Shown here: positions 1-64,000 of the stretch, in pieces | How positions within the stretch are numbered: position 1 is the first letter of the stretch | Layout of the letters: every line of letters starts with the position of its first letter | From: Pachysolen tannophilus NRRL Y-2460 | Taxonomy: Eukaryota | Reading direction: 5' to 3' | Length of the DNA: 64,000 bases | NCBI GenBank assembly: GCA_001661245.1 | Contig: KV454018.1 | Coordinates: 307,944-371,943 of the forward strand | Made by a program: the position numbers and the translations under genes | Notes under the pieces: model-generated | What the model was told of the DNA's origin: nothing | What the model saw: only the letters and a program-made list of their open reading frames with translations | Databases searched by the model: none

Positions 1-466
1 AAATAATAAAAAGGACAAGAACAAAAAGAAAAAAAATTCAAAAAATACAGCTAATGCTCATGATGAACTATAATTCTAATGATTGCGCAAAATGATCCTC
101 CATTATTATCATTAGCAGAACAAAAATGCTCTTTAGCACACATTTTGCAAACTTCCTATTTCGGAAGTCGTAAAGTGCTTAATTCTTATTTCCATTTTAG
201 GTAATTTTGTTTTTTTTTTGTTCTTTTCAAAGAAAAAAAAAGGTGGATAGATTACCTCATTAGGTAATTATTACCCAAATGTAATGGATAATTTCCATTT
301 TTAGTAATTTTTTGGTTGAAATTTTTTTTTTTTTGCTTTTTTTTGGCCTTTAAAAAAAGGTAAAAAAAATTGTATAGAAATAATGAATGGAAATTGGCTT
401 TCTTTTATAACAAGATAAATAGTAAAGATTAATTCAATTGTTAGGTGATTACGTAGTTGTTTGATA

Positions 467-870
467 ATGATCACAAAGTATTTCACAAAAGTTGTTGTAA
501 AGTTTAACCCATTTGGTAAAGAAGGTTAGTTAAAAAAAAAATAAAAAAAATTTGTTTCTGGGTTGTTGAATTACCAGCAGCTTATTGTTCATTTATGCTC
601 ATTTACTAACTATACGTTTTTCATTTTTTAAATATAGGTAAATCTTCTAGGTTATTTCTTGCTGCTATTCCACCAGCACTTAGAGGACAGTGTCAGATAG
701 ATTATGAGGTTTTAACTAAAACATCAAAGAATAAACCAATTATAAAAGTTTCATATAAAGATAAAAAGACATTAGAAGCTGATCCTGTACATTCAAATTT
801 TGAAGAGTTACTGGCTTATTTTGATAGACATTCAAGAAAATTGAAGTTAGATGAAGCTATAAAAAGTTGA
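467..870 (+). CDS. MRPL44: Mitochondrial large ribosomal subunit protein Mrpl44 (mL53), spliced: join(467..524,638..870), 96 aa
   Basis: Not in the ORF track. Exon 1 reads MITKYFTKVVVKFNPFGKE; intron 525-637 has GTTAGT, TACTAAC (604-610) and TAG; exon 2 reads GKSSRLFLAAIPP...YKDKKTLEADP...FDRHSRKL. This matches recalled yeast Mrpl44 (MITKYFSKVIVRFNPFGKE...FDRHSK). Confidence 0.93.
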
Positions 871-1261
871 AAAAAATAATCAATTTTAAAGATACAATTT
901 TATTGATTTACCAAATAGATTTCCTTGCTCAATCTTTCCCCCACCACCACCACTACTACTACGCAGATAATTATAACCTTGTACATATACTTTTATACAT
1001 ATATTTTTAGATATTACAATTTAATGGAATATATAAACTACTCAGAACATCTTATTCTTTTATTGTAGCGTCTCGGTTAGTAAGTTAGTAAGTTAGTTAG
1101 TTAGTTGTAAAAATATTGATTTTATTTTACTCTTTTACTGAAAGAAGGTGAAAAAAAAAAATTTTTTATTTTTTTATTTTTATATATTTTTTATTATTTT
1201 ATTATAAAAGATAAAACTTATTTAAATCTTTTAATATCTAAAATTATTTGTATTAGTGGCC

Positions 1262-2110
1262 ATGTCGTTGTTGTCAAGAGTGCCTAGGTTTTCGAAAAAA
1301 GATGTGGTCCAGTCAGAGTCAGAAGATGAAGGGTGGCTGAACGAGTACTCCAATCGTGAAAAGTCTCAAGGTAGTGATGATGATGAAGATGAAGAAGAAG
1401 AAAAAGATGATGAGATGTCTAGAATATCGTTTGGAGCTTTACGTAAGGCGCAACAAAGAATGGAGGAACAAGGAAATAGTAGTAGTGATGAGGATGATTT
1501 TTTTGAAACTGAAACTCCTAGTTCTTTATCAAGGATTGAAGAGAAGAAGTTTAAAAATAAAAAAAATATACAAAATAATAAAAAAAAATCTAAACATGCT
1601 CCAAGTGAAACATCTTCTAAAAAACCAGTTCGTAAGATAAGGGATATACCAGGGTTAAAGAGTATAAAAGATTCAACATTATATACGGATATAAGGTTTG
1701 ATCCTGCTTATGGGAAATCAGATTTAGCAAAGACAAGACAAAATTATAAATTTTTAGATGAATATAGACAAAAAGAATTAAAAGATATGGAAATTTTATT
1801 AAAAGAAAATAATAAAAAAAATTTTTTATCAGGACAAGAATTTGAAGATTTACAATATAAAGTACAATCTTTAAGATCAAGAATAGATACTTTGAAAAAT
1901 AGAGATTTAGAAAATCAAGTTATTAAAGATTTTAAAAATACACATGGTAATTCTAAAGGTAAACCAATTTTTTTGAAAAATAGTGATAAGAGAAAATTAA
2001 TACAAAAGGCTAAATTTGAAGGTATGAAATCGAAACAAAGAGAAAAAGTTATGGAAAGAAAGAAGAAGAAGAGATTGGGTAAGGAATTTAAACAAATGGA
2101 GTTTATGTAA
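1262..2110 (+). CDS. RRP36: 90S preribosome component Rrp36 (DUF947)
   Basis: Acidic N-terminus, ISFGALRKAQ, HAPSETSSKKPV, DIRFDP, NYKFLDEYR and a basic C-terminus; first ATG at 1262. Confidence 0.88.
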   Translation: MSLLSRVPRFSKKDVVQSESEDEGWLNEYSNREKSQGSDDDEDEEEEKDDEMSRISFGALRKAQQRMEEQGNSSSDEDDFFETETPSSLSRIEEKKFKNKKNIQNNKKKSKHAPSETSSKKPVRKIRDIPGLKSIKDSTLYTDIRFDPAYGKSDLAKTRQNYKFLDEYRQKELKDMEILLKENNKKNFLSGQEFEDLQYKVQSLRSRIDTLKNRDLENQVIKDFKNTHGNSKGKPIFLKNSDKRKLIQKAKFEGMKSKQREKVMERKKKKRLGKEFKQMEFM

Positions 2111-2261
2111 GAAAAGAAAAGAGAAAAAAATTGGGTAACATTTATATTATATATATATATATATATATATATTAATTTTTAAAAAAAAAATAATAAAAAA
2201 AAAAAGACACCCTTTCTATTCATACATAGAAACTAATGTAACATATTCAATTCGATAATGC

Positions 2262-2855
2262 TTATTTTGATTCTGGTTCTGATTCTTTGTGTTCTCCTTC
2301 ATGTTTGTTCCAATCATTCCAACTACCCACGTAATTACCTCTTTTCTTGTAACCAAAAGTCGAAGCCAATTCTTCAGCCAATGTAGACCTAACTCCACCT
2401 TGACAATAGAAAATCAATTCCTTGTCAACTGAAGGCTTATCAAATCCAAAACGGTCTTTGAATTCTTCTTCTGGAAGATCTAATGCACCTGGTGATGATT
2501 TATACGGAATATTTATAGCCGTTGGTATCTTACCAAAAGTTTTCAATTCTTCAGGTTCCCTAACATCAACTAAAATCTTATCACCAAGTTTATCCTTATT
2601 TAAAGCAACAACTTTCTTAATTGCATCATAATCATATAATTTAGCTTCTGGTGTCTCTTTTAAAATTCCATTACTTTGATATCTCATCGATGATTTTAAT
2701 GAAATCCAAAAATTCCTATTAACAATTTGATGTTTTTGTATATTTAATAACAAATTATTACCAGCACCACCATTCCTCACCAGAGAAAACAATCTAAATG
2801 AAACAGTCTTACTCAAAAACTTTAACGAAGAGGATCTTTTAAATAAATTCAACAT
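2262..2855 (-). CDS. RDL2: Mitochondrial single-domain rhodanese/thiosulfate sulfurtransferase (Rdl1/Rdl2 family)
   Basis: LVDVREPEE, IPTAINIP, active-site loop FYCQGGVRS, YVGSWNDW; presequence-like basic N-terminus; adjacent to RRP36 as in S. cerevisiae. Confidence 0.8.
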   Translation of the reverse strand: MLNLFKRSSSLKFLSKTVSFRLFSLVRNGGAGNNLLLNIQKHQIVNRNFWISLKSSMRYQSNGILKETPEAKLYDYDAIKKVVALNKDKLGDKILVDVREPEELKTFGKIPTAINIPYKSSPGALDLPEEEFKDRFGFDKPSVDKELIFYCQGGVRSTLAEELASTFGYKKRGNYVGSWNDWNKHEGEHKESEPESK

Positions 2856-3059
2856 TTTAAATATATATATTTAATGGTATTAATTGATTAATACTTCTTT
2901 TTAAAAAATATTCAACTTTTATAGCAAAAAAAGAAAGAAAGAAAAAATTTCAAAATAAATTTAATTAATTAAAAAAATTTTTGATTTAATTTTCATTTTC
3001 ATTTTTTATTTTTTTTATAAGGAATAGTTTCAAAGTGATAGAAGTCAAGTAGGAGAGAA

Positions 3060-4466
3060 ATGTCGTTTCGAAGAAGAGGTGATATTATTGGGAATCCTCA
3101 ACAAGTTTCTGGAGTTGGTGTGAATAGAAATTCTGGTGCTGTTCCTGGTGCTATTCCTAATGCGGTTCCTGGTAGAAGTTTTCCTAATGTTCATACTCAA
3201 AGTCGTCCAACATCCATTTCATCTAGAGTACCACAGTCAATTTCTTCACCTGTAGCTTTAACAGGGAAACCAAAAGACACAGGGCTGAATATATTGAATC
3301 ATCCTGGTGTGAAGCCTTCTATTTTAACGTCTCAACCCACGGTTTCCACTGGATCATCGGAGTTGGATAAGATATTGGGTCATCAAGGTTTACCATTAGG
3401 ATGTTCTATGCTTATTGAAGAAAATGGTACTACAGATTTTGCTACTGTTTTAGTAAAGAAATTTTGTTCTCAAGGGATTGTTCAAAATAGGTTAAATAAT
3501 AAAGATCAAAATAATACATATTTAATAGTTGTTGGTATGGATTCTTCTTGGGGGAAAAATTTACCTGGATTATATAAAGGTTCTTTAAAAGATCAAAAGA
3601 AATCAAAAATTGTTGAACTGGAATCGAAATTAAGTGTTTCAAATTTAGTAAATAAACCATTACCTAAAAGAGAGAATGATTTAAAAATTGCATGGAGATA
3701 TGGTCATTTAAATAAAGATGATCCAGAACTGATAAAAATTCATAATTCCTCATCAGCTTATCCAGATTATAATCATCAATTTGATATCACTTCTTCTTTA
3801 ATACCAGCACCTCATTCAAATGAAATTGCTTATGTTCCTATTCAATCCAAATTAACAAATGTTATTAAACAAATAGATACTCTTGTGAATAAGAACAATG
3901 GGAAATTGATTAGATTAATTGTTCCAAGTTTCTTAAATCCAATAATATATCCTTCAACTATATCAAATATTGAAATATTAAAATTTATTAAAAATTTGAA
4001 ATCATTAACAAGAAAATATTCAAATGAAATTGTAATAACTTTAACATTAAATTTAGATTTATACCCTAGAGAAAATCCATTAACTACATTAATTGAAAAA
4101 TTTTTTGATTGTATTATTGAATTAAAACCATTTGATCCAAAATTATATGAATTAATAGAAAGAAGTTATTCTAAAAATCCGAAAAGAATAAAACAAGGTT
4201 TCTTAAATATTTACAAGATCCCAATATTATCCGATTTAGGACTAAATCTAATAAAAGAAATGGAATATTGTTTTAAAAATGGTAAAAGAAATTTTGAAAT
4301 CGATGAATGGTCTATACCTGTTGATGAAGAAACAGCTACAGATAACAATAACAATGGAGAAAATAATAAACTTCACCAACAACATTCCCATTCTCATTCT
4401 GACATTGACATTGGATCATCATCTAACCCAATGCAAGGTCAGACAAAGAAAAACGTTGAATTCTAA
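3060..4466 (+). CDS. ELP4: Elongator complex subunit Elp4
   Basis: MSFRRRG start, STGSSELDKILGHQGLPLG, LIEENGTTDFA, DLKIAWRY, FEIDEWSIP. Confidence 0.9.
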   Translation: MSFRRRGDIIGNPQQVSGVGVNRNSGAVPGAIPNAVPGRSFPNVHTQSRPTSISSRVPQSISSPVALTGKPKDTGLNILNHPGVKPSILTSQPTVSTGSSELDKILGHQGLPLGCSMLIEENGTTDFATVLVKKFCSQGIVQNRLNNKDQNNTYLIVVGMDSSWGKNLPGLYKGSLKDQKKSKIVELESKLSVSNLVNKPLPKRENDLKIAWRYGHLNKDDPELIKIHNSSSAYPDYNHQFDITSSLIPAPHSNEIAYVPIQSKLTNVIKQIDTLVNKNNGKLIRLIVPSFLNPIIYPSTISNIEILKFIKNLKSLTRKYSNEIVITLTLNLDLYPRENPLTTLIEKFFDCIIELKPFDPKLYELIERSYSKNPKRIKQGFLNIYKIPILSDLGLNLIKEMEYCFKNGKRNFEIDEWSIPVDEETATDNNNNGENNKLHQQHSHSHSDIDIGSSSNPMQGQTKKNVEF

Positions 4467-4638
4467 ACTATTTTTCTTTTTTGTATCGTATTTTGTATAA
4501 ACCTTTTTGTATAGTAAAAAAACTAATAATAATGAAAAAATAAAAAATAAAATGAAAAAAAATAAAACTTCAACTTAATCATCAATATTTAAATGCTCTT
4601 TTTTCCTAAAGATATCATTGAAAGTAATAGATTTGAAT

Positions 4639-5415
4639 ATGTCTAATGGAAAGATTCTTTGTCTACATGGATTTGTTCAAACTGCTGATATATTCAAGGC
4701 CAAAATATCTGGTGTTAGAAAAGCTTTGAAAAAACAAGGATTTGAATGTATATTTTTAACTGCACCAATAAAACTTTTACCAGCTGATTTACCATTTGAT
4801 GTTGATGTTAAACGATTTGATTCTAAAAGTGGAGATGATCAACAGGAGTATCGAGCTTGGTGGTTAAAGAAAGATGCATTTAACGTTGATGTTGCAATTG
4901 AAAGTATTAAAGATTTTACCAAAGAACATGGACCATTTGTAGGTATATTAGCATTTTCTCAAGGTGCTGGTTTAGCTGGATTAATTACATCTCAATTCAA
5001 AGATATTACTAATAATTTACAACAAAAAGATTTAAAATTTTCAATTTTTTATAGTGGATTTAAAATTAATGGATGTGATCCTGAAGTATTAAAATATTAT
5101 GAACAAAAAATCAATATTCCAACATTGCATGTAATTGGTGAATTAGATACAGTTGTTGATTTAGATATGTCCATGCGCTTGTATGAGGAATGTTGTGAGC
5201 CAGGAACTGCAACTTTATTGAAACATCCAGGTGGTCATTTTGTTCCAAATTCTAGAAATGTTGTAGATAAAGTTGTTGCATGGGTGGTGAATGCAGTAAA
5301 GGAAAACGACAACAACAACAACAAAAATAATAAAGACTCACAAGAACAAGAAGAAAAAGACAAAGAATTAGATGATGATCTCATGGCAATGATAGATAAG
5401 TTAGGAACTGCCTAA
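4639..5415 (+). CDS. FSH/OVCA2-family serine hydrolase (Fsh2/Fsh3-like)
   Basis: KILCLHGFVQ, nucleophile elbow AFSQGA, PTLHVIGELDTVV, HPGGHFVP; first ATG at 4639. Confidence 0.88.
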   Translation: MSNGKILCLHGFVQTADIFKAKISGVRKALKKQGFECIFLTAPIKLLPADLPFDVDVKRFDSKSGDDQQEYRAWWLKKDAFNVDVAIESIKDFTKEHGPFVGILAFSQGAGLAGLITSQFKDITNNLQQKDLKFSIFYSGFKINGCDPEVLKYYEQKINIPTLHVIGELDTVVDLDMSMRLYEECCEPGTATLLKHPGGHFVPNSRNVVDKVVAWVVNAVKENDNNNNKNNKDSQEQEEKDKELDDDLMAMIDKLGTA

Positions 5416-5648
5416 TTGCTCTATATCTTGTAGATACTATGTACTAAAATTATTTCTATTTTATAAAATTGTAAATCAGATAGATGAATGAATAAATTAT
5501 TACAAACTAACCCAGATTTAATAATACAAGAGTTTACTAAACTAACCTCTACTTAGTACCTTCCCATAATCAGCAGCAGCATGAACAGCATCAGCAGGAA
5601 CAGGAACTATTGTAGATCTGTTTTGATCTTCTTCCTTTGAAGAAAATG

Positions 5649-5656
5649 TGACGTCA
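5649..5656. promoter_or_regulatory. Palindromic CRE (TGACGTCA), an ATF/Sko1-type bZIP site upstream of FMP42
   Basis: Exact TGACGTCA about 205 bp upstream of the ATG; function inferred only. Confidence 0.35.
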
Positions 5657-5860
5657 TAAAGGTCAAGATGGTGATAACGAAATCTGATGAAAAGCAAAAA
5701 TAAAAATAAAAAAATATATAAAAAGAAAAGAAAATTCTGACTCGATACGAAATGGAAACATTGGTATTAAATATATATTGAAAAGTGAATAATAATATTA
5801 ATAGCTGTGGTTAATAGTATATATTATCTTGTTGGCTCTTTTTGGGCTTGTTAGTTTGCT

Positions 5861-7360
5861 ATGTTATCGCAAGAGATGGAAACTTCTTTATTTAGGAGAA
5901 TATTACAATTGGTATGTGCAATAATTTGGTGTTTACTTTCAGCTGGTCCTGTATTTGGGTTTGCAGCTTTAAAACCTGTACTTATATCTGAAGGTGTTTA
6001 TAAAGAATATTGTTCATTAAATGATAATTTCTTAGAAATTGATGAGCCTTGTCCAGAACAAGATTTAAAATTAAATTTTATATTTACAATAGCAGCAGTT
6101 GTAACAAATGTTACATTTATCTTGGTTGGTACAATATTAGATCATTATGGACCAAGAGTTACTGGTATTATTGGTTCAATTTTTTTATTTTGTGCTTCAT
6201 TGATATTGAGGAAAAGTGATACAATAACTATTGTTGATGGTTATTTATTTGGTTACACTTTATTAGCATTTGCTGGTCCATTTGTATTTATAAGTTGTCT
6301 ACAATTATCTAATTCTTTCCCTAGGCAATCAGGTCTTATATTGGCATTATTAACAGGTGCTTTTGATGCTTCTTGTGCTTTATTTTTAATTTATAGAATT
6401 ATTTATCAAGGGAATTATATTAAAAATTTAACTTTTGAAAAATTCTTTACTTTTTATTTAATTGTTCCTATTTTCATATTTGTTTGTCAAATGACAATAA
6501 TGCCACATAGTTCTTACAAGACTATAAATACAATTGCCAAGATTTCAGAAGAACAAATTGATGAAAATGGATTTCCAATTGATGAAGAAATTGATCCAAA
6601 TGAAACCACTTCTTTGATTCAACTGTCACAATCAAATAAGACTACATTTGAACTACAACGTGAATTTGAATTAGCAACTTCAAGTGGTGGAGTATTTGGA
6701 GTATGCCATAATTTATCATTAATGGAACAATTTAAAAGTTCTTGGTTTATATTAATGTGTGCTTTTACAGCAATTCAAATGTTAAGAATTAATTATTTTG
6801 TTGCAACAATAAGGTCGCAAGAAGAATATTTGTTTAATCCAGAAATAGGATTAAAAATTAATAGATTTTTTGATTTAGCCTTACCAATTGGTGGAATTAT
6901 TTCTATTCCATTTATTGGCATATTATTAGATCATTTCCAAACTTTAACAGTTTTAAACATCTTAACTGTAATTTCAGTAATAATTGGAATACTTGGGATA
7001 CTTAAATTACAAATTTGTGCATACTCTGGAATAATCTTATTAGTATTATATAGACCATTTTATTATACAACCGTTTCAGATTATTGTTCAAAAGTTTTCG
7101 GATTTCACACTTTTGGTACAATATATGGTTCAATTATTTGCTTCTGTGGATTTACCAATTTGTTACAAACTTTATTAGATCATATCACTCATTTCACATT
7201 TAAAATGAATCCAATACCCGTTAACATTGCATTGACTCTGATAACAGGAGTTGCGGGTTTTAGTTTAATTGCATTTATCATTAGTCAAGAAAGAGAGATC
7301 ATTAAAAGGCAGATGATTTTAGAAGCAGAAAATGCAGTTATCATTGATATGCCCCATTAA
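5861..7360 (+). CDS. FMP42: MFS transporter Fmp42 (SLC43/LAT3-like)
   Basis: AGPVFGFAALKPVL, EQDLKLN, QMLRINYFVATIRSQ; about 12 hydrophobic segments; adjacent to an FSH gene as in S. cerevisiae. Confidence 0.85.
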   Translation: MLSQEMETSLFRRILQLVCAIIWCLLSAGPVFGFAALKPVLISEGVYKEYCSLNDNFLEIDEPCPEQDLKLNFIFTIAAVVTNVTFILVGTILDHYGPRVTGIIGSIFLFCASLILRKSDTITIVDGYLFGYTLLAFAGPFVFISCLQLSNSFPRQSGLILALLTGAFDASCALFLIYRIIYQGNYIKNLTFEKFFTFYLIVPIFIFVCQMTIMPHSSYKTINTIAKISEEQIDENGFPIDEEIDPNETTSLIQLSQSNKTTFELQREFELATSSGGVFGVCHNLSLMEQFKSSWFILMCAFTAIQMLRINYFVATIRSQEEYLFNPEIGLKINRFFDLALPIGGIISIPFIGILLDHFQTLTVLNILTVISVIIGILGILKLQICAYSGIILLVLYRPFYYTTVSDYCSKVFGFHTFGTIYGSIICFCGFTNLLQTLLDHITHFTFKMNPIPVNIALTLITGVAGFSLIAFIISQEREIIKRQMILEAENAVIIDMPH

Positions 7361-7504
7361 ACACTTTCCCACTATTATCAAAGTTTACTTTGACCTTTTT
7401 CATAATATTATTATTAAATTTTTCAAGAGAATATTATATTATAGTTATTAAAAATTAAACATTAAAAAAATTGTTAAAAAAATCGAAAAAGTTTGTTAGC
7501 ATTG

Positions 7505-10082
7505 TTATTCATTCCAATCAAACTTTCTAACTCTAATTGGAATATTAATTTCTTTCTTACCATATGAACCAAAATCAAGATGAACTGTGATGTTATATAA
7601 TCTTGAGACATGACAGCTTTGAAATGTTGGGATCAAAGTTAATTCTCTTATATCCTGCACTTTTAAATCAAATTTGATCTTTTTTTTATAAACCAAATTA
7701 TTATTACCTGATTCTTGAGAAATTTTCCAATTTTCAATACTGCAATTTTGAACTTTAAATAAAGGTAAAGAATTTTTTTCAAAATGTAAAGTACATATCG
7801 ATTTAATATCTTTCATTGTTTTCAGCAGTATTGTAGTATGTTTTGGTAATTTCTTTAATCTTGAAACAAACTCTGTAAAATTCTTTTTAATTTTTTTAAA
7901 ATCTTCCAATTCACCACTGCTACCCATTTTAAGAAGAAATGAGTTATCAAAAGTGACAGGAATATCATATATGGAACTAATATTCCAAATAGTTAAATCA
8001 GTCATGATTGAAATAAATTTTGGAGGTTGAGTATCAGAGGAAACAGGTTTAAACTCAAAATTTAATTCAATTGAATGAATAGTTTGCTTTTCTGTTGTTG
8101 TTAATGCAGAATCTAAAAGAGAAATGTTATCCTTACCTGCAGCATCCATATTTGACTTTGTATTTGTCTTTTGTATTAAAGAAGGAGAAATATAGGATAA
8201 ACCTTCATTGGGGAGATACCAAAAGACATCTACCTTCCCTAATAGAGCAGTAGGAGAAGGAGTTGAAGATGAAGATGAACAACTAGAAACTATAGGAGTG
8301 ATTTCTTGATTATTGCTATTATTCGTTTTACTGGATTTTTTGAATAAATTGGTTACAAAATTTGAATTTTTCCCCTTTTTACTAATCAATTCAAAAGTAT
8401 TTTGTTGAACAATTTTTTCCTTTGATGAGTTAGATAAGGGGAAACAAGGAATATCACTATAGTTATTTGAAGAAAGTTGAACTCTTTTCCTATTTTGAAT
8501 TTCTTCATTATTTAATGATGATGACTCATCATCGCCTTCAGAGGAATGAGATGGCAAGCCAACAATACCATTATCATTATCATTACCGCTGCCACTACCA
8601 CTACCAAGTGAGGATACAGTTGAAGAAGTAGCTGAAGCTGCTGCTGAAGCTGCCGAGGCTGCCGAGGCTCTTCTTTCTAAATGTTTTATTTCGGTATCAA
8701 TTCTATTCTGTAAGATTTCAAATTGTTTTTCAGTACTCAATTCACTGTTTAAAGGGATACAAAAACCATAAGGGATAAATCGTATATGATGTTCTGCATC
8801 AGCTATAACTTTAAATTTTATTTTTTCACATTCTGTAAGACTTATATTACTTGTATTTGAACTTGAAATTTCTTTTAAATTAAGTTTATCATCAATTTCA
8901 CCTTCTTTTTTACTAACAAGTAATACAGCTTTAATCAGATAATTAATTGAATTTTTACCACTATAATCTTTCATTAATAATGGTGAACCTGAAACATTAG
9001 GAATCTTACCATAACCCAATATATTATTATATTCAATATTTGCAACTTTACCATTAAATGAATTTTCATCTACTCCAAAACTTGGTGGTAACATCATATG
9101 CATTGCATGTTGTGAATCACAAGTTTCATCTAATAATTGTAAAGGGAATTTAAATATAAAATATTTTCTATATTTTGTATTTGCTTTTAATATTCTATCA
9201 TGTGGTAAATAAACATGATAACCATCATCATCACGAATTCCTGGACTATAATCATTCTTACTATTTAATATAGGCATTGAACAATAAGACCAACCAGCAG
9301 TTAAATCAAACATACGTAAAAACAGTTTTTTAGAAGTGTTAATAGTTTTTTTCAAAGAGTTACCAGAAGAAATTGATGAAAAACCTTCTAATCTAACAGA
9401 AAAACTTTCAAATGGAACATCTTTATCATTATTATTTTCAATATTAACATAACCATAAACACTATCACCAGATGTATATTCTTTTAAAACATGTTCTTTT
9501 TCAAGTTCTTTTTGAAATGGAGTCAGTAATTTTTTTGTAGTATGGATTTCAATTAATACCCCTTTATCATAAATATGAGGTAAAATATCAATATTTGATA
9601 AAACAGAATCAGAACAACGACCTTCTAACCCAATTGAATTTGATTCATCATTATCATTAATATTATTTGATGTATCAATTGCACAACTATTATATAAAGG
9701 AGGATCATTATTATTATCAAATAAACTTCTATTTAAAATATATTGATGTAATTGAAATGATGGTAAAATATCAAACACCCCACAATCATTATTATCATTA
9801 TTATCAGTGATTGAACTTACTTCTGTTCCATCAGTTCCATCCGCGGTAGGTCTAGTTGAACCTGTAAAAGCCTGAGAATAAGAAGATAAATCATCATTAA
9901 CAGAATTCAGTACCGATTCCAAGTAAGAAGGAATATCATTCTCAAAACCTTTTTCTTTTCAAAATAAATCTAGTTAGTAATTAATCAATTACAATTGAAT
10001 AAAAATTTTAGTGGCAAAAATCTTTTCTTATTTTAAATAAAAGATAAAAAAAAGAAAATTATACTTAATACTTACCTTCCAT
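7505..10082 (-). CDS. Bul1/Bul2-family Rsp5 ubiquitin-ligase adaptor, spliced: exon 1 10082..10076, exon 2 from 9948 (or 9954) to 7505
   Basis: DILPSF..PPLY (PY motif), LKEYTSGD, FLRMFDL, LPPSFG, LIPTFQSC. The tracked ORF starts at TTG. Upstream: ATG GAA G|GTAAGT, TACTAAC (9979-9973) and in-frame AAG acceptors, giving MEGFENDIPSYLESV. Confidence 0.8.
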
Positions 10083-10347
10083 TTGTAATTTAAACTAAAG
10101 TTATTAACAACGACTAATAATATAAATCTATAACAAAAATCCATTTTTAAATAATCAGAATTTTTAAGAAAAGGGAATATTTGGACATATTTATGTGGTT
10201 TAATTATCATCTCAAGTGAGTATAAATTATGACTAATTAAGATCTAAGACTTCGCATTACATTAGATACAGGGAGAATTTTAATAATAATAATAATAATA
10301 ATAAGAAAAAAGAAAAAGAAAAAGCAAAAAAAATAATTTTTTTTTCC

Positions 10348-10354
10348 TGAGTCA
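10348..10354. promoter_or_regulatory. Gcn4/AP-1 element TGAGTCA upstream of the BUL-family gene
   Basis: Exact TGAGTCA next to a poly-T tract, about 265 bp upstream of the reconstructed ATG. Confidence 0.4.
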
Positions 10355-10498
10355 CAAAAAACGTTTCCTCCTCTTCTTATTGCCATGAATCATATCAATG
10401 GATAAAAAGATCAATGGACCAATAGAATCATAACTTGTTATCATTAAACTAAATAAATTCAAATCGATAACTCCACCACTTCATTATAAATACATATA

Positions 10499-10534
<36 letters not shown>

Positions 10535-11280
10535 TTTAATGAAAGATTTAAGTAATAATATAACCCATATATATGCATGATTTGAAATGATATTATATTA
10601 TAAAATATTCAGTTAAACTTCACCGGAAAAACCGATAATTAAACGTGTTTTTGATTACATTTGATAATATAAACAAGATACAAAATTTCAATTCCATATC
10701 GGAGTTAAATTTTTTTTTTTTTGCATTTTTCTTGACTTTTTAAATATTCACAAAGATTTATATAACCTCATTTCTTTTAAGATAATTAAATAATTAAATA
10801 AATCAGTTAGTTATATTACACAATCATTGTACGGCGCGGCAGAAGAATTAGGCAGAAGAAAAGCAGAGATACTGAAAATCTTTTCCGTTTGCTTTTTTCC
10901 TGCAGAATCCTTTCTTTTAAATGCACTTTTTGCTGTAAAGTGCGTCGGAGATAAAGAAAGAAAGAAAGAAAAAGTCAAAAAAAAAGTAAAAAAGATATTG
11001 CGCGCACAGAAGTTTTAATGTGTGGTACACTGAAATTGTTTAGTGAGCATTGAAATGTGGTACGCGCTATGTAATTTGTAAGTGGTACGCATATGCGTAA
11101 AAGATCAAATTAGATAAATACGCAACTGCGGAAGCTTTTCATTCTTTTTTTTTCATTTTTCATTTAAAACCAATTTGTCAATATCAGTGAGTGTTATAGT
11201 TCCAATTTACAATGTAAAAATAATATTTCTCTTGTATAACTATTTTTCTTTTTTTTTGCTTTTTTTAATTGTGAGAAAAG

Positions 11281-12627
11281 ATGGATCGTTTTACTCATTC
11301 AAAGACAATTGAACTTTATAGTCAGTTACTTAATGTCAATATTCAAAAGACAGATGAGTATTGGGATTTATTTTTCAAGTTACCTTATAATTATGTTCCA
11401 TTAAATTCAACTTTTGCAAATTTACGTGTGGATCAAATACTTGAAAATCATCAAGTACTTCATATATTATTTTTAAAAGCTTTAGATCGTTTAAAAGAAG
11501 TGAATGCATTAGAAATCTTGAGGATTTTTATTAGGAATATATCATTGGTTAAAAATAATAGAAATGAAGTTTATTTAAAAATTTTTGGAGATTATAATGA
11601 ATTAAGTTTAAATTTTAGTAAATTATTAAAAAATTTAAAATTAAATATGTCAATAAAAATTTTAGATAAAGAATTACAAATTACAAGTCTTGAATTATTT
11701 GTTCAATGTGTTCGAGCATTTTATGGATCAATATGTTTTGAATTTTTTTATGAATTAGATTTATCATTAGAAATTGAATTTTTTTTAAATTTTGATAAAA
11801 ATAAAGATTTTTTAAATTTTAAAAATTATGGAGATATTTTATCATCAATGTCAATATTATATAATAATAATTTAATAAGTACAAATTTTTATAAAAATCA
11901 TTTATTTGATTCAAAAATATCTAAAAATAAAGAATCTTGTTCAAATATTAATTCTTTATTAAAAAAATTATTAATTACAATTGTTGATTTTTATGAACAA
12001 ATTGATCAAGATTTATTAGTTAAACAAGAACAACATTCAACTTTTTTCAATTGGTTTACAGGAAATAGATTCAATACGAAAATTCAAGATTATCATCAAT
12101 TGTTGGAAGAAGCTTTAACACAAGATGATGATGCTGATTTTAATGAAGATGAAATTGACCATTTAAAAGCATTAGTTATTCATAGATTAGAAAAATTAGA
12201 TCAAGCAGTTGCTAAAAATAATAATATTTTGAAAAATAATTTTATACCATTTTTTGAACTCTTACCAGTAACAACTTATCTTTATTCATTTATTATTAAT
12301 GATGATAATTATCGTGATTTGTTTACCAAGAGGAAAGAACAAAAAAATGAAATTAAAATTGAAAATGAAGAAGAAAAACCCCAATTAATTGATTTATTTG
12401 AAATTTTTTTATCACTTGTATCATTTGTTGCACAATATCAACATGATTCAATAAATGAAAATATAATGAGACTTTTTTTATTAATGTTAAATAAAATTAT
12501 TGCTTCAAATAATGAAAATTTAAAGAATTATTTTATAAATCAATATCAAATTAAAATTTGTTCTCAAAAAAATCCAATTATTAAACCTGTTGGATCTTTA
12601 GAATATTTCTCAAATGATGAAGAAGAA

Positions 12628-12662
<35 letters not shown>

Positions 12663-13434
12663 AGAAAATCCATTTATTTCTAAAAAAAATAGTTTTTATT
12701 ATATCTTGGATATTTTACAATGTCAATTAAGATTTAATTTAACAAAAAATTTAGATTTAATTAATTTTAAATTAACAACTTTAATGATATTAAGAATTTT
12801 AAATAATCTTTTAAATTTTAATTTAATTAATGATTATTATAATTGGACAGATTTTTTTAATACATTTTTTGGAGTATTAATTTTTATTAAAAAATATTTA
12901 TTATTGGATAAATTTGAAGAATTAAAATTTATTAAAATTGGTTCACTTGTTGAAGAATTTTTTTTAATAATGGAATTTTTTTTAATAAATTTTAATAATA
13001 TTGATAATAAAAATATTATTTTTGAATTAATTTATAAGATATTAGAAAATAATGATATATTATTAAAATTATTAAATCATTATTTAATTAAAAATACAAA
13101 TAATTTTAAAAAATTTATAATAATTTATGATTTTTTGAAAAAAAATTTTATTGATAGAGGTTTACAAGATAAAGAATATTCACAAATTTATTCTATTTTA
13201 ACTTTAGAATTTGAAAAAAATCAAGAATTTTTCATAAATAATAATGATCAAAAATCATTTCAAATTGGAGATGAAGATTATTTAATTTCATTTATAGAAA
13301 ATGATAATTTAAATTTTGAATCTGAAACTTTTAAATATTTCCGCAAAAAAAATTCAATTTATACAAATTCAAAAATAACATTGATTAATCAAGATTTAGA
13401 TCATATATGCAAATACGATAGAATGTTTTTATAG
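11281..13434 (+). CDS. Helical protein, probably ARMH3/C10orf76 (UPF0668, DUF1741) family
   Basis: 717-aa ORF. N-terminal SKTIELY..EYWDLFFKL and C-terminal RFNLTKNLD..ILRIL..YNWTDFF..FELI resemble the recalled DUF1741 pattern; very AT-rich. Confidence 0.55.
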
Positions 13435-13894
13435 AAAAAGAAATGAAAATGATATATCATATAAAACTTAAACATCTTGTAGTTCATTCATTAATTCTTT
13501 TATTATATTGCTATCCTCTTAGCTAAGGATTATCAATGTCCGGAAACTTCTCGAAATTTTTTTTTTATTTTTTTTTTTAACCTGTTTTTGTGTGTTGACA
13601 AAAATAGCTTTAAAAAATCCTCAATTATAAGACTAAAACTCCTTTTAAAAAATAGTCCTTCTTTTTAATTAATAAAAGATTTAATAAAGAAAGAAAAAAA
13701 AAAAGGTATAAGTCTTTTTTTTCTTTTTTTTTTTTGTTGTTGAATTGGATTATTTCTAATTGAGATATTTTCCTTTTTTAAAATTTTTTCTTTCTTGTAT
13801 ATATATATATAAATATATATATATATTACTTTTTTTTTCTTTGTTTGTTTGTTTGTTTGTTTGTTAATAATTGGTATAATAGGTAAAAGACAAG

Positions 13895-15406
13895 ATGGAT
13901 GCTACAACTCTTGTTTCTCCAAAGAAACATACAAAGTCTCAATCTGCTTATGCTTTTGATAATACGACTACTAGTATTGCAGCTAGTCAGATGCGTAATG
14001 CTTTAAATGATTTATCTGATACTGTTGATAATCCTGATTTACAAAGAAAATTTGAAAATGAAATGGATTCATTTTTTTCACTTTTTAGAAGATATTTGGC
14101 CGATAAGGCTTCTGGGAACACTTTAGATTGGGAAAGAATAAGATCTCCTTCTTCAGATGAAGTTGTTGATTATAATAGTATTAAATCTGCAGAAAATACT
14201 AGTAATTTAAGTAAATTGGCTGTTTTAAAATTAAACGGGGGGTTAGGTACTTCAATGGGATGTGTTGGACCAAAATCTGTAATTGAAGTTAGAGATGGTC
14301 AATCTTTTTTAGATTTGGCTGTTAGACAAATTGAATATTTGAATAGAACTTATGATGCTGATGTTCCTTTATTATTAATGAATTCTTTTAATACAGATAA
14401 TGATACTGCAAAAGTTATTAAAAAATATTCAGGTCATAGAATTAGAGTTCGTACTTTTAATCAATCAAGATTCCCAAGAATTTTTAAAGATTCTTTATTA
14501 CCTGTTCCACAAAATTATAATGATTCTTTAGATAGTTGGTATCCACCTGGTCATGGTGATTTATTTGAATCATTGGTTCAATCAGGTGAATTAGATGCTT
14601 TAATATCTCAAGGTAAAGAAGTTTTATTTGTTTCAAATGGTGATAATTTAGGTGCAACAGTAGAATTAAAAATTTTAAATCATATGATTGATACAGGTGC
14701 AGAATATATTATGGAATTAACAGATAAAACAAGAGCTGATGTTAAAGGTGGTACTTTAATTTCATATGATGGTCAAGTTAGATTATTAGAAATTGCTCAA
14801 GTACCAAAAGAACATGTTGAAGAATTTAAATCTATTAAAAAATTTAAAAATTTTAATACTAATAATTTATGGATTAATTTAAAAGCAATAAAAAGATTAG
14901 TAGAACAAAATGGTATTCAAGTTGAAATTATTCCAAATCAAAAATCAGTTTCTGTTGATGGAAATGAAGTAAACGTTTTACAATTAGAAACTGCTGTTGG
15001 TGCTGCAATTAGACATTTTAAAGGTGCTCATGGTGTTGTTGTTCCAAGATCAAGATTCTTACCTGTGAAAACTTGTTCTGATTTATTATTGGTAAAATCA
15101 GATTTATTTTATTTAGAACATGGTGCTTTAAAACTTCATCCTTCACGTTTTGGAGGTGCTCCATTAATTAAATTAGGTTCTCATTTTAAAAAAGTTAATG
15201 GTTTCCAACAAAGAATTCCTCATATGCCAAAAATTTTAGAATTGGATCATTTAACAATTACAGGTAATGTCACTCTTGGTAGAAGTGTTCAATTAAAAGG
15301 AACAGTTATAATTGTTTGTTCTGATGGACAAAGAATTGATATTCCAAATGGTTCCATACTAGAAAATGTTGTTATCACTGGTAACTTGACAATTCTCGAA
15401 CATTAA
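13895..15406 (+). CDS. UGP1: UTP--glucose-1-phosphate uridylyltransferase
   Basis: [47 protein letters not shown]. Confidence 0.98.
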
Positions 15407-15935
15407 AAGCACAAAATTGACAAAAGAAAGAAAGAAAAAAAAAAAACAAAGAAAAAACAAAAAAAAAGATATCAAGAGAAAAGATTTATTTTTAAAAATT
15501 AACAACTTATAGATATTTTATACATATCATTTTTTTTTCATTTTTTTTTTTTTTTTATTTTTGTTATACGCTTATTATGGAGAAGTAAATAATTTATAAT
15601 TCCTTTTTCTTTTTTTTTTTTTTCCGTTTCTAATTTTATTCATATATACTTTTTGAAATTCAATCTTAACTTTTTATTATTTTTTATTAATAAATGTTCA
15701 TTTCACTTAATAATTCAATAAAATTAAAAGGGTTTTTTTTTCTTTCTTTCATTAATACCAACTTTTCAAAATGTTTATGTCCTTGAAAAATTTAGTACAT
15801 TATGTTTGTGCGGCTGAAAAAAAAATACCATTTGAGCAAAGAACAGGCCAAAAATATCATTGAATTCTTCTTCTTCTTCTTATATTTTATTTATAATTGA
15901 GTAGTTGCTTGATTCAATTTACTTGGTTGATTGGA

Positions 15936-18122
15936 ATGTTTATTGTTTCTAGAACCAGATTAACTCAATTTAAGGGTGTTTATAGATCCAAGTTACCACT
16001 ATGGGTTTTGAAATTTTCAACAACTACATCAAGACACATAAATCCAGTTTTCCCATTTGATGTTACTGATGAACTTGAAAATGAAGACTTACAGGCTGAA
16101 AAGAAGAAGTTAGAGAAGGAGAAAAAAAAATTGGAAAAAAATAATAAAAATGGTGAAAATGGTGGAGATGGTGGAGATAAGAATGATAATGATAAGAAGC
16201 AACCAGTGTATAAGACACCATATCAAGAAGAGCAAGAGTTGAAGAAAAAAAGAGAAGAAGAAGAATATGAGGCCAAACAAGAAAATAAATCCAAGTTTAG
16301 GAATTTTTGTTTTAAATGTTTGGAAACTTCTGGAATTACATTTGCCTCATTAGTGATACTAGGTAGTGCTGGGTTATTATATCATAAATTATATCAGGTT
16401 CATGTTGCCGATAAGATGTACAATGCTTTTAACCAAGGTGATCCAGCTTTCCAATTGACCATGCACCAGAGATCAAATAATAATGGGAAAGATTGGGTAC
16501 AAAGACCACAACAGGAATTGTTAGATGAGATTATTAGGGGTGATATAATAGGAAGGTATTTCTTGGTGATTGGTGAAAAGGGAACGGGGAAGACTTCAAT
16601 GATTTTAGAAGCAATTAGAAAAATAAATGGTGAAAATTGTACATTTCTTGATGCACATGCTGACCCTGAATTGTTTAGGATAAGATTAGGTCATGCTTTA
16701 AAATTTGCTTATCATGAAGATTATATTGGTTCATTGTTTTCCATAAGAGGTCCTAGAGATACTACAGCAATTTTAGATATTGAAAGAGCATTCAATGAAT
16801 TAGAAGAAGTTGCTGTGAAAAGAGTTAAAGCAACTGGGAAACCTTTGATATTAGTTATAAATAATGCGCATTTAATTAGGGATGATCCCGATGGTAATAA
16901 TTTGGTTGAATTGTTACAACAAAAAGCAGAAAATTTGAGTGGTGCAGGATTGGTGACGATGATTTTTAACAGTGATGATTATTGGCTTTATGAGAGATTG
17001 AAAAAATTGGGAACAAGATTGGAAGTTATCAATGTAAGGGATTTGAATAGGGAACAATCAGTAAAACTGATAAAAGTAGCAAGATTAAGGTATTTCCAAC
17101 AACCAATTTCAGATGAATTAGCAAATAAAGTTTACGATTTGATTGGAGGGAGACCTCAGCATCTTAGTCATGTTGCTGGGCATCTGGATATGATTACATC
17201 GTGTCATGAAATTATTGATGGTGAAAAAACGTGGTTATTGAATCAATGTGGACTCTTGGGTAATAATATGGATGATGACGTTATGGCAAGTGGGAAATTC
17301 TCTTCATCTGCAATGTTATTAATGAAAGAACTAGTTGATATGGATAGAGAAAGGATACGAAAGGAATTTTGGCAGGGTTTATTAAAAAGAGAATCTTCTG
17401 CTAGAAATTTACAAGACACAGATAGAAATAAGCTATTAGCATCATCATCAGAACATGTAAGACATAAATTACCAGAATTACCTTTATGGAGGGCAAGACA
17501 GATTATGACGAGACCTGATTTTATTAAGAAGTACGATAACTTGAACATTTTTGCCATAGACTCACATTCAAGAGTAAGAGCAGATTCTGTTCCTATGATG
17601 CGTGCATTTCATGAGGTGGCATCTCAGCCTGGTTTCGATGATTTGTTGGAACGCACAGTTCAGAGAATATCAGATATAGAGTCATTAGGTAGAACTCGAG
17701 AACTTGTTGCAAAAGATTTATTGTTGGGTGGTAAATACAACTTCAAAGATACTAAAAACGACAATAAATATGAAATTTTTGCAAGTGACATTACTACTGA
17801 GAATTCAGATATCATCGTTGATGGAGATGGTGAAGTGATGAAAATTGACCAATATGAAGGCGAATTTAGAGATTGTAGTGCTGAAAATGAGGATGAAATT
17901 AAAATGGAGGATATTAACAAAGAAGCAAATAAGAAAAAGTGGTGGAATAGGAGAATGCAACTGTTTGGCCATAATTATATTCCTCCAGAATACTTTAACA
18001 GAGATATTTCTCAGATTAAAGAAAATGATGGTGATCCGTTTTTGGATATTAGTAGGCTGCAAGATGAATCAGATGGGTTTAAAAATAAGGATAAAGAACA
18101 CGAGAACACGAGGGAAGGATGA
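15936..18122 (+). CDS. Fungal P-loop (AAA-like) protein with one TM segment, probably mitochondrial
   Basis: Walker A GEKGTGKT, degenerate Walker B LILVINN, GGRPQHL; presequence-like N-terminus; hydrophobic segment ITFASLVILGSAGLLY; first ATG at 15936. Confidence 0.7.
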   Translation: MFIVSRTRLTQFKGVYRSKLPLWVLKFSTTTSRHINPVFPFDVTDELENEDLQAEKKKLEKEKKKLEKNNKNGENGGDGGDKNDNDKKQPVYKTPYQEEQELKKKREEEEYEAKQENKSKFRNFCFKCLETSGITFASLVILGSAGLLYHKLYQVHVADKMYNAFNQGDPAFQLTMHQRSNNNGKDWVQRPQQELLDEIIRGDIIGRYFLVIGEKGTGKTSMILEAIRKINGENCTFLDAHADPELFRIRLGHALKFAYHEDYIGSLFSIRGPRDTTAILDIERAFNELEEVAVKRVKATGKPLILVINNAHLIRDDPDGNNLVELLQQKAENLSGAGLVTMIFNSDDYWLYERLKKLGTRLEVINVRDLNREQSVKLIKVARLRYFQQPISDELANKVYDLIGGRPQHLSHVAGHLDMITSCHEIIDGEKTWLLNQCGLLGNNMDDDVMASGKFSSSAMLLMKELVDMDRERIRKEFWQGLLKRESSARNLQDTDRNKLLASSSEHVRHKLPELPLWRARQIMTRPDFIKKYDNLNIFAIDSHSRVRADSVPMMRAFHEVASQPGFDDLLERTVQRISDIESLGRTRELVAKDLLLGGKYNFKDTKNDNKYEIFASDITTENSDIIVDGDGEVMKIDQYEGEFRDCSAENEDEIKMEDINKEANKKKWWNRRMQLFGHNYIPPEYFNRDISQIKENDGDPFLDISRLQDESDGFKNKDKEHENTREG

Positions 18123-18291
18123 TAGACGAGAATATTGTAATAATATCTATATTTATATTTATATTTATATCGTTAGAAACAACAGAAAATAAAATTGTAA
18201 TAGTAAAGAAAAATGCAAAAACACAAAAATGTTCTTTCATAAATATATATAAACCAAACAAACAAAAAAAACGCCAAAAACCAAAATCATT

Positions 18292-20322
18292 TCATAATGA
18301 AACGACAGACGCGTTCGATTTCAAATTTATAGCTTCATTATTTCTATAAACGTTATTTCTAGTCCTTCTATGACTACTACGAGGCACATCTGCACCTCCA
18401 TCACTGAAATAATTTAAATTTTCTTTATCGTCAATATCGTTATTATTGGCGTCATCAGGGCCACTAATAATTAGATTATCAATACTCTGCTCTTGAATCT
18501 CCTTTGCATGTGATCTTCTAATCCGACTTGCAATACTATCACTATCTATCAATTCTTTTAACATTTTACTTCTAGATAAAGTCCCATTTCCGGCACTTCC
18601 ATTAGGTATATTATCAATTATGGCTTTAGGAATCATTGCTCTCCCTAACTTGATAACCTCATTTGACCATCTTGATGTTTCAGTTTTTGCAGGTTTCTTC
18701 AACGCTGTCCATTTTGGTTTACAACCTTTGGTTAAATCTTTAATAACAGTTTCATTCGTCCAATTATCATTCCAAGTTTTATTTTGCAAACCGACCAAAT
18801 GTGAGAATGTACCAGAAACCAATGCACCATCTGAGTATCCACCTTCTAAGAAAGAGATCAATTTACCGTTTGAATACAAGTTGGATAATTTTATTGCGTC
18901 TTTTGTAAAACGTTGATAGAATGAAGTTGGAACATTGACATCATGTCTTTGCATCGATGGGGTTTCATATTCCGATCCATCGAACCCTGCAGATATCATC
19001 ACTATAGCTTTGAAAGGAGATGGCAGAGGAATCTTACCATTTGATTCAAATGATTTCTCACTCAAATGTGAATGTGTATTCCTAGCTTCTAATAAAAATT
19101 CTTCAGCTTTTCTTAAAATCTCAATATATCTTCTTTCGTATAATCTATTAAAGTCTTCTAAATCTTTATATGGTTTCAAATGGACATTCCAGATGTATAA
19201 ATCGTGTGCTGCTATACAAGTGGATGCATTTTTAATATTTGCTTGTGTTGCAAAACCAGATTCGGTTGGGAAAGAATTTATATCGTGTAAGGAGAAATAT
19301 CCAACTTTTGGACCATTCAAGGCGCTTCTTTTCTCGTATTCATCAAATAAGTTATCAGGTTCATCGTTCAAAGATTCATCGCCGTATTCAGGTTTCCATC
19401 CACCACGGAGCCAACAAATATCCTGAGTACCATCTCCATGGTGTAAATCAATATCTAATATCACCGCATGTGTAACATCGTATTTTTCAAAAGCATATTG
19501 AATTCCTATTTGGACGTTGTTAATTAAACAGAAACCAGAAGGTAAACAAGGATGGCTATGATGACCTGGAGGTCTAATGACAACAAAAGATCTCTTTGGT
19601 GATAAACCTGAATCTGCTCCAGGTGAGAAAACAGAATCAACAGCTGTTTCCACAGCACCAATAACAGATTTAAGGGCAATAACTGTATGCGGATTAATAT
19701 AGATATCTCCTGAATTCCAATCATCCGGAACTTCCAATTTTTGATCTTTTAATTTTTCTCTTGATTCATTACTCAATCTCTCAATCTCCAGAGGCCAATT
19801 CTTACCATGTACCTTGATAACATGAGAAGAATCAAGTGGTGACAATTTGGTTGAGTTCAATAGAGTGAAGCTTGAAGGATATATAGATAAAGCGGCGGCT
19901 ATTCCAATAGAAACAGCAAGTAGTCTTTGTGGTCTTTCAACAATTGTGGAAATATACCTTTTAGAAACCCAATTTCTAGCAAAAAAATGCTCCAAAGATA
20001 AAGGTGACAATACAATTAAAGATTTATCTCCTTCTGGTACTATTTCTGCATTTTGAAGAACACCTGGATTTGATTCTAAAAAATTTTGAAAAGCAATTTT
20101 AAAATTGTTTAAATCAGATGCAACTTCAAGGTCAAATTTTTCAAGAAAACTTTCATCAAGACTTAAAAAATCTTCACCATCCTCTTGACCAAACTCATCT
20201 TTAACTCTTATTTCATCTTCATTAAGTTGAAGAACCGGAGATCCCGACGATAATTTCAACTGTTCTAAACCTTTTTGAAGCAAATCGTTATCTGAGGCAT
20301 TTAATGATAACGATGAAGACAT
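18292..20322 (-). CDS. HOS3: Histone deacetylase Hos3
   Basis: VERPQRL, RPPGHH, SGFCLINNV, DIDLHHGDGTQ, SAGFD, LEGGYSD. Confidence 0.95.
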   Translation of the reverse strand: MSSSLSLNASDNDLLQKGLEQLKLSSGSPVLQLNEDEIRVKDEFGQEDGEDFLSLDESFLEKFDLEVASDLNNFKIAFQNFLESNPGVLQNAEIVPEGDKSLIVLSPLSLEHFFARNWVSKRYISTIVERPQRLLAVSIGIAAALSIYPSSFTLLNSTKLSPLDSSHVIKVHGKNWPLEIERLSNESREKLKDQKLEVPDDWNSGDIYINPHTVIALKSVIGAVETAVDSVFSPGADSGLSPKRSFVVIRPPGHHSHPCLPSGFCLINNVQIGIQYAFEKYDVTHAVILDIDLHHGDGTQDICWLRGGWKPEYGDESLNDEPDNLFDEYEKRSALNGPKVGYFSLHDINSFPTESGFATQANIKNASTCIAAHDLYIWNVHLKPYKDLEDFNRLYERRYIEILRKAEEFLLEARNTHSHLSEKSFESNGKIPLPSPFKAIVMISAGFDGSEYETPSMQRHDVNVPTSFYQRFTKDAIKLSNLYSNGKLISFLEGGYSDGALVSGTFSHLVGLQNKTWNDNWTNETVIKDLTKGCKPKWTALKKPAKTETSRWSNEVIKLGRAMIPKAIIDNIPNGSAGNGTLSRSKMLKELIDSDSIASRIRRSHAKEIQEQSIDNLIISGPDDANNNDIDDKENLNYFSDGGADVPRSSHRRTRNNVYRNNEAINLKSNASVVSL

Positions 20323-20761
20323 ATTGTAAAAATCGGCAATACCGATACCTTAATTTTTGGTTAGACACAAGATAGCTTTCAAAATAAACAAACTAACCAG
20401 ATCTAAATTTCAATTCCAACAATATTATCAACAGTATCCACAGAAAACTCTCCAATATCTAACATCAAACATATATAAATTTAAAAATAAATAGATGTAA
20501 TTGAAATTAGGTTTTCAGATGCTTCTTAAAAGTAAACAAAACAAAATCCTATCGGTTCCATCACCTAAAATCCGACGGACGAGTTGGGTTTGATAACGAT
20601 TTCAATAGGGTCAAGAATAGATTCCCCTTTACATTGATAAGACAAGAGGAATTGGCTTTTCTGTATTCTTTGATAAAAAAGAAAAAAAAAGTTAAAAAAT
20701 TTTAAAAAAAGGTACAATAGTTTTATTTAAAGTTCATACAATATGTACAAAAGTATAGGAT

Positions 20762-21772
20762 CTACCATTCACTTTCCCCATTTGCCTTTTGGAAAGTATA
20801 GTCCTTACCGTTAACGTTGGCAATACCATCTCGGAGATTACACTTCCACTTATTTTTAACCCTCAGGACTTTTTCGTAAAGACATAACATTAGGTTTCCT
20901 TCTTGGTCTTCATTTTCTTCATCTGAATTTAAAGAGTCTTCATCATCATCAAGATCTGAATTTATATCATCTGACCCTATATTGACATCATCTTCATCTT
21001 CCTCTCCCGAGGAGTATAGTCCATCGACTTGTGCTATTCTTTTCTTCTTCATGTGTTGTCTTTTCTTATTTTTTCTTTGTAATCTTTTCATGAATTTTAA
21101 AGCTTCTTCATTTTGTTCACTATCATTATTATCAACATCAAATGTAATTTCAAAAGCTCCATCCGATTGATTTACAACCCTGCCCCCGCCTGGTAGTATC
21201 AATCCTGTGTCTTCTTGATTTCCTGCCGATGATGATATTGCACTAGGATACTGTAAAGCCGCAGCTACATCTGGACTAATTGTTGGTTCCGGATGGTTTA
21301 AATTTATCTGTAAAGAGGAGGAATTATTATTAGTGCCATTAGTGTTTGAATCCGCATGGTCCAATGAAAAATTTCCAGCTGAACCTTGACTCAGACCTGG
21401 AGACGCCTGTGGAGGTAATTGTCCATTATCTTCTTTTGCATTAACCCATGGAAAATCTGCAACTTTTGATTGAGCCAATTTTTGCATCCAAATCTAAAAA
21501 CAACAACGAAAAAAAAAGGGCATTAGTAATTTGTTGCTGAAAACACTCACATGAAAGCTGATATACTTACTTTTCTTAAATCTTGCAAAGTAGCTTCATC
21601 AATTCCACTATCTTCAAAATCTTGTCTTGATTCAGCAATGACATCTTCAATTATACTTTGATAAATGTTGGCCTAGACAATAAGAAAAAAAAAAGAAAAA
21701 AACCGTTAGTAACCGCCATTCGCTTTCGAAAGAAACTCAAATGTAATTACTTACTGTTTCTGGATTTGACAT
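20762..21772 (-). CDS. TOA1: TFIIA large subunit, two introns: exons 21772..21755, 21672..21571, 21493..20762
   Basis: Spliced N-terminus MSNPETANIYQSIIEDVIAESRQDFEDSGIDEATLQDLRKIWMQKL; C-terminal LCLYEKV.RVKNKWKC...GESEW. Both introns run GTAAGT...TAG, with branch points TACTAAC (21711-21705) and TACTAAT (21528-21522). Confidence 0.95.
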
Positions 21773-22585
21773 ATTACCTCTATAGTTATAGTTATATATA
21801 TATATATATATATATAATATATGTATAAATTATAATTTTTTTTTTTTTTTTTTAATAATTCCAGCTAATCCCAAAATACAAGCTCCCAAAAAGCAAAAAA
21901 ACAGAATAAAATATAATACAAAATCGAAATATAACAAATTATATACAATTGGGAGCACTCAATTTCCAATAATTAACTATTGTCCTCTTGTTATTTTTTT
22001 GCTTTAAAACTTGGGTACTTTTAAAAAGAAAATGATGATGGGAATTGCCCGATATTTATAGTGGCGCTAAAAAATCGTTGCTCGCTTAGTACACGACCAA
22101 AACCCACAGTAAAACAAACAAAGGTCGTTCTGATCTCCCCACGATAAGCTCTTTTAATTCTTTTATCACAAATTAACAAGTGTTATCAAGGAAATGTCAA
22201 TGGCGGTATGTGATAGGAGGTCTTAACAACTGGTAAAGTTCTTAGAATTCTGCTTAAAAAGGCAGAAGCAAAAAAAAAAAAAGTTGGGTAGAACAGACAA
22301 ATTACTAGACTATTTCTTTATGAAGACGTTCCTTTGTTAGGAAGAAATTATTAGAAAAAACAAAAGAAAAAACACTTCAACCATACTCATGGACAATATA
22401 GTCAACACATATACTTACAAAAAAGCTGACCGCCCATAACAGCTAGTGGCTTGACAAGATGGACAAAGGTGAAAGAGAGTAGATATCCGATGAAGCCATC
22501 AAAATTAAATGAAAACAAAACAAAAACAAGGTCGTGTGTTTTGAAGTCAATAAAATGCTAGCAAAAAAAATAAAAAAAACACGCT

Positions 22586-22614
22586 TTGTTTATACTTTAA
22601 ATAAATGTAAACAA
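22586..22614. promoter_or_regulatory. Forkhead-type (Fkh/Hcm1) sites upstream of the SLK19-like gene
   Basis: TTGTTTAT at 22586-93 and GTAAACAA at 22607-14; AT-rich background limits specificity. Confidence 0.3.
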
Positions 22615-22749
22615 AACAACAAAATTATTGTAATTATATAACAATTGTTTTATTCATTTGAGTTTTCTGGTCAATATATCTAAAAAGTGATCCCTAAGTA
22701 AATAGAGGTATTAGTGGAATCAGCTTATTAGAAGGAAGGTAGAAAAAAC

Positions 22750-22781
<32 letters not shown>

Positions 22782-22788
22782 AAAGAGA

Positions 22789-23866
22789 ATGGATCTGGAT
22801 CAGTTGATTAGCCAGGCGGAAGCTTTTAGCCCACCGCCAAAGATAAATATTTATAAAGAAGTTACCGCGGTTGGTGATCATGATGAGAATAAGGATCGTG
22901 AAAGTGCAGATAGATTGGAAAAGATTCCGCATGGATTGAGTCATAAGCATTCGAGTAGATCGAGATCTGCTGAATCGAATAGGAGAAGATCTTTAAATGT
23001 TTTGACTGAATCGTCATTGCTGAATGTTAATTATTCACCAAGTTCACTGATGAAAAAGGCTTTCCCATTAACGTGTCCCAGATTGAATTCAAATGGCGCC
23101 GCTGTTGCAAGAGCCATTGACTTTAAGCATAGTAAAGTCAATTTAGATATAAAATTACAAGAAGCAACTACTGGTGAGGAAAAGGAAAATGAAAATGTTA
23201 TGCTTACACCTTATAAACAAAAAAGGCAAAGAAAGAAAGATACTTCATTACCTCAAACTCCATCTATAATAAAATCTTCTTCATCTCCAGTTAAACAATC
23301 TTGTTCTTCTTCTATTACTTCATCTTCTACAAGACGTAAACCAGATTTGGATGGAAAAGATGAAAATAATGAAGATATTGAAGAAGAAAGTGCTAGAAAA
23401 ATACAAAAATTGGATCATGATTCTTATTCAATTGATAATAAAATTTCCCAAAGATTACAACCCCCAACTACACCTCTGAGACCAACAAAGGCAAGAGCTG
23501 CTAGTCCAAGTAATGAACAACACAGTCGTATAATGGATGATAGCAATTTAATGTTAGATATATCGAAATCACCTAATGTTGGTAGTACTGGCACTAGCCC
23601 ATTAGCAAGTGTCAGTAATATTAATAGCTCAATTGGGCATGATCAAGAAGAAGAAGATGATGAGGATGAAGACGGTGAAGAAGAAAGAGCAGAGAGGACA
23701 CACGATATCATGTCCCAGCTTAAAAGTGATACCATCTCTCTTGAAGAAAGTGATCTTTCTCATATCAATCTGAGATCAACCGATTTTGAAGGTCATGAAT
23801 CTGACACTGAGAAAGAAAGACAAGAAAAACAAGTAAACCACGATGATATTGACAATGGTGATCATG

Positions 23867-23900
<34 letters not shown>

Positions 23901-25800
23901 TGATGATGATGATGATGATGATGACGATGATGATACCCTTTCGAAGATGAAAGATGACTTTGATGCTTTTGCTGAAAAGCAAACTTTACAATTGGAAAAT
24001 CGTCAACCGCAATTTCATATCAAATTGGAAAAGCCCGAATCAGAATCTCCATCTAAACAAACATCAATTATGCCTTTGAATTATGCTCACCTCTCGATGA
24101 TTACTGATGATGAAGAAGATCAAAATGAATCCGAATTTGAGCCAACAACTACAATGACAATCTTACCAGACTCAAAGCCAATTTTCACGTTGAAACAAGT
24201 TGAGGAATTACAGAAAAACCATTCGCGTGATGTGGAATCTTTAGAAGAAACAATCAGTGGTAAAAATGAAGAAATTTCAAATTTGGTTGAAACTTTGAAT
24301 GAATCTAATAAGAAAATTCAACGGATATTATCTCAATTATCAAGTTTAGATGTTGAAAAAAATCAATTACTGGAATCAAATAATTTGTTGAAGATTCAAA
24401 TTTCAAGTTTTGAAACATCTTTGGGTAAAATCAATAAACAATTAAGAATTAAGGATCATAAAAATAATCAAGTTGTTGACAAATTGGCTAAATATAAATC
24501 GAAATTCCATCAAGCTTTCCAAACATTGACAAATGTAAATGATGATATTAATTCATTAAAAGCTAATTTAGAAGTTGAAAAAGATAATAAATTAGAATTA
24601 GAAACTAAGATTAGTACATTAGCAAATACAATTTCTAATTTAAGGGTTAATTTAAAAGAAAAATCAACTGAATTAGAAAATTATTTAATTGAAAAACAAG
24701 ATTTTCTTACAAGAATTCGCAATCAATCTAAAGAAATTGATGAATTGAATGATAAATTAATTGAAAACAATACTCAATTAGAAAATTTAAATGATCAATT
24801 AACTGTTAAAACTAATGAATTAAAAGATTTAAACGATTTTAAAAAAGATTTGGAAAAAAATATAGAGTTGTGCAATAAGACAATAGATGAGTTACAAGAT
24901 AAAAATGAGTCTTTAGAACAAGAAATTTCTGATTTAAAAGAAAATCTTAAAGATAATTCTTTGGAAAATGAATCATATCAAAATGAAATTAATGATTTAA
25001 AATCAAATTCAGAATTAAAACAAAGTCAAATCGAATCATTAAAATTGGAAAAGGAAAATTTGACAGATGAATTAAATATTCTTAGGGATAAATTAGAATT
25101 GATAACTGATAAAAATTTAGATTTTTCTCATCAAATAGAAGAATTAAATACTATAATTGATGAAAAATTACAAGAAAATCATGATTTAACAGAAAAAATT
25201 CAAAAATTAAATTCTAGAATTGAATTTTTAGAAAATAATCAAAGTGATGATTCATTGGAAAAAGATGACAAAATAAGGGATTTAACTGAACAAATAACAG
25301 AATTAACCAATGAAATTGATGAAATTCATGCAAATAACCAAGAAGAAATAAGAACTTATAAAAATAATTTGTCTTCTTTAGAGATTGAATTACAAACTAA
25401 ATCCAAAGAATTAGCAAATAAATCAAATGATTTAAAATTTTTACAATCAGAAAATCAAAAATTACAATCACCTTCTGCTTTAACAAAAGAGATTGAAATC
25501 TTACAGAAAAAATTGAACCAACAAGAAGCTTCAGAAGAGAAAAAATTAGAACAATTAGCTCAAGATTTATATGTTCAATATTCTAAAAAACATGAGCATA
25601 AAGTTTCTATATTGAAAAAGGGTTATGAAACAAAATTTCAAAACAAACTAAGTCTGAAAAATGAAGAATTAAATAATTTAAAATTAGAGATTGAAAGTTT
25701 GAAAAAACAATTAAGTAATGAAAGAGATGAAAAAAATCAATTGGTTAAATTATGGGACCAACTAGTCGAAGTTGAAAATCCTGGCAAAGAGTTGATATGA
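22789..25800 (+). CDS. SLK19: Slk19-like kinetochore/spindle coiled-coil protein (fungal TACC C-terminus)
   Basis: Disordered SP/TP-rich N-half, long coiled coil, LAQDLYVQYSKKHEHKVSILKKGYE; divergent from TOA1 as in S. cerevisiae. Confidence 0.75.
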
Positions 25801-26485
25801 TAGTGAGTCTCTTTTTTTTATTTTTATTATTATTATTAACATGAGGAGTTTTTTTTTTTTTTTATTTTCTTTTCTTTTCTTTTTTCTTTCTATTTGTATT
25901 TGAATACTTTTATCTTTTATATATACTTATCTTTTATCACTTTTTGAGTCTTATTCGCTCATCTTTATAATTTTTATTACCCCATTACTCTACTACATTT
26001 CGTATCTTTTTCCTTTTTGAAAAAAGGATACAAATCCTTTTGGTCCATCAAACTTTTTTAAACCCATTTTTAGTACCAAGAAATCGACTATATTAGTCAC
26101 TTTTCTCTAACTTGACCACTTGAAAACACATATGGGATATTTATCAGTTCGTCTGGACCATACAAAATAATAACACAATTTTCAATATCTTATAAAACAT
26201 TAAAAAGAAAAGAAAAAAACCGATTTATATAATTACAATTCTAGTTTGTTTTGGTACCTACTTATTTTTGTACGTTATAAGAACGCGTAGTCAAAAAAAA
26301 AAAAAAAATTGTTAAAATATTTTTTGCTTATGACTAAAAATTAAAATCAACAACGTTTAAGATGAATGAGAATGAACGGCAAATATTAATCTATTATTCA
26401 TTAAGACCAGCTTCTATTGTTGATTCAATCCGGAAGAAGTAGATAGATTGTTGAAGGACGAAAGGATTGATAATAGAATAGATTG

Positions 26486-29400
26486 ATGATGGAGTCTATA
26501 AGTAGTAGATTAGGCAAGACTTCTGAAGTATTAGAAACTGACCAACAATACCAACAATACCAACAGGGATATTTGGTCCAAAATGATAAATCGAAGGAGG
26601 AACTAATTGAATTGAATAAAAATTTACTAAATGAAATTTCGAGTTTGAAGAAAGATAAGGAATCTTTATATGAAATAGTGATAGAAAAGGATAAGATGAT
26701 AAAGACTTTAAAATTGAAGATATCGGAATACGATAAAAAATTTCAAACGGAATCACCAGCTTCATCTTCTGGGGCCTCTGTAAAGACTCCTATCACTACT
26801 AATTTCAATTTCAATAATAAAGGCGTTAATGGGAGTCAGTCTCATCTTTCACCTCCAGTTGAGGTAATAAATAACGATAGTAATATAAATAATAATAGTG
26901 GAACAGATTCAGTTCCGCCTCCAAGATCATTACAGAGAAAGATTTCAAATAACGGGCCTTATAGAAGCAATAGGTTAACTCCATCTTCTTCAGGAAAAGA
27001 TAGTAATAGCTTGATAGGAAATAGTCCTGATAATAGTATTAATTCTAGAATTCAAAGTCAAGAGAATATTGTATCATCTAATGATTATAGTAATACTACA
27101 ATAACATCTCAAGAAATAACAATGCCAGTATCATCAGTTGATGCCAATAAGACCATTACCTTGGATGAAACAGGGAATAAGAATAAGAATATTAAAAGTG
27201 ATAATGATGATGCTTTACTTCCTGGACTTTCACCTAAAGATTTAATACCTATCAGAAATCCAAACCATCGTATTGTTTCGCCGATAAGTGTGGGAAATGG
27301 AAATGGAACTAGCAACGAGAACGGAGATATCAAGTCCCCTACAAGATCAATAAGGACAGTCAGTTCGTCGTATCTAACATCACCAGAAAGTGCTGCTAGA
27401 AATTCAATAACAACAGCATCTTTGGGTTTCGCCCGTAATAATGCAGATCTTGATCTTGAAACTCCAGAAAACTCACCTACAAAAATGAGGTATAACCCAC
27501 AATTAAAGAATGCTCCTCAACCACAAGTGAGCATTCCTCTTAATGGTATGATTTTAGGATCTACACCAAGAAGGAATCTTTCACCATGTAGAGTTGGTGC
27601 AAGAATGCGTGGAAATAGCAGTCCTGGAGCTTGGATGTCAAGATCACCACTTAAAAATGAAAGTACCAATGCAAATATTGATGATGGATACAACGCAATT
27701 AAAGACAGAAATGTTCATACCCCTCTAGTGTTGGCTAGTGATAATAACGAGGAAGAAGACGAATTTATATTTTCACCATCAAACCTTAATAATAAATCAA
27801 AATCTTCATTGACAAAGACATCAACCCATTCATCATTTGTCTTTTCAGACCACGAAAATCATAATAATAACCATACTAGTAATAATAATAATAATAATGA
27901 TATCAATAAAACTGAGGACATTGATATGGTTGTTCAATACATGAATCAGAAACTAAATACAAACGTCAGTAATGGTGCTGAAAGTGATAACCCGTATATT
28001 GTATCTCATTCTTCCTCGTCACAAACAGCAACCACTGACAATACTCGGAAACCACCTGTGATAGGACCACCCGTGATAGGAAGGCCTCTGTTAACAAATC
28101 AAAATAGTAATAATGTACCAAATATGACCCTAAATCCTCCAGCATCCAGTGGTAACTTTGATAATCGTGTTTCACAAAGTAACACAGAAAATGAATTTAA
28201 TCTGGAAACTCTGAAAAAAGCTGCTGGTTATTCCAATAATACCACTACTAGGTCTACTGCAAGCAGTACAGCTGCTTCAACACCAAATCCAAATTTGAAA
28301 ACTGACGATTTATATACTGAAGATGAATTGAAAGGATTGATGGTGAGACCAGCTGATTTACCGACTACATTAATTTGCGTGGTGAGTGTTATTGACACCA
28401 ATGCTGCGAAAGCAAACAAAAAATCTGATGATCCTTCTATCACTTTTGGATGCTTCTTTGTCGAAGAGAAAACTGGGGAAAGAAGAGAAATCTTCAAATT
28501 TTCTAAGACCTATTCGCAATTATTAGAATTTGACTCGATTATCAGACCTTTTTTCTTCCAACTAGTGCCCTTACCCGAGATTTCTGCTTTTCATAGAACT
28601 ACACCTAATACTATAGAATTTAGAAGACAGATTTTGATGAATTATTTTTTCAAAATATTTGAATTGAGAATAAAACCCAAGGGATTGTCATTATCTATTT
28701 GTCGATTTGTCTCATCCGATGTAATATTTAATTTTGATGTCAATGAAACTGTGATGAAAGAAGGATGTATGTTAAAGAAATCTATAGGGAAATTAAATAC
28801 TGGTAATAACTGGAAAATTGTATGGTGTTCGGTTTATGGATCTACATTTACGATTGATGAATTACATAGTAATCAGCTCCTGACATCTGGAAAGAAAAGT
28901 GTATTGAATGTTACAGAGTGTAAACTCGTCAATGAAGAAGATGGTAAGGATTATAAATATGCGATTTCAATTATAGAGCCGAAGAGAAGTGTATTATCTT
29001 CATCATCGAATAAGATTTTATTATGCGCAGAAAGTAATTTGGATAAAACAGAATGGCTTGAGGCATTGGCGAAGGCTTATAGTAACAATGGTAATGGTGA
29101 TTTTAGCTCGAGCAATACTTCTCTTATCAATGATGCTACAACAATGCACCCCCAGACATCAGATATTTCTTCAGATTCAAGCTCGTTGAAGCATGGTAAA
29201 TACCTTAATAGTCCTGAGGTTCCTGTTACACCTACAATGCGTAGCCATGAAGTTAATGGCAATGGTAGTAATAATAATAACGAAGGAAAAAAGAAAAGAG
29301 TCGGACTTTTCAGTATGAAAAGACAAACTAATATTTTCAACTTGGGAAATAATAGCGGCGGCAATAATAACAATAGCGTCAATGATGAAAAAGTTCAAGA

Positions 29401-30205
29401 CGATTATTTAAGGCCAACAACCATAATCGAACCTACAACAACAGTAACGCGAAATGCAAATGATACTTCATATCAAGCTTCTTCTACACTCACGGAAGAT
29501 AAGACTCCTTCAAGAAATACGGAATCCTCGTATTCATACTCCCCGTATTCTCCGACACCATCTGGAAGTGCTAGCCGTGAATTGTTTGGATCATCGTTAC
29601 AAGAGTCGATTGAGTTGTCATCTTCTGTTTATAAATCGAAGGAAATACCTTCAATATGTTTTAGATGTATTGATTTGTTAGAAAGAGAGGATGCAATATA
29701 TTCAGAAGGTTTGTTCAGATTAACTGGTAAATCTTCTGAAATCAAATTCTTGAACGATTCATTCAATTATAAATACGACTTGGATTTCTATGAATTAGAA
29801 AAATTACCGGATGTTCATTCTGTCTCTACTTTGTTGAAGAGATATCTCAGAAGCTTAAAAGAAAGCGTTATAACACCAGAGTTTATTGATGATTTGAAAA
29901 AATCTGATGCGAATAGTGGAGATAAATTTGTAGAGCTATTGAAAAAAGATGTACATGATTTGAGATTATTACCGGAAGTCAATTATAATTTGCTCTATAT
30001 TATCATAAGCTATTTAACTAAAGTTGTTGATAACAAAGAATATAATAAGATGGATATCAATAACATAACGATGTTGTTTAGTGTTAATTTTAACTGTGAT
30101 GAATACATTTTAGCAGAGTTGATCATAAATTTTAACTACATATTTGATAATACTGGGTCTATTGTCCCTGAGGATAAGAGACCGTTTATTAGAAACAAAA
30201 AATAA
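26486..30205 (+). CDS. BEM3: Cdc42 RhoGAP Bem3 (PX-PH-RhoGAP)
   Basis: PX-like FSKTYSQLLEFD, PH-like KEGCML..W..LLCAES..EWL, RhoGAP EGLFRLTG/LLKRYLR/NKM; linked to HOS3; MCB element ACGCGT at 26283-88. Confidence 0.82.
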   Translation: MMESISSRLGKTSEVLETDQQYQQYQQGYLVQNDKSKEELIELNKNLLNEISSLKKDKESLYEIVIEKDKMIKTLKLKISEYDKKFQTESPASSSGASVKTPITTNFNFNNKGVNGSQSHLSPPVEVINNDSNINNNSGTDSVPPPRSLQRKISNNGPYRSNRLTPSSSGKDSNSLIGNSPDNSINSRIQSQENIVSSNDYSNTTITSQEITMPVSSVDANKTITLDETGNKNKNIKSDNDDALLPGLSPKDLIPIRNPNHRIVSPISVGNGNGTSNENGDIKSPTRSIRTVSSSYLTSPESAARNSITTASLGFARNNADLDLETPENSPTKMRYNPQLKNAPQPQVSIPLNGMILGSTPRRNLSPCRVGARMRGNSSPGAWMSRSPLKNESTNANIDDGYNAIKDRNVHTPLVLASDNNEEEDEFIFSPSNLNNKSKSSLTKTSTHSSFVFSDHENHNNNHTSNNNNNNDINKTEDIDMVVQYMNQKLNTNVSNGAESDNPYIVSHSSSSQTATTDNTRKPPVIGPPVIGRPLLTNQNSNNVPNMTLNPPASSGNFDNRVSQSNTENEFNLETLKKAAGYSNNTTTRSTASSTAASTPNPNLKTDDLYTEDELKGLMVRPADLPTTLICVVSVIDTNAAKANKKSDDPSITFGCFFVEEKTGERREIFKFSKTYSQLLEFDSIIRPFFFQLVPLPEISAFHRTTPNTIEFRRQILMNYFFKIFELRIKPKGLSLSICRFVSSDVIFNFDVNETVMKEGCMLKKSIGKLNTGNNWKIVWCSVYGSTFTIDELHSNQLLTSGKKSVLNVTECKLVNEEDGKDYKYAISIIEPKRSVLSSSSNKILLCAESNLDKTEWLEALAKAYSNNGNGDFSSSNTSLINDATTMHPQTSDISSDSSSLKHGKYLNSPEVPVTPTMRSHEVNGNGSNNNNEGKKKRVGLFSMKRQTNIFNLGNNSGGNNNNSVNDEKVQDDYLRPTTIIEPTTTVTRNANDTSYQASSTLTEDKTPSRNTESSYSYSPYSPTPSGSASRELFGSSLQESIELSSSVYKSKEIPSICFRCIDLLEREDAIYSEGLFRLTGKSSEIKFLNDSFNYKYDLDFYELEKLPDVHSVSTLLKRYLRSLKESVITPEFIDDLKKSDANSGDKFVELLKKDVHDLRLLPEVNYNLLYIIISYLTKVVDNKEYNKMDINNITMLFSVNFNCDEYILAELIINFNYIFDNTGSIVPEDKRPFIRNKK

Positions 30206-30756
30206 CGGAGCTGATTATATAAAGTATATATAGATGGCAGAGGCTTTATCTGTCTTTCTTCTTTTCATTTTTCATCTTTGCTTCCTTTTTATAATTTAAA
30301 CTTCTTTTTCATCCGAAATGGTATTAATAGATATGTTAAAATATAATAACAGTATAAGATTTAAAATATAAAGTTGAGTTCAAAGGCTTACTGTAAAAAC
30401 ATTTTACAAAGAAAGATATCCAATACAACTGGTTTAGGTTGATGAAAATTCAATTCAACGTATAAGCGGCTACAATTATGAAATGACTATTGATGTTAAC
30501 CTCTTGGAATAAAAACAAAACTACTTCTACTCTTCATTAATGTAATTATAATTTCACATTGAGTATATAAATATGTATATATATTATTACTGCACAAAAC
30601 ATAGCAGAATAGTATTAACAGCTACAATAGCAAACACAAACCTTTGACGCTTTTCAAGTTGAAAATTCAAAGCGATATAAAGTAAAATTTATTTAAAAAA
30701 CAAAAGAAGAAAACAAAAGGCAAATAGATAACGACATTTTCTTGCTCGCAGAGCAA

Positions 30757-32412
30757 TCAAACTTTTTGAGATGAGGTAAAGTTGTTGTTCTCATTTTCGT
30801 TTCTCTCCATAGAATTTGTACTGCTTGCTGTAGAAGCATTAGAAGGAGCATTCTCCTTTCTTTCTTCAGAAGGTTTATCGTCAAAGACACCTTCAACTGG
30901 AGGCAATTCAGGAACATATCTTCTTGTTCTCCATGCTGGGATGTTGTCCTGCCACATCTTATCTATTTCTTCTAAAGTCTTTCCCTGGGTTTCTGGAAAG
31001 AAGAACAAGACATTGAAAAACATGGCGACACACAAGACACCAAATATGATATATGTTTTCCAGCTAATATTATGGAATGCTGTTGGGACAAACATTCCCA
31101 AGGCAAAGTTGAAAATCCAATTTAATGAAGTACATAAACCATTTGCCTTAGCTCTTTGTCTATTTGGGAAGATTTCTGAACAATAAACCCAAACACCTGG
31201 ACCCCAAGTTGGAGCAAAACTTGCGACGAAAAGATAAGAACAAGCAATGATTGCCTTTGATGCTGTGTTATTGTAAGAAGGAATTGAGATGGTAATATTT
31301 TCATTACCGTCGAAATCTACAGCTGGGACAGAGTAAACCGCCAAGAGTCCTGCAACAGCAAATAACCATGTAGTCATAAATGCTGCACCAACTAATAGAA
31401 CAACTCTTCTACCTATTCTATCAATAAAGAGCAATGCAGGTATTGTCATTACCACATTAATAACGTATTGAATTGACGAGGCAACTAAATTAGCATTTCC
31501 GCTATAGCCAGCCATTTCAAAAATATAAACGATATAATACATCATAACGTTCATACCACACATTTGTTGCCAAATTTGAGCACACATACCAACACTTGTA
31601 CGTCTAAAGTTTTGTTTGTTAAACAATTCCAAATAAGTGACATCTTTTGCTTCTTGGTCAATAAATGTTTGCTCTTTAATTTCTTCCAATTCTATAAGAA
31701 CATCAGCTTCTTTTAATTTTTGCTTACTACCAATACTTCTAATAATTTGTTCAGCTCTATCCCATTTCCCATGATTTGCTAACCAACGTGGAGATTCTGG
31801 AAGGAATGGAGTACCAACAAACAAGATGATACCAGGAACAATTTGAAGTCCCCAAGCTAATCTAAAACTACCAACACCATCAATGAAAGAACAACCGTAA
31901 CCTATATAAAACATAATCATAATACCAATAGTAACAGCCCATTGGAAAACACCTCCCAACATACCTCTAATTTTCTTTGGAGAAATTTCAGATATATAAC
32001 TTGGTGCTGTAGAAGAGGAAAGCCCAATACCTAATCCAGAAATAAATCTACCACAAATTAACTGAGCTCTATTTTGTGAAGAACTTTGAATCAGAGCACC
32101 AATCATCCAAAGCATAGAAGAAATTTGGAAACAGAAACGACGTCCCAATGGGTCTGAAATAAAAGGAGTACCTAAAGATCCAATAAAAGATCCACCAGCC
32201 ATCGAAGATGAAATACCACCTTGAGTAATAGTATCAGGACTATCGAAAAATTCTAAATAATTTTCTTGAGAAAGGAAGGCTGAAATCGAAGAGATATCAA
32301 AACCAAACATCAACCCACCAAGAGTGGAAATAGCAGCTATGATGAACACATTATGTGTCTTGGGAAATTTATCGTAGAAATTGGAAACAACGTCTGCTCG
32401 ATTTTCAAACAT
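30757..32412 (-). CDS. HGT1: High-affinity hexose transporter, Hgt1 family (sugar porter)
   Basis: GGLMFGFDISS, QIWQQMCGMNVMMYY, PESPRWL, IDRIGRR, PETQGKTLEE, IPAWRT; these are K. lactis Hgt1 / C. albicans Hgt1-2-type signatures. Confidence 0.88.
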   Translation of the reverse strand: MFENRADVVSNFYDKFPKTHNVFIIAAISTLGGLMFGFDISSISAFLSQENYLEFFDSPDTITQGGISSSMAGGSFIGSLGTPFISDPLGRRFCFQISSMLWMIGALIQSSSQNRAQLICGRFISGLGIGLSSSTAPSYISEISPKKIRGMLGGVFQWAVTIGIMIMFYIGYGCSFIDGVGSFRLAWGLQIVPGIILFVGTPFLPESPRWLANHGKWDRAEQIIRSIGSKQKLKEADVLIELEEIKEQTFIDQEAKDVTYLELFNKQNFRRTSVGMCAQIWQQMCGMNVMMYYIVYIFEMAGYSGNANLVASSIQYVINVVMTIPALLFIDRIGRRVVLLVGAAFMTTWLFAVAGLLAVYSVPAVDFDGNENITISIPSYNNTASKAIIACSYLFVASFAPTWGPGVWVYCSEIFPNRQRAKANGLCTSLNWIFNFALGMFVPTAFHNISWKTYIIFGVLCVAMFFNVLFFFPETQGKTLEEIDKMWQDNIPAWRTRRYVPELPPVEGVFDDKPSEERKENAPSNASTASSTNSMERNENENNNFTSSQKV

Positions 32413-32699
32413 TTTTTGTCCATAGAAATAATTAAAAGAAAAAAAAGAGAAAAATACAACTCTGTTAAAAAGGGGAAATTAACAAATATATATACAAATA
32501 TATATATATATATGCTAATACTACATAAGATTTTAAACTCTTTTTTTAAAGTGACATAATTCCTTGGTCATAGTATCAACAATCAACTCATTTTAATAAC
32601 TAGATTACCTCTGTCCGGGAAAGCATTGAACAATTCATTTTTTTATTTGGAGGGTTAAAGACATGCATCCAAAATGCATAACGCAAATTTAAACATTAA

Positions 32700-33580
32700 A
32701 ACTGTTCGGAAAAATAGAAACGAAAAAAACTGACAAGTCACACAATCAAGTCATTAGCTTTTTTAGAGTTTGACTTCTTGTCTAACTTGAAACTTGCTTG
32801 AACCAATAGGAAAAACTGAAGGCACTCCAAGTTAAAAACTGAAAAACTGTAAAAATAAAAAAATGTCACCTTCATGCATCTCCGGAACCGCATAAATATG
32901 CATGGCTAAAATAAGAATTGTGGAGAATTTGGGGACAGGAACTCTGGGGAAATCGGCAGGATTGCTTTTAGGAATAGGAAAAACTAGCCGGTGATCCTTC
33001 TAGAATTGTGCTTCTGAGAGCGGAATAAAGTAAATATATAAAGTCAAATGATTTACGTCCAAGGATTGACGGGGTTTTTTCCCCATAAACTGTCTGCAGC
33101 AGTGCTTAAGATAAATTTCGGGAAATTAGCCAATTAGATCATGAAAGAAGCAGTAATTCAGAACCATGAGTGATCTCATTGCGCATGTGTATACTTGAGG
33201 TTAAAAACTGGGGAACTGCCTGGTGCATTGGTGGGAAGTTTTCCTGAAAGCTTAAAAGTTGGATAAATAGGAGAATGATTTTTAAAGTCAAAGTTAATAC
33301 TGAATTTTAGCTAAATTTGGTCTCTTTAACCTACCTAATTTCACATATTTTTCCATATCTTTTTCTTTTCTTTTTTTTTAGAATCAAGTAAGTCATAACA
33401 CAGGAAAATCTAGTATCTTACTTAGCCTTAGATGTCAAGGATAGAGCAAAGTGGGAGTTCTATCTTTTCCGTGAATAGTGAGCGGGTTAGGGATCTTAAG
33501 ATACAAAACGGAAAATTTTGAATCTTGTTAAGTGATATTTTTAATGTTACAGCTTACAATTTTCAGAACGTTACGTTTTT
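32700..33580. promoter_or_regulatory. HGT1 upstream region with Rgt1-like, Mig1-like and GTRACRTT elements
   Basis: CGGANNA at 32707, 33021, 33509 and rc 33465; SYGGRG at 32920, 32944, 33208; rc GTRACRTT cores at 32862, 33543, 33567. Confidence 0.5.
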
Positions 33581-33635
33581 CCTACATGTTTAAATTAGGT
33601 CAAGGAAATGTAATTCCATTTTTACGTATATAAAA

Positions 33636-34712
33636 TTATTTTTGTAAATAAAGTATTTCAGATAAATTTGTTAATCTTGTTGCAGCCTGTTCAGGTGTTA
33701 GATCTCTTTGAGGTTCGCCCAACAATTCAAAACCAACGAGGAATTTTCTAACTGTAGCACTTCTTAACAATGGTGGGTAAAAATGCATATGGAACCAAGA
33801 AGTATTTTCGGTTTCTTCATCGCACCTTAATGGTGCTTGATGCATTCCCATAGAGTAAGGGAAAGAAGTTTCAAATAAATTATCGTATCTAGTAGTCAAT
33901 CTTTTAATGATATCTGCCAAATCTTTTTTTTGCTTGGTATTAAATTTTTTTATCGAAGTCAAATGTTCTTTGGAAACAATCATGGTTTCAAAAGGCCATA
34001 CGGCCCAATATGGTACCACAGCTATAAAAGAATCATTCTCAACAACAATTCTTTCCCTTTTCTGTAATTCTAATTGGACATAATCACCCAACAAATGTGA
34101 ATTATGGGTTTTCCTATAATTCGACATATTGAGAAGCTCATGATCAACCTCTGTTGGAACAGTATCAAGGCACCAAGCTTGTCCATGAGGATGAGGATTG
34201 GAACATCCCATAGCTGAACCTTTATTTTCAAAAATTTGAACGTACTTAAAAGGTTTAGATGAATCTTTTTGTAAATCCACATACAATTGCTGCCAAATAT
34301 TCACAACTTTTTCAATCAGTTCAATATCCATCTGGGGTAAGGTTAAATTATGTTTTGGAGAAAAACAAATGACAAAACATTGGCCCTTAACACCTTGGGT
34401 ATGGAATAACCTCGACTCTAAAGAATCATCATTATCTTTCTCTTCACTATGATAATCTGGTTGATCTAATTTAACTGCTGAGTAATCATTCGGAAACACA
34501 AAAGTTGTTTGATAGTCTGGATTCACCGGCCCAGTAGCACGTTGATTCCTAGGACAAAGATAACACTTAGGATCATACTCTGGCCTATCATCTTTTGGAA
34601 CATCCTCTTTTTGACCTAACCATGGTCTCTTGGCTCTATGTGGAGAAACCAAAACCCAGCTATTGGATAATGGATTATAACGACGATGTGAGTGATCTGT
34701 AAAATCAAACAT
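33636..34712 (-). CDS. GAL7: Galactose-1-phosphate uridylyltransferase
   Basis: HSHRRYNPL, HRAKRPW.GQ, CYLCP, FENKGSAMGCSNPHPHGQ, LRSATVRKF. Confidence 0.98.
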   Translation of the reverse strand: MFDFTDHSHRRYNPLSNSWVLVSPHRAKRPWLGQKEDVPKDDRPEYDPKCYLCPRNQRATGPVNPDYQTTFVFPNDYSAVKLDQPDYHSEEKDNDDSLESRLFHTQGVKGQCFVICFSPKHNLTLPQMDIELIEKVVNIWQQLYVDLQKDSSKPFKYVQIFENKGSAMGCSNPHPHGQAWCLDTVPTEVDHELLNMSNYRKTHNSHLLGDYVQLELQKRERIVVENDSFIAVVPYWAVWPFETMIVSKEHLTSIKKFNTKQKKDLADIIKRLTTRYDNLFETSFPYSMGMHQAPLRCDEETENTSWFHMHFYPPLLRSATVRKFLVGFELLGEPQRDLTPEQAATRLTNLSEILYLQK

Positions 34713-35072
34713 TTCAAAACAAAGTCTAAGCAGTAGCCCTATTCACTAGATGAAATCAAAGTCAACCATTTAAAACGGGATTTCACAATTATATATATAT
34801 AAATAAATATATGAATATATATATATATATGACCATATATTATTATCTTTTGTCAGAACATGTTCGTGGTACTATTCCTGTTTCGGTCTCGATGTTTCAT
34901 TTTACTTTTTCGTAATGTAACATTCTGCAATTATAGCAATTTTTTGAGTTGAAAAATTTACTAGACGGGACCAGGGTGTAGATTGGTCATTTCAAAATTG
35001 AAAACCTGAAATAAACAAGTCAGTGATAGGACTTGAAATTTAGATGAAACTGTTGTTCTTTGCAAAAAGAGG

Positions 35073-36142
35073 ATGAAAGTTTTGGTTACTGGTGGGGCTG
35101 GGTTCATGTACGTATTGATGAAATAGTGAAACTGTGAAACGTGAATTGTAAGTTTTGAAGGGTTGCTACTAACATTGATGATTTCATGGTTTCGAAATAA
35201 TATAGGGGTTCATGGTCGGTAGAACATTTGGTTGAGAATCAACATGATGTGATTTGCTTTGATAAGTTGTCTTATGGTGGTAATTACCAAAACGTTTCGC
35301 ATTTGGAAAGCTGTAGTAATTTTAAATTTGTCAAGGGAGATATTAAAGATGCCCAATTGGTTTCTAAGTTAATTGAAGAGAACGATATAGACACGATTCT
35401 TAATCTTGCTGCAGAATCAGATGTTGATAGGTCTTTTGTTGAACCTTTGTATTTTACAGAAAATAATGTCTTGGGGACACAATCGTTACTCGAAGTTGTG
35501 AGGAATTCAACACGTAAGATACTTTTCATTCAGATTTCCACAGATGAAGTTTATGGAGAACAAGATGAAAATGCATGTATTGATGAAAATGGGAAATTAA
35601 ATCCAACCAATCCTTACTCTGCTACTAAAGCTGCTATTGATTTAATTTTAAGCGTTTATAAATTATCATACAAGTTACCCATTATAATTGTGAGAAGTAA
35701 CAATGTTTATGGACCAAGACAATACCCAGAGAAAATTATACCGAATTTCATAGTTAATTTGTTGAAAAATCAACCCCTTGTCATTCATGGGAATGGTGAA
35801 AATAAAAGAAAATATTTATATGTTAAAGATTTTGTCCGAGTTATTGATTTAATGTTAACAAGAGGTAAAATTGGAGAAACTTATAACATTGGTACGGATT
35901 TTGAAATTTCAAATTTAGATCTCTCAAAAATGTTGGTTGATAATTTTCATAATTCTCAAAGTGAAATAATTTTTGGTAAAGATAGATTATTTAATGATTC
36001 TAGATATAATATAGATTTTGATAAATTGAAAAAATTAGGATGGCAACCTGAGATAGAATTTTCTCAAGGTTTAAGTGAAACAATTACTTGGTATAAAAAA
36101 TTTGGATTACACTGGTGGACCGATATAAAAGACAACAAGTAA
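35073..36142 (+). CDS. GAL102: dTDP/UDP-glucose 4,6-dehydratase (RmlB-like; GAL102/ORF-X), spliced: join(35073..35107,35206..36142)
   Basis: Exon 1 supplies the Rossmann start MKVLVTGGAGF(M)GS; intron has GTACGT, TACTAAC (35167-73) and TAG; STDEVYG, YSATK, NNVYGPRQYPEK, DRLFNDSRY. Confidence 0.9.
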
Positions 36143-36180
36143 AAAGCTTAAATTTTTATCTAGATATTTATGTATTTTAT

Positions 36181-37755
36181 TTATTTGCTATATTTTAGAC
36201 CGTCTTCCCCACCAACGTATAAACTACTACCACAAGCTGGTTTAGAAATAACAATTGCTTCTTTTAATTCTGCTTCCGTGATAGTAGGGAATTTTTTCTT
36301 GTAGTACTTTTCGATTAAGGCTTTTTCAACGGTTGATACTTTATCTGAAGGTATTAGATGAACAGTACAACCACCCCAACCTGCTCCAGTTAATCTTGAT
36401 CCTGTACTACCAGCCAGTCTTGCAATAGAACAAACTTCATCAATTTCAGAACATGAACAACCATAGTTTGAATCACATGATTTTTGAGATTCATCCATTA
36501 ATTCACCAAATTTAGTGAAAAATTCTAAAGAATCTGAAGGTTTTGATTCTAATAAGAATAATGCATCCAAGACTCTTAATTCTTCCGAATAAGTATGTTT
36601 TGCACGTTTATACAATTGTAATTTATCAAAAATAACAGTATTTTTACTCAAGAATTTTTCTTTATAACCTTCTACCGATAAACCAATACCAGAAGCAGCT
36701 TGTTCAAGAGTGTAACCTTCATCTTTTAATTCAAATGTCTTTTCAACTAATTCCAACATCTTGTTTAATCTTTTCTTACCTTCAGAAGCATCACCGTTCC
36801 AAGGAGGAGAGTTATGATATTTAGCATAATACAGATCCATGAAGCTACTTAAAGTTCCAGTAGACAAACCACTATCCTGTTTCAATATATCATTCACGCC
36901 ATATGAACGAGCTAAAAATTCAGCAGCAGAGCAGACTTCCACAACCCTTAGATTATAATTTCTCGGAGCAGTCTCATGCTTATTAGAAACCACCAAGGTA
37001 TTTGCAATTAAAAATGAAATTGGTGGCTTTGTATCTGGGAATTTAAACAGGGTACAACTTAATTTTGGTTTAAACTGAACATATAAAGCATGATCTCTCT
37101 CACCATAAATTGAAGCGGTCTGATCCATTCCACCAGTATTGACACCAACATATTTTTCAGAGACAACACAAATCTTTGATAAATTTTCCCTTGTTAATAA
37201 CGATTCCTCAATATCGTTCACTTTCAAACAAGCCAAGGCAACACTACATGCAAATGCAGCAGAAGAACTCAACCCACCACCTATAGGAACAGTACCATCT
37301 GCAATAACTTGTAAACCTTTCAAAGGCTTACCTTTCCTTTCAGGGTAATGCTCCAAGATAAATAAATGAGCTACCAATAAACCACACTTAAAATAATTAG
37401 ACCAATCGCTAATTTTACTATCAATAGATATCAACGACCCATCTTCAGGTAATTCAAATTTCTTCTCAGCAAACTCATTACTCAAATTTTTCAAATGAAT
37501 TTCTCTTGAATCTGCCCTACTCTTGACTGCAATGACAAAATCAACATCAATTGCCAATGGTAAAACCGAAAAATATGAATAATCAATATGCTCCCCAATT
37601 AAATTAACCCTTCCAGGAGATCTCGAGATAAAATCTGGGGTAGCTTTAAAAATTGACTTAAAGCTATCAAAAAGCAGCTTATACCTATCAACTTGCTGAT
37701 CCGGATAAGAATAAAAATCAAGAGTTTTAAATACCGGAATATCTGACTTACTCAT
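36181..37755 (-). CDS. GAL1: Galactokinase, 524 aa
   Basis: RSPGRVNLIGEHIDY, PIGGGLSSSAA, GGMDQ, GSRLTGAGWGG; true ATG at 37755 (MSKSDIP). Confidence 0.97.
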   Translation of the reverse strand: MSKSDIPVFKTLDFYSYPDQQVDRYKLLFDSFKSIFKATPDFISRSPGRVNLIGEHIDYSYFSVLPLAIDVDFVIAVKSRADSREIHLKNLSNEFAEKKFELPEDGSLISIDSKISDWSNYFKCGLLVAHLFILEHYPERKGKPLKGLQVIADGTVPIGGGLSSSAAFACSVALACLKVNDIEESLLTRENLSKICVVSEKYVGVNTGGMDQTASIYGERDHALYVQFKPKLSCTLFKFPDTKPPISFLIANTLVVSNKHETAPRNYNLRVVEVCSAAEFLARSYGVNDILKQDSGLSTGTLSSFMDLYYAKYHNSPPWNGDASEGKKRLNKMLELVEKTFELKDEGYTLEQAASGIGLSVEGYKEKFLSKNTVIFDKLQLYKRAKHTYSEELRVLDALFLLESKPSDSLEFFTKFGELMDESQKSCDSNYGCSCSEIDEVCSIARLAGSTGSRLTGAGWGGCTVHLIPSDKVSTVEKALIEKYYKKKFPTITEAELKEAIVISKPACGSSLYVGGEDGLKYSK

Positions 37756-37810
37756 AACGCAAAACCAAAAAGCAAAAAAAAAAANAAAAAACAAAGGAAA
37801 AGAAAAGAAA

Positions 37811-37901
37811 NNNNNNNNNNNNNNNNNNNNNNNNNNNNNNNNNNNNNNNNNNNNNNNNNNNNNNNNNNNNNNNNNNNNNNNNNNNNNNNNNNNNNNNNNN
37901 N
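37811..37901. other. Assembly gap (N run)
   Basis: 91 N. Confidence 0.99.
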
Positions 37902-38685
37902 CTTTGTATCTGGGAATTTAAACAGGGTACAACTTAATTTTGGTTTAAACTGAACATATAAAGCATGATCTCTCTCACCATAAATTGAAGCGGTCTGATC
38001 CATTCCACCAGTATTGACACCAACATATTTTTCAGAGACAACACAAATCTTTGATAAATTTTCCCTTGTTAATAACGATTCCTCAATATCGTTCACTTTC
38101 AAACAAGCCAAGGCAACACTACATGCAAATGCAGCAGAAGAACTCAACCCACCACCTATAGGAACAGTACCATCTGCAATAACTTGTAAACCTTTCAAAG
38201 GCTTACCTTTCCTTTCAGGGTAATGCTCCAAGATAAATAAATGAGCTACCAATAAACCACACTTAAAATAATTAGACCAATCGCTAATTTTACTATCAAT
38301 AGATATCAACGACCCATCTTCAGGTAATTCAAATTTCTTCTCAGCAAACTCATTACTCAAATTTTTCAAATGAATTTCTCTTGAATCTGCCCTACTCTTG
38401 ACTGCAATGACAAAATCAACATCAATTGCCAATGGTAAAACCGAAAAATATGAATAATCAATATGCTCCCCAATTAAATTAACCCTTCCAGGAGATCTCG
38501 AGATAAAATCTGGGGTAGCTTTAAAAATTGACTTAAAGCTATCAAAAAGCAGCTTATACCTATCAACTTGCTGATCCGGATAAGAATAAAAATCAAGAGT
38601 TTTAAATACCGGAATATCTGACTTACTCATAACGCAAAAACCAAAAAGCAAAAAAAAAAAAAAAAAAACAAGGAAAGAAAGAATC
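37902..38685 (-). repeat. Direct duplicate of the GAL1 5' half and leader (copy of about 37027-37810); probable assembly overlap artefact
   Basis: Apparently identical coding sequence at offset 875, abutting the gap; differs only in A-tract lengths; ATG at 38630. Confidence 0.85.
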
Positions 38686-39300
38686 AATTAACTTCTTCTT
38701 CTTCTTTTTATTATTATTATTATTAAAATTTGACAGCGACTCAAACTATTATCGAAAAAACTGGGGACTTCCCACCGGTATATATGTGTCAAGAGTATCT
38801 ATCGTCCGTTCTGAATTTTCGTGGGGTTTCCGAACAAAATTTTTCAACTTATGCAGGTATTAAAGGGAAGGTGACGTTACTTTATTTCTCCACCAATGCA
38901 TGTTTTCGTGCATGCTTTTCTCCGTCCAAACAATATGTCCCAAAAGGAAGACCAGCCTAAGTAACTAAGAACCAATAAATATAATTGAATAATTTGAAAC
39001 TTTGTAAAATGGGAAGGTCAAAAGAGGTTTTTTGAAATATATAATTAATTATAAACAAAACATAACGTGTGAAAGTTTGAAAAGCTTTAATTTGGTTTGT
39101 TTTTCTGGTAGGCTAATTAATCATTTGAGAATTTCTGTCTTCCGAATTGATATAACAGTTTTCCGAAATAGATCTGGGGTAAGAGGTATATAAAAGTATC
39201 GAGAAACTTGGAATTTAACATTGATCCTTCTTGTTTGTTCTTTCTTTCTTTTTTTTTAGTTCATTCATTCATTTTGCAGTCATAGTGTTTTATACAAAAT
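38631..39300. promoter_or_regulatory. Divergent GAL1-GAL10 promoter
   Basis: Mig1-like CTGGGG/GTGGGG at 38761, 38821, 39174; GAAGGTGACGTTAC at 38867-80; Rgt1-like rc sites at 39138 and 39159; TATATAAA near 39187; no CGG-N11-CCG seen. Confidence 0.65.
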
Positions 39301-41370
39301 ATGTCTTACATTTTGGTTACTGGTGGTGCTGGGTATATCGGTTCGCATACCGTTGTGGAATTGGTAAATAATGGTTACAACGTTGTTGTTGTTGATAACT
39401 TAGTTAATTCTTCTTATGATGTTATTGTAAGAATTGAGGTGTTGACTAGGAAACAAATTCCTTTCTTCAAGATTGATTTGAATGATCATGATGCGTTGGA
39501 TCAAGTTTTTAAACTGTATCCTATCCAAGCTGTTTTGCACTTTGCTGCTTTGAAAGCAGTTGGTGAATCTACTAAATTCCCATTAAATTATTATAGTAAT
39601 AATGTTGGGGGTGCAATTAGTTTGCTAAAAGTTATGGAAGAAAACAATGTTAAAAACATTGTTTTCAGTTCTTCTGCAACGGTTTATGGGGATGCTACAA
39701 GGTTTGAAAATATGATTCCAATCCCTGAACATTGTCCAACGGGACCTACAAACCCATATGGTGAAACCAAGATTACCATTGAAAACATTATCAGGGACGT
39801 TTATGCTAATGATAAGTCATGGAAATGTGCAATCTTAAGGTATTTCAATCCAATTGGTGCTCATCCTTCTGGTTTAATAGGAGAAGATCCTTTAGGTATA
39901 CCTAATAATTTGCTCCCTTTCTTAGCTCAAGTCGCTATTGGTAGAAGGGAAAAATTAAGTGTCTTTGGAAGTGATTATAATTCCAAAGATGGTACTCCTA
40001 TAAGAGACTACATTCACGTGATCGATTTAGCAAAAGGTCACATTGCTGCTTTAAATTATCTTTTCAACCATAAAGATAATGGTCTTTGTAGAGAATGGAA
40101 TCTTGGAACAGGTAATGGTTCTACAGTCTTTGAAGTTTTCAATGCCTTTTGTGAGGCAGTTGGTAAAAAATTGCCATTTGAAGTTGTTGGTAGAAGAGAT
40201 GGTGATGTCTTAAATTTAACTGCAAATCCAAAGAGAGCAAATACAGAATTAAAATGGAAAGCTCAATTATCGATTAATGATGCTTGTAAAGATTTATGGA
40301 ATTGGACTACGAAAAATCCATTTGGTTTCCAAATAAACAATTATTCATGGACTAAATTTGATTCTGAATCGTTGACAAATTATGATAGATTAAATACTGT
40401 AAGGACTTTTAACGGTAAATTTGAAGTTTCAATTTCAAATCATGGTGCTACAATTGTTGCAGCTAAATTAAACGGAATTAAATTAAATTTGGGTTTTGAT
40501 AATTTGAAAGGCTATTTAAGAGAAGATAATCCATTCTTTGGGGCTACTATTGGTAGAGTTGCTAACAGAATTTCTAAAGGTGATTTACTCATTAATGGAA
40601 CCCATTACCAAGTTGGTTTAAATGAGCTGCATCGTACATCACTTCATGGTGGTACTTATGGTTATAACAAGAGGACTTTCTTGGGTCCAATTGTTAAGAC
40701 AAACGAGAAGGAAAAGGAAACTACCATGGAATTTGTCTTGATTGATTTAGATGGTACTGAAGGATATCCAGGTGATGTCGAGACTAAAGTCATCTATACA
40801 GTTAGAGATACCGGTGTAGGAGGTGAGCTTGGTATTGAATATGAGGCTAAGTTATTAGAAGAAAGTGGTCGTGATTCCACAGCAGTTAGCTTAACCAATC
40901 ATTCTTATTGGAATATTGGTAATCAACCTTCAATTGAGGGAACTCACATTAAATTAGTTTCAAATAAACATTTGGAGAGTAATCCTCTGGATTCAACTCC
41001 AACTGGTAAAATTGTTACTTCAACTGATTTGGATTCCCAAAATTCTGCCAAATTAGGTCCAGATGGTCCTGTATTTGACTATTGTTTTGTCACAAAACAA
41101 CAGGATAAGTTGGATACAAGAAATGACGAGCTACGTGTTGTTGCAACTGCAACACACCCAAAGACGAGAATTGCATTCACTACTTTGACCACAGAACCTG
41201 CATTCCAATTCTACACTGGTGACGGTGTCGATGTTGCTGGAGTTTTCACCAAGAGAAGTGGATTCTGTCTTGAAGCTAGCAGATACATCTATAACCCAAA
41301 ATGGTTTATTCCTTTGAATAAAGGGGAAGTTTACGGTTCATATACCATTTACAGGTTCGAGAATTTTTAA
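39301..41370 (+). CDS. GAL10: Bifunctional UDP-glucose 4-epimerase / aldose 1-epimerase
   Basis: GGAGYIGSH, SSSATVYG, YGETK, LRYFNPIGAH; mutarotase domain GRVANRI, LHGG, TNHSYWN, QFYTG, GFCLE. Confidence 0.98.
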   Translation: MSYILVTGGAGYIGSHTVVELVNNGYNVVVVDNLVNSSYDVIVRIEVLTRKQIPFFKIDLNDHDALDQVFKLYPIQAVLHFAALKAVGESTKFPLNYYSNNVGGAISLLKVMEENNVKNIVFSSSATVYGDATRFENMIPIPEHCPTGPTNPYGETKITIENIIRDVYANDKSWKCAILRYFNPIGAHPSGLIGEDPLGIPNNLLPFLAQVAIGRREKLSVFGSDYNSKDGTPIRDYIHVIDLAKGHIAALNYLFNHKDNGLCREWNLGTGNGSTVFEVFNAFCEAVGKKLPFEVVGRRDGDVLNLTANPKRANTELKWKAQLSINDACKDLWNWTTKNPFGFQINNYSWTKFDSESLTNYDRLNTVRTFNGKFEVSISNHGATIVAAKLNGIKLNLGFDNLKGYLREDNPFFGATIGRVANRISKGDLLINGTHYQVGLNELHRTSLHGGTYGYNKRTFLGPIVKTNEKEKETTMEFVLIDLDGTEGYPGDVETKVIYTVRDTGVGGELGIEYEAKLLEESGRDSTAVSLTNHSYWNIGNQPSIEGTHIKLVSNKHLESNPLDSTPTGKIVTSTDLDSQNSAKLGPDGPVFDYCFVTKQQDKLDTRNDELRVVATATHPKTRIAFTTLTTEPAFQFYTGDGVDVAGVFTKRSGFCLEASRYIYNPKWFIPLNKGEVYGSYTIYRFENF

Positions 41371-41845
41371 AATTAAAAAAACCTACTAAAAACTATGGAT
41401 GATGCGATGATCTTATTTTCTTTATTTTTTTTTTTCTTCATTTTCTTTACGTTTTCATTTTACCTCTTGCTTCCTCTTTTTATTTATGCAAAAACAAAAA
41501 TTTAATGATGCTATATAACAGCACACTTTATCATTTTTAACAGAAAACCTAATTAGCTTGTAATGTAAGTTGTAAGTGGATTTTTTGCTCAACTTGAGTA
41601 AGAGTTGTAAGCGATCTTAACAATCATTAAAAGAGAGACAGGTATTCTTCAATTGCGATTACAGCAATCAAAGCAAACCAGAATATACGTTTGACAATGA
41701 AACAAAATAATTTTTGGAGTCACCATGGGTCAATCTCTCCATTTGAATAAACAGTATAATATAATATACCTGATGTAAACACATTCAGCAAAAACATACA
41801 GCAAAAGCACTTACATTGCGATCGTGGCAATCGACCATCTCCTAA

Positions 41846-41935
41846 GCGGATTTAGCTCAGTTGGGAGAGCGTTAGACTGAAGACGTGCTAAGCGCTGCAA
41901 TCTAAAGGTCCTGTGTTCGATCCACAGAATTCGCA
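41846..41935 (+). tRNA. tRNA-Phe (GAA) with 17-nt intron (41883-41899)
   Basis: GCGGATTTAGCTCAGTTGGGAGAGC...GAA (41879-81)...GGTCCTGTGTTCGATCCACAGAATTCGCA followed by a poly-T Pol III terminator; anticodon stem TTAGA/TCTAA. Confidence 0.97.
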
Positions 41936-42200
41936 ACTTTTTTTTTTTTTTTAGTACAATTATTCTATTAGTACTACTAGTACTAGTACTACTCACGAAT
42001 GCTAACAGTTGATAGTTGATAAACTTATATATGTATATATATACCTGAGTTGACTTTTAGTTCGAAATAATTCTATGATTTATGGCTATATAAGAAATAT
42101 AAAAGTGAAGAAAAAGAAAAAAAAAAAAAGAAAAAAAGAAAAAGTAATGAAGAAGGAAGGAAGTAAACAGTTAAAATCAAGACTGTTTTGAATTTTTATT

Positions 42201-43652
42201 TTATTTTGATTTCTTCAATGTATCGGTATTAATTCTGATATCAACCATTCCTACACCAATAAAGGAAATTAAAGCAATGAATATGAAAAATGAGATTGAT
42301 AATGCTTTTTTAAATAAATCATATTTTGTTAATCTATATTTGATTATCACCTGTGTATTTCTCATTTCATCTACTAAATTTGTAAAATTCATGCTAACTT
42401 CAGTATGTCCTTCTGTAATATCCAAATATGAATAAAATTGTTCGACATTGTAATCTTCGAAAACAATTGATGATGAAACATTCAATATTTGTGAACCTGA
42501 GGGCAAATATGCTTTAAATTGTAATTTATTATATCCACAGTCAATTGGACCGTTAAATAATGGGACTTTTAAGATAAATTCATCATTACCTAAATCGACC
42601 AAATAATTACTTAATGGGTTTGTAAAACCAATAGTGAAATTATAATGCCAACCACCAAATATTGGGAAACGAGGCCTTAATAATAAGTTTGAACCAATGA
42701 CACTTGATGTTGAGACATTTCCAACAAGGTCAGTATAATAAATTTCAGTAGTTTCATCATCCATAATTGGGATATCAATTGAATTAATTGTTGGATTTAA
42801 TTTAGTACCTAATCTTTTTTTCATATAATCCACTCTTGAAAATCCATTTTTCAAAGCTGCACCTTTATTTGTCAATTCGTAATTTTCTTCAACTTGTATC
42901 GTGGAAGCCCAATGAGAAACCCAATAACCTCTTTCCAAATTGTCAATGTACATTAATGGATGAACTCTATCATATAATATTGCCATTGGTATTTGTTCAA
43001 GTAAAGGTTCATTTGACAAATCAAACGGTCCATATTCTATTATCTTATTATCCACAACATGACTTGCATATTTCTCAAATACTGACAGAGGAACTTGTGG
43101 AAGTCTTAATTCATTTGCGGCACCTTGGAATCCGGTAAATTTTAAATCATATGTCTTGGTAGGATAGATTGATAAAGGTAATTTATTTGTTTGAAATACT
43201 AAACTTTGTTTATCATCCATTTCAACTTTTTCTGGTAATGGCTTAATTTGATTATTATATATCAAAGAAACAGCAAATTTTATTGTTGCCTTTGGTGCAA
43301 TAGGGAAAGGCATTGTAATTCTGAAAAATTTCAAATTTTTTAAATTAAAATCATCTTCAACTGGTTCAACAATTAAAGCCATTTGTCTACCTTTCTTCTC
43401 AATAGTAGGAAGAAATAAAGCAAGATCTTCAGACAGCTCTTCTGGAATCGGAAAATAATAATAGCTTTCAGGTTGAGATGCAACATTTTGAATCTGAATA
43501 TTAACCGATTCTTTAACATAAGATCTCAGTAAATCTATATTTCTAGAAAGCTCAACATTTTCCCAAGTACTCTCCGCAACAATTGATTCAGAACAAACCA
43601 ACGAAAACACAAACGTAAGTAAAACGGAAATATGAAAAACCACTTTCATCAT
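42201..43652 (-). CDS. OST1: Oligosaccharyltransferase alpha subunit (ribophorin I)
   Basis: Signal peptide, WVSHW, FSRVDY, YYTDLVGNVSTS, PRFPIFGGWHYNFTIG, C-terminal TM segment. Confidence 0.94.
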   Translation of the reverse strand: MMKVVFHISVLLTFVFSLVCSESIVAESTWENVELSRNIDLLRSYVKESVNIQIQNVASQPESYYYFPIPEELSEDLALFLPTIEKKGRQMALIVEPVEDDFNLKNLKFFRITMPFPIAPKATIKFAVSLIYNNQIKPLPEKVEMDDKQSLVFQTNKLPLSIYPTKTYDLKFTGFQGAANELRLPQVPLSVFEKYASHVVDNKIIEYGPFDLSNEPLLEQIPMAILYDRVHPLMYIDNLERGYWVSHWASTIQVEENYELTNKGAALKNGFSRVDYMKKRLGTKLNPTINSIDIPIMDDETTEIYYTDLVGNVSTSSVIGSNLLLRPRFPIFGGWHYNFTIGFTNPLSNYLVDLGNDEFILKVPLFNGPIDCGYNKLQFKAYLPSGSQILNVSSSIVFEDYNVEQFYSYLDITEGHTEVSMNFTNLVDEMRNTQVIIKYRLTKYDLFKKALSISFFIFIALISFIGVGMVDIRINTDTLKKSK

Positions 43653-43842
43653 TTCCTATTCAGAGAAATCAATTTAATTCCTCTTTCCTAATAAGTTATC
43701 AATCTACTTATATATATTCAACTACTTACTATATAAACACGTACTTGCTTTCCCACCAAAATTCGGGGTTGATGAAAAAACTGAAAAGAAAAAAATCAAA
43801 AAACAAAAAAAAAAAAAAAAAAAATTCCAAAAACAGTGTATA

Positions 43843-43860
43843 ACTTCCTAATTAGGAAGT
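43843..43860. promoter_or_regulatory. Perfect 18-bp palindrome ACTTCCTAATTAGGAAGT (Mcm1/CArG-type)
   Basis: Core CCTAATTAGG = CC(A/T)6GG; a second ECB-like TTTCCCGATTTGGAAA lies at 44204-19 and an RRPE (rc) at 44227-36. Confidence 0.6.
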
Positions 43861-44413
43861 CAAAAGAGGTACCAAAAATGAGGATTTTTTTATTTCTTTG
43901 GGCCAACACACAATTAAGACTAACTAAAACCAAAATAGAAGAGTAATCTTGGATTGTAGTCTGATCCTTGGGTCAATACCATGCCTGTCTAAAAAAAAAC
44001 TATATTTACAATGATACAGCTACACCTTCTTTTGTTTTGCATCTGTGTGAGACGGGTTTCTAAAGACAAGATAAATGTAAAAGAAAAATCGTGCATATAA
44101 TTACAAAATAAAAATATTACAAAAGGTAGTGTATAAAAGCAAAAAGTCGTGTTTAAAAAAGGTAGTGTATACAAATAAATGGTCGTGCAATATATTTAGT
44201 AACTTTCCCGATTTGGAAAGAGCTGCAAATTTTTCAAATGTAAAGAAAAAGAACCAGCAAAGAGAGAGTGTGTGAGTGGTAGGTAGAGCAGTACTATTGA
44301 TGTTGTAGACATATATATATATATATATAAATAAATATATATATTTCGAATTTGAGTCGGGTTCTTGGGTTCTTGGGTTATTTTTTTTTCATTGATCAGC
44401 GTTTCGTGTTAGT

Positions 44414-45325
44414 ATGTCGCAGGTTCAGGAGATCAAGGGTTTTTTAGTTTTGCCCGTGAGGTTAGAGCCTACTGTTGTCCAGCAAAAGCTAAAGTATAAT
44501 AATGAAGGTCTGATATATCATTATATATATTTGAAAAAACATTCTGTGAAGAGAGATTTGAAATCAATGGAAAAAGATGATGAAAGATCATTATTTATAG
44601 CGAACTTGCCTATTAATACTGATTTAAAAACTATCAAATTATTTTTTGGGATGATTGCTACAGGTGCAATAGTGGAAAAATTTGAACAAAATGATTTTAA
44701 TACTTTTGATATTGATATAAATTTAACCAAATTAACAAGTGAAATGAATGAAAAAACAGAAGTTTCAAATTCAGATTATTCATATATACCCTTTGGTTGT
44801 GGGATAGTAACATTTTTGGATAAAAATGGATTAAATTTGGCTTTACAATCTATCAAGAAATTAATAAAGAAAGGAAATGATAATCTCCCCATTTGGGAAT
44901 TTAATAAAGAATTAACAGGTTTAGAATATTTGAAAAAAAAAATTCTTAGTCAAGAGTACTTGGATGAAAATGAATTATCTGAAAAAGTTGCAAAAGATAT
45001 GCATAATTTCAATTTAAAAGAACAACAATCTCTTGATGAGTTGAATGAAATGAAAGATATTGTAGATGAAGATGGTTTTACATTGGTTGTTAGTTCTCAC
45101 AGAAAGACTAAAAATGGTATATTTGGTAAATTGAAATCATCTGCTCAACTGGAAAAACATGAAATAATTAACTTGAAACAGAAAAAGAAAGAAAAACAAG
45201 ATTTCTATAGATTTCAACTTAGAGAACGGAAAAAGCAAGAAATGAATGATTTATTACTGAAATTTAAAGAAGATCAAGAAAAAGTTAAAATTATGAAAGA
45301 GAAAAGAAGATTTAAACCTTATTGA
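44414..45325 (+). CDS. RRP7: rRNA processing protein Rrp7
   Basis: LFIANLP, VDEDGFTLV, DFYRFQLRERKK, RRFKPY C-terminus. Confidence 0.95.
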   Translation: MSQVQEIKGFLVLPVRLEPTVVQQKLKYNNEGLIYHYIYLKKHSVKRDLKSMEKDDERSLFIANLPINTDLKTIKLFFGMIATGAIVEKFEQNDFNTFDIDINLTKLTSEMNEKTEVSNSDYSYIPFGCGIVTFLDKNGLNLALQSIKKLIKKGNDNLPIWEFNKELTGLEYLKKKILSQEYLDENELSEKVAKDMHNFNLKEQQSLDELNEMKDIVDEDGFTLVVSSHRKTKNGIFGKLKSSAQLEKHEIINLKQKKKEKQDFYRFQLRERKKQEMNDLLLKFKEDQEKVKIMKEKRRFKPY

Positions 45326-45853
45326 TTGTATATTCAAACTACATCATTTTTAATTTAATTTCCACATCATCATTCCATTCGCATTATAAAAAAAATCCGT
45401 CAAGAGTTGTTGTAGTAATAAACATAATTTCGTATCTATAATATATGAACATAATAAAAAAAAAAATAAATAATAATAATAATGTAAGTCCTTAAAAAAA
45501 CCTTTTTAAAAAAAATAAAAGAATCTATAGTACCATCTCCAGTAATTCGTAAAGTATATATATCCATATACATATATATATATATCTTCCCTTTTTTTTT
45601 TTTTTTTTTTTTTTGTTTTTGCTGAATTTCGTTTTTCTTCTTGCTTTTTATTAAAAATTTTTTTGTTAATGCTAATTTCTTTTATAAAAAAACCATTCCA
45701 TGTATACTATTTGGAACTATGTCTCATACAACTGTTGTCATATCCATATAAAATTATGAGTCAATATATAAATAAAAATTTCACTGTTTTATAAAAAATT
45801 TAAATATTGTCGAGTCCACTATTTTTCAAACTAAAATATTCTTCAAAATAATT

Positions 45854-48800
45854 CTATTTTGCCAAATGTGTATTTGATCTGACTTTATCAACCTCATTCA
45901 ATAGTTTATCGTAAGCTTCATCCAATTCAATAGAATTCAAAGATTTTGGAGATTCTGAAATATCTCCGTTCTCAGTTGACGAAGAGCTACCTTTTCTTGA
46001 AGTCAAATTTGATTTCTCATCACCTTCCACAATATTTTCAAGGTTCGCATAGTTATCTAATTCAGCTTGCTCAAAATTCTGTCTTTGGTTAAGATCTAGT
46101 GTATCTTGACGATTTCTATAAACTTCCAAAGTTTGATACAAATCTTCAATTTTTAAACTTTTATCGTTATTGAATCTATCAATCAAATCGGTAACAGTTT
46201 GTAAACCTTTTGCTTTTATAATAGCTTCTCTTAATTCAGGACCAGAAGGTAAAATACTCAACTTAGGTCCCAAATGTGTTGGTGATTTGGTCTCCAGTGG
46301 TTGAGACTTGACTGTAATTTCGGGCACTACAGTAAGAGATGGAACTTCCTCAGAACGTTTATGATTGTCCTGCTTACCCGCTAATGTTGATGAAGTTGGT
46401 GGGGATCCAGGAAATAATGAATTTTGTTGTTGTACAAAAAAACCCCATCTGTGAAATTCACCTTCTTCTTCTTCTTGTTTTTTAGCGTGCTCAGAGGTAT
46501 GTGATAACTTTCGAAATAAAACTGGTTTTCCAGTGGTATAATCAACCGGAATATCCTTACCTTCCTTTGTAGATTCAACAACTACTTGGCGAGGCTGTTC
46601 AGTATTTGCTGGAGGACGATTTTGAGAATTTGGAAAATATGAAGTTTTCTCATCTTTCAAAGGTAAGTCAGGAGAAACAATGGGTCCAGTTTCTAAAATA
46701 TCAGATGAAACTTTATGAAGATGCAAGTCATCATCTGGGAATATAACTTCGTTCAAACTCTTATATTCCTTTTCAGCAGGAACATTAACACCAGCGGTTG
46801 GATTCGTGTTAGATATAGCCAGCGTATTGCTAGGTTCTTCTCCAAAAATATTGACCACTTTTTCTAAGGAATTATCCAATAAACAAAATCTAATTAAGGT
46901 TTCCTTACCTTCTAAGGATAATTTGCCCTTCATTCTCAATTCAAATAATATATCCATCTGTTTGTGAATTTCTTTTCTAACTCTACTAGTCTTTTCAACC
47001 AATGCCTTAGTAATAACTTCTTTGGTGTATAAATCATCGTCTTTCTTGTTCGTTTGCAGATTCATACTTTCATCTTTATTCAACAATTTTTCGGCTGCTT
47101 GTGTGATGACCGAACCATCAAACATCAACTCTTCATTAGTACTATGATATTTAATCTGTGAGTCTTTATTCATTGCCTTCTCCATATTAATCATTAAATA
47201 TAATGCGATTTTTGAAGATAAATCTTCTGGAATTAAATCGTAATCAATGTCTAAAGTATAAACGCTTGATAACTTTATAGCTCCATATAATGCAACCGCA
47301 GTGGCATAATTAATATCTTTGTGCCCTAAAAAGGAAACATGAATTAAGTTTTTACAATGAGGAAATGTATTAGAAATGGCAACTAATTCAGGGCTAGTCA
47401 ACTCGTCTAGCTCAAAATGAATTCTTCTCAATTCTGGGAATTTTGGTAACCATTCTATCAAAGTTGGAATAATTCCTGGGAAAATTTGAGCAACATTACT
47501 CAAATCCAAAAATCTCAAATTTGATAACTTTGATAAGGTCATAATCATTGCTTTACAATCTTCCAAAGTAACATTTGTCGAATTTAGGGAAAAAAATGCC
47601 AACTTCGTCTTTTCATCGAAAGAATCTATAAATGGTCTCAATTGTCCATTGCTTAAATCATTGAACGCAATATCAACACCATTACATGTTGACTTTGGAG
47701 CTTTAATCCAGTTTGTTAATATCTGGCATTTCTCAAGATTTAAATTGGTAGCTGCAACACCTAATCTCTTAGTAGAAATTGAGACACCATTTTCAATTAA
47801 ATGCTTAAATTGTGCATCTGTCATTTTGCAACCATTAATAACTAATTCATCTATACCACGTCTTACATTTAATGAATCTGTGAAAATTCCCCAATCCATT
47901 TCAGACCTAATGGCCTTCTTTGGAGTATCCTGTTTAATTTTTTGCTGTGATATATCCAATTTGATCAATGATTTTGACAAAGTCAAAAATTTACATAAAT
48001 AAAGCCATCCTTCACTGTCAAGAGCAACATTTCTTAATGATAGTTTTTCTAAAGTTTTTGAATTTGAAACTGAGGATAATATTATCTTGATCATTTCAGT
48101 ATCTAAGGTGACATTATCGAATATTATAGTCACGATTGGTGTAATGGCAATGAAATCTGAAAATGATAAAACATCAATTAATGTCGGTTTTGGATTCAAC
48201 ATTTTTAAGACTGGAAGTGGTTTTGATTTATTTTTCAATTGTTTTAAAGTTGCTGGAATCGGTAAAATTTCTCTTAAATGACAACATCTTGTATATATAA
48301 CATCCAATGGTAATTCTTTTAAAATATCTTCAACATCAGATTCTTCAGCTGAAGTCAAATCTTCCTGTGGATCATTTTCTTTTGCAAAATAATCAATGTG
48401 TTGATGCAATGGATTATCAATATTTTGAACTTTTGAAGTACTATGAACATAAGCATCCACATTTTCTTCAATTTCTTCATCCTTATCAACATTTCCTTTG
48501 GCGAATTTGGATACTCTAAAAGTAGAAACTTCCTTTGCCATTCTTTGTGCAGCTAAATGTGCTTCCTGAGCATGTTTATTAGCTTCAATCACCGATTGTC
48601 TTTGAAGTTCATAAGCCATTTTTAATTGTTCTTGATCAACGCGATTTTTAGCTGGAGACGAAAGAGTATTATTGGCATTTACAATCCCAAGTGAGACTCT
48701 AGGAGGTTCAGCTAAAATTTCTTCTGGAGTAATAACGTTACCTTTCTTAGGCGTTCTTGACGGAATTTGTTGCTGAGGATCATCTTTTAATCCATCTAAG

Positions 48801-50002
48801 GCAAAAGTAACTCTTCTTAATTTTGTCTTCAGCAATTTAGCATCTGATAATTTTTTTTGTTTATTTTGTTCTTCTAGTAACTTATTTTCCAACTTTACTT
48901 GTGGAAGTGGGGATTTTAATGGAGACTGAGTACCTGATGATGCACCTGGAGCTCCCGAAGCAACTCCTAATCCTGTGTTCACGTTAGTTTGTGGTGCTTT
49001 TATAGGAGTTTGAGGTTTTGAAACACTCATTTTCCTTCTTATGCCAAATAAACTTTTCTGTTCTGGTGATGAATTTTGAGGCGATAGATTTGATTGTGGT
49101 GTATGTTGCCCTCCTGTTTCAGGTACAAGTACAGCAGCAGAATTTTTTGAAAATTTTGAAGAGATTGATGAAAATAATTTTTTTTTAGAATTTGAATTGG
49201 AACGTGATAACTCTGTTTGAACTTCACTATTAATTGTGGGGAGTTTCCTAATTGAATTTTTTGCATGTGCAGCACCATTTGGAACTGGATCGCTTACTTT
49301 CCTATGAACTGGAGTTATCATTGATGAGGTTGATTCAGAGGAAGACCGTTGTCTATTTGGTTGCAATATCTTACTTGTAGTTGGCAATTCATTCCCTGAA
49401 GATGATGCAGGTCTGGAATTTGAAGCAGGCGATGCAGTACCGCTATTGCTTCCAACAGTTCCAGCAGCACTCAGTGCTCCAAGACCACTTCCGTCACTGG
49501 AACTTGATTTTGTAACTGAAGCCAATGCTGATTTCAATGGCTGTGCCAGTGGCTGTTTTTCATCATGCAATTTTAAGTCCTCCAATTGTTCTGCTAGTGC
49601 AGACAGCGGTAGTGGCAGCAGTGACTGTGACTGTGACTGTGACTGTGGCAGTGGCGGCTGTTGTTGTGGTTGTTGTAGTTGTTGTTGCTGCTGCTGCCCC
49701 TGCTGCAATTTCTTTTTTTCGTCTTCATTACTATATACGTGATGCTGCAGTTTTAATTGCGACTGCTGCTGTGACAAATCTTTTTTAGGTATTGGCTGCT
49801 TGGAAAAATTTAAAGTAACATCTTTATATTCTGGTTTTTTCTTTGCCAATTTCTTGCTAGCTTTACCTCTGAATAACCAATCAACATCACCATTGGAAAC
49901 ACCACTGTCAATGTCTATATCGCTAGGAGATGGAACAATGCCCATACTATTTTTCAATTCATCGTCAATCTTAGAACCCATATCGTCCTTTCCCTCAGAC
50001 AT
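45854..50002 (-). CDS. Gip3/Her1/Mhp1-family LRR protein, Glc7 (PP1) interactor
   Basis: DVDWLFRGK, RVxF motif LRRVTF, DPQQQIPSR, YTRCCHLREILPI, RNI-like LRRs, EEGEFHRWGFF; first ATG at 50002. Confidence 0.85.
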   Translation of the reverse strand: MSEGKDDMGSKIDDELKNSMGIVPSPSDIDIDSGVSNGDVDWLFRGKASKKLAKKKPEYKDVTLNFSKQPIPKKDLSQQQSQLKLQHHVYSNEDEKKKLQQGQQQQQQLQQPQQQPPLPQSQSQSQSLLPLPLSALAEQLEDLKLHDEKQPLAQPLKSALASVTKSSSSDGSGLGALSAAGTVGSNSGTASPASNSRPASSSGNELPTTSKILQPNRQRSSSESTSSMITPVHRKVSDPVPNGAAHAKNSIRKLPTINSEVQTELSRSNSNSKKKLFSSISSKFSKNSAAVLVPETGGQHTPQSNLSPQNSSPEQKSLFGIRRKMSVSKPQTPIKAPQTNVNTGLGVASGAPGASSGTQSPLKSPLPQVKLENKLLEEQNKQKKLSDAKLLKTKLRRVTFALDGLKDDPQQQIPSRTPKKGNVITPEEILAEPPRVSLGIVNANNTLSSPAKNRVDQEQLKMAYELQRQSVIEANKHAQEAHLAAQRMAKEVSTFRVSKFAKGNVDKDEEIEENVDAYVHSTSKVQNIDNPLHQHIDYFAKENDPQEDLTSAEESDVEDILKELPLDVIYTRCCHLREILPIPATLKQLKNKSKPLPVLKMLNPKPTLIDVLSFSDFIAITPIVTIIFDNVTLDTEMIKIILSSVSNSKTLEKLSLRNVALDSEGWLYLCKFLTLSKSLIKLDISQQKIKQDTPKKAIRSEMDWGIFTDSLNVRRGIDELVINGCKMTDAQFKHLIENGVSISTKRLGVAATNLNLEKCQILTNWIKAPKSTCNGVDIAFNDLSNGQLRPFIDSFDEKTKLAFFSLNSTNVTLEDCKAMIMTLSKLSNLRFLDLSNVAQIFPGIIPTLIEWLPKFPELRRIHFELDELTSPELVAISNTFPHCKNLIHVSFLGHKDINYATAVALYGAIKLSSVYTLDIDYDLIPEDLSSKIALYLMINMEKAMNKDSQIKYHSTNEELMFDGSVITQAAEKLLNKDESMNLQTNKKDDDLYTKEVITKALVEKTSRVRKEIHKQMDILFELRMKGKLSLEGKETLIRFCLLDNSLEKVVNIFGEEPSNTLAISNTNPTAGVNVPAEKEYKSLNEVIFPDDDLHLHKVSSDILETGPIVSPDLPLKDEKTSYFPNSQNRPPANTEQPRQVVVESTKEGKDIPVDYTTGKPVLFRKLSHTSEHAKKQEEEEGEFHRWGFFVQQQNSLFPGSPPTSSTLAGKQDNHKRSEEVPSLTVVPEITVKSQPLETKSPTHLGPKLSILPSGPELREAIIKAKGLQTVTDLIDRFNNDKSLKIEDLYQTLEVYRNRQDTLDLNQRQNFEQAELDNYANLENIVEGDEKSNLTSRKGSSSSTENGDISESPKSLNSIELDEAYDKLLNEVDKVRSNTHLAK

Positions 50003-50339
50003 ATTATTCAAAATATAAGAAATCAGAAATAAAAAAAAATTTAAAAAAAAAAAGTAAAAATTACTTGTTGAATTTTTACGGAATTAACGATCGACTGATA
50101 TTATTATAGGTGATGAAGACGATAACGAAACCAAGTAAAACTTAAACCTGATATTTAGTACCGGTTTCTTATATCAGCAATCAATTAATAATCGTGAAAT
50201 TAAGCGCCAATGAATGATAAAATTACTAAGATAAAAAATAAACCACTTTGTTTGCTGTTTCCAATATGATAATTTGATGACTTGATAAAACAATAAAAAC
50301 AATTAACAAATAACAAATAACAAATAACAAAAAAAAAAA

Positions 50340-50644
50340 NNNNNNNNNNNNNNNNNNNNNNNNNNNNNNNNNNNNNNNNNNNNNNNNNNNNNNNNNNNNN
50401 NNNNNNNNNNNNNNNNNNNNNNNNNNNNNNNNNNNNNNNNNNNNNNNNNNNNNNNNNNNNNNNNNNNNNNNNNNNNNNNNNNNNNNNNNNNNNNNNNNNN
50501 NNNNNNNNNNNNNNNNNNNNNNNNNNNNNNNNNNNNNNNNNNNNNNNNNNNNNNNNNNNNNNNNNNNNNNNNNNNNNNNNNNNNNNNNNNNNNNNNNNNN
50601 NNNNNNNNNNNNNNNNNNNNNNNNNNNNNNNNNNNNNNNNNNNN
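50340..50644. other. Assembly gap (N run) flanked by 7-mer tandem repeats and poly-A
   Basis: 305 N; (TAACAAA)4 at 50304-31 and (TTMCCAA)4 at 50670-97. Confidence 0.97.
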
Positions 50645-50694
50645 GGCCTGGTAAAACCATAAAAACCATTTCCCAATTCCCAATTACCAATTCC

Positions 50695-50733
<39 letters not shown>

Positions 50734-51712
50734 GGAAGAAAAAAGATAAATACTACCCTATCAATAAATTGACTGATAGAAATAAAGTCACTTTCTTTTT
50801 CTTTTTTTATTTTATTTTTTTTTATAAAAAAATATATAAAAAAAATTGAATGTAACTATCAAGATGTTTAGCTCCAATAAAAAAGATAGATTAATTATTT
50901 ACTATACAACAAATTTTTTCTCTCTTTTTTTTTCTTCTTATTCTTCTTCTTCTTCTTCTTTTCCTTTGTTTCAATAAAAAAAGAAATGAGCTTTTCTTTG
51001 AGTTCTTTGCAGATTACATAATTGGATCGTCGAGGTTTCGGAGATAGTTCGAAATCCCAGTTGCACGGAGGTTCCCCTCTTTCCCTTTTTCACCTTTTTC
51101 ACCTTTTTCACAATTTTTTCCCTTTTTCCTACATTCCAAATATTTGTCGTATTACAATATTTTAAAATGTAATTAGTAAAAGAGCCGGCGCGGGAGTGTC
51201 CCGTCAAATTCCCAATCGGCCCCTCTTTCTGGCCAAAAAAAAATTAAAAAAAAAAAAATATGATGCTTTTTTTTTTTTTTTTTTTTTCTTTTTCTTTTTC
51301 TTACCTCGTTTTGTGCATATTTATTTTTTACGAGGGTTTTTTTTATTCGGATCCTATATGGAATATGCTTTAAATTAATAATAATATTTTAATAATTAGG
51401 ACCAAAAAAAAATTAAAAAAATAAAAAAAAAAAAAAAAAAATTTATAAGCCCTGTATCTATATCTATCTTTTAATAAAATAATTAATATGTAGATAGTAA
51501 TTTTATAAATTCTATTATTATTTTAAATATATTTTTTTAATTCCGGATAAATTTTTGGGTGTTGTTCATTTTTATTACTTTGAAATCGGGAGGTTGTTTA
51601 GAAATCTCATTTCTATCGAGGATTTGCATGTTACGTTTGCATTCCATAGTGCTGCAAATTACGTAACAGGACTTTGGCCTACCCCACATCCCCTTTTGAA
51701 GTTCGCGACTCG

Positions 51713-51761
51713 CGGTTTACGGTTTACTGTTTACGGTTGACAGTTGGCAGTTGGCAGTTCA
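51713..51761. repeat. Degenerate 7-bp tandem repeat, 7 units
   Basis: CGGTTTA CGGTTTA CTGTTTA CGGTTGA CAGTTGG CAGTTGG CAGTTCA. Confidence 0.8.
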
Positions 51762-52029
51762 AAGTTACCCCTAAAAAAGAAAAAACTGAACTCTTTGTTG
51801 CCAAATAGCCAGCCCTAAAATTATCGAGCGAAATAGACACTACTGTACGGTTTATTGGTTAGTAGACGCACGATCTTTATCAAATTTTTCTTCTTCTTTT
51901 CTTCTTCTTCTTTATATCATATACATATTATCTATCTATAAATATATATATAATACTGTTAAAAAGATATTTGATACTATTAGTACTACTTATTAATAGT
52001 AGTAGTATTTAACAATATTATTATTAAAT

Positions 52030-52923
52030 TTAGTTTTCAGCTTTGAAAGCAGCAATTTTAGCAGCAACGCTAGCTCTTCTTTCTTCTTTAGTCAATTTAA
52101 CTTGTCTGTATTTCTTTGATTCAGTAGCGTATTGTTCTTTTGTGAATTTCTTTTCAGTTGGTTTAAAAGAAGGATCTTCTCTAATGGCAGCATGAGCTTC
52201 TGTATAAATATCTTCAACACCATCAGCTTCAATATCATCAGCCAAGTATCCTTTGAACAATTCTTTGAATTTTTCTTCATCATCATCAGCCAATTCTTCC
52301 ATATATTCAGCAACGTGACCACCAAAGATGTATTTTCTTAACATTTCAGCATCTAATTCTTCAGATTCAACATCCCAACCTGGGAATCTGTTTGCAGAGT
52401 GAGGAACGTATAAACCACCATCAGAAGCACCTTTTAAAGCACCAAAGACTCTTGCACCGGTTGTAGTTCTTTGTAAACCAATATCTAAAAAGACTTTGAA
52501 TGGTCTTGGACCATCTTCAACAGCTTCAGTTAATTCAAATTCACCTTCAACTTCTTCAACACCTTTATAAGTTTCATCTAAACCTAATTTTTGTAAAGCT
52601 CTTCTAGCAACCAATAAACCAACAGCATAAGCTGCAGACCAGTTGGTTAAACCATGAGTAATACCATATCTTGGTAATTCATGAGCATAAGCAGCAGTAA
52701 AGACAATATCACCGGTGATGGTAGAAGAAATAATTTGAGCAATGATATCCTTGTTGGTGAATCTAACAACTAATCTATATTTTGGAGTGTTGTATTTAGC
52801 CTTATGTTGAGCAACTAATCTCTTTCTTTGATAATAATCAGTCTTACCTTCAGCTCTTCTTCTAAAAGGAGTCTGGTAACGGGAAAGGTAAGGAGAACTT
52901 TTCAAGACTTTTTGGAAAACCAT
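52030..52923 (-). CDS. RPL5: 60S ribosomal protein L5 (uL18)
   Basis: [48 protein letters not shown] at 52923; RRPE-like TGAAAAA(A)TT elements at 53038-53101. Confidence 0.98.
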
Positions 52924-54054
52924 TTTTCTTTTTTTTTTTTGTATTGGATTTATCAATTATGATAATTTAGATATAATTATAAACAATGTTTTTTTAAAAA
53001 AAAAAATTAAAAAAATCAATAGTATATAGTATAAAAGTGAAAAATTTTGTTAAAAATTTGGAAAAAAAAATGTGAAAAAATTTTTTGTGCGTGAAAAAAT
53101 TCAAAAGAAGAAAAAACCAAACTTCAATGATGAAAATTACCACACGTTTAGGACTGACAATTACACATTCAAAGTGCGTGCAAACAAATTGCAAAAAATC
53201 CACATTAGGATTATTAAACACTACATCCACTACCTAGGTTTTTTTTTACACAGAAACATACATAATAATATTTAGCTCGGCTATACAATACGCTATGACT
53301 TTTTGGGACTTAATATCATACATATATACATACATAAATACATAAATAGTTTGTAAATTTAAAGAATTGCAGCTAGTTAACAAATAAAATAGATAGAAAG
53401 ATAGATTAGATAGATGCCTTTGCCTTTTTAGCAAGATGGTAATTTTCTTTAATTTTTTCTTTTTTTGCTTTTCTTTTCATTCTTAGCCTCCAATTACTCC
53501 ATGTCTTTAATGTAGTGACACCTAAATTAATTTGTTATTTAGTTAGTTAGTTACCTCTCTCTTCTCAGCCGGGACTTCGCCTCTCACGATTCAGGGCTGC
53601 CTGCCGCGCCCTCACTCTTGGCATTTTCTTTTTTTTTTCCCGCCTATTTTTTCTGTGCCGGCCTGGGGAGAGTGAAAGGACACTAAAGAGGAAAAGATAA
53701 GATAAACCTATTTCCGCATTAATTAATACAGTACCGTTAATAAGCTGATAAATAGAAACCGCTTCGCATGCTTTGCTTATAATATATATATATATATATA
53801 TATAAATGTATATCGAATGCTTATACTTATCTGAGTTAACTTTGGGGTTTAACTGAATTTAACTTTGAGTTTATAAAGTTTATAAAGTTTACTAAGTTAA
53901 CTTATTTACTGGTTTACAATTAACAATTTACAATTTTGTTTTCTATAATATAAAATACTTGTTTTTTATATTTTCTTTATACTAATTAATTAGTACCAAT
54001 ATTAATAATAATATTAATAATATATATATATATATATATATTTATGTCCAAAAG

Positions 54055-54933
54055 ATGATGTCAATCTCATCGGATCCACAAAAAACAACAGTTATTATTT
54101 CGAATCTTGCCAAAAAAGATTTCCCATTGAAGGAATCGTCTAATTCGTCATTATCACTGCCGCTGCCGCTGCTGCTGCTGCTGCTGCTGCTGCTGAATCT
54201 TGTTACAACTACATCATCAAGTTTAAAGCTTGCAGAATTTTTAAAACTTAAAGTGCTACAAAAATTGGATACATTAAGTTTAATGAATGATTTAATAAAA
54301 TGGATTAATTTACCAACTTTATCAAGAATTATTATTAAATTTTCTACAGAATCTACATCTAAAAGAATTTATGAATATTTATTACTGAATTTTAGTAAAG
54401 ATTATCCAGCTTTAGAAATTGATTTAATTTCACCTTTAGTTAGAACTAGATCTACAACAGATTCAATGTTAATTGCAAAAGATGGAAAATTGGATGCTCC
54501 TGATTATTTACAATTTCAAGATTTAAATGTACATTGCAAATTGAAAAATTCAAATAATACTTGTTATCAAGAACCAAGACCACAAAAATCTCCTGCAAGT
54601 TCTGCAAGTAATACACCTTTAGCATCACCAATTGATAGTAGTATTCTTAACGTTAGTGGTAGTGCTAGTGGTAGTGAATATTTTTTCGATGAAAGTGATC
54701 ATAGCCGTAGTCGTACTCCACAAGTGATATATTCTCCTACTCAGTATCAAGGAAAAGAATCAGATGTATTCCGTTATGATATTAACACAGGTGATTGTGA
54801 TTATGATCATGAAAAACCAAATTTAAGCATTAATACTAATATCAACGCAAGTAAAATTTTTGAAGGAGTAAATAGCTCCGATAGTATTCAAGAAAGTCCG
54901 ATAATTACACTTGATGAAACTTTTACGAAGTAG
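54055..54933 (+). CDS. RCN2: Calcineurin regulator (calcipressin, Rcn2-like)
   Basis: RRM-like N-terminus (LPTLSRIIIKF), YQEPRP, PxIxIT-like PNLSINT and terminal SPIITL; located between RPL5 and COX11/RDS2/MCT1 as expected from yeast synteny. Confidence 0.6.
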   Translation: MMSISSDPQKTTVIISNLAKKDFPLKESSNSSLSLPLPLLLLLLLLLNLVTTTSSSLKLAEFLKLKVLQKLDTLSLMNDLIKWINLPTLSRIIIKFSTESTSKRIYEYLLLNFSKDYPALEIDLISPLVRTRSTTDSMLIAKDGKLDAPDYLQFQDLNVHCKLKNSNNTCYQEPRPQKSPASSASNTPLASPIDSSILNVSGSASGSEYFFDESDHSRSRTPQVIYSPTQYQGKESDVFRYDINTGDCDYDHEKPNLSINTNINASKIFEGVNSSDSIQESPIITLDETFTK

Positions 54934-55265
54934 TATTTTTTAATAATCTTATTTGCTTTTTTAGTTAAATTTTTTTTTTTTAATTTGTTTTCATTTTCCA
55001 ATTTTTATTATTTATTTGGGTGGTTATTCTTTCTTTTTTTTTCACTTTATAAAGAGAGTTTCTAGGAATAGGTTTGATTAGGTCATTTTTTAATCCATTT
55101 TTATATTATATATTCTATTAGCAAAAGAAAGAAAAAAAAAAATAAAAAAGAGGTAAAAGAAATTTTTTATTTTTTATTTGTTTTTGAAAGTTTAATAAAT
55201 AATTTATTTATATGATGTATATATACAAGATACTTTTACTCTCCTCCTCTTCTCTTTTTTGTCTT

Positions 55266-56195
55266 TTATGTTGTTTTAACCTTAACTGGTTCCGCTGATT
55301 CATTGTCGATTGGTGTTATCTGTGTAGTGGTATTACCTGGTCCCCCAGTAACTGCTACTAATTGTTGACCATCTTTATAATTAGCTTTGAAAAACGTATA
55401 ATGCAAGACGATATCATCAACATTTCTCATGGTTGGATCATTAACAAATTCTGGATCTATAAAGAAAAACAAAGGCATATCTATTTCTTCACCAGCATTC
55501 AATTTTTGTTCTTCAAAACAAAAACATTGAATCTTGTTGAAATAAGGCGCAACATGATCTGGAGTAACCGAATATGTAGCCATTCCAATAATATCCTTAT
55601 CACTGTTATTCTTGGCCTTATAAAAGGCTAACGCAGTTTCCCCTGGAACCAAATAAACTTCTCGTTGTTGTGGTACAAATTTCCAAGGAAGAATTCTTGA
55701 AGTCTCTGCTGTAAATTGTACTCTAATTTTCTTGTTTGTATCAACGGCTACAACCTTATCAGGTGTCATCTTTGATGAATCAGTCATTGGAGTACCACCC
55801 CAACCTGTTTTCTGACATAAAGCTCTATATAATGGAACTGATCCAAAAGCTAATGATAAAAACATTAACGCGAGACTACACCCATAAAGAAAAATCGTCT
55901 GATTACCCTTACGAGCCTTGGTCTCCTTTTGCCTCCGTACCAACTCTTGGAAATCTTCTTTAGAAAGCTTAGAAAGCATCTGCTGAACCTCAGATTTCGA
56001 AAGTTGAGGCTTGTCTTGCTCACGTAATTCTTGGAAATTTTTATTCAAATAATGGAAATCACGTTTAGAAACCAATACTACTACTCTACCATTAATACCA
56101 CCACTACCGTAACCAAAACTCCTATTTAAAAATTTTGAAAAATCACCACTCCTCATAAAACTCCTTCCAAATAAACTTTTAAGTCTCAAACTCAT
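55266..56195 (-). CDS. COX11: Cytochrome c oxidase copper chaperone Cox11
   Basis: SVPLYRALCQKTGWGG, PGETALAFY, YFNKIQCFCFEEQ. Confidence 0.97.
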   Translation of the reverse strand: MSLRLKSLFGRSFMRSGDFSKFLNRSFGYGSGGINGRVVVLVSKRDFHYLNKNFQELREQDKPQLSKSEVQQMLSKLSKEDFQELVRRQKETKARKGNQTIFLYGCSLALMFLSLAFGSVPLYRALCQKTGWGGTPMTDSSKMTPDKVVAVDTNKKIRVQFTAETSRILPWKFVPQQREVYLVPGETALAFYKAKNNSDKDIIGMATYSVTPDHVAPYFNKIQCFCFEEQKLNAGEEIDMPLFFFIDPEFVNDPTMRNVDDIVLHYTFFKANYKDGQQLVAVTGGPGNTTTQITPIDNESAEPVKVKTT

Positions 56196-56665
56196 TCTCC
56201 TTTCCTTATAATCAATCTTACTTCAACAATAACTTCAATTTATAAATCATCCATATTGTTAAGTACTGTTTTTTGATGGTTTTTGCTGAAAAATTAATCT
56301 GACCCAAAACGAACGACCGTAACTTGTTGTTTTACTTTTAATTTTTTATTTTTTTTTAAAGAACTATTTGAATTTTAAATTCATTAGAATAACAAAAGTT
56401 AATCAGTTGACAACCTGTTGATAATAAGATATCCTGATTCAACTGTTTCATTAAGGATAAATCTCAGATTATGGGAATTGAATTCTTGATAGAAAGTTGA
56501 TATCATAATTTGGTCAGTAATTAAAGTATTTGTTCTTACTAAGACGCACGACTTGAGTTTAAAATTTATAATAAAAAGAACAAAAGAACCACGATTGCGA
56601 TTTAATTTAAAATTTGTTTGGTTGATTGGATTTGGTTTTATTGATCGGAAAAATTAACTTGAGAA

Positions 56666-58669
56666 ATGACATCGTTAAATGGTAATAAATTAGTTCCCAT
56701 AGCGCCTGCTATGGGTATAAGTGATAGCAATAATGGTGGTAATAATCATATTGGAAATGATAGTACGGCGGGTACGCCATCTCAAAAAATGTCTATATCC
56801 CCTTCCCAACAACTCCAATCTCCACCAGAGAACCAGGATACAACAACCTCATTAACATCGGGGACTCCAGTGTTTCAGCAGCATAATCAGCAGAATAATC
56901 AGCAACATCAACTGTTGGATCAAAGACTGCAGAGTGAAGAGGTACTGAAGGAGAAAAGTAAAAGGCGTAAAGTGGATATTGCTTGTGTTTATTGTCGGAG
57001 ATCACATATGATTTGTGATGACTCAAGACCATGTCAGAGGTGTATAAAGAGAAACATTGGGCATCTTTGCCATGATGAGCCTGTAAGTACAAGGCAAAAG
57101 AAAAGATATGAGGCAAAACAAGCAAAACATGGTCATCAGGTGTCACCAGCTAATTTAGAAGGAGTATCTACAACTTCAGATTTTAATAATACGCAGAAAA
57201 CAACAACAACCACAACAACTTTATTTTTGAATAATAATCAAAGCACAATGTATAATAGAAATAATGACAATCATCGTAATGACAATAAGGAAAGCAATGG
57301 AAATGATAATGATTCGATAACACAAAAAAATGGATCTTCAGAAACAATTCAAAATAACGGTAATAATTACAATAATCCAGCAGTTCCCAATGATTCTAAT
57401 CCACCTCCTCCTCTTCAACAACTTACTGGAAATCAGACCCAAAATGGTAGTGGTAATAACTTATTTTTAAGTCAGCAACCAGTTTTCTTTTCAGAGCATG
57501 CTGGAAGTGAATTTAGTTCATTGAATGAGTTTTTGCAAATGATTGATGATCCAGAGTTTTTAATTTCAATGAATAATGATCCCATCTTACAAAATATTGA
57601 TAATTCCTTGTTAACACACAATAATTCTACGGCCAACCTTCAACAAATGGGTACTAACGGTAATGGTGTATCAAACTCGTTATTTGGAGCACCTACACCT
57701 GCACCTGTATCCGCACCCGTATCCGCACAACAACAACCTCATAATTCACAATTCAATGATAATGGCAATTTATCGTTTTCTCCACTTTTCCAATCATCCA
57801 CTAATTTAAATCAGTTAAACTCTGGAGGTAATAATTATCTGCAGTCGCCTCTGCAAACGCAACAACTTCATGATCAACTCCAGCAGCAATCGCAACAGAA
57901 TCCAAGTCAACAGCTGTCGCATCCTTTAGGTGCATCAGCATCGTCGGGAAATCGGACAGCTCCAACTTCGTCACAGGGACCACAACAGCCACACGCAGTT
58001 CCATTTGTATCTGATAGTGCAAGAGATAAATTTTTCTTGACAGCGGCAGATCCAACTACAGATTTCTCAGCAGAGGAAAGATTAAAACAGGTTATTAATG
58101 CAAAATTAGAAGCAGGATTATTGAAACCTTATAATTACGCAGAAGGGTATGCAAGATTACAAAGATATATGGATAGTCATATGAACCCATCTTCAAGACA
58201 ACGAATTTTGAAACCGTTATCAGTTTTTAGGCCAGCTTTTAGGGCAATTGCTAAAACATTAAAAGATATTGATTTGATATTGGTAGAAGAAAGTTTTGAA
58301 AGAATGCTACTTGATTACGATAGAGTTTTCACTTCAATGGCCATCCCTGCGTGTCTTTGGAGAAGAACTGGTGAGATTTACAGAGGAAATAAAGAATTTG
58401 CTTCTTTAGTTGAGGTTTCCATTGATGATTTAAAAAATGGTAAATTAACTATTTATGAATTGATGAGCGAGGAAAGTAGTGTTAATTTTTGGGAGAAATA
58501 TGGTTCAATTGCCTTTGATAAGACCCAAAAGGCAGTTTTAACCAGTTGTAAGTTGAAGACAAAAGATGGTAGAAAGAAGAAAAACTGTTGTTTCAGTTTT
58601 ACTATCAGAAGAGATAGATACAACATTCCAAGTTGTATTGTAGGTAACTTTATACCTATCTCTGAATAA
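56666..58669 (+). CDS. RDS2: Zn2Cys6 transcription factor, Rds2/Cwt1 family with PAS-like C-terminus
   Basis: ACVYCRRSHMICDDSRPCQRCIKRNIGHLC, SEHAGSEFSSL, FFLTAADP, PACLWRRTGEI; divergent from COX11. Confidence 0.9.
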   Translation: MTSLNGNKLVPIAPAMGISDSNNGGNNHIGNDSTAGTPSQKMSISPSQQLQSPPENQDTTTSLTSGTPVFQQHNQQNNQQHQLLDQRLQSEEVLKEKSKRRKVDIACVYCRRSHMICDDSRPCQRCIKRNIGHLCHDEPVSTRQKKRYEAKQAKHGHQVSPANLEGVSTTSDFNNTQKTTTTTTTLFLNNNQSTMYNRNNDNHRNDNKESNGNDNDSITQKNGSSETIQNNGNNYNNPAVPNDSNPPPPLQQLTGNQTQNGSGNNLFLSQQPVFFSEHAGSEFSSLNEFLQMIDDPEFLISMNNDPILQNIDNSLLTHNNSTANLQQMGTNGNGVSNSLFGAPTPAPVSAPVSAQQQPHNSQFNDNGNLSFSPLFQSSTNLNQLNSGGNNYLQSPLQTQQLHDQLQQQSQQNPSQQLSHPLGASASSGNRTAPTSSQGPQQPHAVPFVSDSARDKFFLTAADPTTDFSAEERLKQVINAKLEAGLLKPYNYAEGYARLQRYMDSHMNPSSRQRILKPLSVFRPAFRAIAKTLKDIDLILVEESFERMLLDYDRVFTSMAIPACLWRRTGEIYRGNKEFASLVEVSIDDLKNGKLTIYELMSEESSVNFWEKYGSIAFDKTQKAVLTSCKLKTKDGRKKKNCCFSFTIRRDRYNIPSCIVGNFIPISE

Positions 58670-59179
58670 ATGACAATTTTTCATTCAGAATTTTTTCTTT
58701 ATATTTTTTTTTTTTTTTCTTTCCCTTTTATTTTTCTTTCATAACTCTTTTGTAATTTTATATAATTTCATGCTGGCATCGGTTTATTTGTAACGATATT
58801 GTGATAATCTGAGTTAATGTTTTTACTTTTAGTTTAATTCAAAAAAAAAATTATAGTTCCAATTTGCTTCATGTTGTCGCTTGTTGTATCAAGGGGCGTG
58901 CGTGTAAAAAGTGAAATCTGAAATCTGGAGAAAAAACATTGTTCGGACAGCCTTCGCCAGGACATCATCACCTCACCTCACTTCACGCCATTGAATAAGT
59001 TCGGTAGGTTTATGGCAGCTGCTCTTTTGTGTGTTTTTTTTTTCCGTCAATTGGTGGTGATTGAGAGCCATTGTTTATATTTTTTTTTTCTTATTTTTTT
59101 TTTTTTTAATTGGTGTTGTTGATTGGGATTTGTGAATTGAAACATTTCACTGGGAGAAATTGATCAATCGGGTGGATAA

Positions 59180-60439
59180 ATGTTTAAAACAATGAATAGG
59201 TTTGTGCCTAATGGGAATTGGGTTCGGATGCTTTCTACAAAAGTTTCAACTTCAAGTAGAACGATTATAGTGACTCCTGGCCAAGGTATATTTAAAAAAG
59301 AATCAATTGAGTTTTTAACCAAATATTTGAAATCGACTGATGAAGATTCAATTATTAGTCCTACGTTACATGAGAATGTTAATAATTTAATGGAGACATC
59401 TAACAAGGTATGTGGTTTTAATATTTCCAAATATTTGACAGATTTGGACAATTTAAGTGGATCTGATTTACAGAAAACTTCAATTCAACAACCTTTAATG
59501 ATCTTAACCGATCTGATTATTAATCAAATTTTAAAAGATCAATTTGAATTAGATATTTATGATGATGAAAAATATCAAGTTGATTATACTCTAGGTCATT
59601 CTTTAGGTGAAATTACAAATCTAGTTTTACAAGAAACCATCTCATTTGAAGATGGTATTAAATTAGCTCATGAGAGAGGGATATTAATGGAAAAATTAAT
59701 AGGTGATGTTTTATCTAAGAAAAATGAAGGTTATAAAATGTATGTATTAATGGTAAGACCACAATTATTTGATGCAACTCTTTTTTTTTTAAAACAAAAT
59801 AAAGATATAAATATTTCCAATATCAATTCTTCAGAACAGATTGTGATTTCTGGTTTAAATTCAGATGTCTTAAAAGCTATAAATGGTTTAAAATCATGTT
59901 TAAAAAATCATGATTCAAAATTTAAACTTAAACCTATTGATTTAAATGTTGAAATTCCTTTCCATAACGCTATTTTAAAGCCAATTGTTAAAGATTTAAA
60001 CAATATGATAATTAATGATGATATTAAGAGTGTAGCCCCGTTAACTAGATGGTTACCAATCCCGCTGATTTCAAATCTCGATGGTTCAATAAATAAAAAT
60101 TCATCTGATTATATTGCCAAAATACTTGCAGTTACATATCAAACAATAGATTTTAAGAAATGCCTAGAGACAATTTTACTGAAAGCTGAAACTGAAGCCC
60201 TTGCAACCGATAATAACCATGAAAATTATGGTATTTCAACTTTAAATTTTATTAATTTTGGACCTGGAAACGTTACCAAAAACTTAATAAGCAGATTTTT
60301 CAAAAATAATGATAACGAACTAAACAGATTGAAATTAACAATTAATAATTACTCATTGGATAGCGATGATAATATCCATGAGTTTGTTTGTGCGTTTCGT
60401 AAATTAAAGAAACCAAAACAAAAACAAGAAATTTTTTGA
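59180..60439 (+). CDS. MCT1: Mitochondrial malonyl-CoA:ACP transacylase
   Basis: PGQG, QQP, GHSLGE, RG.LM, N.NS..QIVISG, PFH, FGPG. Confidence 0.85.
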   Translation: MFKTMNRFVPNGNWVRMLSTKVSTSSRTIIVTPGQGIFKKESIEFLTKYLKSTDEDSIISPTLHENVNNLMETSNKVCGFNISKYLTDLDNLSGSDLQKTSIQQPLMILTDLIINQILKDQFELDIYDDEKYQVDYTLGHSLGEITNLVLQETISFEDGIKLAHERGILMEKLIGDVLSKKNEGYKMYVLMVRPQLFDATLFFLKQNKDINISNINSSEQIVISGLNSDVLKAINGLKSCLKNHDSKFKLKPIDLNVEIPFHNAILKPIVKDLNNMIINDDIKSVAPLTRWLPIPLISNLDGSINKNSSDYIAKILAVTYQTIDFKKCLETILLKAETEALATDNNHENYGISTLNFINFGPGNVTKNLISRFFKNNDNELNRLKLTINNYSLDSDDNIHEFVCAFRKLKKPKQKQEIF

Positions 60440-61045
60440 CAATGATTACCATCAAATACAATTTTTTTTTACAACATAATATAGAAAATAATCATTTACT
60501 TATAATTCAATATTCACTTCAACAAACCATCATTCTTCAATCAAGATCTGTAGTCATACTATAAAAGAATATGAATAATACTCATCTGGAGTCCGAAAAG
60601 GAGAGGTAGTCAACCGTCTTTCTCTTTCTCTTTCTCTTGCTTGACCTTGAGATGCCTTCTTCTTTCTATCCGGTGAGCAAGAGCTTTTCTTTTTCTGACT
60701 GGACTGCAGACTGCAAGGGCCATCCATCCATCCTTCCATCCCCTTTACAAACAGGGGCGGGACTTCTTTTCTCTAGGAAATAGTATTGTACTTCCAATGG
60801 TTTCCCCGGACCCTCTCCGAACCGGTTGCATAGTTGAGAAGAGCCATTAAACGGCGGGCGGCGGTGGCGGCAGTTTAATATAAAGCTGGAGGAGAAGATA
60901 TTACAAGATACGTCTTATATATATATATATCTATATATTTGACATTAAATTAGGAATTGTCATTTGTTCTTTCTCTTGTTTAATTTTTTTTTACGATCAT
61001 ATTCGCTTGTGTGAAATAATAATTAGTGATAGTTAGTCTGGGAAA

Positions 61046-61690
61046 ATGTCAGGTTCATCTGTAGAGGAAGAAACTAAGAAAGTTGCGGAATCAGTTTTGC
61101 CGTCATCTTCAGATGATACAACAGATTCATCATTGAGATATGCTGCTTATGCCAATAGGTTCAGGACAATCTTGTTGGCCTCGCATAGGTACATTGCTTA
61201 TTCTTCTGATATTGGTGAAAGTTTTAGACCTGTTGCCCACCCTTATTTGGTTAAATCAGGTTATCTCATTTCTTGGACTTATGTATTAGGTGATGTTGCT
61301 TTTGAAGGTTGGAAGGCAAAATTAAGAAAAGAAGGTAAATATATTCCAGGTTTGAGACCTTGGGATAAAGTACCTGAGGCCAGTCCATTGGCAATTGCAG
61401 CAGCCAAAGATGAACCAGATTATAAATTTACAATGATTAAAAGAGGTGTATTCCAAAGTATTGCATCTATGGGATTACCAGCATTTACAATCCATTCCTC
61501 GGTCAGATATTCTTCACTTTTATTTAAAAATTCCTCAAATAAGTTTTTGAAAACTTGGGGACCAGTTGGTGTAGGTTTGGCAATTGTTCCATTATTACCA
61601 ACTTTTTTCGATGAACCGGTAGAACATGCTGTTGACTATATTTTTGACGAGGGAGCTAAATATTTCAATACAAAGGCAAAGGTTGAATAA
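61046..61690 (+). CDS. Mitochondrial fission process protein 1 (MTP18/MTFP1 family)
   Basis: LRYAAYANR, RYIAYSSDIGESFRPVAHP, YVLGD, FQSIASMGLPAFTIH, FDEPVEHAVD. Confidence 0.85.
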   Translation: MSGSSVEEETKKVAESVLPSSSDDTTDSSLRYAAYANRFRTILLASHRYIAYSSDIGESFRPVAHPYLVKSGYLISWTYVLGDVAFEGWKAKLRKEGKYIPGLRPWDKVPEASPLAIAAAKDEPDYKFTMIKRGVFQSIASMGLPAFTIHSSVRYSSLLFKNSSNKFLKTWGPVGVGLAIVPLLPTFFDEPVEHAVDYIFDEGAKYFNTKAKVE

Positions 61691-62061
61691 ATCACATTTT
61701 AAACCTTGATTCAAATTATTCACCTCTTTGGAAGCTTCTCTTGTAATAATGCCTATTTATAGCATACTTCCTTTCTTGTTGCTTTATCTCCCTATCTCAC
61801 TATTACTCTTACTCTTACTCTCACACATTTATAAACACTATGTGTGTGTATATGTGTCGGTCGGTAATCGGAGATTATTTCTTTTTCTTTTTCCGCTTGT
61901 GTTTTGAAAAATTGAAATTTTTTTTTTTTTTTATTCTTTTTTTTTAGCTTTTTTAGCTTTTTTGGTTGATGTTGTTGATGTGTCTAAACAAGAGTTTATA
62001 TATATTAAATACGAATTTATATATTCCCTCTTAAGATTTCGAGTTTGAATGAAGTGAGATA

Positions 62062-63096
62062 ATGTTTGGTTTTTTAAGTAAAGAGGAAATAAAACCTAGT
62101 GTGAAGAAAGATTTAGGTCCAAAAATTTATGAACCTTTTGAAAAACCACTTGATGGCTTAAAATCGACTCCACGCGACCCATTAACTCTAGATCAAGAGA
62201 AACAATATTTGGAAGTTTTGAATCATTTTTTAAATGATGAATTATCATTACCAGTACGAGAAAAACCAGAAGATTCTTTGGAGTTAAGAAAATTAACCTA
62301 TGATGAAAAATCATGGTTAACAAGAGATTGTATATTAAGATATATTAGAGCATGTAATTGGAAACTTTCAGATGCTATCAAGAGACTTGAAAATTCATTG
62401 ATTTGGAGAAGAGATTTTGGTATATCAGGTGGAGAGTTTCAAACTTTAACTGAAGATGTTGTAGCGATAGAGAATGAAACAGGGAAACAATTAATTTTTG
62501 GTTATGATAATGGTTGTAGGCCATGTCTTTTTTTAAGAAATGGGAAACAAAATACAAAAGCTTCATTTAGACAAATTCAACATTTAATATTTATGTTAGA
62601 ATCAGTAATTGATTTTATGCCACCAGGTGAAGATAATTTAGCTTTATGTGTTGATTTTAAAGCATACCCAGAAATTTCTATTAAAGGTGCAAATATGCCA
62701 TCAGTAAGTGTTGGTAAACAAATTTTACATATTTTACAATACCATTACCCAGAAAGATTAGGAAGAGCATTATTTGTTAATATTCCATGGTATGCTAGAA
62801 TTTTCTTGGATATTTGTTACCCATTTGTTGATCCATATACAAAACAAAAAATTTCATTTGATAAACCATTTTCTGAATTCATTCCATTAGCACAATTAGG
62901 AGTTGAATATGATGGTGATGCTAATTTCGAATATGTTCATGAGAAATATTGGCTGCTGCTTAATAGAATTAAAGATACAAAGAGAAAACATTATATGGAT
63001 AGATTTGAAAAATTGGGTGCCACTATTGGTTTAAACGAATTGGATTTAAGAAGTGATGCACCAATTGTGGATGGAAAAGTTATTTATAAACAATAG
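62062..63096 (+). CDS. Sec14/CRAL-TRIO phosphatidylinositol transfer protein (Pdr16/Pdr17 type)
   Basis: WLTRDCILRYIRA, ENETGKQ, LQYHYPERLGRA, PFVDPYTKQK. Confidence 0.9.
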   Translation: MFGFLSKEEIKPSVKKDLGPKIYEPFEKPLDGLKSTPRDPLTLDQEKQYLEVLNHFLNDELSLPVREKPEDSLELRKLTYDEKSWLTRDCILRYIRACNWKLSDAIKRLENSLIWRRDFGISGGEFQTLTEDVVAIENETGKQLIFGYDNGCRPCLFLRNGKQNTKASFRQIQHLIFMLESVIDFMPPGEDNLALCVDFKAYPEISIKGANMPSVSVGKQILHILQYHYPERLGRALFVNIPWYARIFLDICYPFVDPYTKQKISFDKPFSEFIPLAQLGVEYDGDANFEYVHEKYWLLLNRIKDTKRKHYMDRFEKLGATIGLNELDLRSDAPIVDGKVIYKQ

Positions 63097-63227
63097 ATAT
63101 AGTACATTTAACATAAAATGAAATGATAAATAAAAAAAAGTTATACATATAGACAAACGGATAACAACGAAATAGAAGTTTTTTTTTTTTTTTTTTTACT
63201 TAAGCAAAAAGAATGAAGAAAATTAAT

Positions 63228-63674
63228 CTAACCGCGGCGAATGAGAATATAAACATTTTCCTGTTTCAAACTTGACAAAGTTCTGTAGTCACCATCAATA
63301 CACATCAACAAGCCTCCAAATGAGATATATACACTTATATTATCATTTGAACCTTCTTCAAATTTATAAACCGTCCCATGCATCACGTAATCGTACTCGT
63401 CAGCAAGCGATCTTTCGTCAGATTTTGGAGGTCTCCAACTAGCAACATTCCCCGTCATCGGCTCATCTATATCCTCTTCATCAACAGAAAGAGACTTGGC
63501 CAAAGCAATTGTTAACGTGTCATTCTCACTAACTGGAAACAATTCTGAATTTATATCTAATGTGATCGTTGTCTCTTTTGTAGTCGAAGTTGCCTCGATA
63601 CGTGAAACTTTGTTATATCTCGCAGAATCCACACTCTTTACTTGAAGTGTATCGTCAAATAGCGTCGATGACAT
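63228..63674 (-). CDS. RPB8: RNA polymerase I/II/III shared subunit Rpb8
   Basis: [38 protein letters not shown] at 63674; RRPE TGAAAAATTTT at 63796. Confidence 0.97.
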
Positions 63675-64000
63675 AGTCCCTAATAATTCCACAAAAAATA
63701 TATCTCTCTAGTTCCTCCAAAAAGATCTCCTGCTCTTTGGCTTAACAACTTCTTTAATCTTCAATTACTACCGCTTATTTCTTAAAACTTCAATTTGAAA
63801 AATTTTATACCTTGGGAAACAAATCAGTTTCCTAATTAGGAAGGTAGAGAAATAGGTAATTTAAAAAAAAAAAACCGACTTCCGGATCGGGAAACCAAAG
63901 GACAAAACAAACAAAAAAAGAACAAAATAAGCTTGCTTGCCTAATGAGGAAGGTAATGTACTGATTTGGACAACTTAGTTTTTTAAATTAAAAAAACAAT

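What the first reader, a model, noticed from the sequence alone, without database searches (positions are those of the whole stretch)
811..62958. Non-standard genetic code: CTG is not Leu, most likely Ala
Seen: CTG at 811-813 in Mrpl44 (FEEL-CTG-AYFDRH) aligns to Ala in recalled S. cerevisiae FQELANHFDRH. CTG at 45257-59 in Rrp7 (LL-CTG-KFKEDQ) aligns to Ser (LLSKFKEDQ). Toa1 KV-CTG-R and Gal10 FK-CTG-Y sit at polar positions, while conserved Leu positions use TTA/TTG/CTT. Known: yeasts have CUG-Ser clades and a CUG-Ala clade (Pachysolen, Nakazawaea). Inference: this is a CUG-Ala yeast, likely Pachysolen tannophilus, whose Gal10 I recall resembling this one (unverified). The reassignment is already described, but it changes every translation here. 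Ser cannot be fully excluded from this window alone.
Basis: partly seen in the sequence, partly recalled or inferred. Interest (0 to 1): 0.7.

Follow-up and report, generated by a model that had tools for sequence, protein, structure and literature searches.

The report
Known CUG-to-alanine code of Pachysolen yeast

Summary
All the cited CTG codons are in frame. CTG is rare: 80 of 14,537 codons in 28 ORFs. It avoids leucine-type positions.

- **Pfam scores:** reading CTG as Ser or Ala instead of Leu raises the summed scores by +18.5 and +16.7 bits.
- **Orthologue profiles:** at 12 CTG sites Leu scores -12.5 bits, Ser +4.5 and Ala +3.0. The other five Leu codons all come out as Leu.

The window alone cannot separate Ala from Ser. 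Single-orthologue comparisons lean slightly to Ser (4 Ser, 1 Ala, 2 Leu at 18 sites).

Species identity decides it. A public record named Pachysolen tannophilus NRRL Y-2460 (PACTADRAFT_35911) matches the window's galactokinase at every aligned residue except the four CTG sites, which it reads as Ala. Two further copies from a contig of the same length carry Ala at 6 of 6 CTG sites. An Ost1 tree puts the organism beside Pichiaceae and outside the core CUG-Ser1 clade.

For this species, mass spectrometry and an Ala-type tRNA(CAG) are published (PMC4937558, Results read). No tRNA gene lies in the window and no genome was held, so the tRNA was not checked here.

Verdict: correct and already known (NCBI table 26). 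Low interest.

The parts
811..813 (+). In-frame CTG codon in the C-terminal exon of an Mrpl44/mL53-like gene (exon readable from about 625 to 870)
   Evidence: It aligns to Val in 6ywe_h.
3060..4466 (+). Elp4 (PAXNEB) ORF with 3 CTG codons (aa 76, 187, 224)
   Evidence: They align to L, E, R in 8asv_G. Pfam score 303.2 (Leu) / 307.1 (Ser) / 306.6 (Ala).
20762..21487 (-). TFIIA large subunit (Toa1) 3' exon ORF. CTG at aa 32 and aa 208 (20864-20866, KV[CTG]R).
   Evidence: Site 208 aligns to Thr in 1nh2_C.
33636..34712 (-). GAL7 (galactose-1-phosphate uridylyltransferase) with 1 CTG (aa 132)
   Evidence: 237.3 / 239.0 / 239.4 bits for Leu / Ser / Ala
36181..37755 (-). GAL1 (galactokinase) with 4 CTG codons (aa 27, 236, 308, 447). 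This is the gene that names the organism.
   Evidence: P0241 (Pachysolen tannophilus NRRL Y-2460) differs from the table-1 translation over the aligned residues 5-524 only at these 4 sites, all Ala.
39301..41370 (+). GAL10 (UDP-glucose 4-epimerase / mutarotase) with 3 CTG codons (aa 72 at 39514-39516, 443, 563)
   Evidence: The database copy P0001 has Ala at all 3.
42201..43652 (-). OST1 (ribophorin I) with 3 CTG codons (aa 42, 73, 189)
   Evidence: The database copy P0121 has Ala at all 3.
44414..45325 (+). RRP7 with 3 CTG codons (aa 33, 246, and 282 at 45257-45259)
   Evidence: They align to A, L, S in 4m5d_B.
54157..54195 (+). CTG-rich tract: CTG CCG CTG CCG followed by nine CTG in a row, inside ORF 54055-54933. 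Table 26 reads it as APAPAAAAAAAAA.
62953..62958 (+). Two adjacent CTG codons in a Sec14-like (CRAL/TRIO) ORF, 62062-63096. This is the last CTG pair of the finding.

Best explanation
The window is nuclear DNA of Pachysolen tannophilus (order Alaninales). This yeast uses NCBI genetic code 26, in which CUG is read as alanine by a tRNA-Ala whose anticodon has mutated to CAG.

**Shown here.**
- CTG is rare.
- It sits at positions that are not leucine-like.
- The DNA matches a named P. tannophilus record.
- Public translations of these genes carry Ala at CTG.

**Taken from the literature, not tested here.**
- The tRNA(CAG) has alanine identity elements (G3:U70, A73, no long variable arm).
- Mass spectrometry finds Ala at 97.2% of 907 fully supported CUG positions.

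**Inferred.** All 81 in-frame CTG codons counted in this window should be read as Ala.
For: **1. Species.** One search lists P0241, 'PACTADRAFT_35911 [Pachysolen tannophilus NRRL Y-2460]', on a contig of 947,628 bp. Blastp finds that its only differences from the window's Gal1 over the aligned residues 5-524 are the 4 CTG sites, all L to A. P0001 (Gal10) and P0121 (Ost1) lie on a contig of the same length. They are 100% and 99% identical and carry Ala at 6 of 6 CTG sites.

**2. Not Leu, Pfam.** Scores were compared under tables 1, 12 and 26 for 14 of the 22 CTG-bearing ORFs, over 16 family matches that hold a CTG. In sum Ser beats Leu by 18.5 bits and Ala beats Leu by 16.7 bits. 13 of the 16 matches improve (sums by hand).

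**3. Not Leu, orthologue profiles.** At 12 CTG sites the sums are Leu -12.5, Ser +4.5 and Ala +3.0 bits. The five other Leu codons all return Leu. Mean Leu frequency in CTG columns is 0.01-0.10. In TTA and TTG columns it is 0.38-0.68.

**4. Some Ala signal.** Gal1 columns show Ala 0.56 at site 308, 0.33 at site 447 and 0.15 at site 236. Ser there is 0.11, 0.13 and below 0.01.

**5. Phylogeny.** The best named Ost1 hits are Pichiaceae at 38-41%. In the quick ML tree the query groups with Pichiaceae rows (SH-aLRT 80). It lies outside the core CUG-Ser1 clade of 4 rows (100*).

**6. Usage matches the paper.** 22 of 28 ORFs (79%) hold a CTG, and the mean is 2.9 per ORF. The paper gives 80% of genes affected and 16,824 CUG positions in 5,288 proteins.

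**7. Literature.** PMC4937558, Results read. PMC5951914, passages read: the Ala clade comprises Pachysolen, Nakazawaea and Peterozyma.
Against: - Alignment evidence from the window does not favour Ala over Ser. Ser is ahead by 1.8 bits with Pfam (9 families favour Ser, 6 Ala, 1 tie) and by 1.5 bits with orthologue profiles.
- In the orthologue profiles the best-scoring residues are Gln (+9.0), Lys (+8.8) and Glu (+6.3), not Ala.
- At 18 CTG sites compared with the best solved homologue, the partner is Ser 4 times, Glu 3, Leu 2, Val 2, Ala 1, and G, K, I, P, R, T once each.
- Ost1 site 42 is Ser in both solved homologues and Ser 0.35 in the deep column.
- Leu scores best in three Pfam matches: ATPase_2 37.8/33.7/34.5, Bul1_C 64.0/62.3/61.7 and Sugar_tr 381.5/380.2/381.3. 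It is also ahead of Ser and Ala at Ost1 site 73.
- The Ala in the public records is the depositor's choice of translation table, not a measurement.
- No tRNA gene is in the window and no genome was held.
Confidence: 0.95

Rival explanations
1. CUG is read as serine (NCBI table 12), as in the CUG-Ser1 yeasts (Candida, Debaryomyces) or the CUG-Ser2 yeasts (Ascoidea, Saccharomycopsis).
For: - Ser scores marginally above Ala in both profile tests: +1.8 bits and +1.5 bits.
- 4 of 18 partners in solved homologues are Ser, against 1 Ala.
- The best named hits for Gal10 and Gal1 include Babjeviella and CUG-Ser1 species.
Against: - The DNA matches a record named Pachysolen tannophilus NRRL Y-2460.
- Published proteomics for this species shows Ala at 97.2% of supported CUG positions (PMC4937558).
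- The Ost1 tree places the query outside the core CUG-Ser1 clade (100*).
- The margins of 1.5 to 1.8 bits are too small to separate the two residues.
- Gal1 sites 236, 308 and 447 favour Ala.
- No named CUG-Ser2 sequence was in the tree, so that clade is excluded only by the species name.
Confidence: 0.03
2. The code is standard. CTG is an ordinary but rare leucine codon in an AT-rich genome, and its odd positions are chance.
For: - GC content is only about 30%. This alone would make CTG rare.
- 2 of 18 partners in solved homologues are Leu.
- Three Pfam matches score best with Leu.
Against: - Leu loses 17 to 18 bits against Ser or Ala over 16 Pfam matches.
- Leu sums to -12.5 bits at 12 sites in orthologue profiles.
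- The equally rare CTA (4 sites) and CTC (3 sites) still return Leu.
- Leu frequency in CTG columns is 0.01-0.10, against 0.4-0.7 for TTA and TTG.
Confidence: 0.01
3. Decoding is ambiguous: CUG is read mostly as Ala, with a biologically meaningful minority of Leu or Ser, as described for Ascoidea asiatica.
For: A few CTG sites sit in hydrophobic, Leu-like columns:
- Ost1 site 73 (V 0.26, L 0.15).
- The CTG at aa 378 of the AAA ORF, inside the ATPase_2 match.
- The CTG at aa 107 of the sugar transporter.
Against: - The paper reports CUG to be as unambiguous as AUG in Pachysolen. Only 8 ambiguous and 18 non-Ala positions were found among 907.
- Ala is itself tolerated in hydrophobic positions.
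- Sequence cannot show this.
Confidence: 0.01

Closest known systems
Pachysolen tannophilus nuclear code, NCBI translation table 26 (CUG = Ala). Ala clade = Pachysolen, Nakazawaea, Peterozyma; order Alaninales.
   Same: - Same organism by a named record.
- CTG is rare and lies at non-Leu positions.
- Public translations carry Ala at 10 of 10 CTG sites checked.
- The share of genes affected matches: 79% here against 80% in the paper.
   Different: Nothing differs. The tRNA and peptide evidence were not re-examined here. Window-scale alignments do not by themselves single out Ala.
CUG-Ser1 code of Candida and Debaryomyces, NCBI table 12
   Same: - The same codon has been taken away from Leu.
- CTG is rare and found at variable, mostly polar positions.
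- The profile tests fit Ser as well as Ala.
   Different: - The capturing tRNA and the amino acid differ.
- The organism lies outside the core Ser1 clade in the Ost1 tree and is named as Pachysolen.
CUG-Ser2 clade (Ascoidea, Saccharomycopsis), partly with competing Leu and Ser tRNAs
   Same: CUG reassignment in a budding yeast.
   Different: - A different clade, by the abstracts of PMC5951914 and PMC6041473 in the search listing.
- No sign of it here beyond the generic Ser-or-Ala ambiguity.

Membership tests
CUG-Ala nuclear code (NCBI table 26) | CTG codons do not occupy leucine-conserved positions | tested here: met
   Leu loses 18.5 bits to Ser and 16.7 bits to Ala over 16 Pfam matches. Leu sums to -12.5 bits at 12 sites in orthologue profiles, while the 5 other Leu codons return Leu.
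CUG-Ala nuclear code (NCBI table 26) | CTG positions fit alanine better than any other residue | tested here: inconclusive
   Ala +3.0, Ser +4.5 and Gln +9.0 bits at 12 sites. Ser is ahead of Ala by 1.8 bits with Pfam. Only the Gal1 sites lean to Ala. Too few conserved sites in 64 kb.
CUG-Ala nuclear code (NCBI table 26) | A tRNA with anticodon CAG carrying alanine identity elements (G3:U70, A73, short variable arm) | not testable with these tools
   No tRNA gene in the window and no whole genome held. Reported for this species in PMC4937558.
CUG-Ala nuclear code (NCBI table 26) | The organism belongs to the Ala clade (Pachysolen, Nakazawaea, Peterozyma) | tested here: met
   P0241, named Pachysolen tannophilus NRRL Y-2460, is identical over the aligned residues 5-524 except at CTG sites. 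Ost1 groups with Pichiaceae, outside the core Ser1 clade. Taxonomy gives order Alaninales.
CUG-Ala nuclear code (NCBI table 26) | Peptides show Ala at CUG | not testable with these tools
   Literature only: 97.2% of 907 supported positions (PMC4937558 Results). The paper's supplements could not be read, so no peptide from this window's genes could be looked up.
CUG-Ser1 code (NCBI table 12) | The organism lies inside the Debaryomycetaceae / Metschnikowiaceae (Ser1) clade | tested here: not met
   In the quick ML tree of Ost1 the 4 core Ser1 rows form a 100* clade without the query. The named record is Pachysolen.
Standard code (table 1) | CTG columns are predominantly Leu | tested here: not met
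   Mean Leu frequency in CTG columns is 0.01 (Gal10), 0.10 (Ost1) and 0.01 (Gal1). In TTA and TTG columns it is 0.38-0.68.

The most novel reading that the evidence does not exclude
The CTG sites in this window are much less constrained than sites of any comparably rare codon. Twelve sites give at most +9 bits for any residue and only +3 for Ala. CAG (10 sites) and TCG (11 sites) give +12.5 and +12.8 bits for their own residue.

A minority of CTG sites sit in hydrophobic, Leu-like columns. One could read these as relics of ancestral Leu codons that survived the reassignment, or as sites where a low level of Leu decoding still matters.

The published proteomics argues against ambiguity. The low constraint is what the published tRNA-loss model predicts.
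Probability: 0.03. Interest if true: 0.4.

Novelty: already known. Interest (0 to 1): 0.08.

Why it matters
It matters for annotation only. All 81 in-frame CTG codons counted in this window must be translated as Ala (table 26), not Leu, in 22 of the 28 long ORFs and in the Mrpl44 exon. The biology was published in 2016 with proteomics and tRNA analysis, and it is already fixed in NCBI's tables and taxonomy.

There is one methodological point. A 64 kb window is enough to reject Leu. It is not enough to tell Ala from Ser by alignment, because reassigned CTG codons sit at weakly constrained positions.

Tried and rejected
- **Whole genome for a tRNA(CAG) scan:** none is held. ARAGORN finds no tRNA in the window.
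- **Earlier notes of this scan:** none for this genome.
- **Sequencing runs:** 5 runs from 2 studies hold the stretch. Names are coded and no RNA holder is listed.
- **Supplements of PMC4937558** (wanted for peptides covering this window's CTG sites): not readable here.
- **Exact-sequence look-up** of five ORFs under tables 26 and 12: the query could not be made because the shared database was switched off.
- **S. cerevisiae Mrpl44:** the PDB sequence search returned only one homologue, even at E up to 10.
- **Careful ML tree of Ost1:** it did not finish in the time allowed, so the quick tree was used.
- **Gal10 as a species marker:** rejected. Its best named hits (Babjeviella, CUG-Ser1 yeasts, Brettanomyces) disagree with Ost1, and many Pichiaceae do not appear at all.
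- **Close relatives' residues at CTG sites:** the nearest unnamed relatives are only 51-64% identical and gave no consistent residue.
Full report
**What is in the window.** The 64 kb stretch is AT-rich budding-yeast nuclear DNA, with GC of 0.24-0.33 per 8 kb. It holds 28 ATG-started ORFs of 150 aa or more. Pfam names most of them:
- Rrp36, Elp4, Ugp1, an HDAC, Toa1, Ost1, Rrp7, Rpl5, Cox11 and a Sec14-like protein.
- A GAL7-GAL1-GAL10 cluster with a sugar transporter beside it.

No tRNA gene is present, and no whole genome is held for the window.

**Checking the observation.** All the cited codons are real and in frame:
- 811-813, FEEL[CTG]AYFDRH, in the last exon of an Mrpl44-like gene.
- 45257-45259 in Rrp7.
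- 20864-20866 in Toa1.
- 39514-39516 in Gal10.
- A CTG pair at 62953-62958.

CTG accounts for 80 of 14,537 codons in the 28 ORFs. TTA accounts for 783 and TTG for 368. CTG occurs in 22 of the 28 ORFs.

The cited alignments hold in part:
- The Rrp7 site pairs with Ser in 4m5d_B but with Lys in 6rxv_CV.
- The Toa1 site pairs with Thr.
- The Gal10 site pairs with Glu, Ala and Glu.
- The recalled Ala in S. cerevisiae Mrpl44 could not be tested. The only solved homologue found (6ywe_h) has Val there.

**Is CTG leucine?** Two tests say no.

First test: I translated 14 of the 22 CTG-bearing ORFs under tables 1, 12 and 26. These were the ORFs with a Pfam match at or near a CTG. I compared the Pfam bit scores.
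- Over the 16 family matches that hold a CTG, I took one family per region and summed by hand.
- Ser beats Leu by 18.5 bits and Ala beats Leu by 16.7 bits.
- 13 of the 16 matches improve.
- The three exceptions, where Leu scores best, are ATPase_2, Bul1_C and Sugar_tr.
- Matches without a CTG moved by 0.5 bits or less and were left out.

Second test: I built profile HMMs from 119, 119, 119 and 150 homologues of Gal10, Ost1, Gal1 and Rrp7. The window's own copies were excluded. I read the emission odds at every codon of the query.
- 12 of the 13 CTG codons in these four ORFs fall in match states.
- Their sums are Leu -12.5, Ser +4.5 and Ala +3.0 bits.
- The other five Leu codons each return Leu.
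- 53 of 58 other codons return their standard residue. The five misses have 7 sites or fewer.

Column frequencies say the same. Leu is 0.01-0.10 in CTG columns and 0.38-0.68 in TTA and TTG columns.

**Which residue?** The window cannot say.
- Ser is ahead of Ala by 1.8 bits with Pfam and by 1.5 bits with orthologue profiles. Gln, Lys and Glu score higher than either. The sites are simply weakly constrained surface positions.
- Against the best solved homologue at 18 sites, the partners are Ser 4, Glu 3, Leu 2, Val 2, Ala 1 and six other residues once each. This leans to Ser, not Ala.
- Gal1 leans the other way. Its deep columns show Ala 0.56, 0.33 and 0.15 at sites 308, 447 and 236. In the Gal3 chain 3v2u_C three of the four sites are Ala.
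- The nearest relatives, unnamed and 51-64% identical, give no consistent residue.

**What decides it.** The homologue searches returned the window's own proteins from a contig of 947,628 bp.
- P0001 (Gal10) and P0121 (Ost1) have masked names. They carry Ala at all six CTG sites.
- P0241 escaped masking because its gene model is longer (737 aa). It is named 'hypothetical protein PACTADRAFT_35911 [Pachysolen tannophilus NRRL Y-2460]'.
- Blastp shows that its only differences from the window's Gal1 over the aligned residues 5-524 are the four CTG sites, all Leu to Ala.

So the window is P. tannophilus, and its public annotation uses table 26.

Other evidence agrees:
- The best named Ost1 hits are Pichiaceae.
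- A quick ML tree puts the query with the Pichiaceae rows (SH-aLRT 80). It lies outside a 100* clade of four CUG-Ser1 species. The careful tree did not finish.
- NCBI taxonomy files the species in order Alaninales.

**Comparison with what is known.** Muhlhausen et al. 2016 (PMC4937558; abstract and Results read) report the following for P. tannophilus NRRL Y-2460:
- A tRNA(CAG) with G3:U70 and A73 that groups with alanine tRNAs.
- 16,824 CUG positions affecting 80% of 5,288 genes.
- Ala at 97.2% of 907 fully supported CUG positions by LC-MS/MS, with no more ambiguity than at AUG.

The window matches this usage, with 79% of ORFs affected and 2.9 CTG per ORF. Krassowski et al. 2018 (PMC5951914; passages read) define the Ala clade as Pachysolen, Nakazawaea and Peterozyma.

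Nothing here departs from that picture. The weak constraint at CTG sites is what a reassignment after codon loss predicts.

**Verdict.** The phenomenon is already known and is coded in public tables. The one caveat is that 'Ala rather than Ser' rests on species identity and the literature, not on this window's alignments. Two things were left open here. The tRNA(CAG) gene could not be inspected, and the exact-sequence look-up of further ORFs could not be made.

Noticed in passing
window 37027-37784 and 37902-38660, flanking the N run 37811-37901 (plus a single N at 37785): The 5' part of GAL1 is present twice as a direct repeat: 759 bp at 99.9% identity with one gap, on either side of an assembly gap. 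The public gene model (P0241, 737 aa) reads through both copies. This is probably a scaffolding artefact, but a real partial tandem duplication is not excluded.
   Followed up: partly
window 30757-41370: A sugar transporter lies beside a GAL7-GAL1-GAL10 cluster. The best named hits of Gal10 are Babjeviella (60%) and CUG-Ser1 yeasts. Those of Gal1 are Nadsonia (59%) and Babjeviella (56%). Neither points to Pichiaceae, whereas Ost1 does. Among Pichiaceae only Brettanomyces appears among the named Gal10 and Gal1 hits listed. This may reflect the patchy or horizontal history of GAL clusters in yeasts (recalled, not checked).
   Followed up: no
window 54157-54195, in ORF 54055-54933 (+): A tract of CTG CCG CTG CCG followed by nine CTG. 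Under table 26 it reads APAPAAAAAAAAA. The ORF has no Pfam match at E 1e-5. A standard-code reader would see a false poly-Leu, signal-peptide-like stretch.
   Followed up: partly
window 1-870 (+): The Mrpl44-like reading frame is open only from about 625 to 870, with stops upstream in the same frame. The gene probably has an intron and a short first exon.
   Followed up: no
window 20762-21487 (-): The Toa1 ORF matches only profile positions 302-415 of the 415-position Pfam TFIIA model in its C-terminal part. The conserved N-terminal segment may lie in an upstream exon.
   Followed up: no
window 45854-50002 (-) and 11281-13434 (+): Two long ORFs (1382 aa and 717 aa) have no Pfam match at E 1e-5. 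The first holds 11 CTG codons, seven of them in a low-complexity N-terminal region rich in Gln, Ser and Pro.
   Followed up: no
window 50340-50644, and 8001-16000: A second N run of 305 bases. Separately, 8001-16000 is the window's lowest-GC stretch (0.237) and has no ORF of 150 aa or more between 9313 and 11281.
   Followed up: no

What the first reader, a model, noticed from the sequence alone, without database searches (positions are those of the whole stretch)
30757..41935. Five-gene GAL cluster: HGT1-GAL7-GAL102-GAL1-GAL10, closed by a tRNA
Seen: a transporter, all Leloir enzymes and an RmlB-like 4,6-dehydratase are contiguous, arranged as two divergent pairs (GAL7/GAL102, GAL1/GAL10). 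No GAL4, GAL80 or GAL2 is in the window. Known: Candida-type clusters contain GAL102/ORF-X with HGT2 nearby, but in a different order, and S. cerevisiae lacks both. GAL clusters with ORF-X have been reported in several yeast clades, so the core is not new. Inference: a self-contained uptake, catabolism and deoxy-sugar-branch module, possibly close to the ancestral arrangement, with Hgt1 as the galactose importer.
Basis: partly seen in the sequence, partly recalled or inferred. Interest (0 to 1): 0.7.

Follow-up and report, generated by a model that had tools for sequence, protein, structure and literature searches.

The report
Yeast galactose cluster, one pair inverted
This is the already catalogued galactose-use gene cluster of the yeast Pachysolen tannophilus: it has the same two back-to-back gene pairs as Candida yeasts with one pair flipped, and a sugar transporter beside it whose upstream DNA looks co-regulated.

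Summary
The five genes and the tRNA are real: HGT1(-), GAL7(-), GAL102(+, one intron), GAL1(-), GAL10(+, fused), then an intron-bearing tRNA, by my reading Phe(GAA). The host is the CUG-Ala yeast Pachysolen tannophilus. Its GAL1/7/10 cluster is in published surveys.

It is an assembly artefact: contigs of 4 of 4 runs cross it unbroken.

The order is the Candida/Scheffersomyces pair structure with GAL1/GAL10 inverted and no TRS23. Gal102 is a true orthologue, sister to all 12 other yeast-type Gal102s sampled, which fits an old GAL7/GAL102 link. Nadsonia is the best hit of Gal7 and Gal1, but the trees and AU tests leave this unresolved.

'Self-contained' is overstated: I found no rhamnose-pathway reductase, no Gal4 sites, and two more Hgt1 paralogues. 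The cluster HGT1 upstream region shares more words with the GAL1/10 promoter than any other of 253 intergenic pairs. The scan had no related earlier finding.

The parts
30757..32412 (-). HGT1/HGT2-like high-affinity sugar porter, 551 aa; one of three close paralogues in the genome
   Evidence: Pfam Sugar_tr E 7e-114; TIGR00879 over cut-off; Atlas top cluster 'High-affinity glucose transporter 1', 0.99, which may be its own cluster; paralogues at 75% identity on C7 and C1
32413..33635 (.). HGT1 upstream region (includes the GAL7 3' end); 4 SYGGRG and 4 CGGANNA matches; an 11-mer and a 12-mer shared with the GAL1/GAL10 promoter lie near 33203-33240
33636..34712 (-). GAL7, galactose-1-phosphate uridylyltransferase, 358 aa, HPHGQ motif intact
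   Evidence: best named hit Nadsonia fulvescens, 74%
34713..35072 (.). 360-bp divergent promoter of GAL7/GAL102; no Gal4, Mig1, Rgt1 or Rtg-like match
35073..36142 (+). GAL102, NDP-glucose 4,6-dehydratase (RmlB-like), 323 aa, exons 35073-35107 and 35206-36142
   Evidence: spliced product = P0001; top 10 PDB hits all (d)TDP-glucose 4,6-dehydratases; TIGR01181 355.9 bits, just under its 365.1 cut-off; tree
35108..35205 (+). 98-bp spliceosomal intron in GAL102
   Evidence: donor, branch point and acceptor found; this acceptor gives an open frame, the other one tested does not
36181..37755 (-). GAL1 galactokinase, 524 aa, single true copy
   Evidence: best named non-self hit Nadsonia, 60%
37765..38639 (.). 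Assembly artefact: poly-A contig end, N gap and a second identical copy (37904-38639 = 37029-37764) of the GAL1 5' part
   Evidence: 736 bp identical; single contigs cross 37027 with flat depth in 4 of 4 runs; public 737-aa Gal1 record P0241 is residues 1-217 followed by residues 5-524
38631..39300 (.). 670-bp divergent GAL1/GAL10 promoter; 4 SYGGRG, 4 CGGANNA, one GTGACGTTAC Rtg-like site at 38871, no CGG-N11-CCG
39301..41370 (+). GAL10, fused UDP-glucose 4-epimerase / galactose mutarotase, 689 aa, single copy
41846..41935 (+). tRNA gene with a 17-nt intron, read as tRNA-Phe(GAA); a neighbour, no functional link shown
   Evidence: isotype from intron position and recalled yeast tRNA-Phe

Best explanation
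This is the native, vertically inherited Leloir (GAL) cluster of a CUG-Ala yeast. Gal10's mutarotase makes alpha-galactose, Gal1 phosphorylates it, Gal7 exchanges it with UDP-glucose, and Gal10's epimerase regenerates UDP-glucose (established pathway; catalytic motifs shown intact; activity not tested). GAL102 is an old passenger that shares GAL7's promoter and dehydrates UDP-glucose for cell-wall glycan chemistry, not for galactose catabolism (inferred from its C. albicans orthologue). The two divergent pairs are the conserved units, and one inversion of GAL1/GAL10 separates this order from the Scheffersomyces and S. pombe order (shown against published orders). Regulation is Gal4-independent and probably runs through glucose repression (Mig1-type) plus Rgt1/Rtg-type inputs (inferred from motifs). 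The linked HGT copy is probably co-regulated with GAL1/GAL10 and helps import galactose (inferred). The tRNA is incidental.
For: Intact single-copy genes. The species grows on galactose and is listed as clustered, as are the two Nakazawaea species of the same clade. Gal7+Gal1 lie outside the core CUG-Ser1 clade (100/100) and outside Saccharomycetaceae (100/100); a clade with Brettanomyces is rejected, p-AU 0.0003, as expected if Brettanomyces carries a transferred cluster. Gal102 is sister (SH-aLRT 99) to a 12-row clade (98) that holds the named Candida, Metschnikowia, Priceomyces and Schizosaccharomyces proteins. S. stipitis order is GAL1-GAL10-(unk)-GAL102-GAL7, divergent / tandem, convergent / divergent; S. 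pombe order is gal7-gal102-gal10-gal1. No CGG-N11-CCG in the cluster's intergenic DNA. HGT1-upstream versus GAL1/10 promoter ranks first of 253 intergenic pairs for shared 9-mers (14) and 10-mers (8); 1 of 300 and 0 of 300 shuffles reach the observed 10- and 11-mer counts. CCACCAATGCA occurs 4 times in the genome, and the two copies outside the cluster are inside ORFs. K. lactis Hgt1 is reported to carry galactose (passage); C. albicans HGT2 is GAL-linked and galactose-induced (passage).
Against: The deep branching among Pachysolen, Nadsonia and Babjeviella is unresolved (supports 43/79, 56/68, 78/85), so vertical origin is not proven; a clade of Pachysolen with the core CUG-Ser1 type is only borderline disfavoured (p-AU 0.052). 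Neither Cephaloascus nor Nakazawaea was a named row. The promoter words were chosen after being seen; at k=11 the focal pair only ties for first (3 words); the second-ranked pair is cluster HGT versus the C1 paralogue (11 nine-mers), and both paralogues' upstream regions also hold 3 and 5 SYGGRG sites. The GAL7/GAL102 promoter has none of these motifs. In C. intermedia all GAL-cluster genes were reported among the 20 most induced on galactose, and that cluster includes ORF-X (passage), so GAL102 can be co-induced. Orthology of the linked HGT to Candida HGT2 was not tested.
Confidence: 0.7

Rival explanations
1. The cluster shares a horizontal-transfer history with Nadsonia: either Nadsonia's cluster came from a Pachysolen-like (CUG-Ala) donor and not from Cephaloascaceae, or Pachysolen itself took the cluster from an early Serinales lineage.
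For: Nadsonia is the best named non-self hit for Gal7 (74%) and Gal1 (60%). Pachysolen+Nadsonia has 88 in the Gal7 FastTree and 89/87 in the 22-row concatenated tree, inside a 94/95 clade with Babjeviella. That clade is not rejected in the 19-row set (p-AU 0.45). GAL7 and GAL1 have consecutive accessions in Nadsonia and Babjeviella, compatible with a 7-1-10 order.
Against: The grouping collapses when more outgroups and a sister of Babjeviella are added, and it is open in the Gal1 FastTree. The published arrangement (Nadsonia with Serinales, Pachysolen outside) is not rejected either (p-AU 0.165). Pachysolen and Nadsonia are the two slowest rows (root-to-tip 0.45 and 0.49, against 0.60-1.13), which alone can give a best hit. 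Haase et al. place Nadsonia with Cephaloascaceae, which I could not sample by name. Nadsonia's GAL10 is a pseudogene in that variety, so consecutive accessions do not fix the order. GC3 of the four cluster genes measured (0.23-0.26) lies within that of three neighbours (0.20-0.27).
Confidence: 0.15
2. GAL102 and HGT1 were recruited beside the GAL genes independently in this lineage, in parallel with Candida (and, for HGT1, with Torulaspora).
For: HGT sits on the GAL7 side here but near GAL1 in Candida. HGT1 joined GAL clusters separately in Torulaspora. There are three similar HGT copies, so the linked one may be a local duplicate. No named Babjeviella or Nadsonia Gal102 appeared among the 120 listed hits or the 10 of 150 representatives looked up.
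Against: GAL102 has the same partner and the same head-to-head orientation as in S. stipitis, which is unlikely to arise twice. The hit lists are truncated, so absence of a Babjeviella or Nadsonia Gal102 is not shown. Two inversions would also bring HGT to the Candida side (my inference). This rival is more plausible for HGT1 than for GAL102.
Confidence: 0.1
3. One reading: a self-contained module in which imported galactose is channelled through Gal102 into deoxy-sugar (rhamnose-type) synthesis.
For: GAL102 shares a 360-bp promoter with GAL7, its substrate UDP-glucose is the Leloir cofactor, and its motifs are intact. UGP1 lies about 15 kb away. GAL102 presence helps predict galactose growth across yeasts (passage).
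Against: No RmlD/NRS-ER-like reductase among 3 genome matches (the search scores only its best candidates). In C. albicans rhamnose and the downstream enzymes were not found and gal102 mutants grow on galactose. S. pombe gal102 has been lost repeatedly. Predictive value follows from linkage alone.
Confidence: 0.05

Closest known systems
CUG-Ser1 (Serinales) GAL cluster: S. stipitis GAL1-GAL10-(unk)-GAL102-GAL7 and C. albicans with TRS23 and nearby HGT2 (PMC2784038, PMC2880306; passages seen)
   Same: The same two divergent pairs (GAL1/GAL10, GAL7/GAL102), fused Gal10, orthologous Gal102, a linked HGT-family transporter, no Gal4 sites.
   Different: GAL1/GAL10 pair inverted relative to GAL7/GAL102; no TRS23 (Sybindin matches lie on C2, C4, C6, not C8); HGT on the GAL7 side; sequences fall outside the core CUG-Ser1 clade; CUG read as Ala.
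Schizosaccharomyces pombe gal7-gal102-gal10-gal1 cluster (PMC13123837; passages seen)
   Same: The same four enzyme genes with GAL102 next to GAL7 and no intervening gene named.
   Different: Order of gal1 and gal10 swapped; acquired by horizontal transfer from Serinales; the canonical cluster is described with four genes, no transporter.
Nadsonia fulvescens / Cephaloascus albidus and Babjeviella inositovora clusters (bioRxiv 10.1101/2020.07.22.216101; parts 1-4 of 5 read, figures not seen)
   Same: Closest Gal7 and Gal1 sequences; GAL7 and GAL1 have consecutive accessions in Nadsonia and Babjeviella.
   Different: No annotated protein lies between GAL7 and GAL1 there; their exact orders were not visible to me; a sister relation is unresolved.
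Torulaspora giant GAL clusters, HGT1-GAL7-1-10-4-2 progenitor (PMC7898345; passages seen)
   Same: HGT1 beside GAL7 and a 7-1-10 order.
   Different: A Saccharomycetaceae cluster with GAL4, GAL2, PGM1, MEL1 and no GAL102; the Gal sequences lie in a separate 100/100 clade, so the likeness is convergent.

Membership tests
Budding-yeast GAL (Leloir) cluster | GAL1, GAL7 and GAL10 adjacent and intact | tested here: met
Budding-yeast GAL (Leloir) cluster | Fused epimerase-mutarotase Gal10 | tested here: met
   Epimerase 4-257 and Aldose_epim 371-685 in one ORF
Budding-yeast GAL (Leloir) cluster | Galactose induction and enzyme activity | not testable with these tools
   No expression or assay data in hand; growth on galactose is listed in PMC8084343 supplement file 13
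CUG-Ser1-type GAL cluster | GAL102 orthologue head-to-head with GAL7 | tested here: met
CUG-Ser1-type GAL cluster | Order GAL1-GAL10-TRS23-GAL102-GAL7 | tested here: not met
   GAL1/GAL10 inverted; TRS23-family genes on other contigs
CUG-Ser1-type GAL cluster | Gal proteins nest in the core CUG-Ser1 clade, as in the transferred clusters of Brettanomyces, Wickerhamomyces and Schizosaccharomyces | tested here: not met
   Outside the 100/100 core clade; even a sister position is borderline (p-AU 0.052)
CUG-Ser1-type GAL cluster | Rtg1-Rtg3 palindromes in all three GAL promoters | tested here: inconclusive
   One Rtg-like site in GAL1/10, none in GAL7/102; the patterns were recalled, not taken from a call; 8 bHLH genes in the genome, not assigned
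Saccharomycetaceae Gal4/Gal80 regulon | CGG-N11-CCG sites upstream of GAL genes | tested here: not met
   0 sites in the four cluster intergenic regions, though a 1059-aa Gal4 homologue and a 375-aa Gal80-like protein exist elsewhere
Gal102 / RmlB-type NDP-glucose 4,6-dehydratase | GxxGxxG, T-D-E and YxxxK motifs; dehydratase hits above epimerase hits | tested here: met
   GGAGFMG, STDEVYG, YSATK; TIGR01181 356 bits against galE 136; PDB
NDP-rhamnose pathway | Downstream 3,5-epimerase/4-reductase in the genome | tested here: not met
   PF04321 search: 3 matches, none a reductase; a stand-alone RmlC family was not searched
Candida HGT2 (GAL-linked transporter) | Orthology to Hgt2, as opposed to Hgt1 or a lineage-specific duplicate | not tested

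The most novel reading that the evidence does not exclude
The GAL7/GAL102 head-to-head pair and a 7-(102)-1-10 order predate the split of the CUG-Ala and CUG-Ser1 yeasts, and the Nadsonia cluster was transferred from a Pachysolen-like CUG-Ala donor (or Pachysolen's own cluster is a further, unrecognised transfer). That would revise the view that CUG-Ser1 yeasts are the only donors of GAL clusters and that the GAL102-bearing structure arose within CUG-Ser1.
Probability: 0.15. Interest if true: 0.55.

Novelty: already known. Interest (0 to 1): 0.27.

Why it matters
As it stands it is a known cluster in a known species and a minor point of gene order. Three details are useful. First, an orthologous GAL102 head-to-head with GAL7 outside CUG-Ser1 dates that link deeper, unless the unseen figures of Haase et al. 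already show it. Second, the public protein records are wrong for this locus (a 737-aa Gal1 fused across the duplication; a 269-aa Gal7 prefix), which can mislead comparative work. Third, the shared promoter words name one of three Hgt paralogues as the candidate galactose carrier in a pentose-fermenting yeast, which is directly testable.

Tried and rejected
Tandem GAL1 duplication: rejected as an assembly artefact (4 runs from at most 3 samples and 2 studies, one of which may be the source of the assembly).

GAL102 as a pseudogene (only a 96-aa ORF): rejected, it has a canonical intron.

tRNA-Val(GAC) call of ARAGORN: rejected in favour of Phe(GAA) on intron position and recall.

Pachysolen+Nadsonia sisterhood: seen, lost; neither it nor the published alternative is rejected.

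Metagenome scan for other yeast clusters: 80 loci kept of 578; none was a yeast GAL cluster (fungal single GAL1 genes and bacterial-type gal operons), so synteny was taken from papers and accession numbers only.

Expression: no RNA holder listed.

Papers not held: Slot and Rokas 2010, the Genetics version of Haase et al., Riley et al. 2016. bioRxiv supplements and all figures were not seen, and they bear directly on novelty. A recalled 1994 report that this species' GAL10 is xylose-inducible was not found and is not used. Searches for a description of this five-gene order gave none in the passages read.

Earlier scan findings were unrelated.
Full report
Observation. The region holds, in order, a sugar porter (30757-32412, -), GAL7 (33636-34712, -), an RmlB-like dehydratase (35073-36142, +), GAL1 (36181-37755, -) and a fused GAL10 (39301-41370, +). 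The dehydratase looks broken in an ORF list but has a 98-bp intron with canonical signals; the spliced protein is identical to P0001, which the tool names as a Pachysolen tannophilus protein. At the 5 CTG positions of Gal1 and Gal7, Leu is not among the six commonest residues of about 119 homologues and Ala is the commonest at 2 of 5; record P0122 reads Ala at its CTG. This fits NCBI table 26. Rfam finds one RNA gene in the window, the tRNA at 41846-41935, with a 17-nt intron; I read it as Phe(GAA) from recall. Catalytic motifs of all four enzymes are present.

Artefact. Positions 37904-38639 repeat 37029-37764 exactly, beside a poly-A run and an N gap. A true 736-bp repeat would break short-read contigs at 37027. 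Instead 5710-bp contigs span 32082-37784 in runs X1, X2 and X5, and a 5234-bp contig spans 32539-37772 in X4, with flat depth. These are at most 3 samples and 2 studies, and X5 may be the source of the assembly. The public 737-aa Gal1 (P0241) is residues 1-217 followed by residues 5-524, and P0122 is a 269-aa prefix of the 358-aa Gal7. GAL1, GAL10 and GAL102 are otherwise single-copy.

Order. S. stipitis has GAL1-GAL10-(unk)-GAL102-GAL7, divergent at both ends (PMC2784038, table passage). C. albicans has a TRAPP subunit and orf19.3674 between GAL10 and GAL7, with HGT2 near GAL1 (PMC2880306, passages). S. pombe has gal7, gal102, gal10, gal1 (PMC13123837, passages). Read from the right, this window gives GAL10-GAL1-GAL102-GAL7-HGT: the same two pairs with GAL1/GAL10 flipped. 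Sybindin-family genes lie on C2, C4 and C6, not on the window's contig.

Origin. Gal102 groups with yeast Gal102s (SH-aLRT 99) as sister to the other 12 (98), apart from Trichomonascus and the filamentous fungi (quick tree of 35 rows that I selected from the hits; names). Its best BLAST hits are chytrids at about 50%, which I put down to faster evolution in the other yeasts. For Gal7 and Gal1 the best named non-self hit is Nadsonia, then Babjeviella. A 22-row Gal7+Gal1 tree gave (Babjeviella,(Pachysolen,Nadsonia)) at 94/95 and 89/87. AU tests on that set: Pachysolen+Nadsonia p 0.45; Serinales+Nadsonia+recipients without Pachysolen p 0.165; Pachysolen with the core clade p 0.052; Pachysolen+Brettanomyces p 0.0003. 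Pachysolen and Nadsonia are the slowest of 15 ingroup rows. Gal10 was not put in a tree. So the cluster is not a core CUG-Ser1 transfer like that of Brettanomyces; vertical descent is the simplest reading; a link to Nadsonia is neither shown nor excluded.

Regulation. There is no CGG-N11-CCG in the cluster's intergenic DNA, nor in 14.8 kb of other intergenic DNA of the window. A Gal4 homologue (C6, 1059 aa) and a Gal80-like oxidoreductase (C3, 375 aa, E 1e-38 to K. lactis/S. cerevisiae Gal80 structures) exist elsewhere; their role is unknown. SYGGRG and CGGANNA each occur 4 times upstream of HGT1 and 4 times in the GAL1/10 promoter (3.3 and 6.0 per kb against 0.68 elsewhere), and not at all in the GAL7/102 promoter. 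These two regions share the most 9- and 10-mers of 253 pairs, and tie for first at 11-mers. One shared 11-mer has 4 genomic copies, the other two inside ORFs; a shared 12-mer has 6 copies, of which the other four were not inspected. Against over-reading: the words were picked after the fact, and the paralogues' upstream regions also carry SYGGRG sites (3 and 5) and share words with the cluster copy. In C. albicans Mig1 represses HGT1 and HGT2 (PMC6994163, passages) and Rtg1-Rtg3 activate the GAL genes (PMC5067116, passages). The motif patterns other than SYGGRG and the Gal4 spacing were recalled.

Gal102's role. C. albicans Gal102 is a UDP-glucose 4,6-dehydratase; its deletion does not affect growth on galactose but alters the wall, and downstream rhamnose enzymes were not found (PMC3219719, passages). 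It is not galactose-induced there, though C. intermedia reports its whole GAL cluster as induced (PMC11497787, passages). Here an RmlD-family search found only Gal102, Gal10 and an Erg26-like protein. A complete deoxy-sugar branch is therefore unlikely.

What is known. Haase et al. (bioRxiv 10.1101/2020.07.22.216101; parts 1-4 of 5 read, no figures or supplements) curated cluster structures by hand, name P. tannophilus as the closest cluster-bearing relative of Brettanomyces, and mark the entry of ORF-X and ORF-Y on a figure I could not see. LaBella et al. (PMC8084343; passages and rows of supplement file 13) list P. tannophilus and both Nakazawaea as complete, same-contig and growing on galactose. 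Harrison et al. (PMC11067038; passages) scored GAL102 across 1,154 strains. I found no text describing this five-gene order, but the unseen supplements probably draw it.

Verdict. A real, known GAL cluster with a one-inversion order variant, an assembly artefact in GAL1 and a plausible co-regulated transporter. Interest 0.27. The bolder reading, a CUG-Ala donor for Nadsonia or an unrecognised transfer, stays open at about 0.15.

Noticed in passing
window 13895-15406: UGP1 (UTP-glucose-1-phosphate uridylyltransferase, Pfam UDPGP E 1e-189) lies about 15 kb from the cluster, with five genes between. It makes the UDP-glucose used by Gal7 and Gal102; probably chance.
   Followed up: no
window 18292-30205 and 45854-63674: The flanks look like one old linkage group: HOS3-, TOA1-, SLK19-, BEM3-like on the left; HER1/GIP3-, RPL5, RCN2-, COX11, RDS2-, MCT1-, RPB8-like on the right (Pfam; names and S. 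cerevisiae synteny recalled). The GAL cluster with OST1 and RRP7 seems inserted into it, at a site unlike the Saccharomycetaceae GAL locus.
   Followed up: no
window 50340-50644: A second N gap (305 bp) between poly-A runs; no duplicated 25-mer was found across it.
   Followed up: yes
window 11281-13434: A 717-aa ORF with only 17% GC, rich in Asn/Lys/Leu/Ile/Phe and with no Pfam hit, in the lowest-GC part of the window.
   Followed up: no
L098:950-4129 (G000 C6) and L089:1081-2208 (G000 C3): The genome encodes a full-length Gal4 homologue with an acidic tail (…LNDIYSLIFDEF…) and a Gal80-like protein, although the GAL promoters have no Gal4 sites; possibly parts of the regulon before its rewiring.
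   Followed up: partly
L003:1415-3055 (G000 C7) and L004:5060-6760 (G000 C1): Two unlinked HGT paralogues at 75% identity; one lies 1.4 kb from a contig end, the other next to a chitin-synthase-like gene.
   Followed up: partly
window 35073-36142 (P0001 tree): Yeast Gal102s do not group with the Trichomonascus and filamentous-fungal dehydratases; unnamed metagenomic proteins, one labelled Pacearchaeota, are nearest by path. This may be long-branch attraction or a separate origin of GAL102.
   Followed up: partly
window 41960-41995: A short TAGTAC/TACTAG repeat just behind the tRNA's T-run terminator.
   Followed up: no
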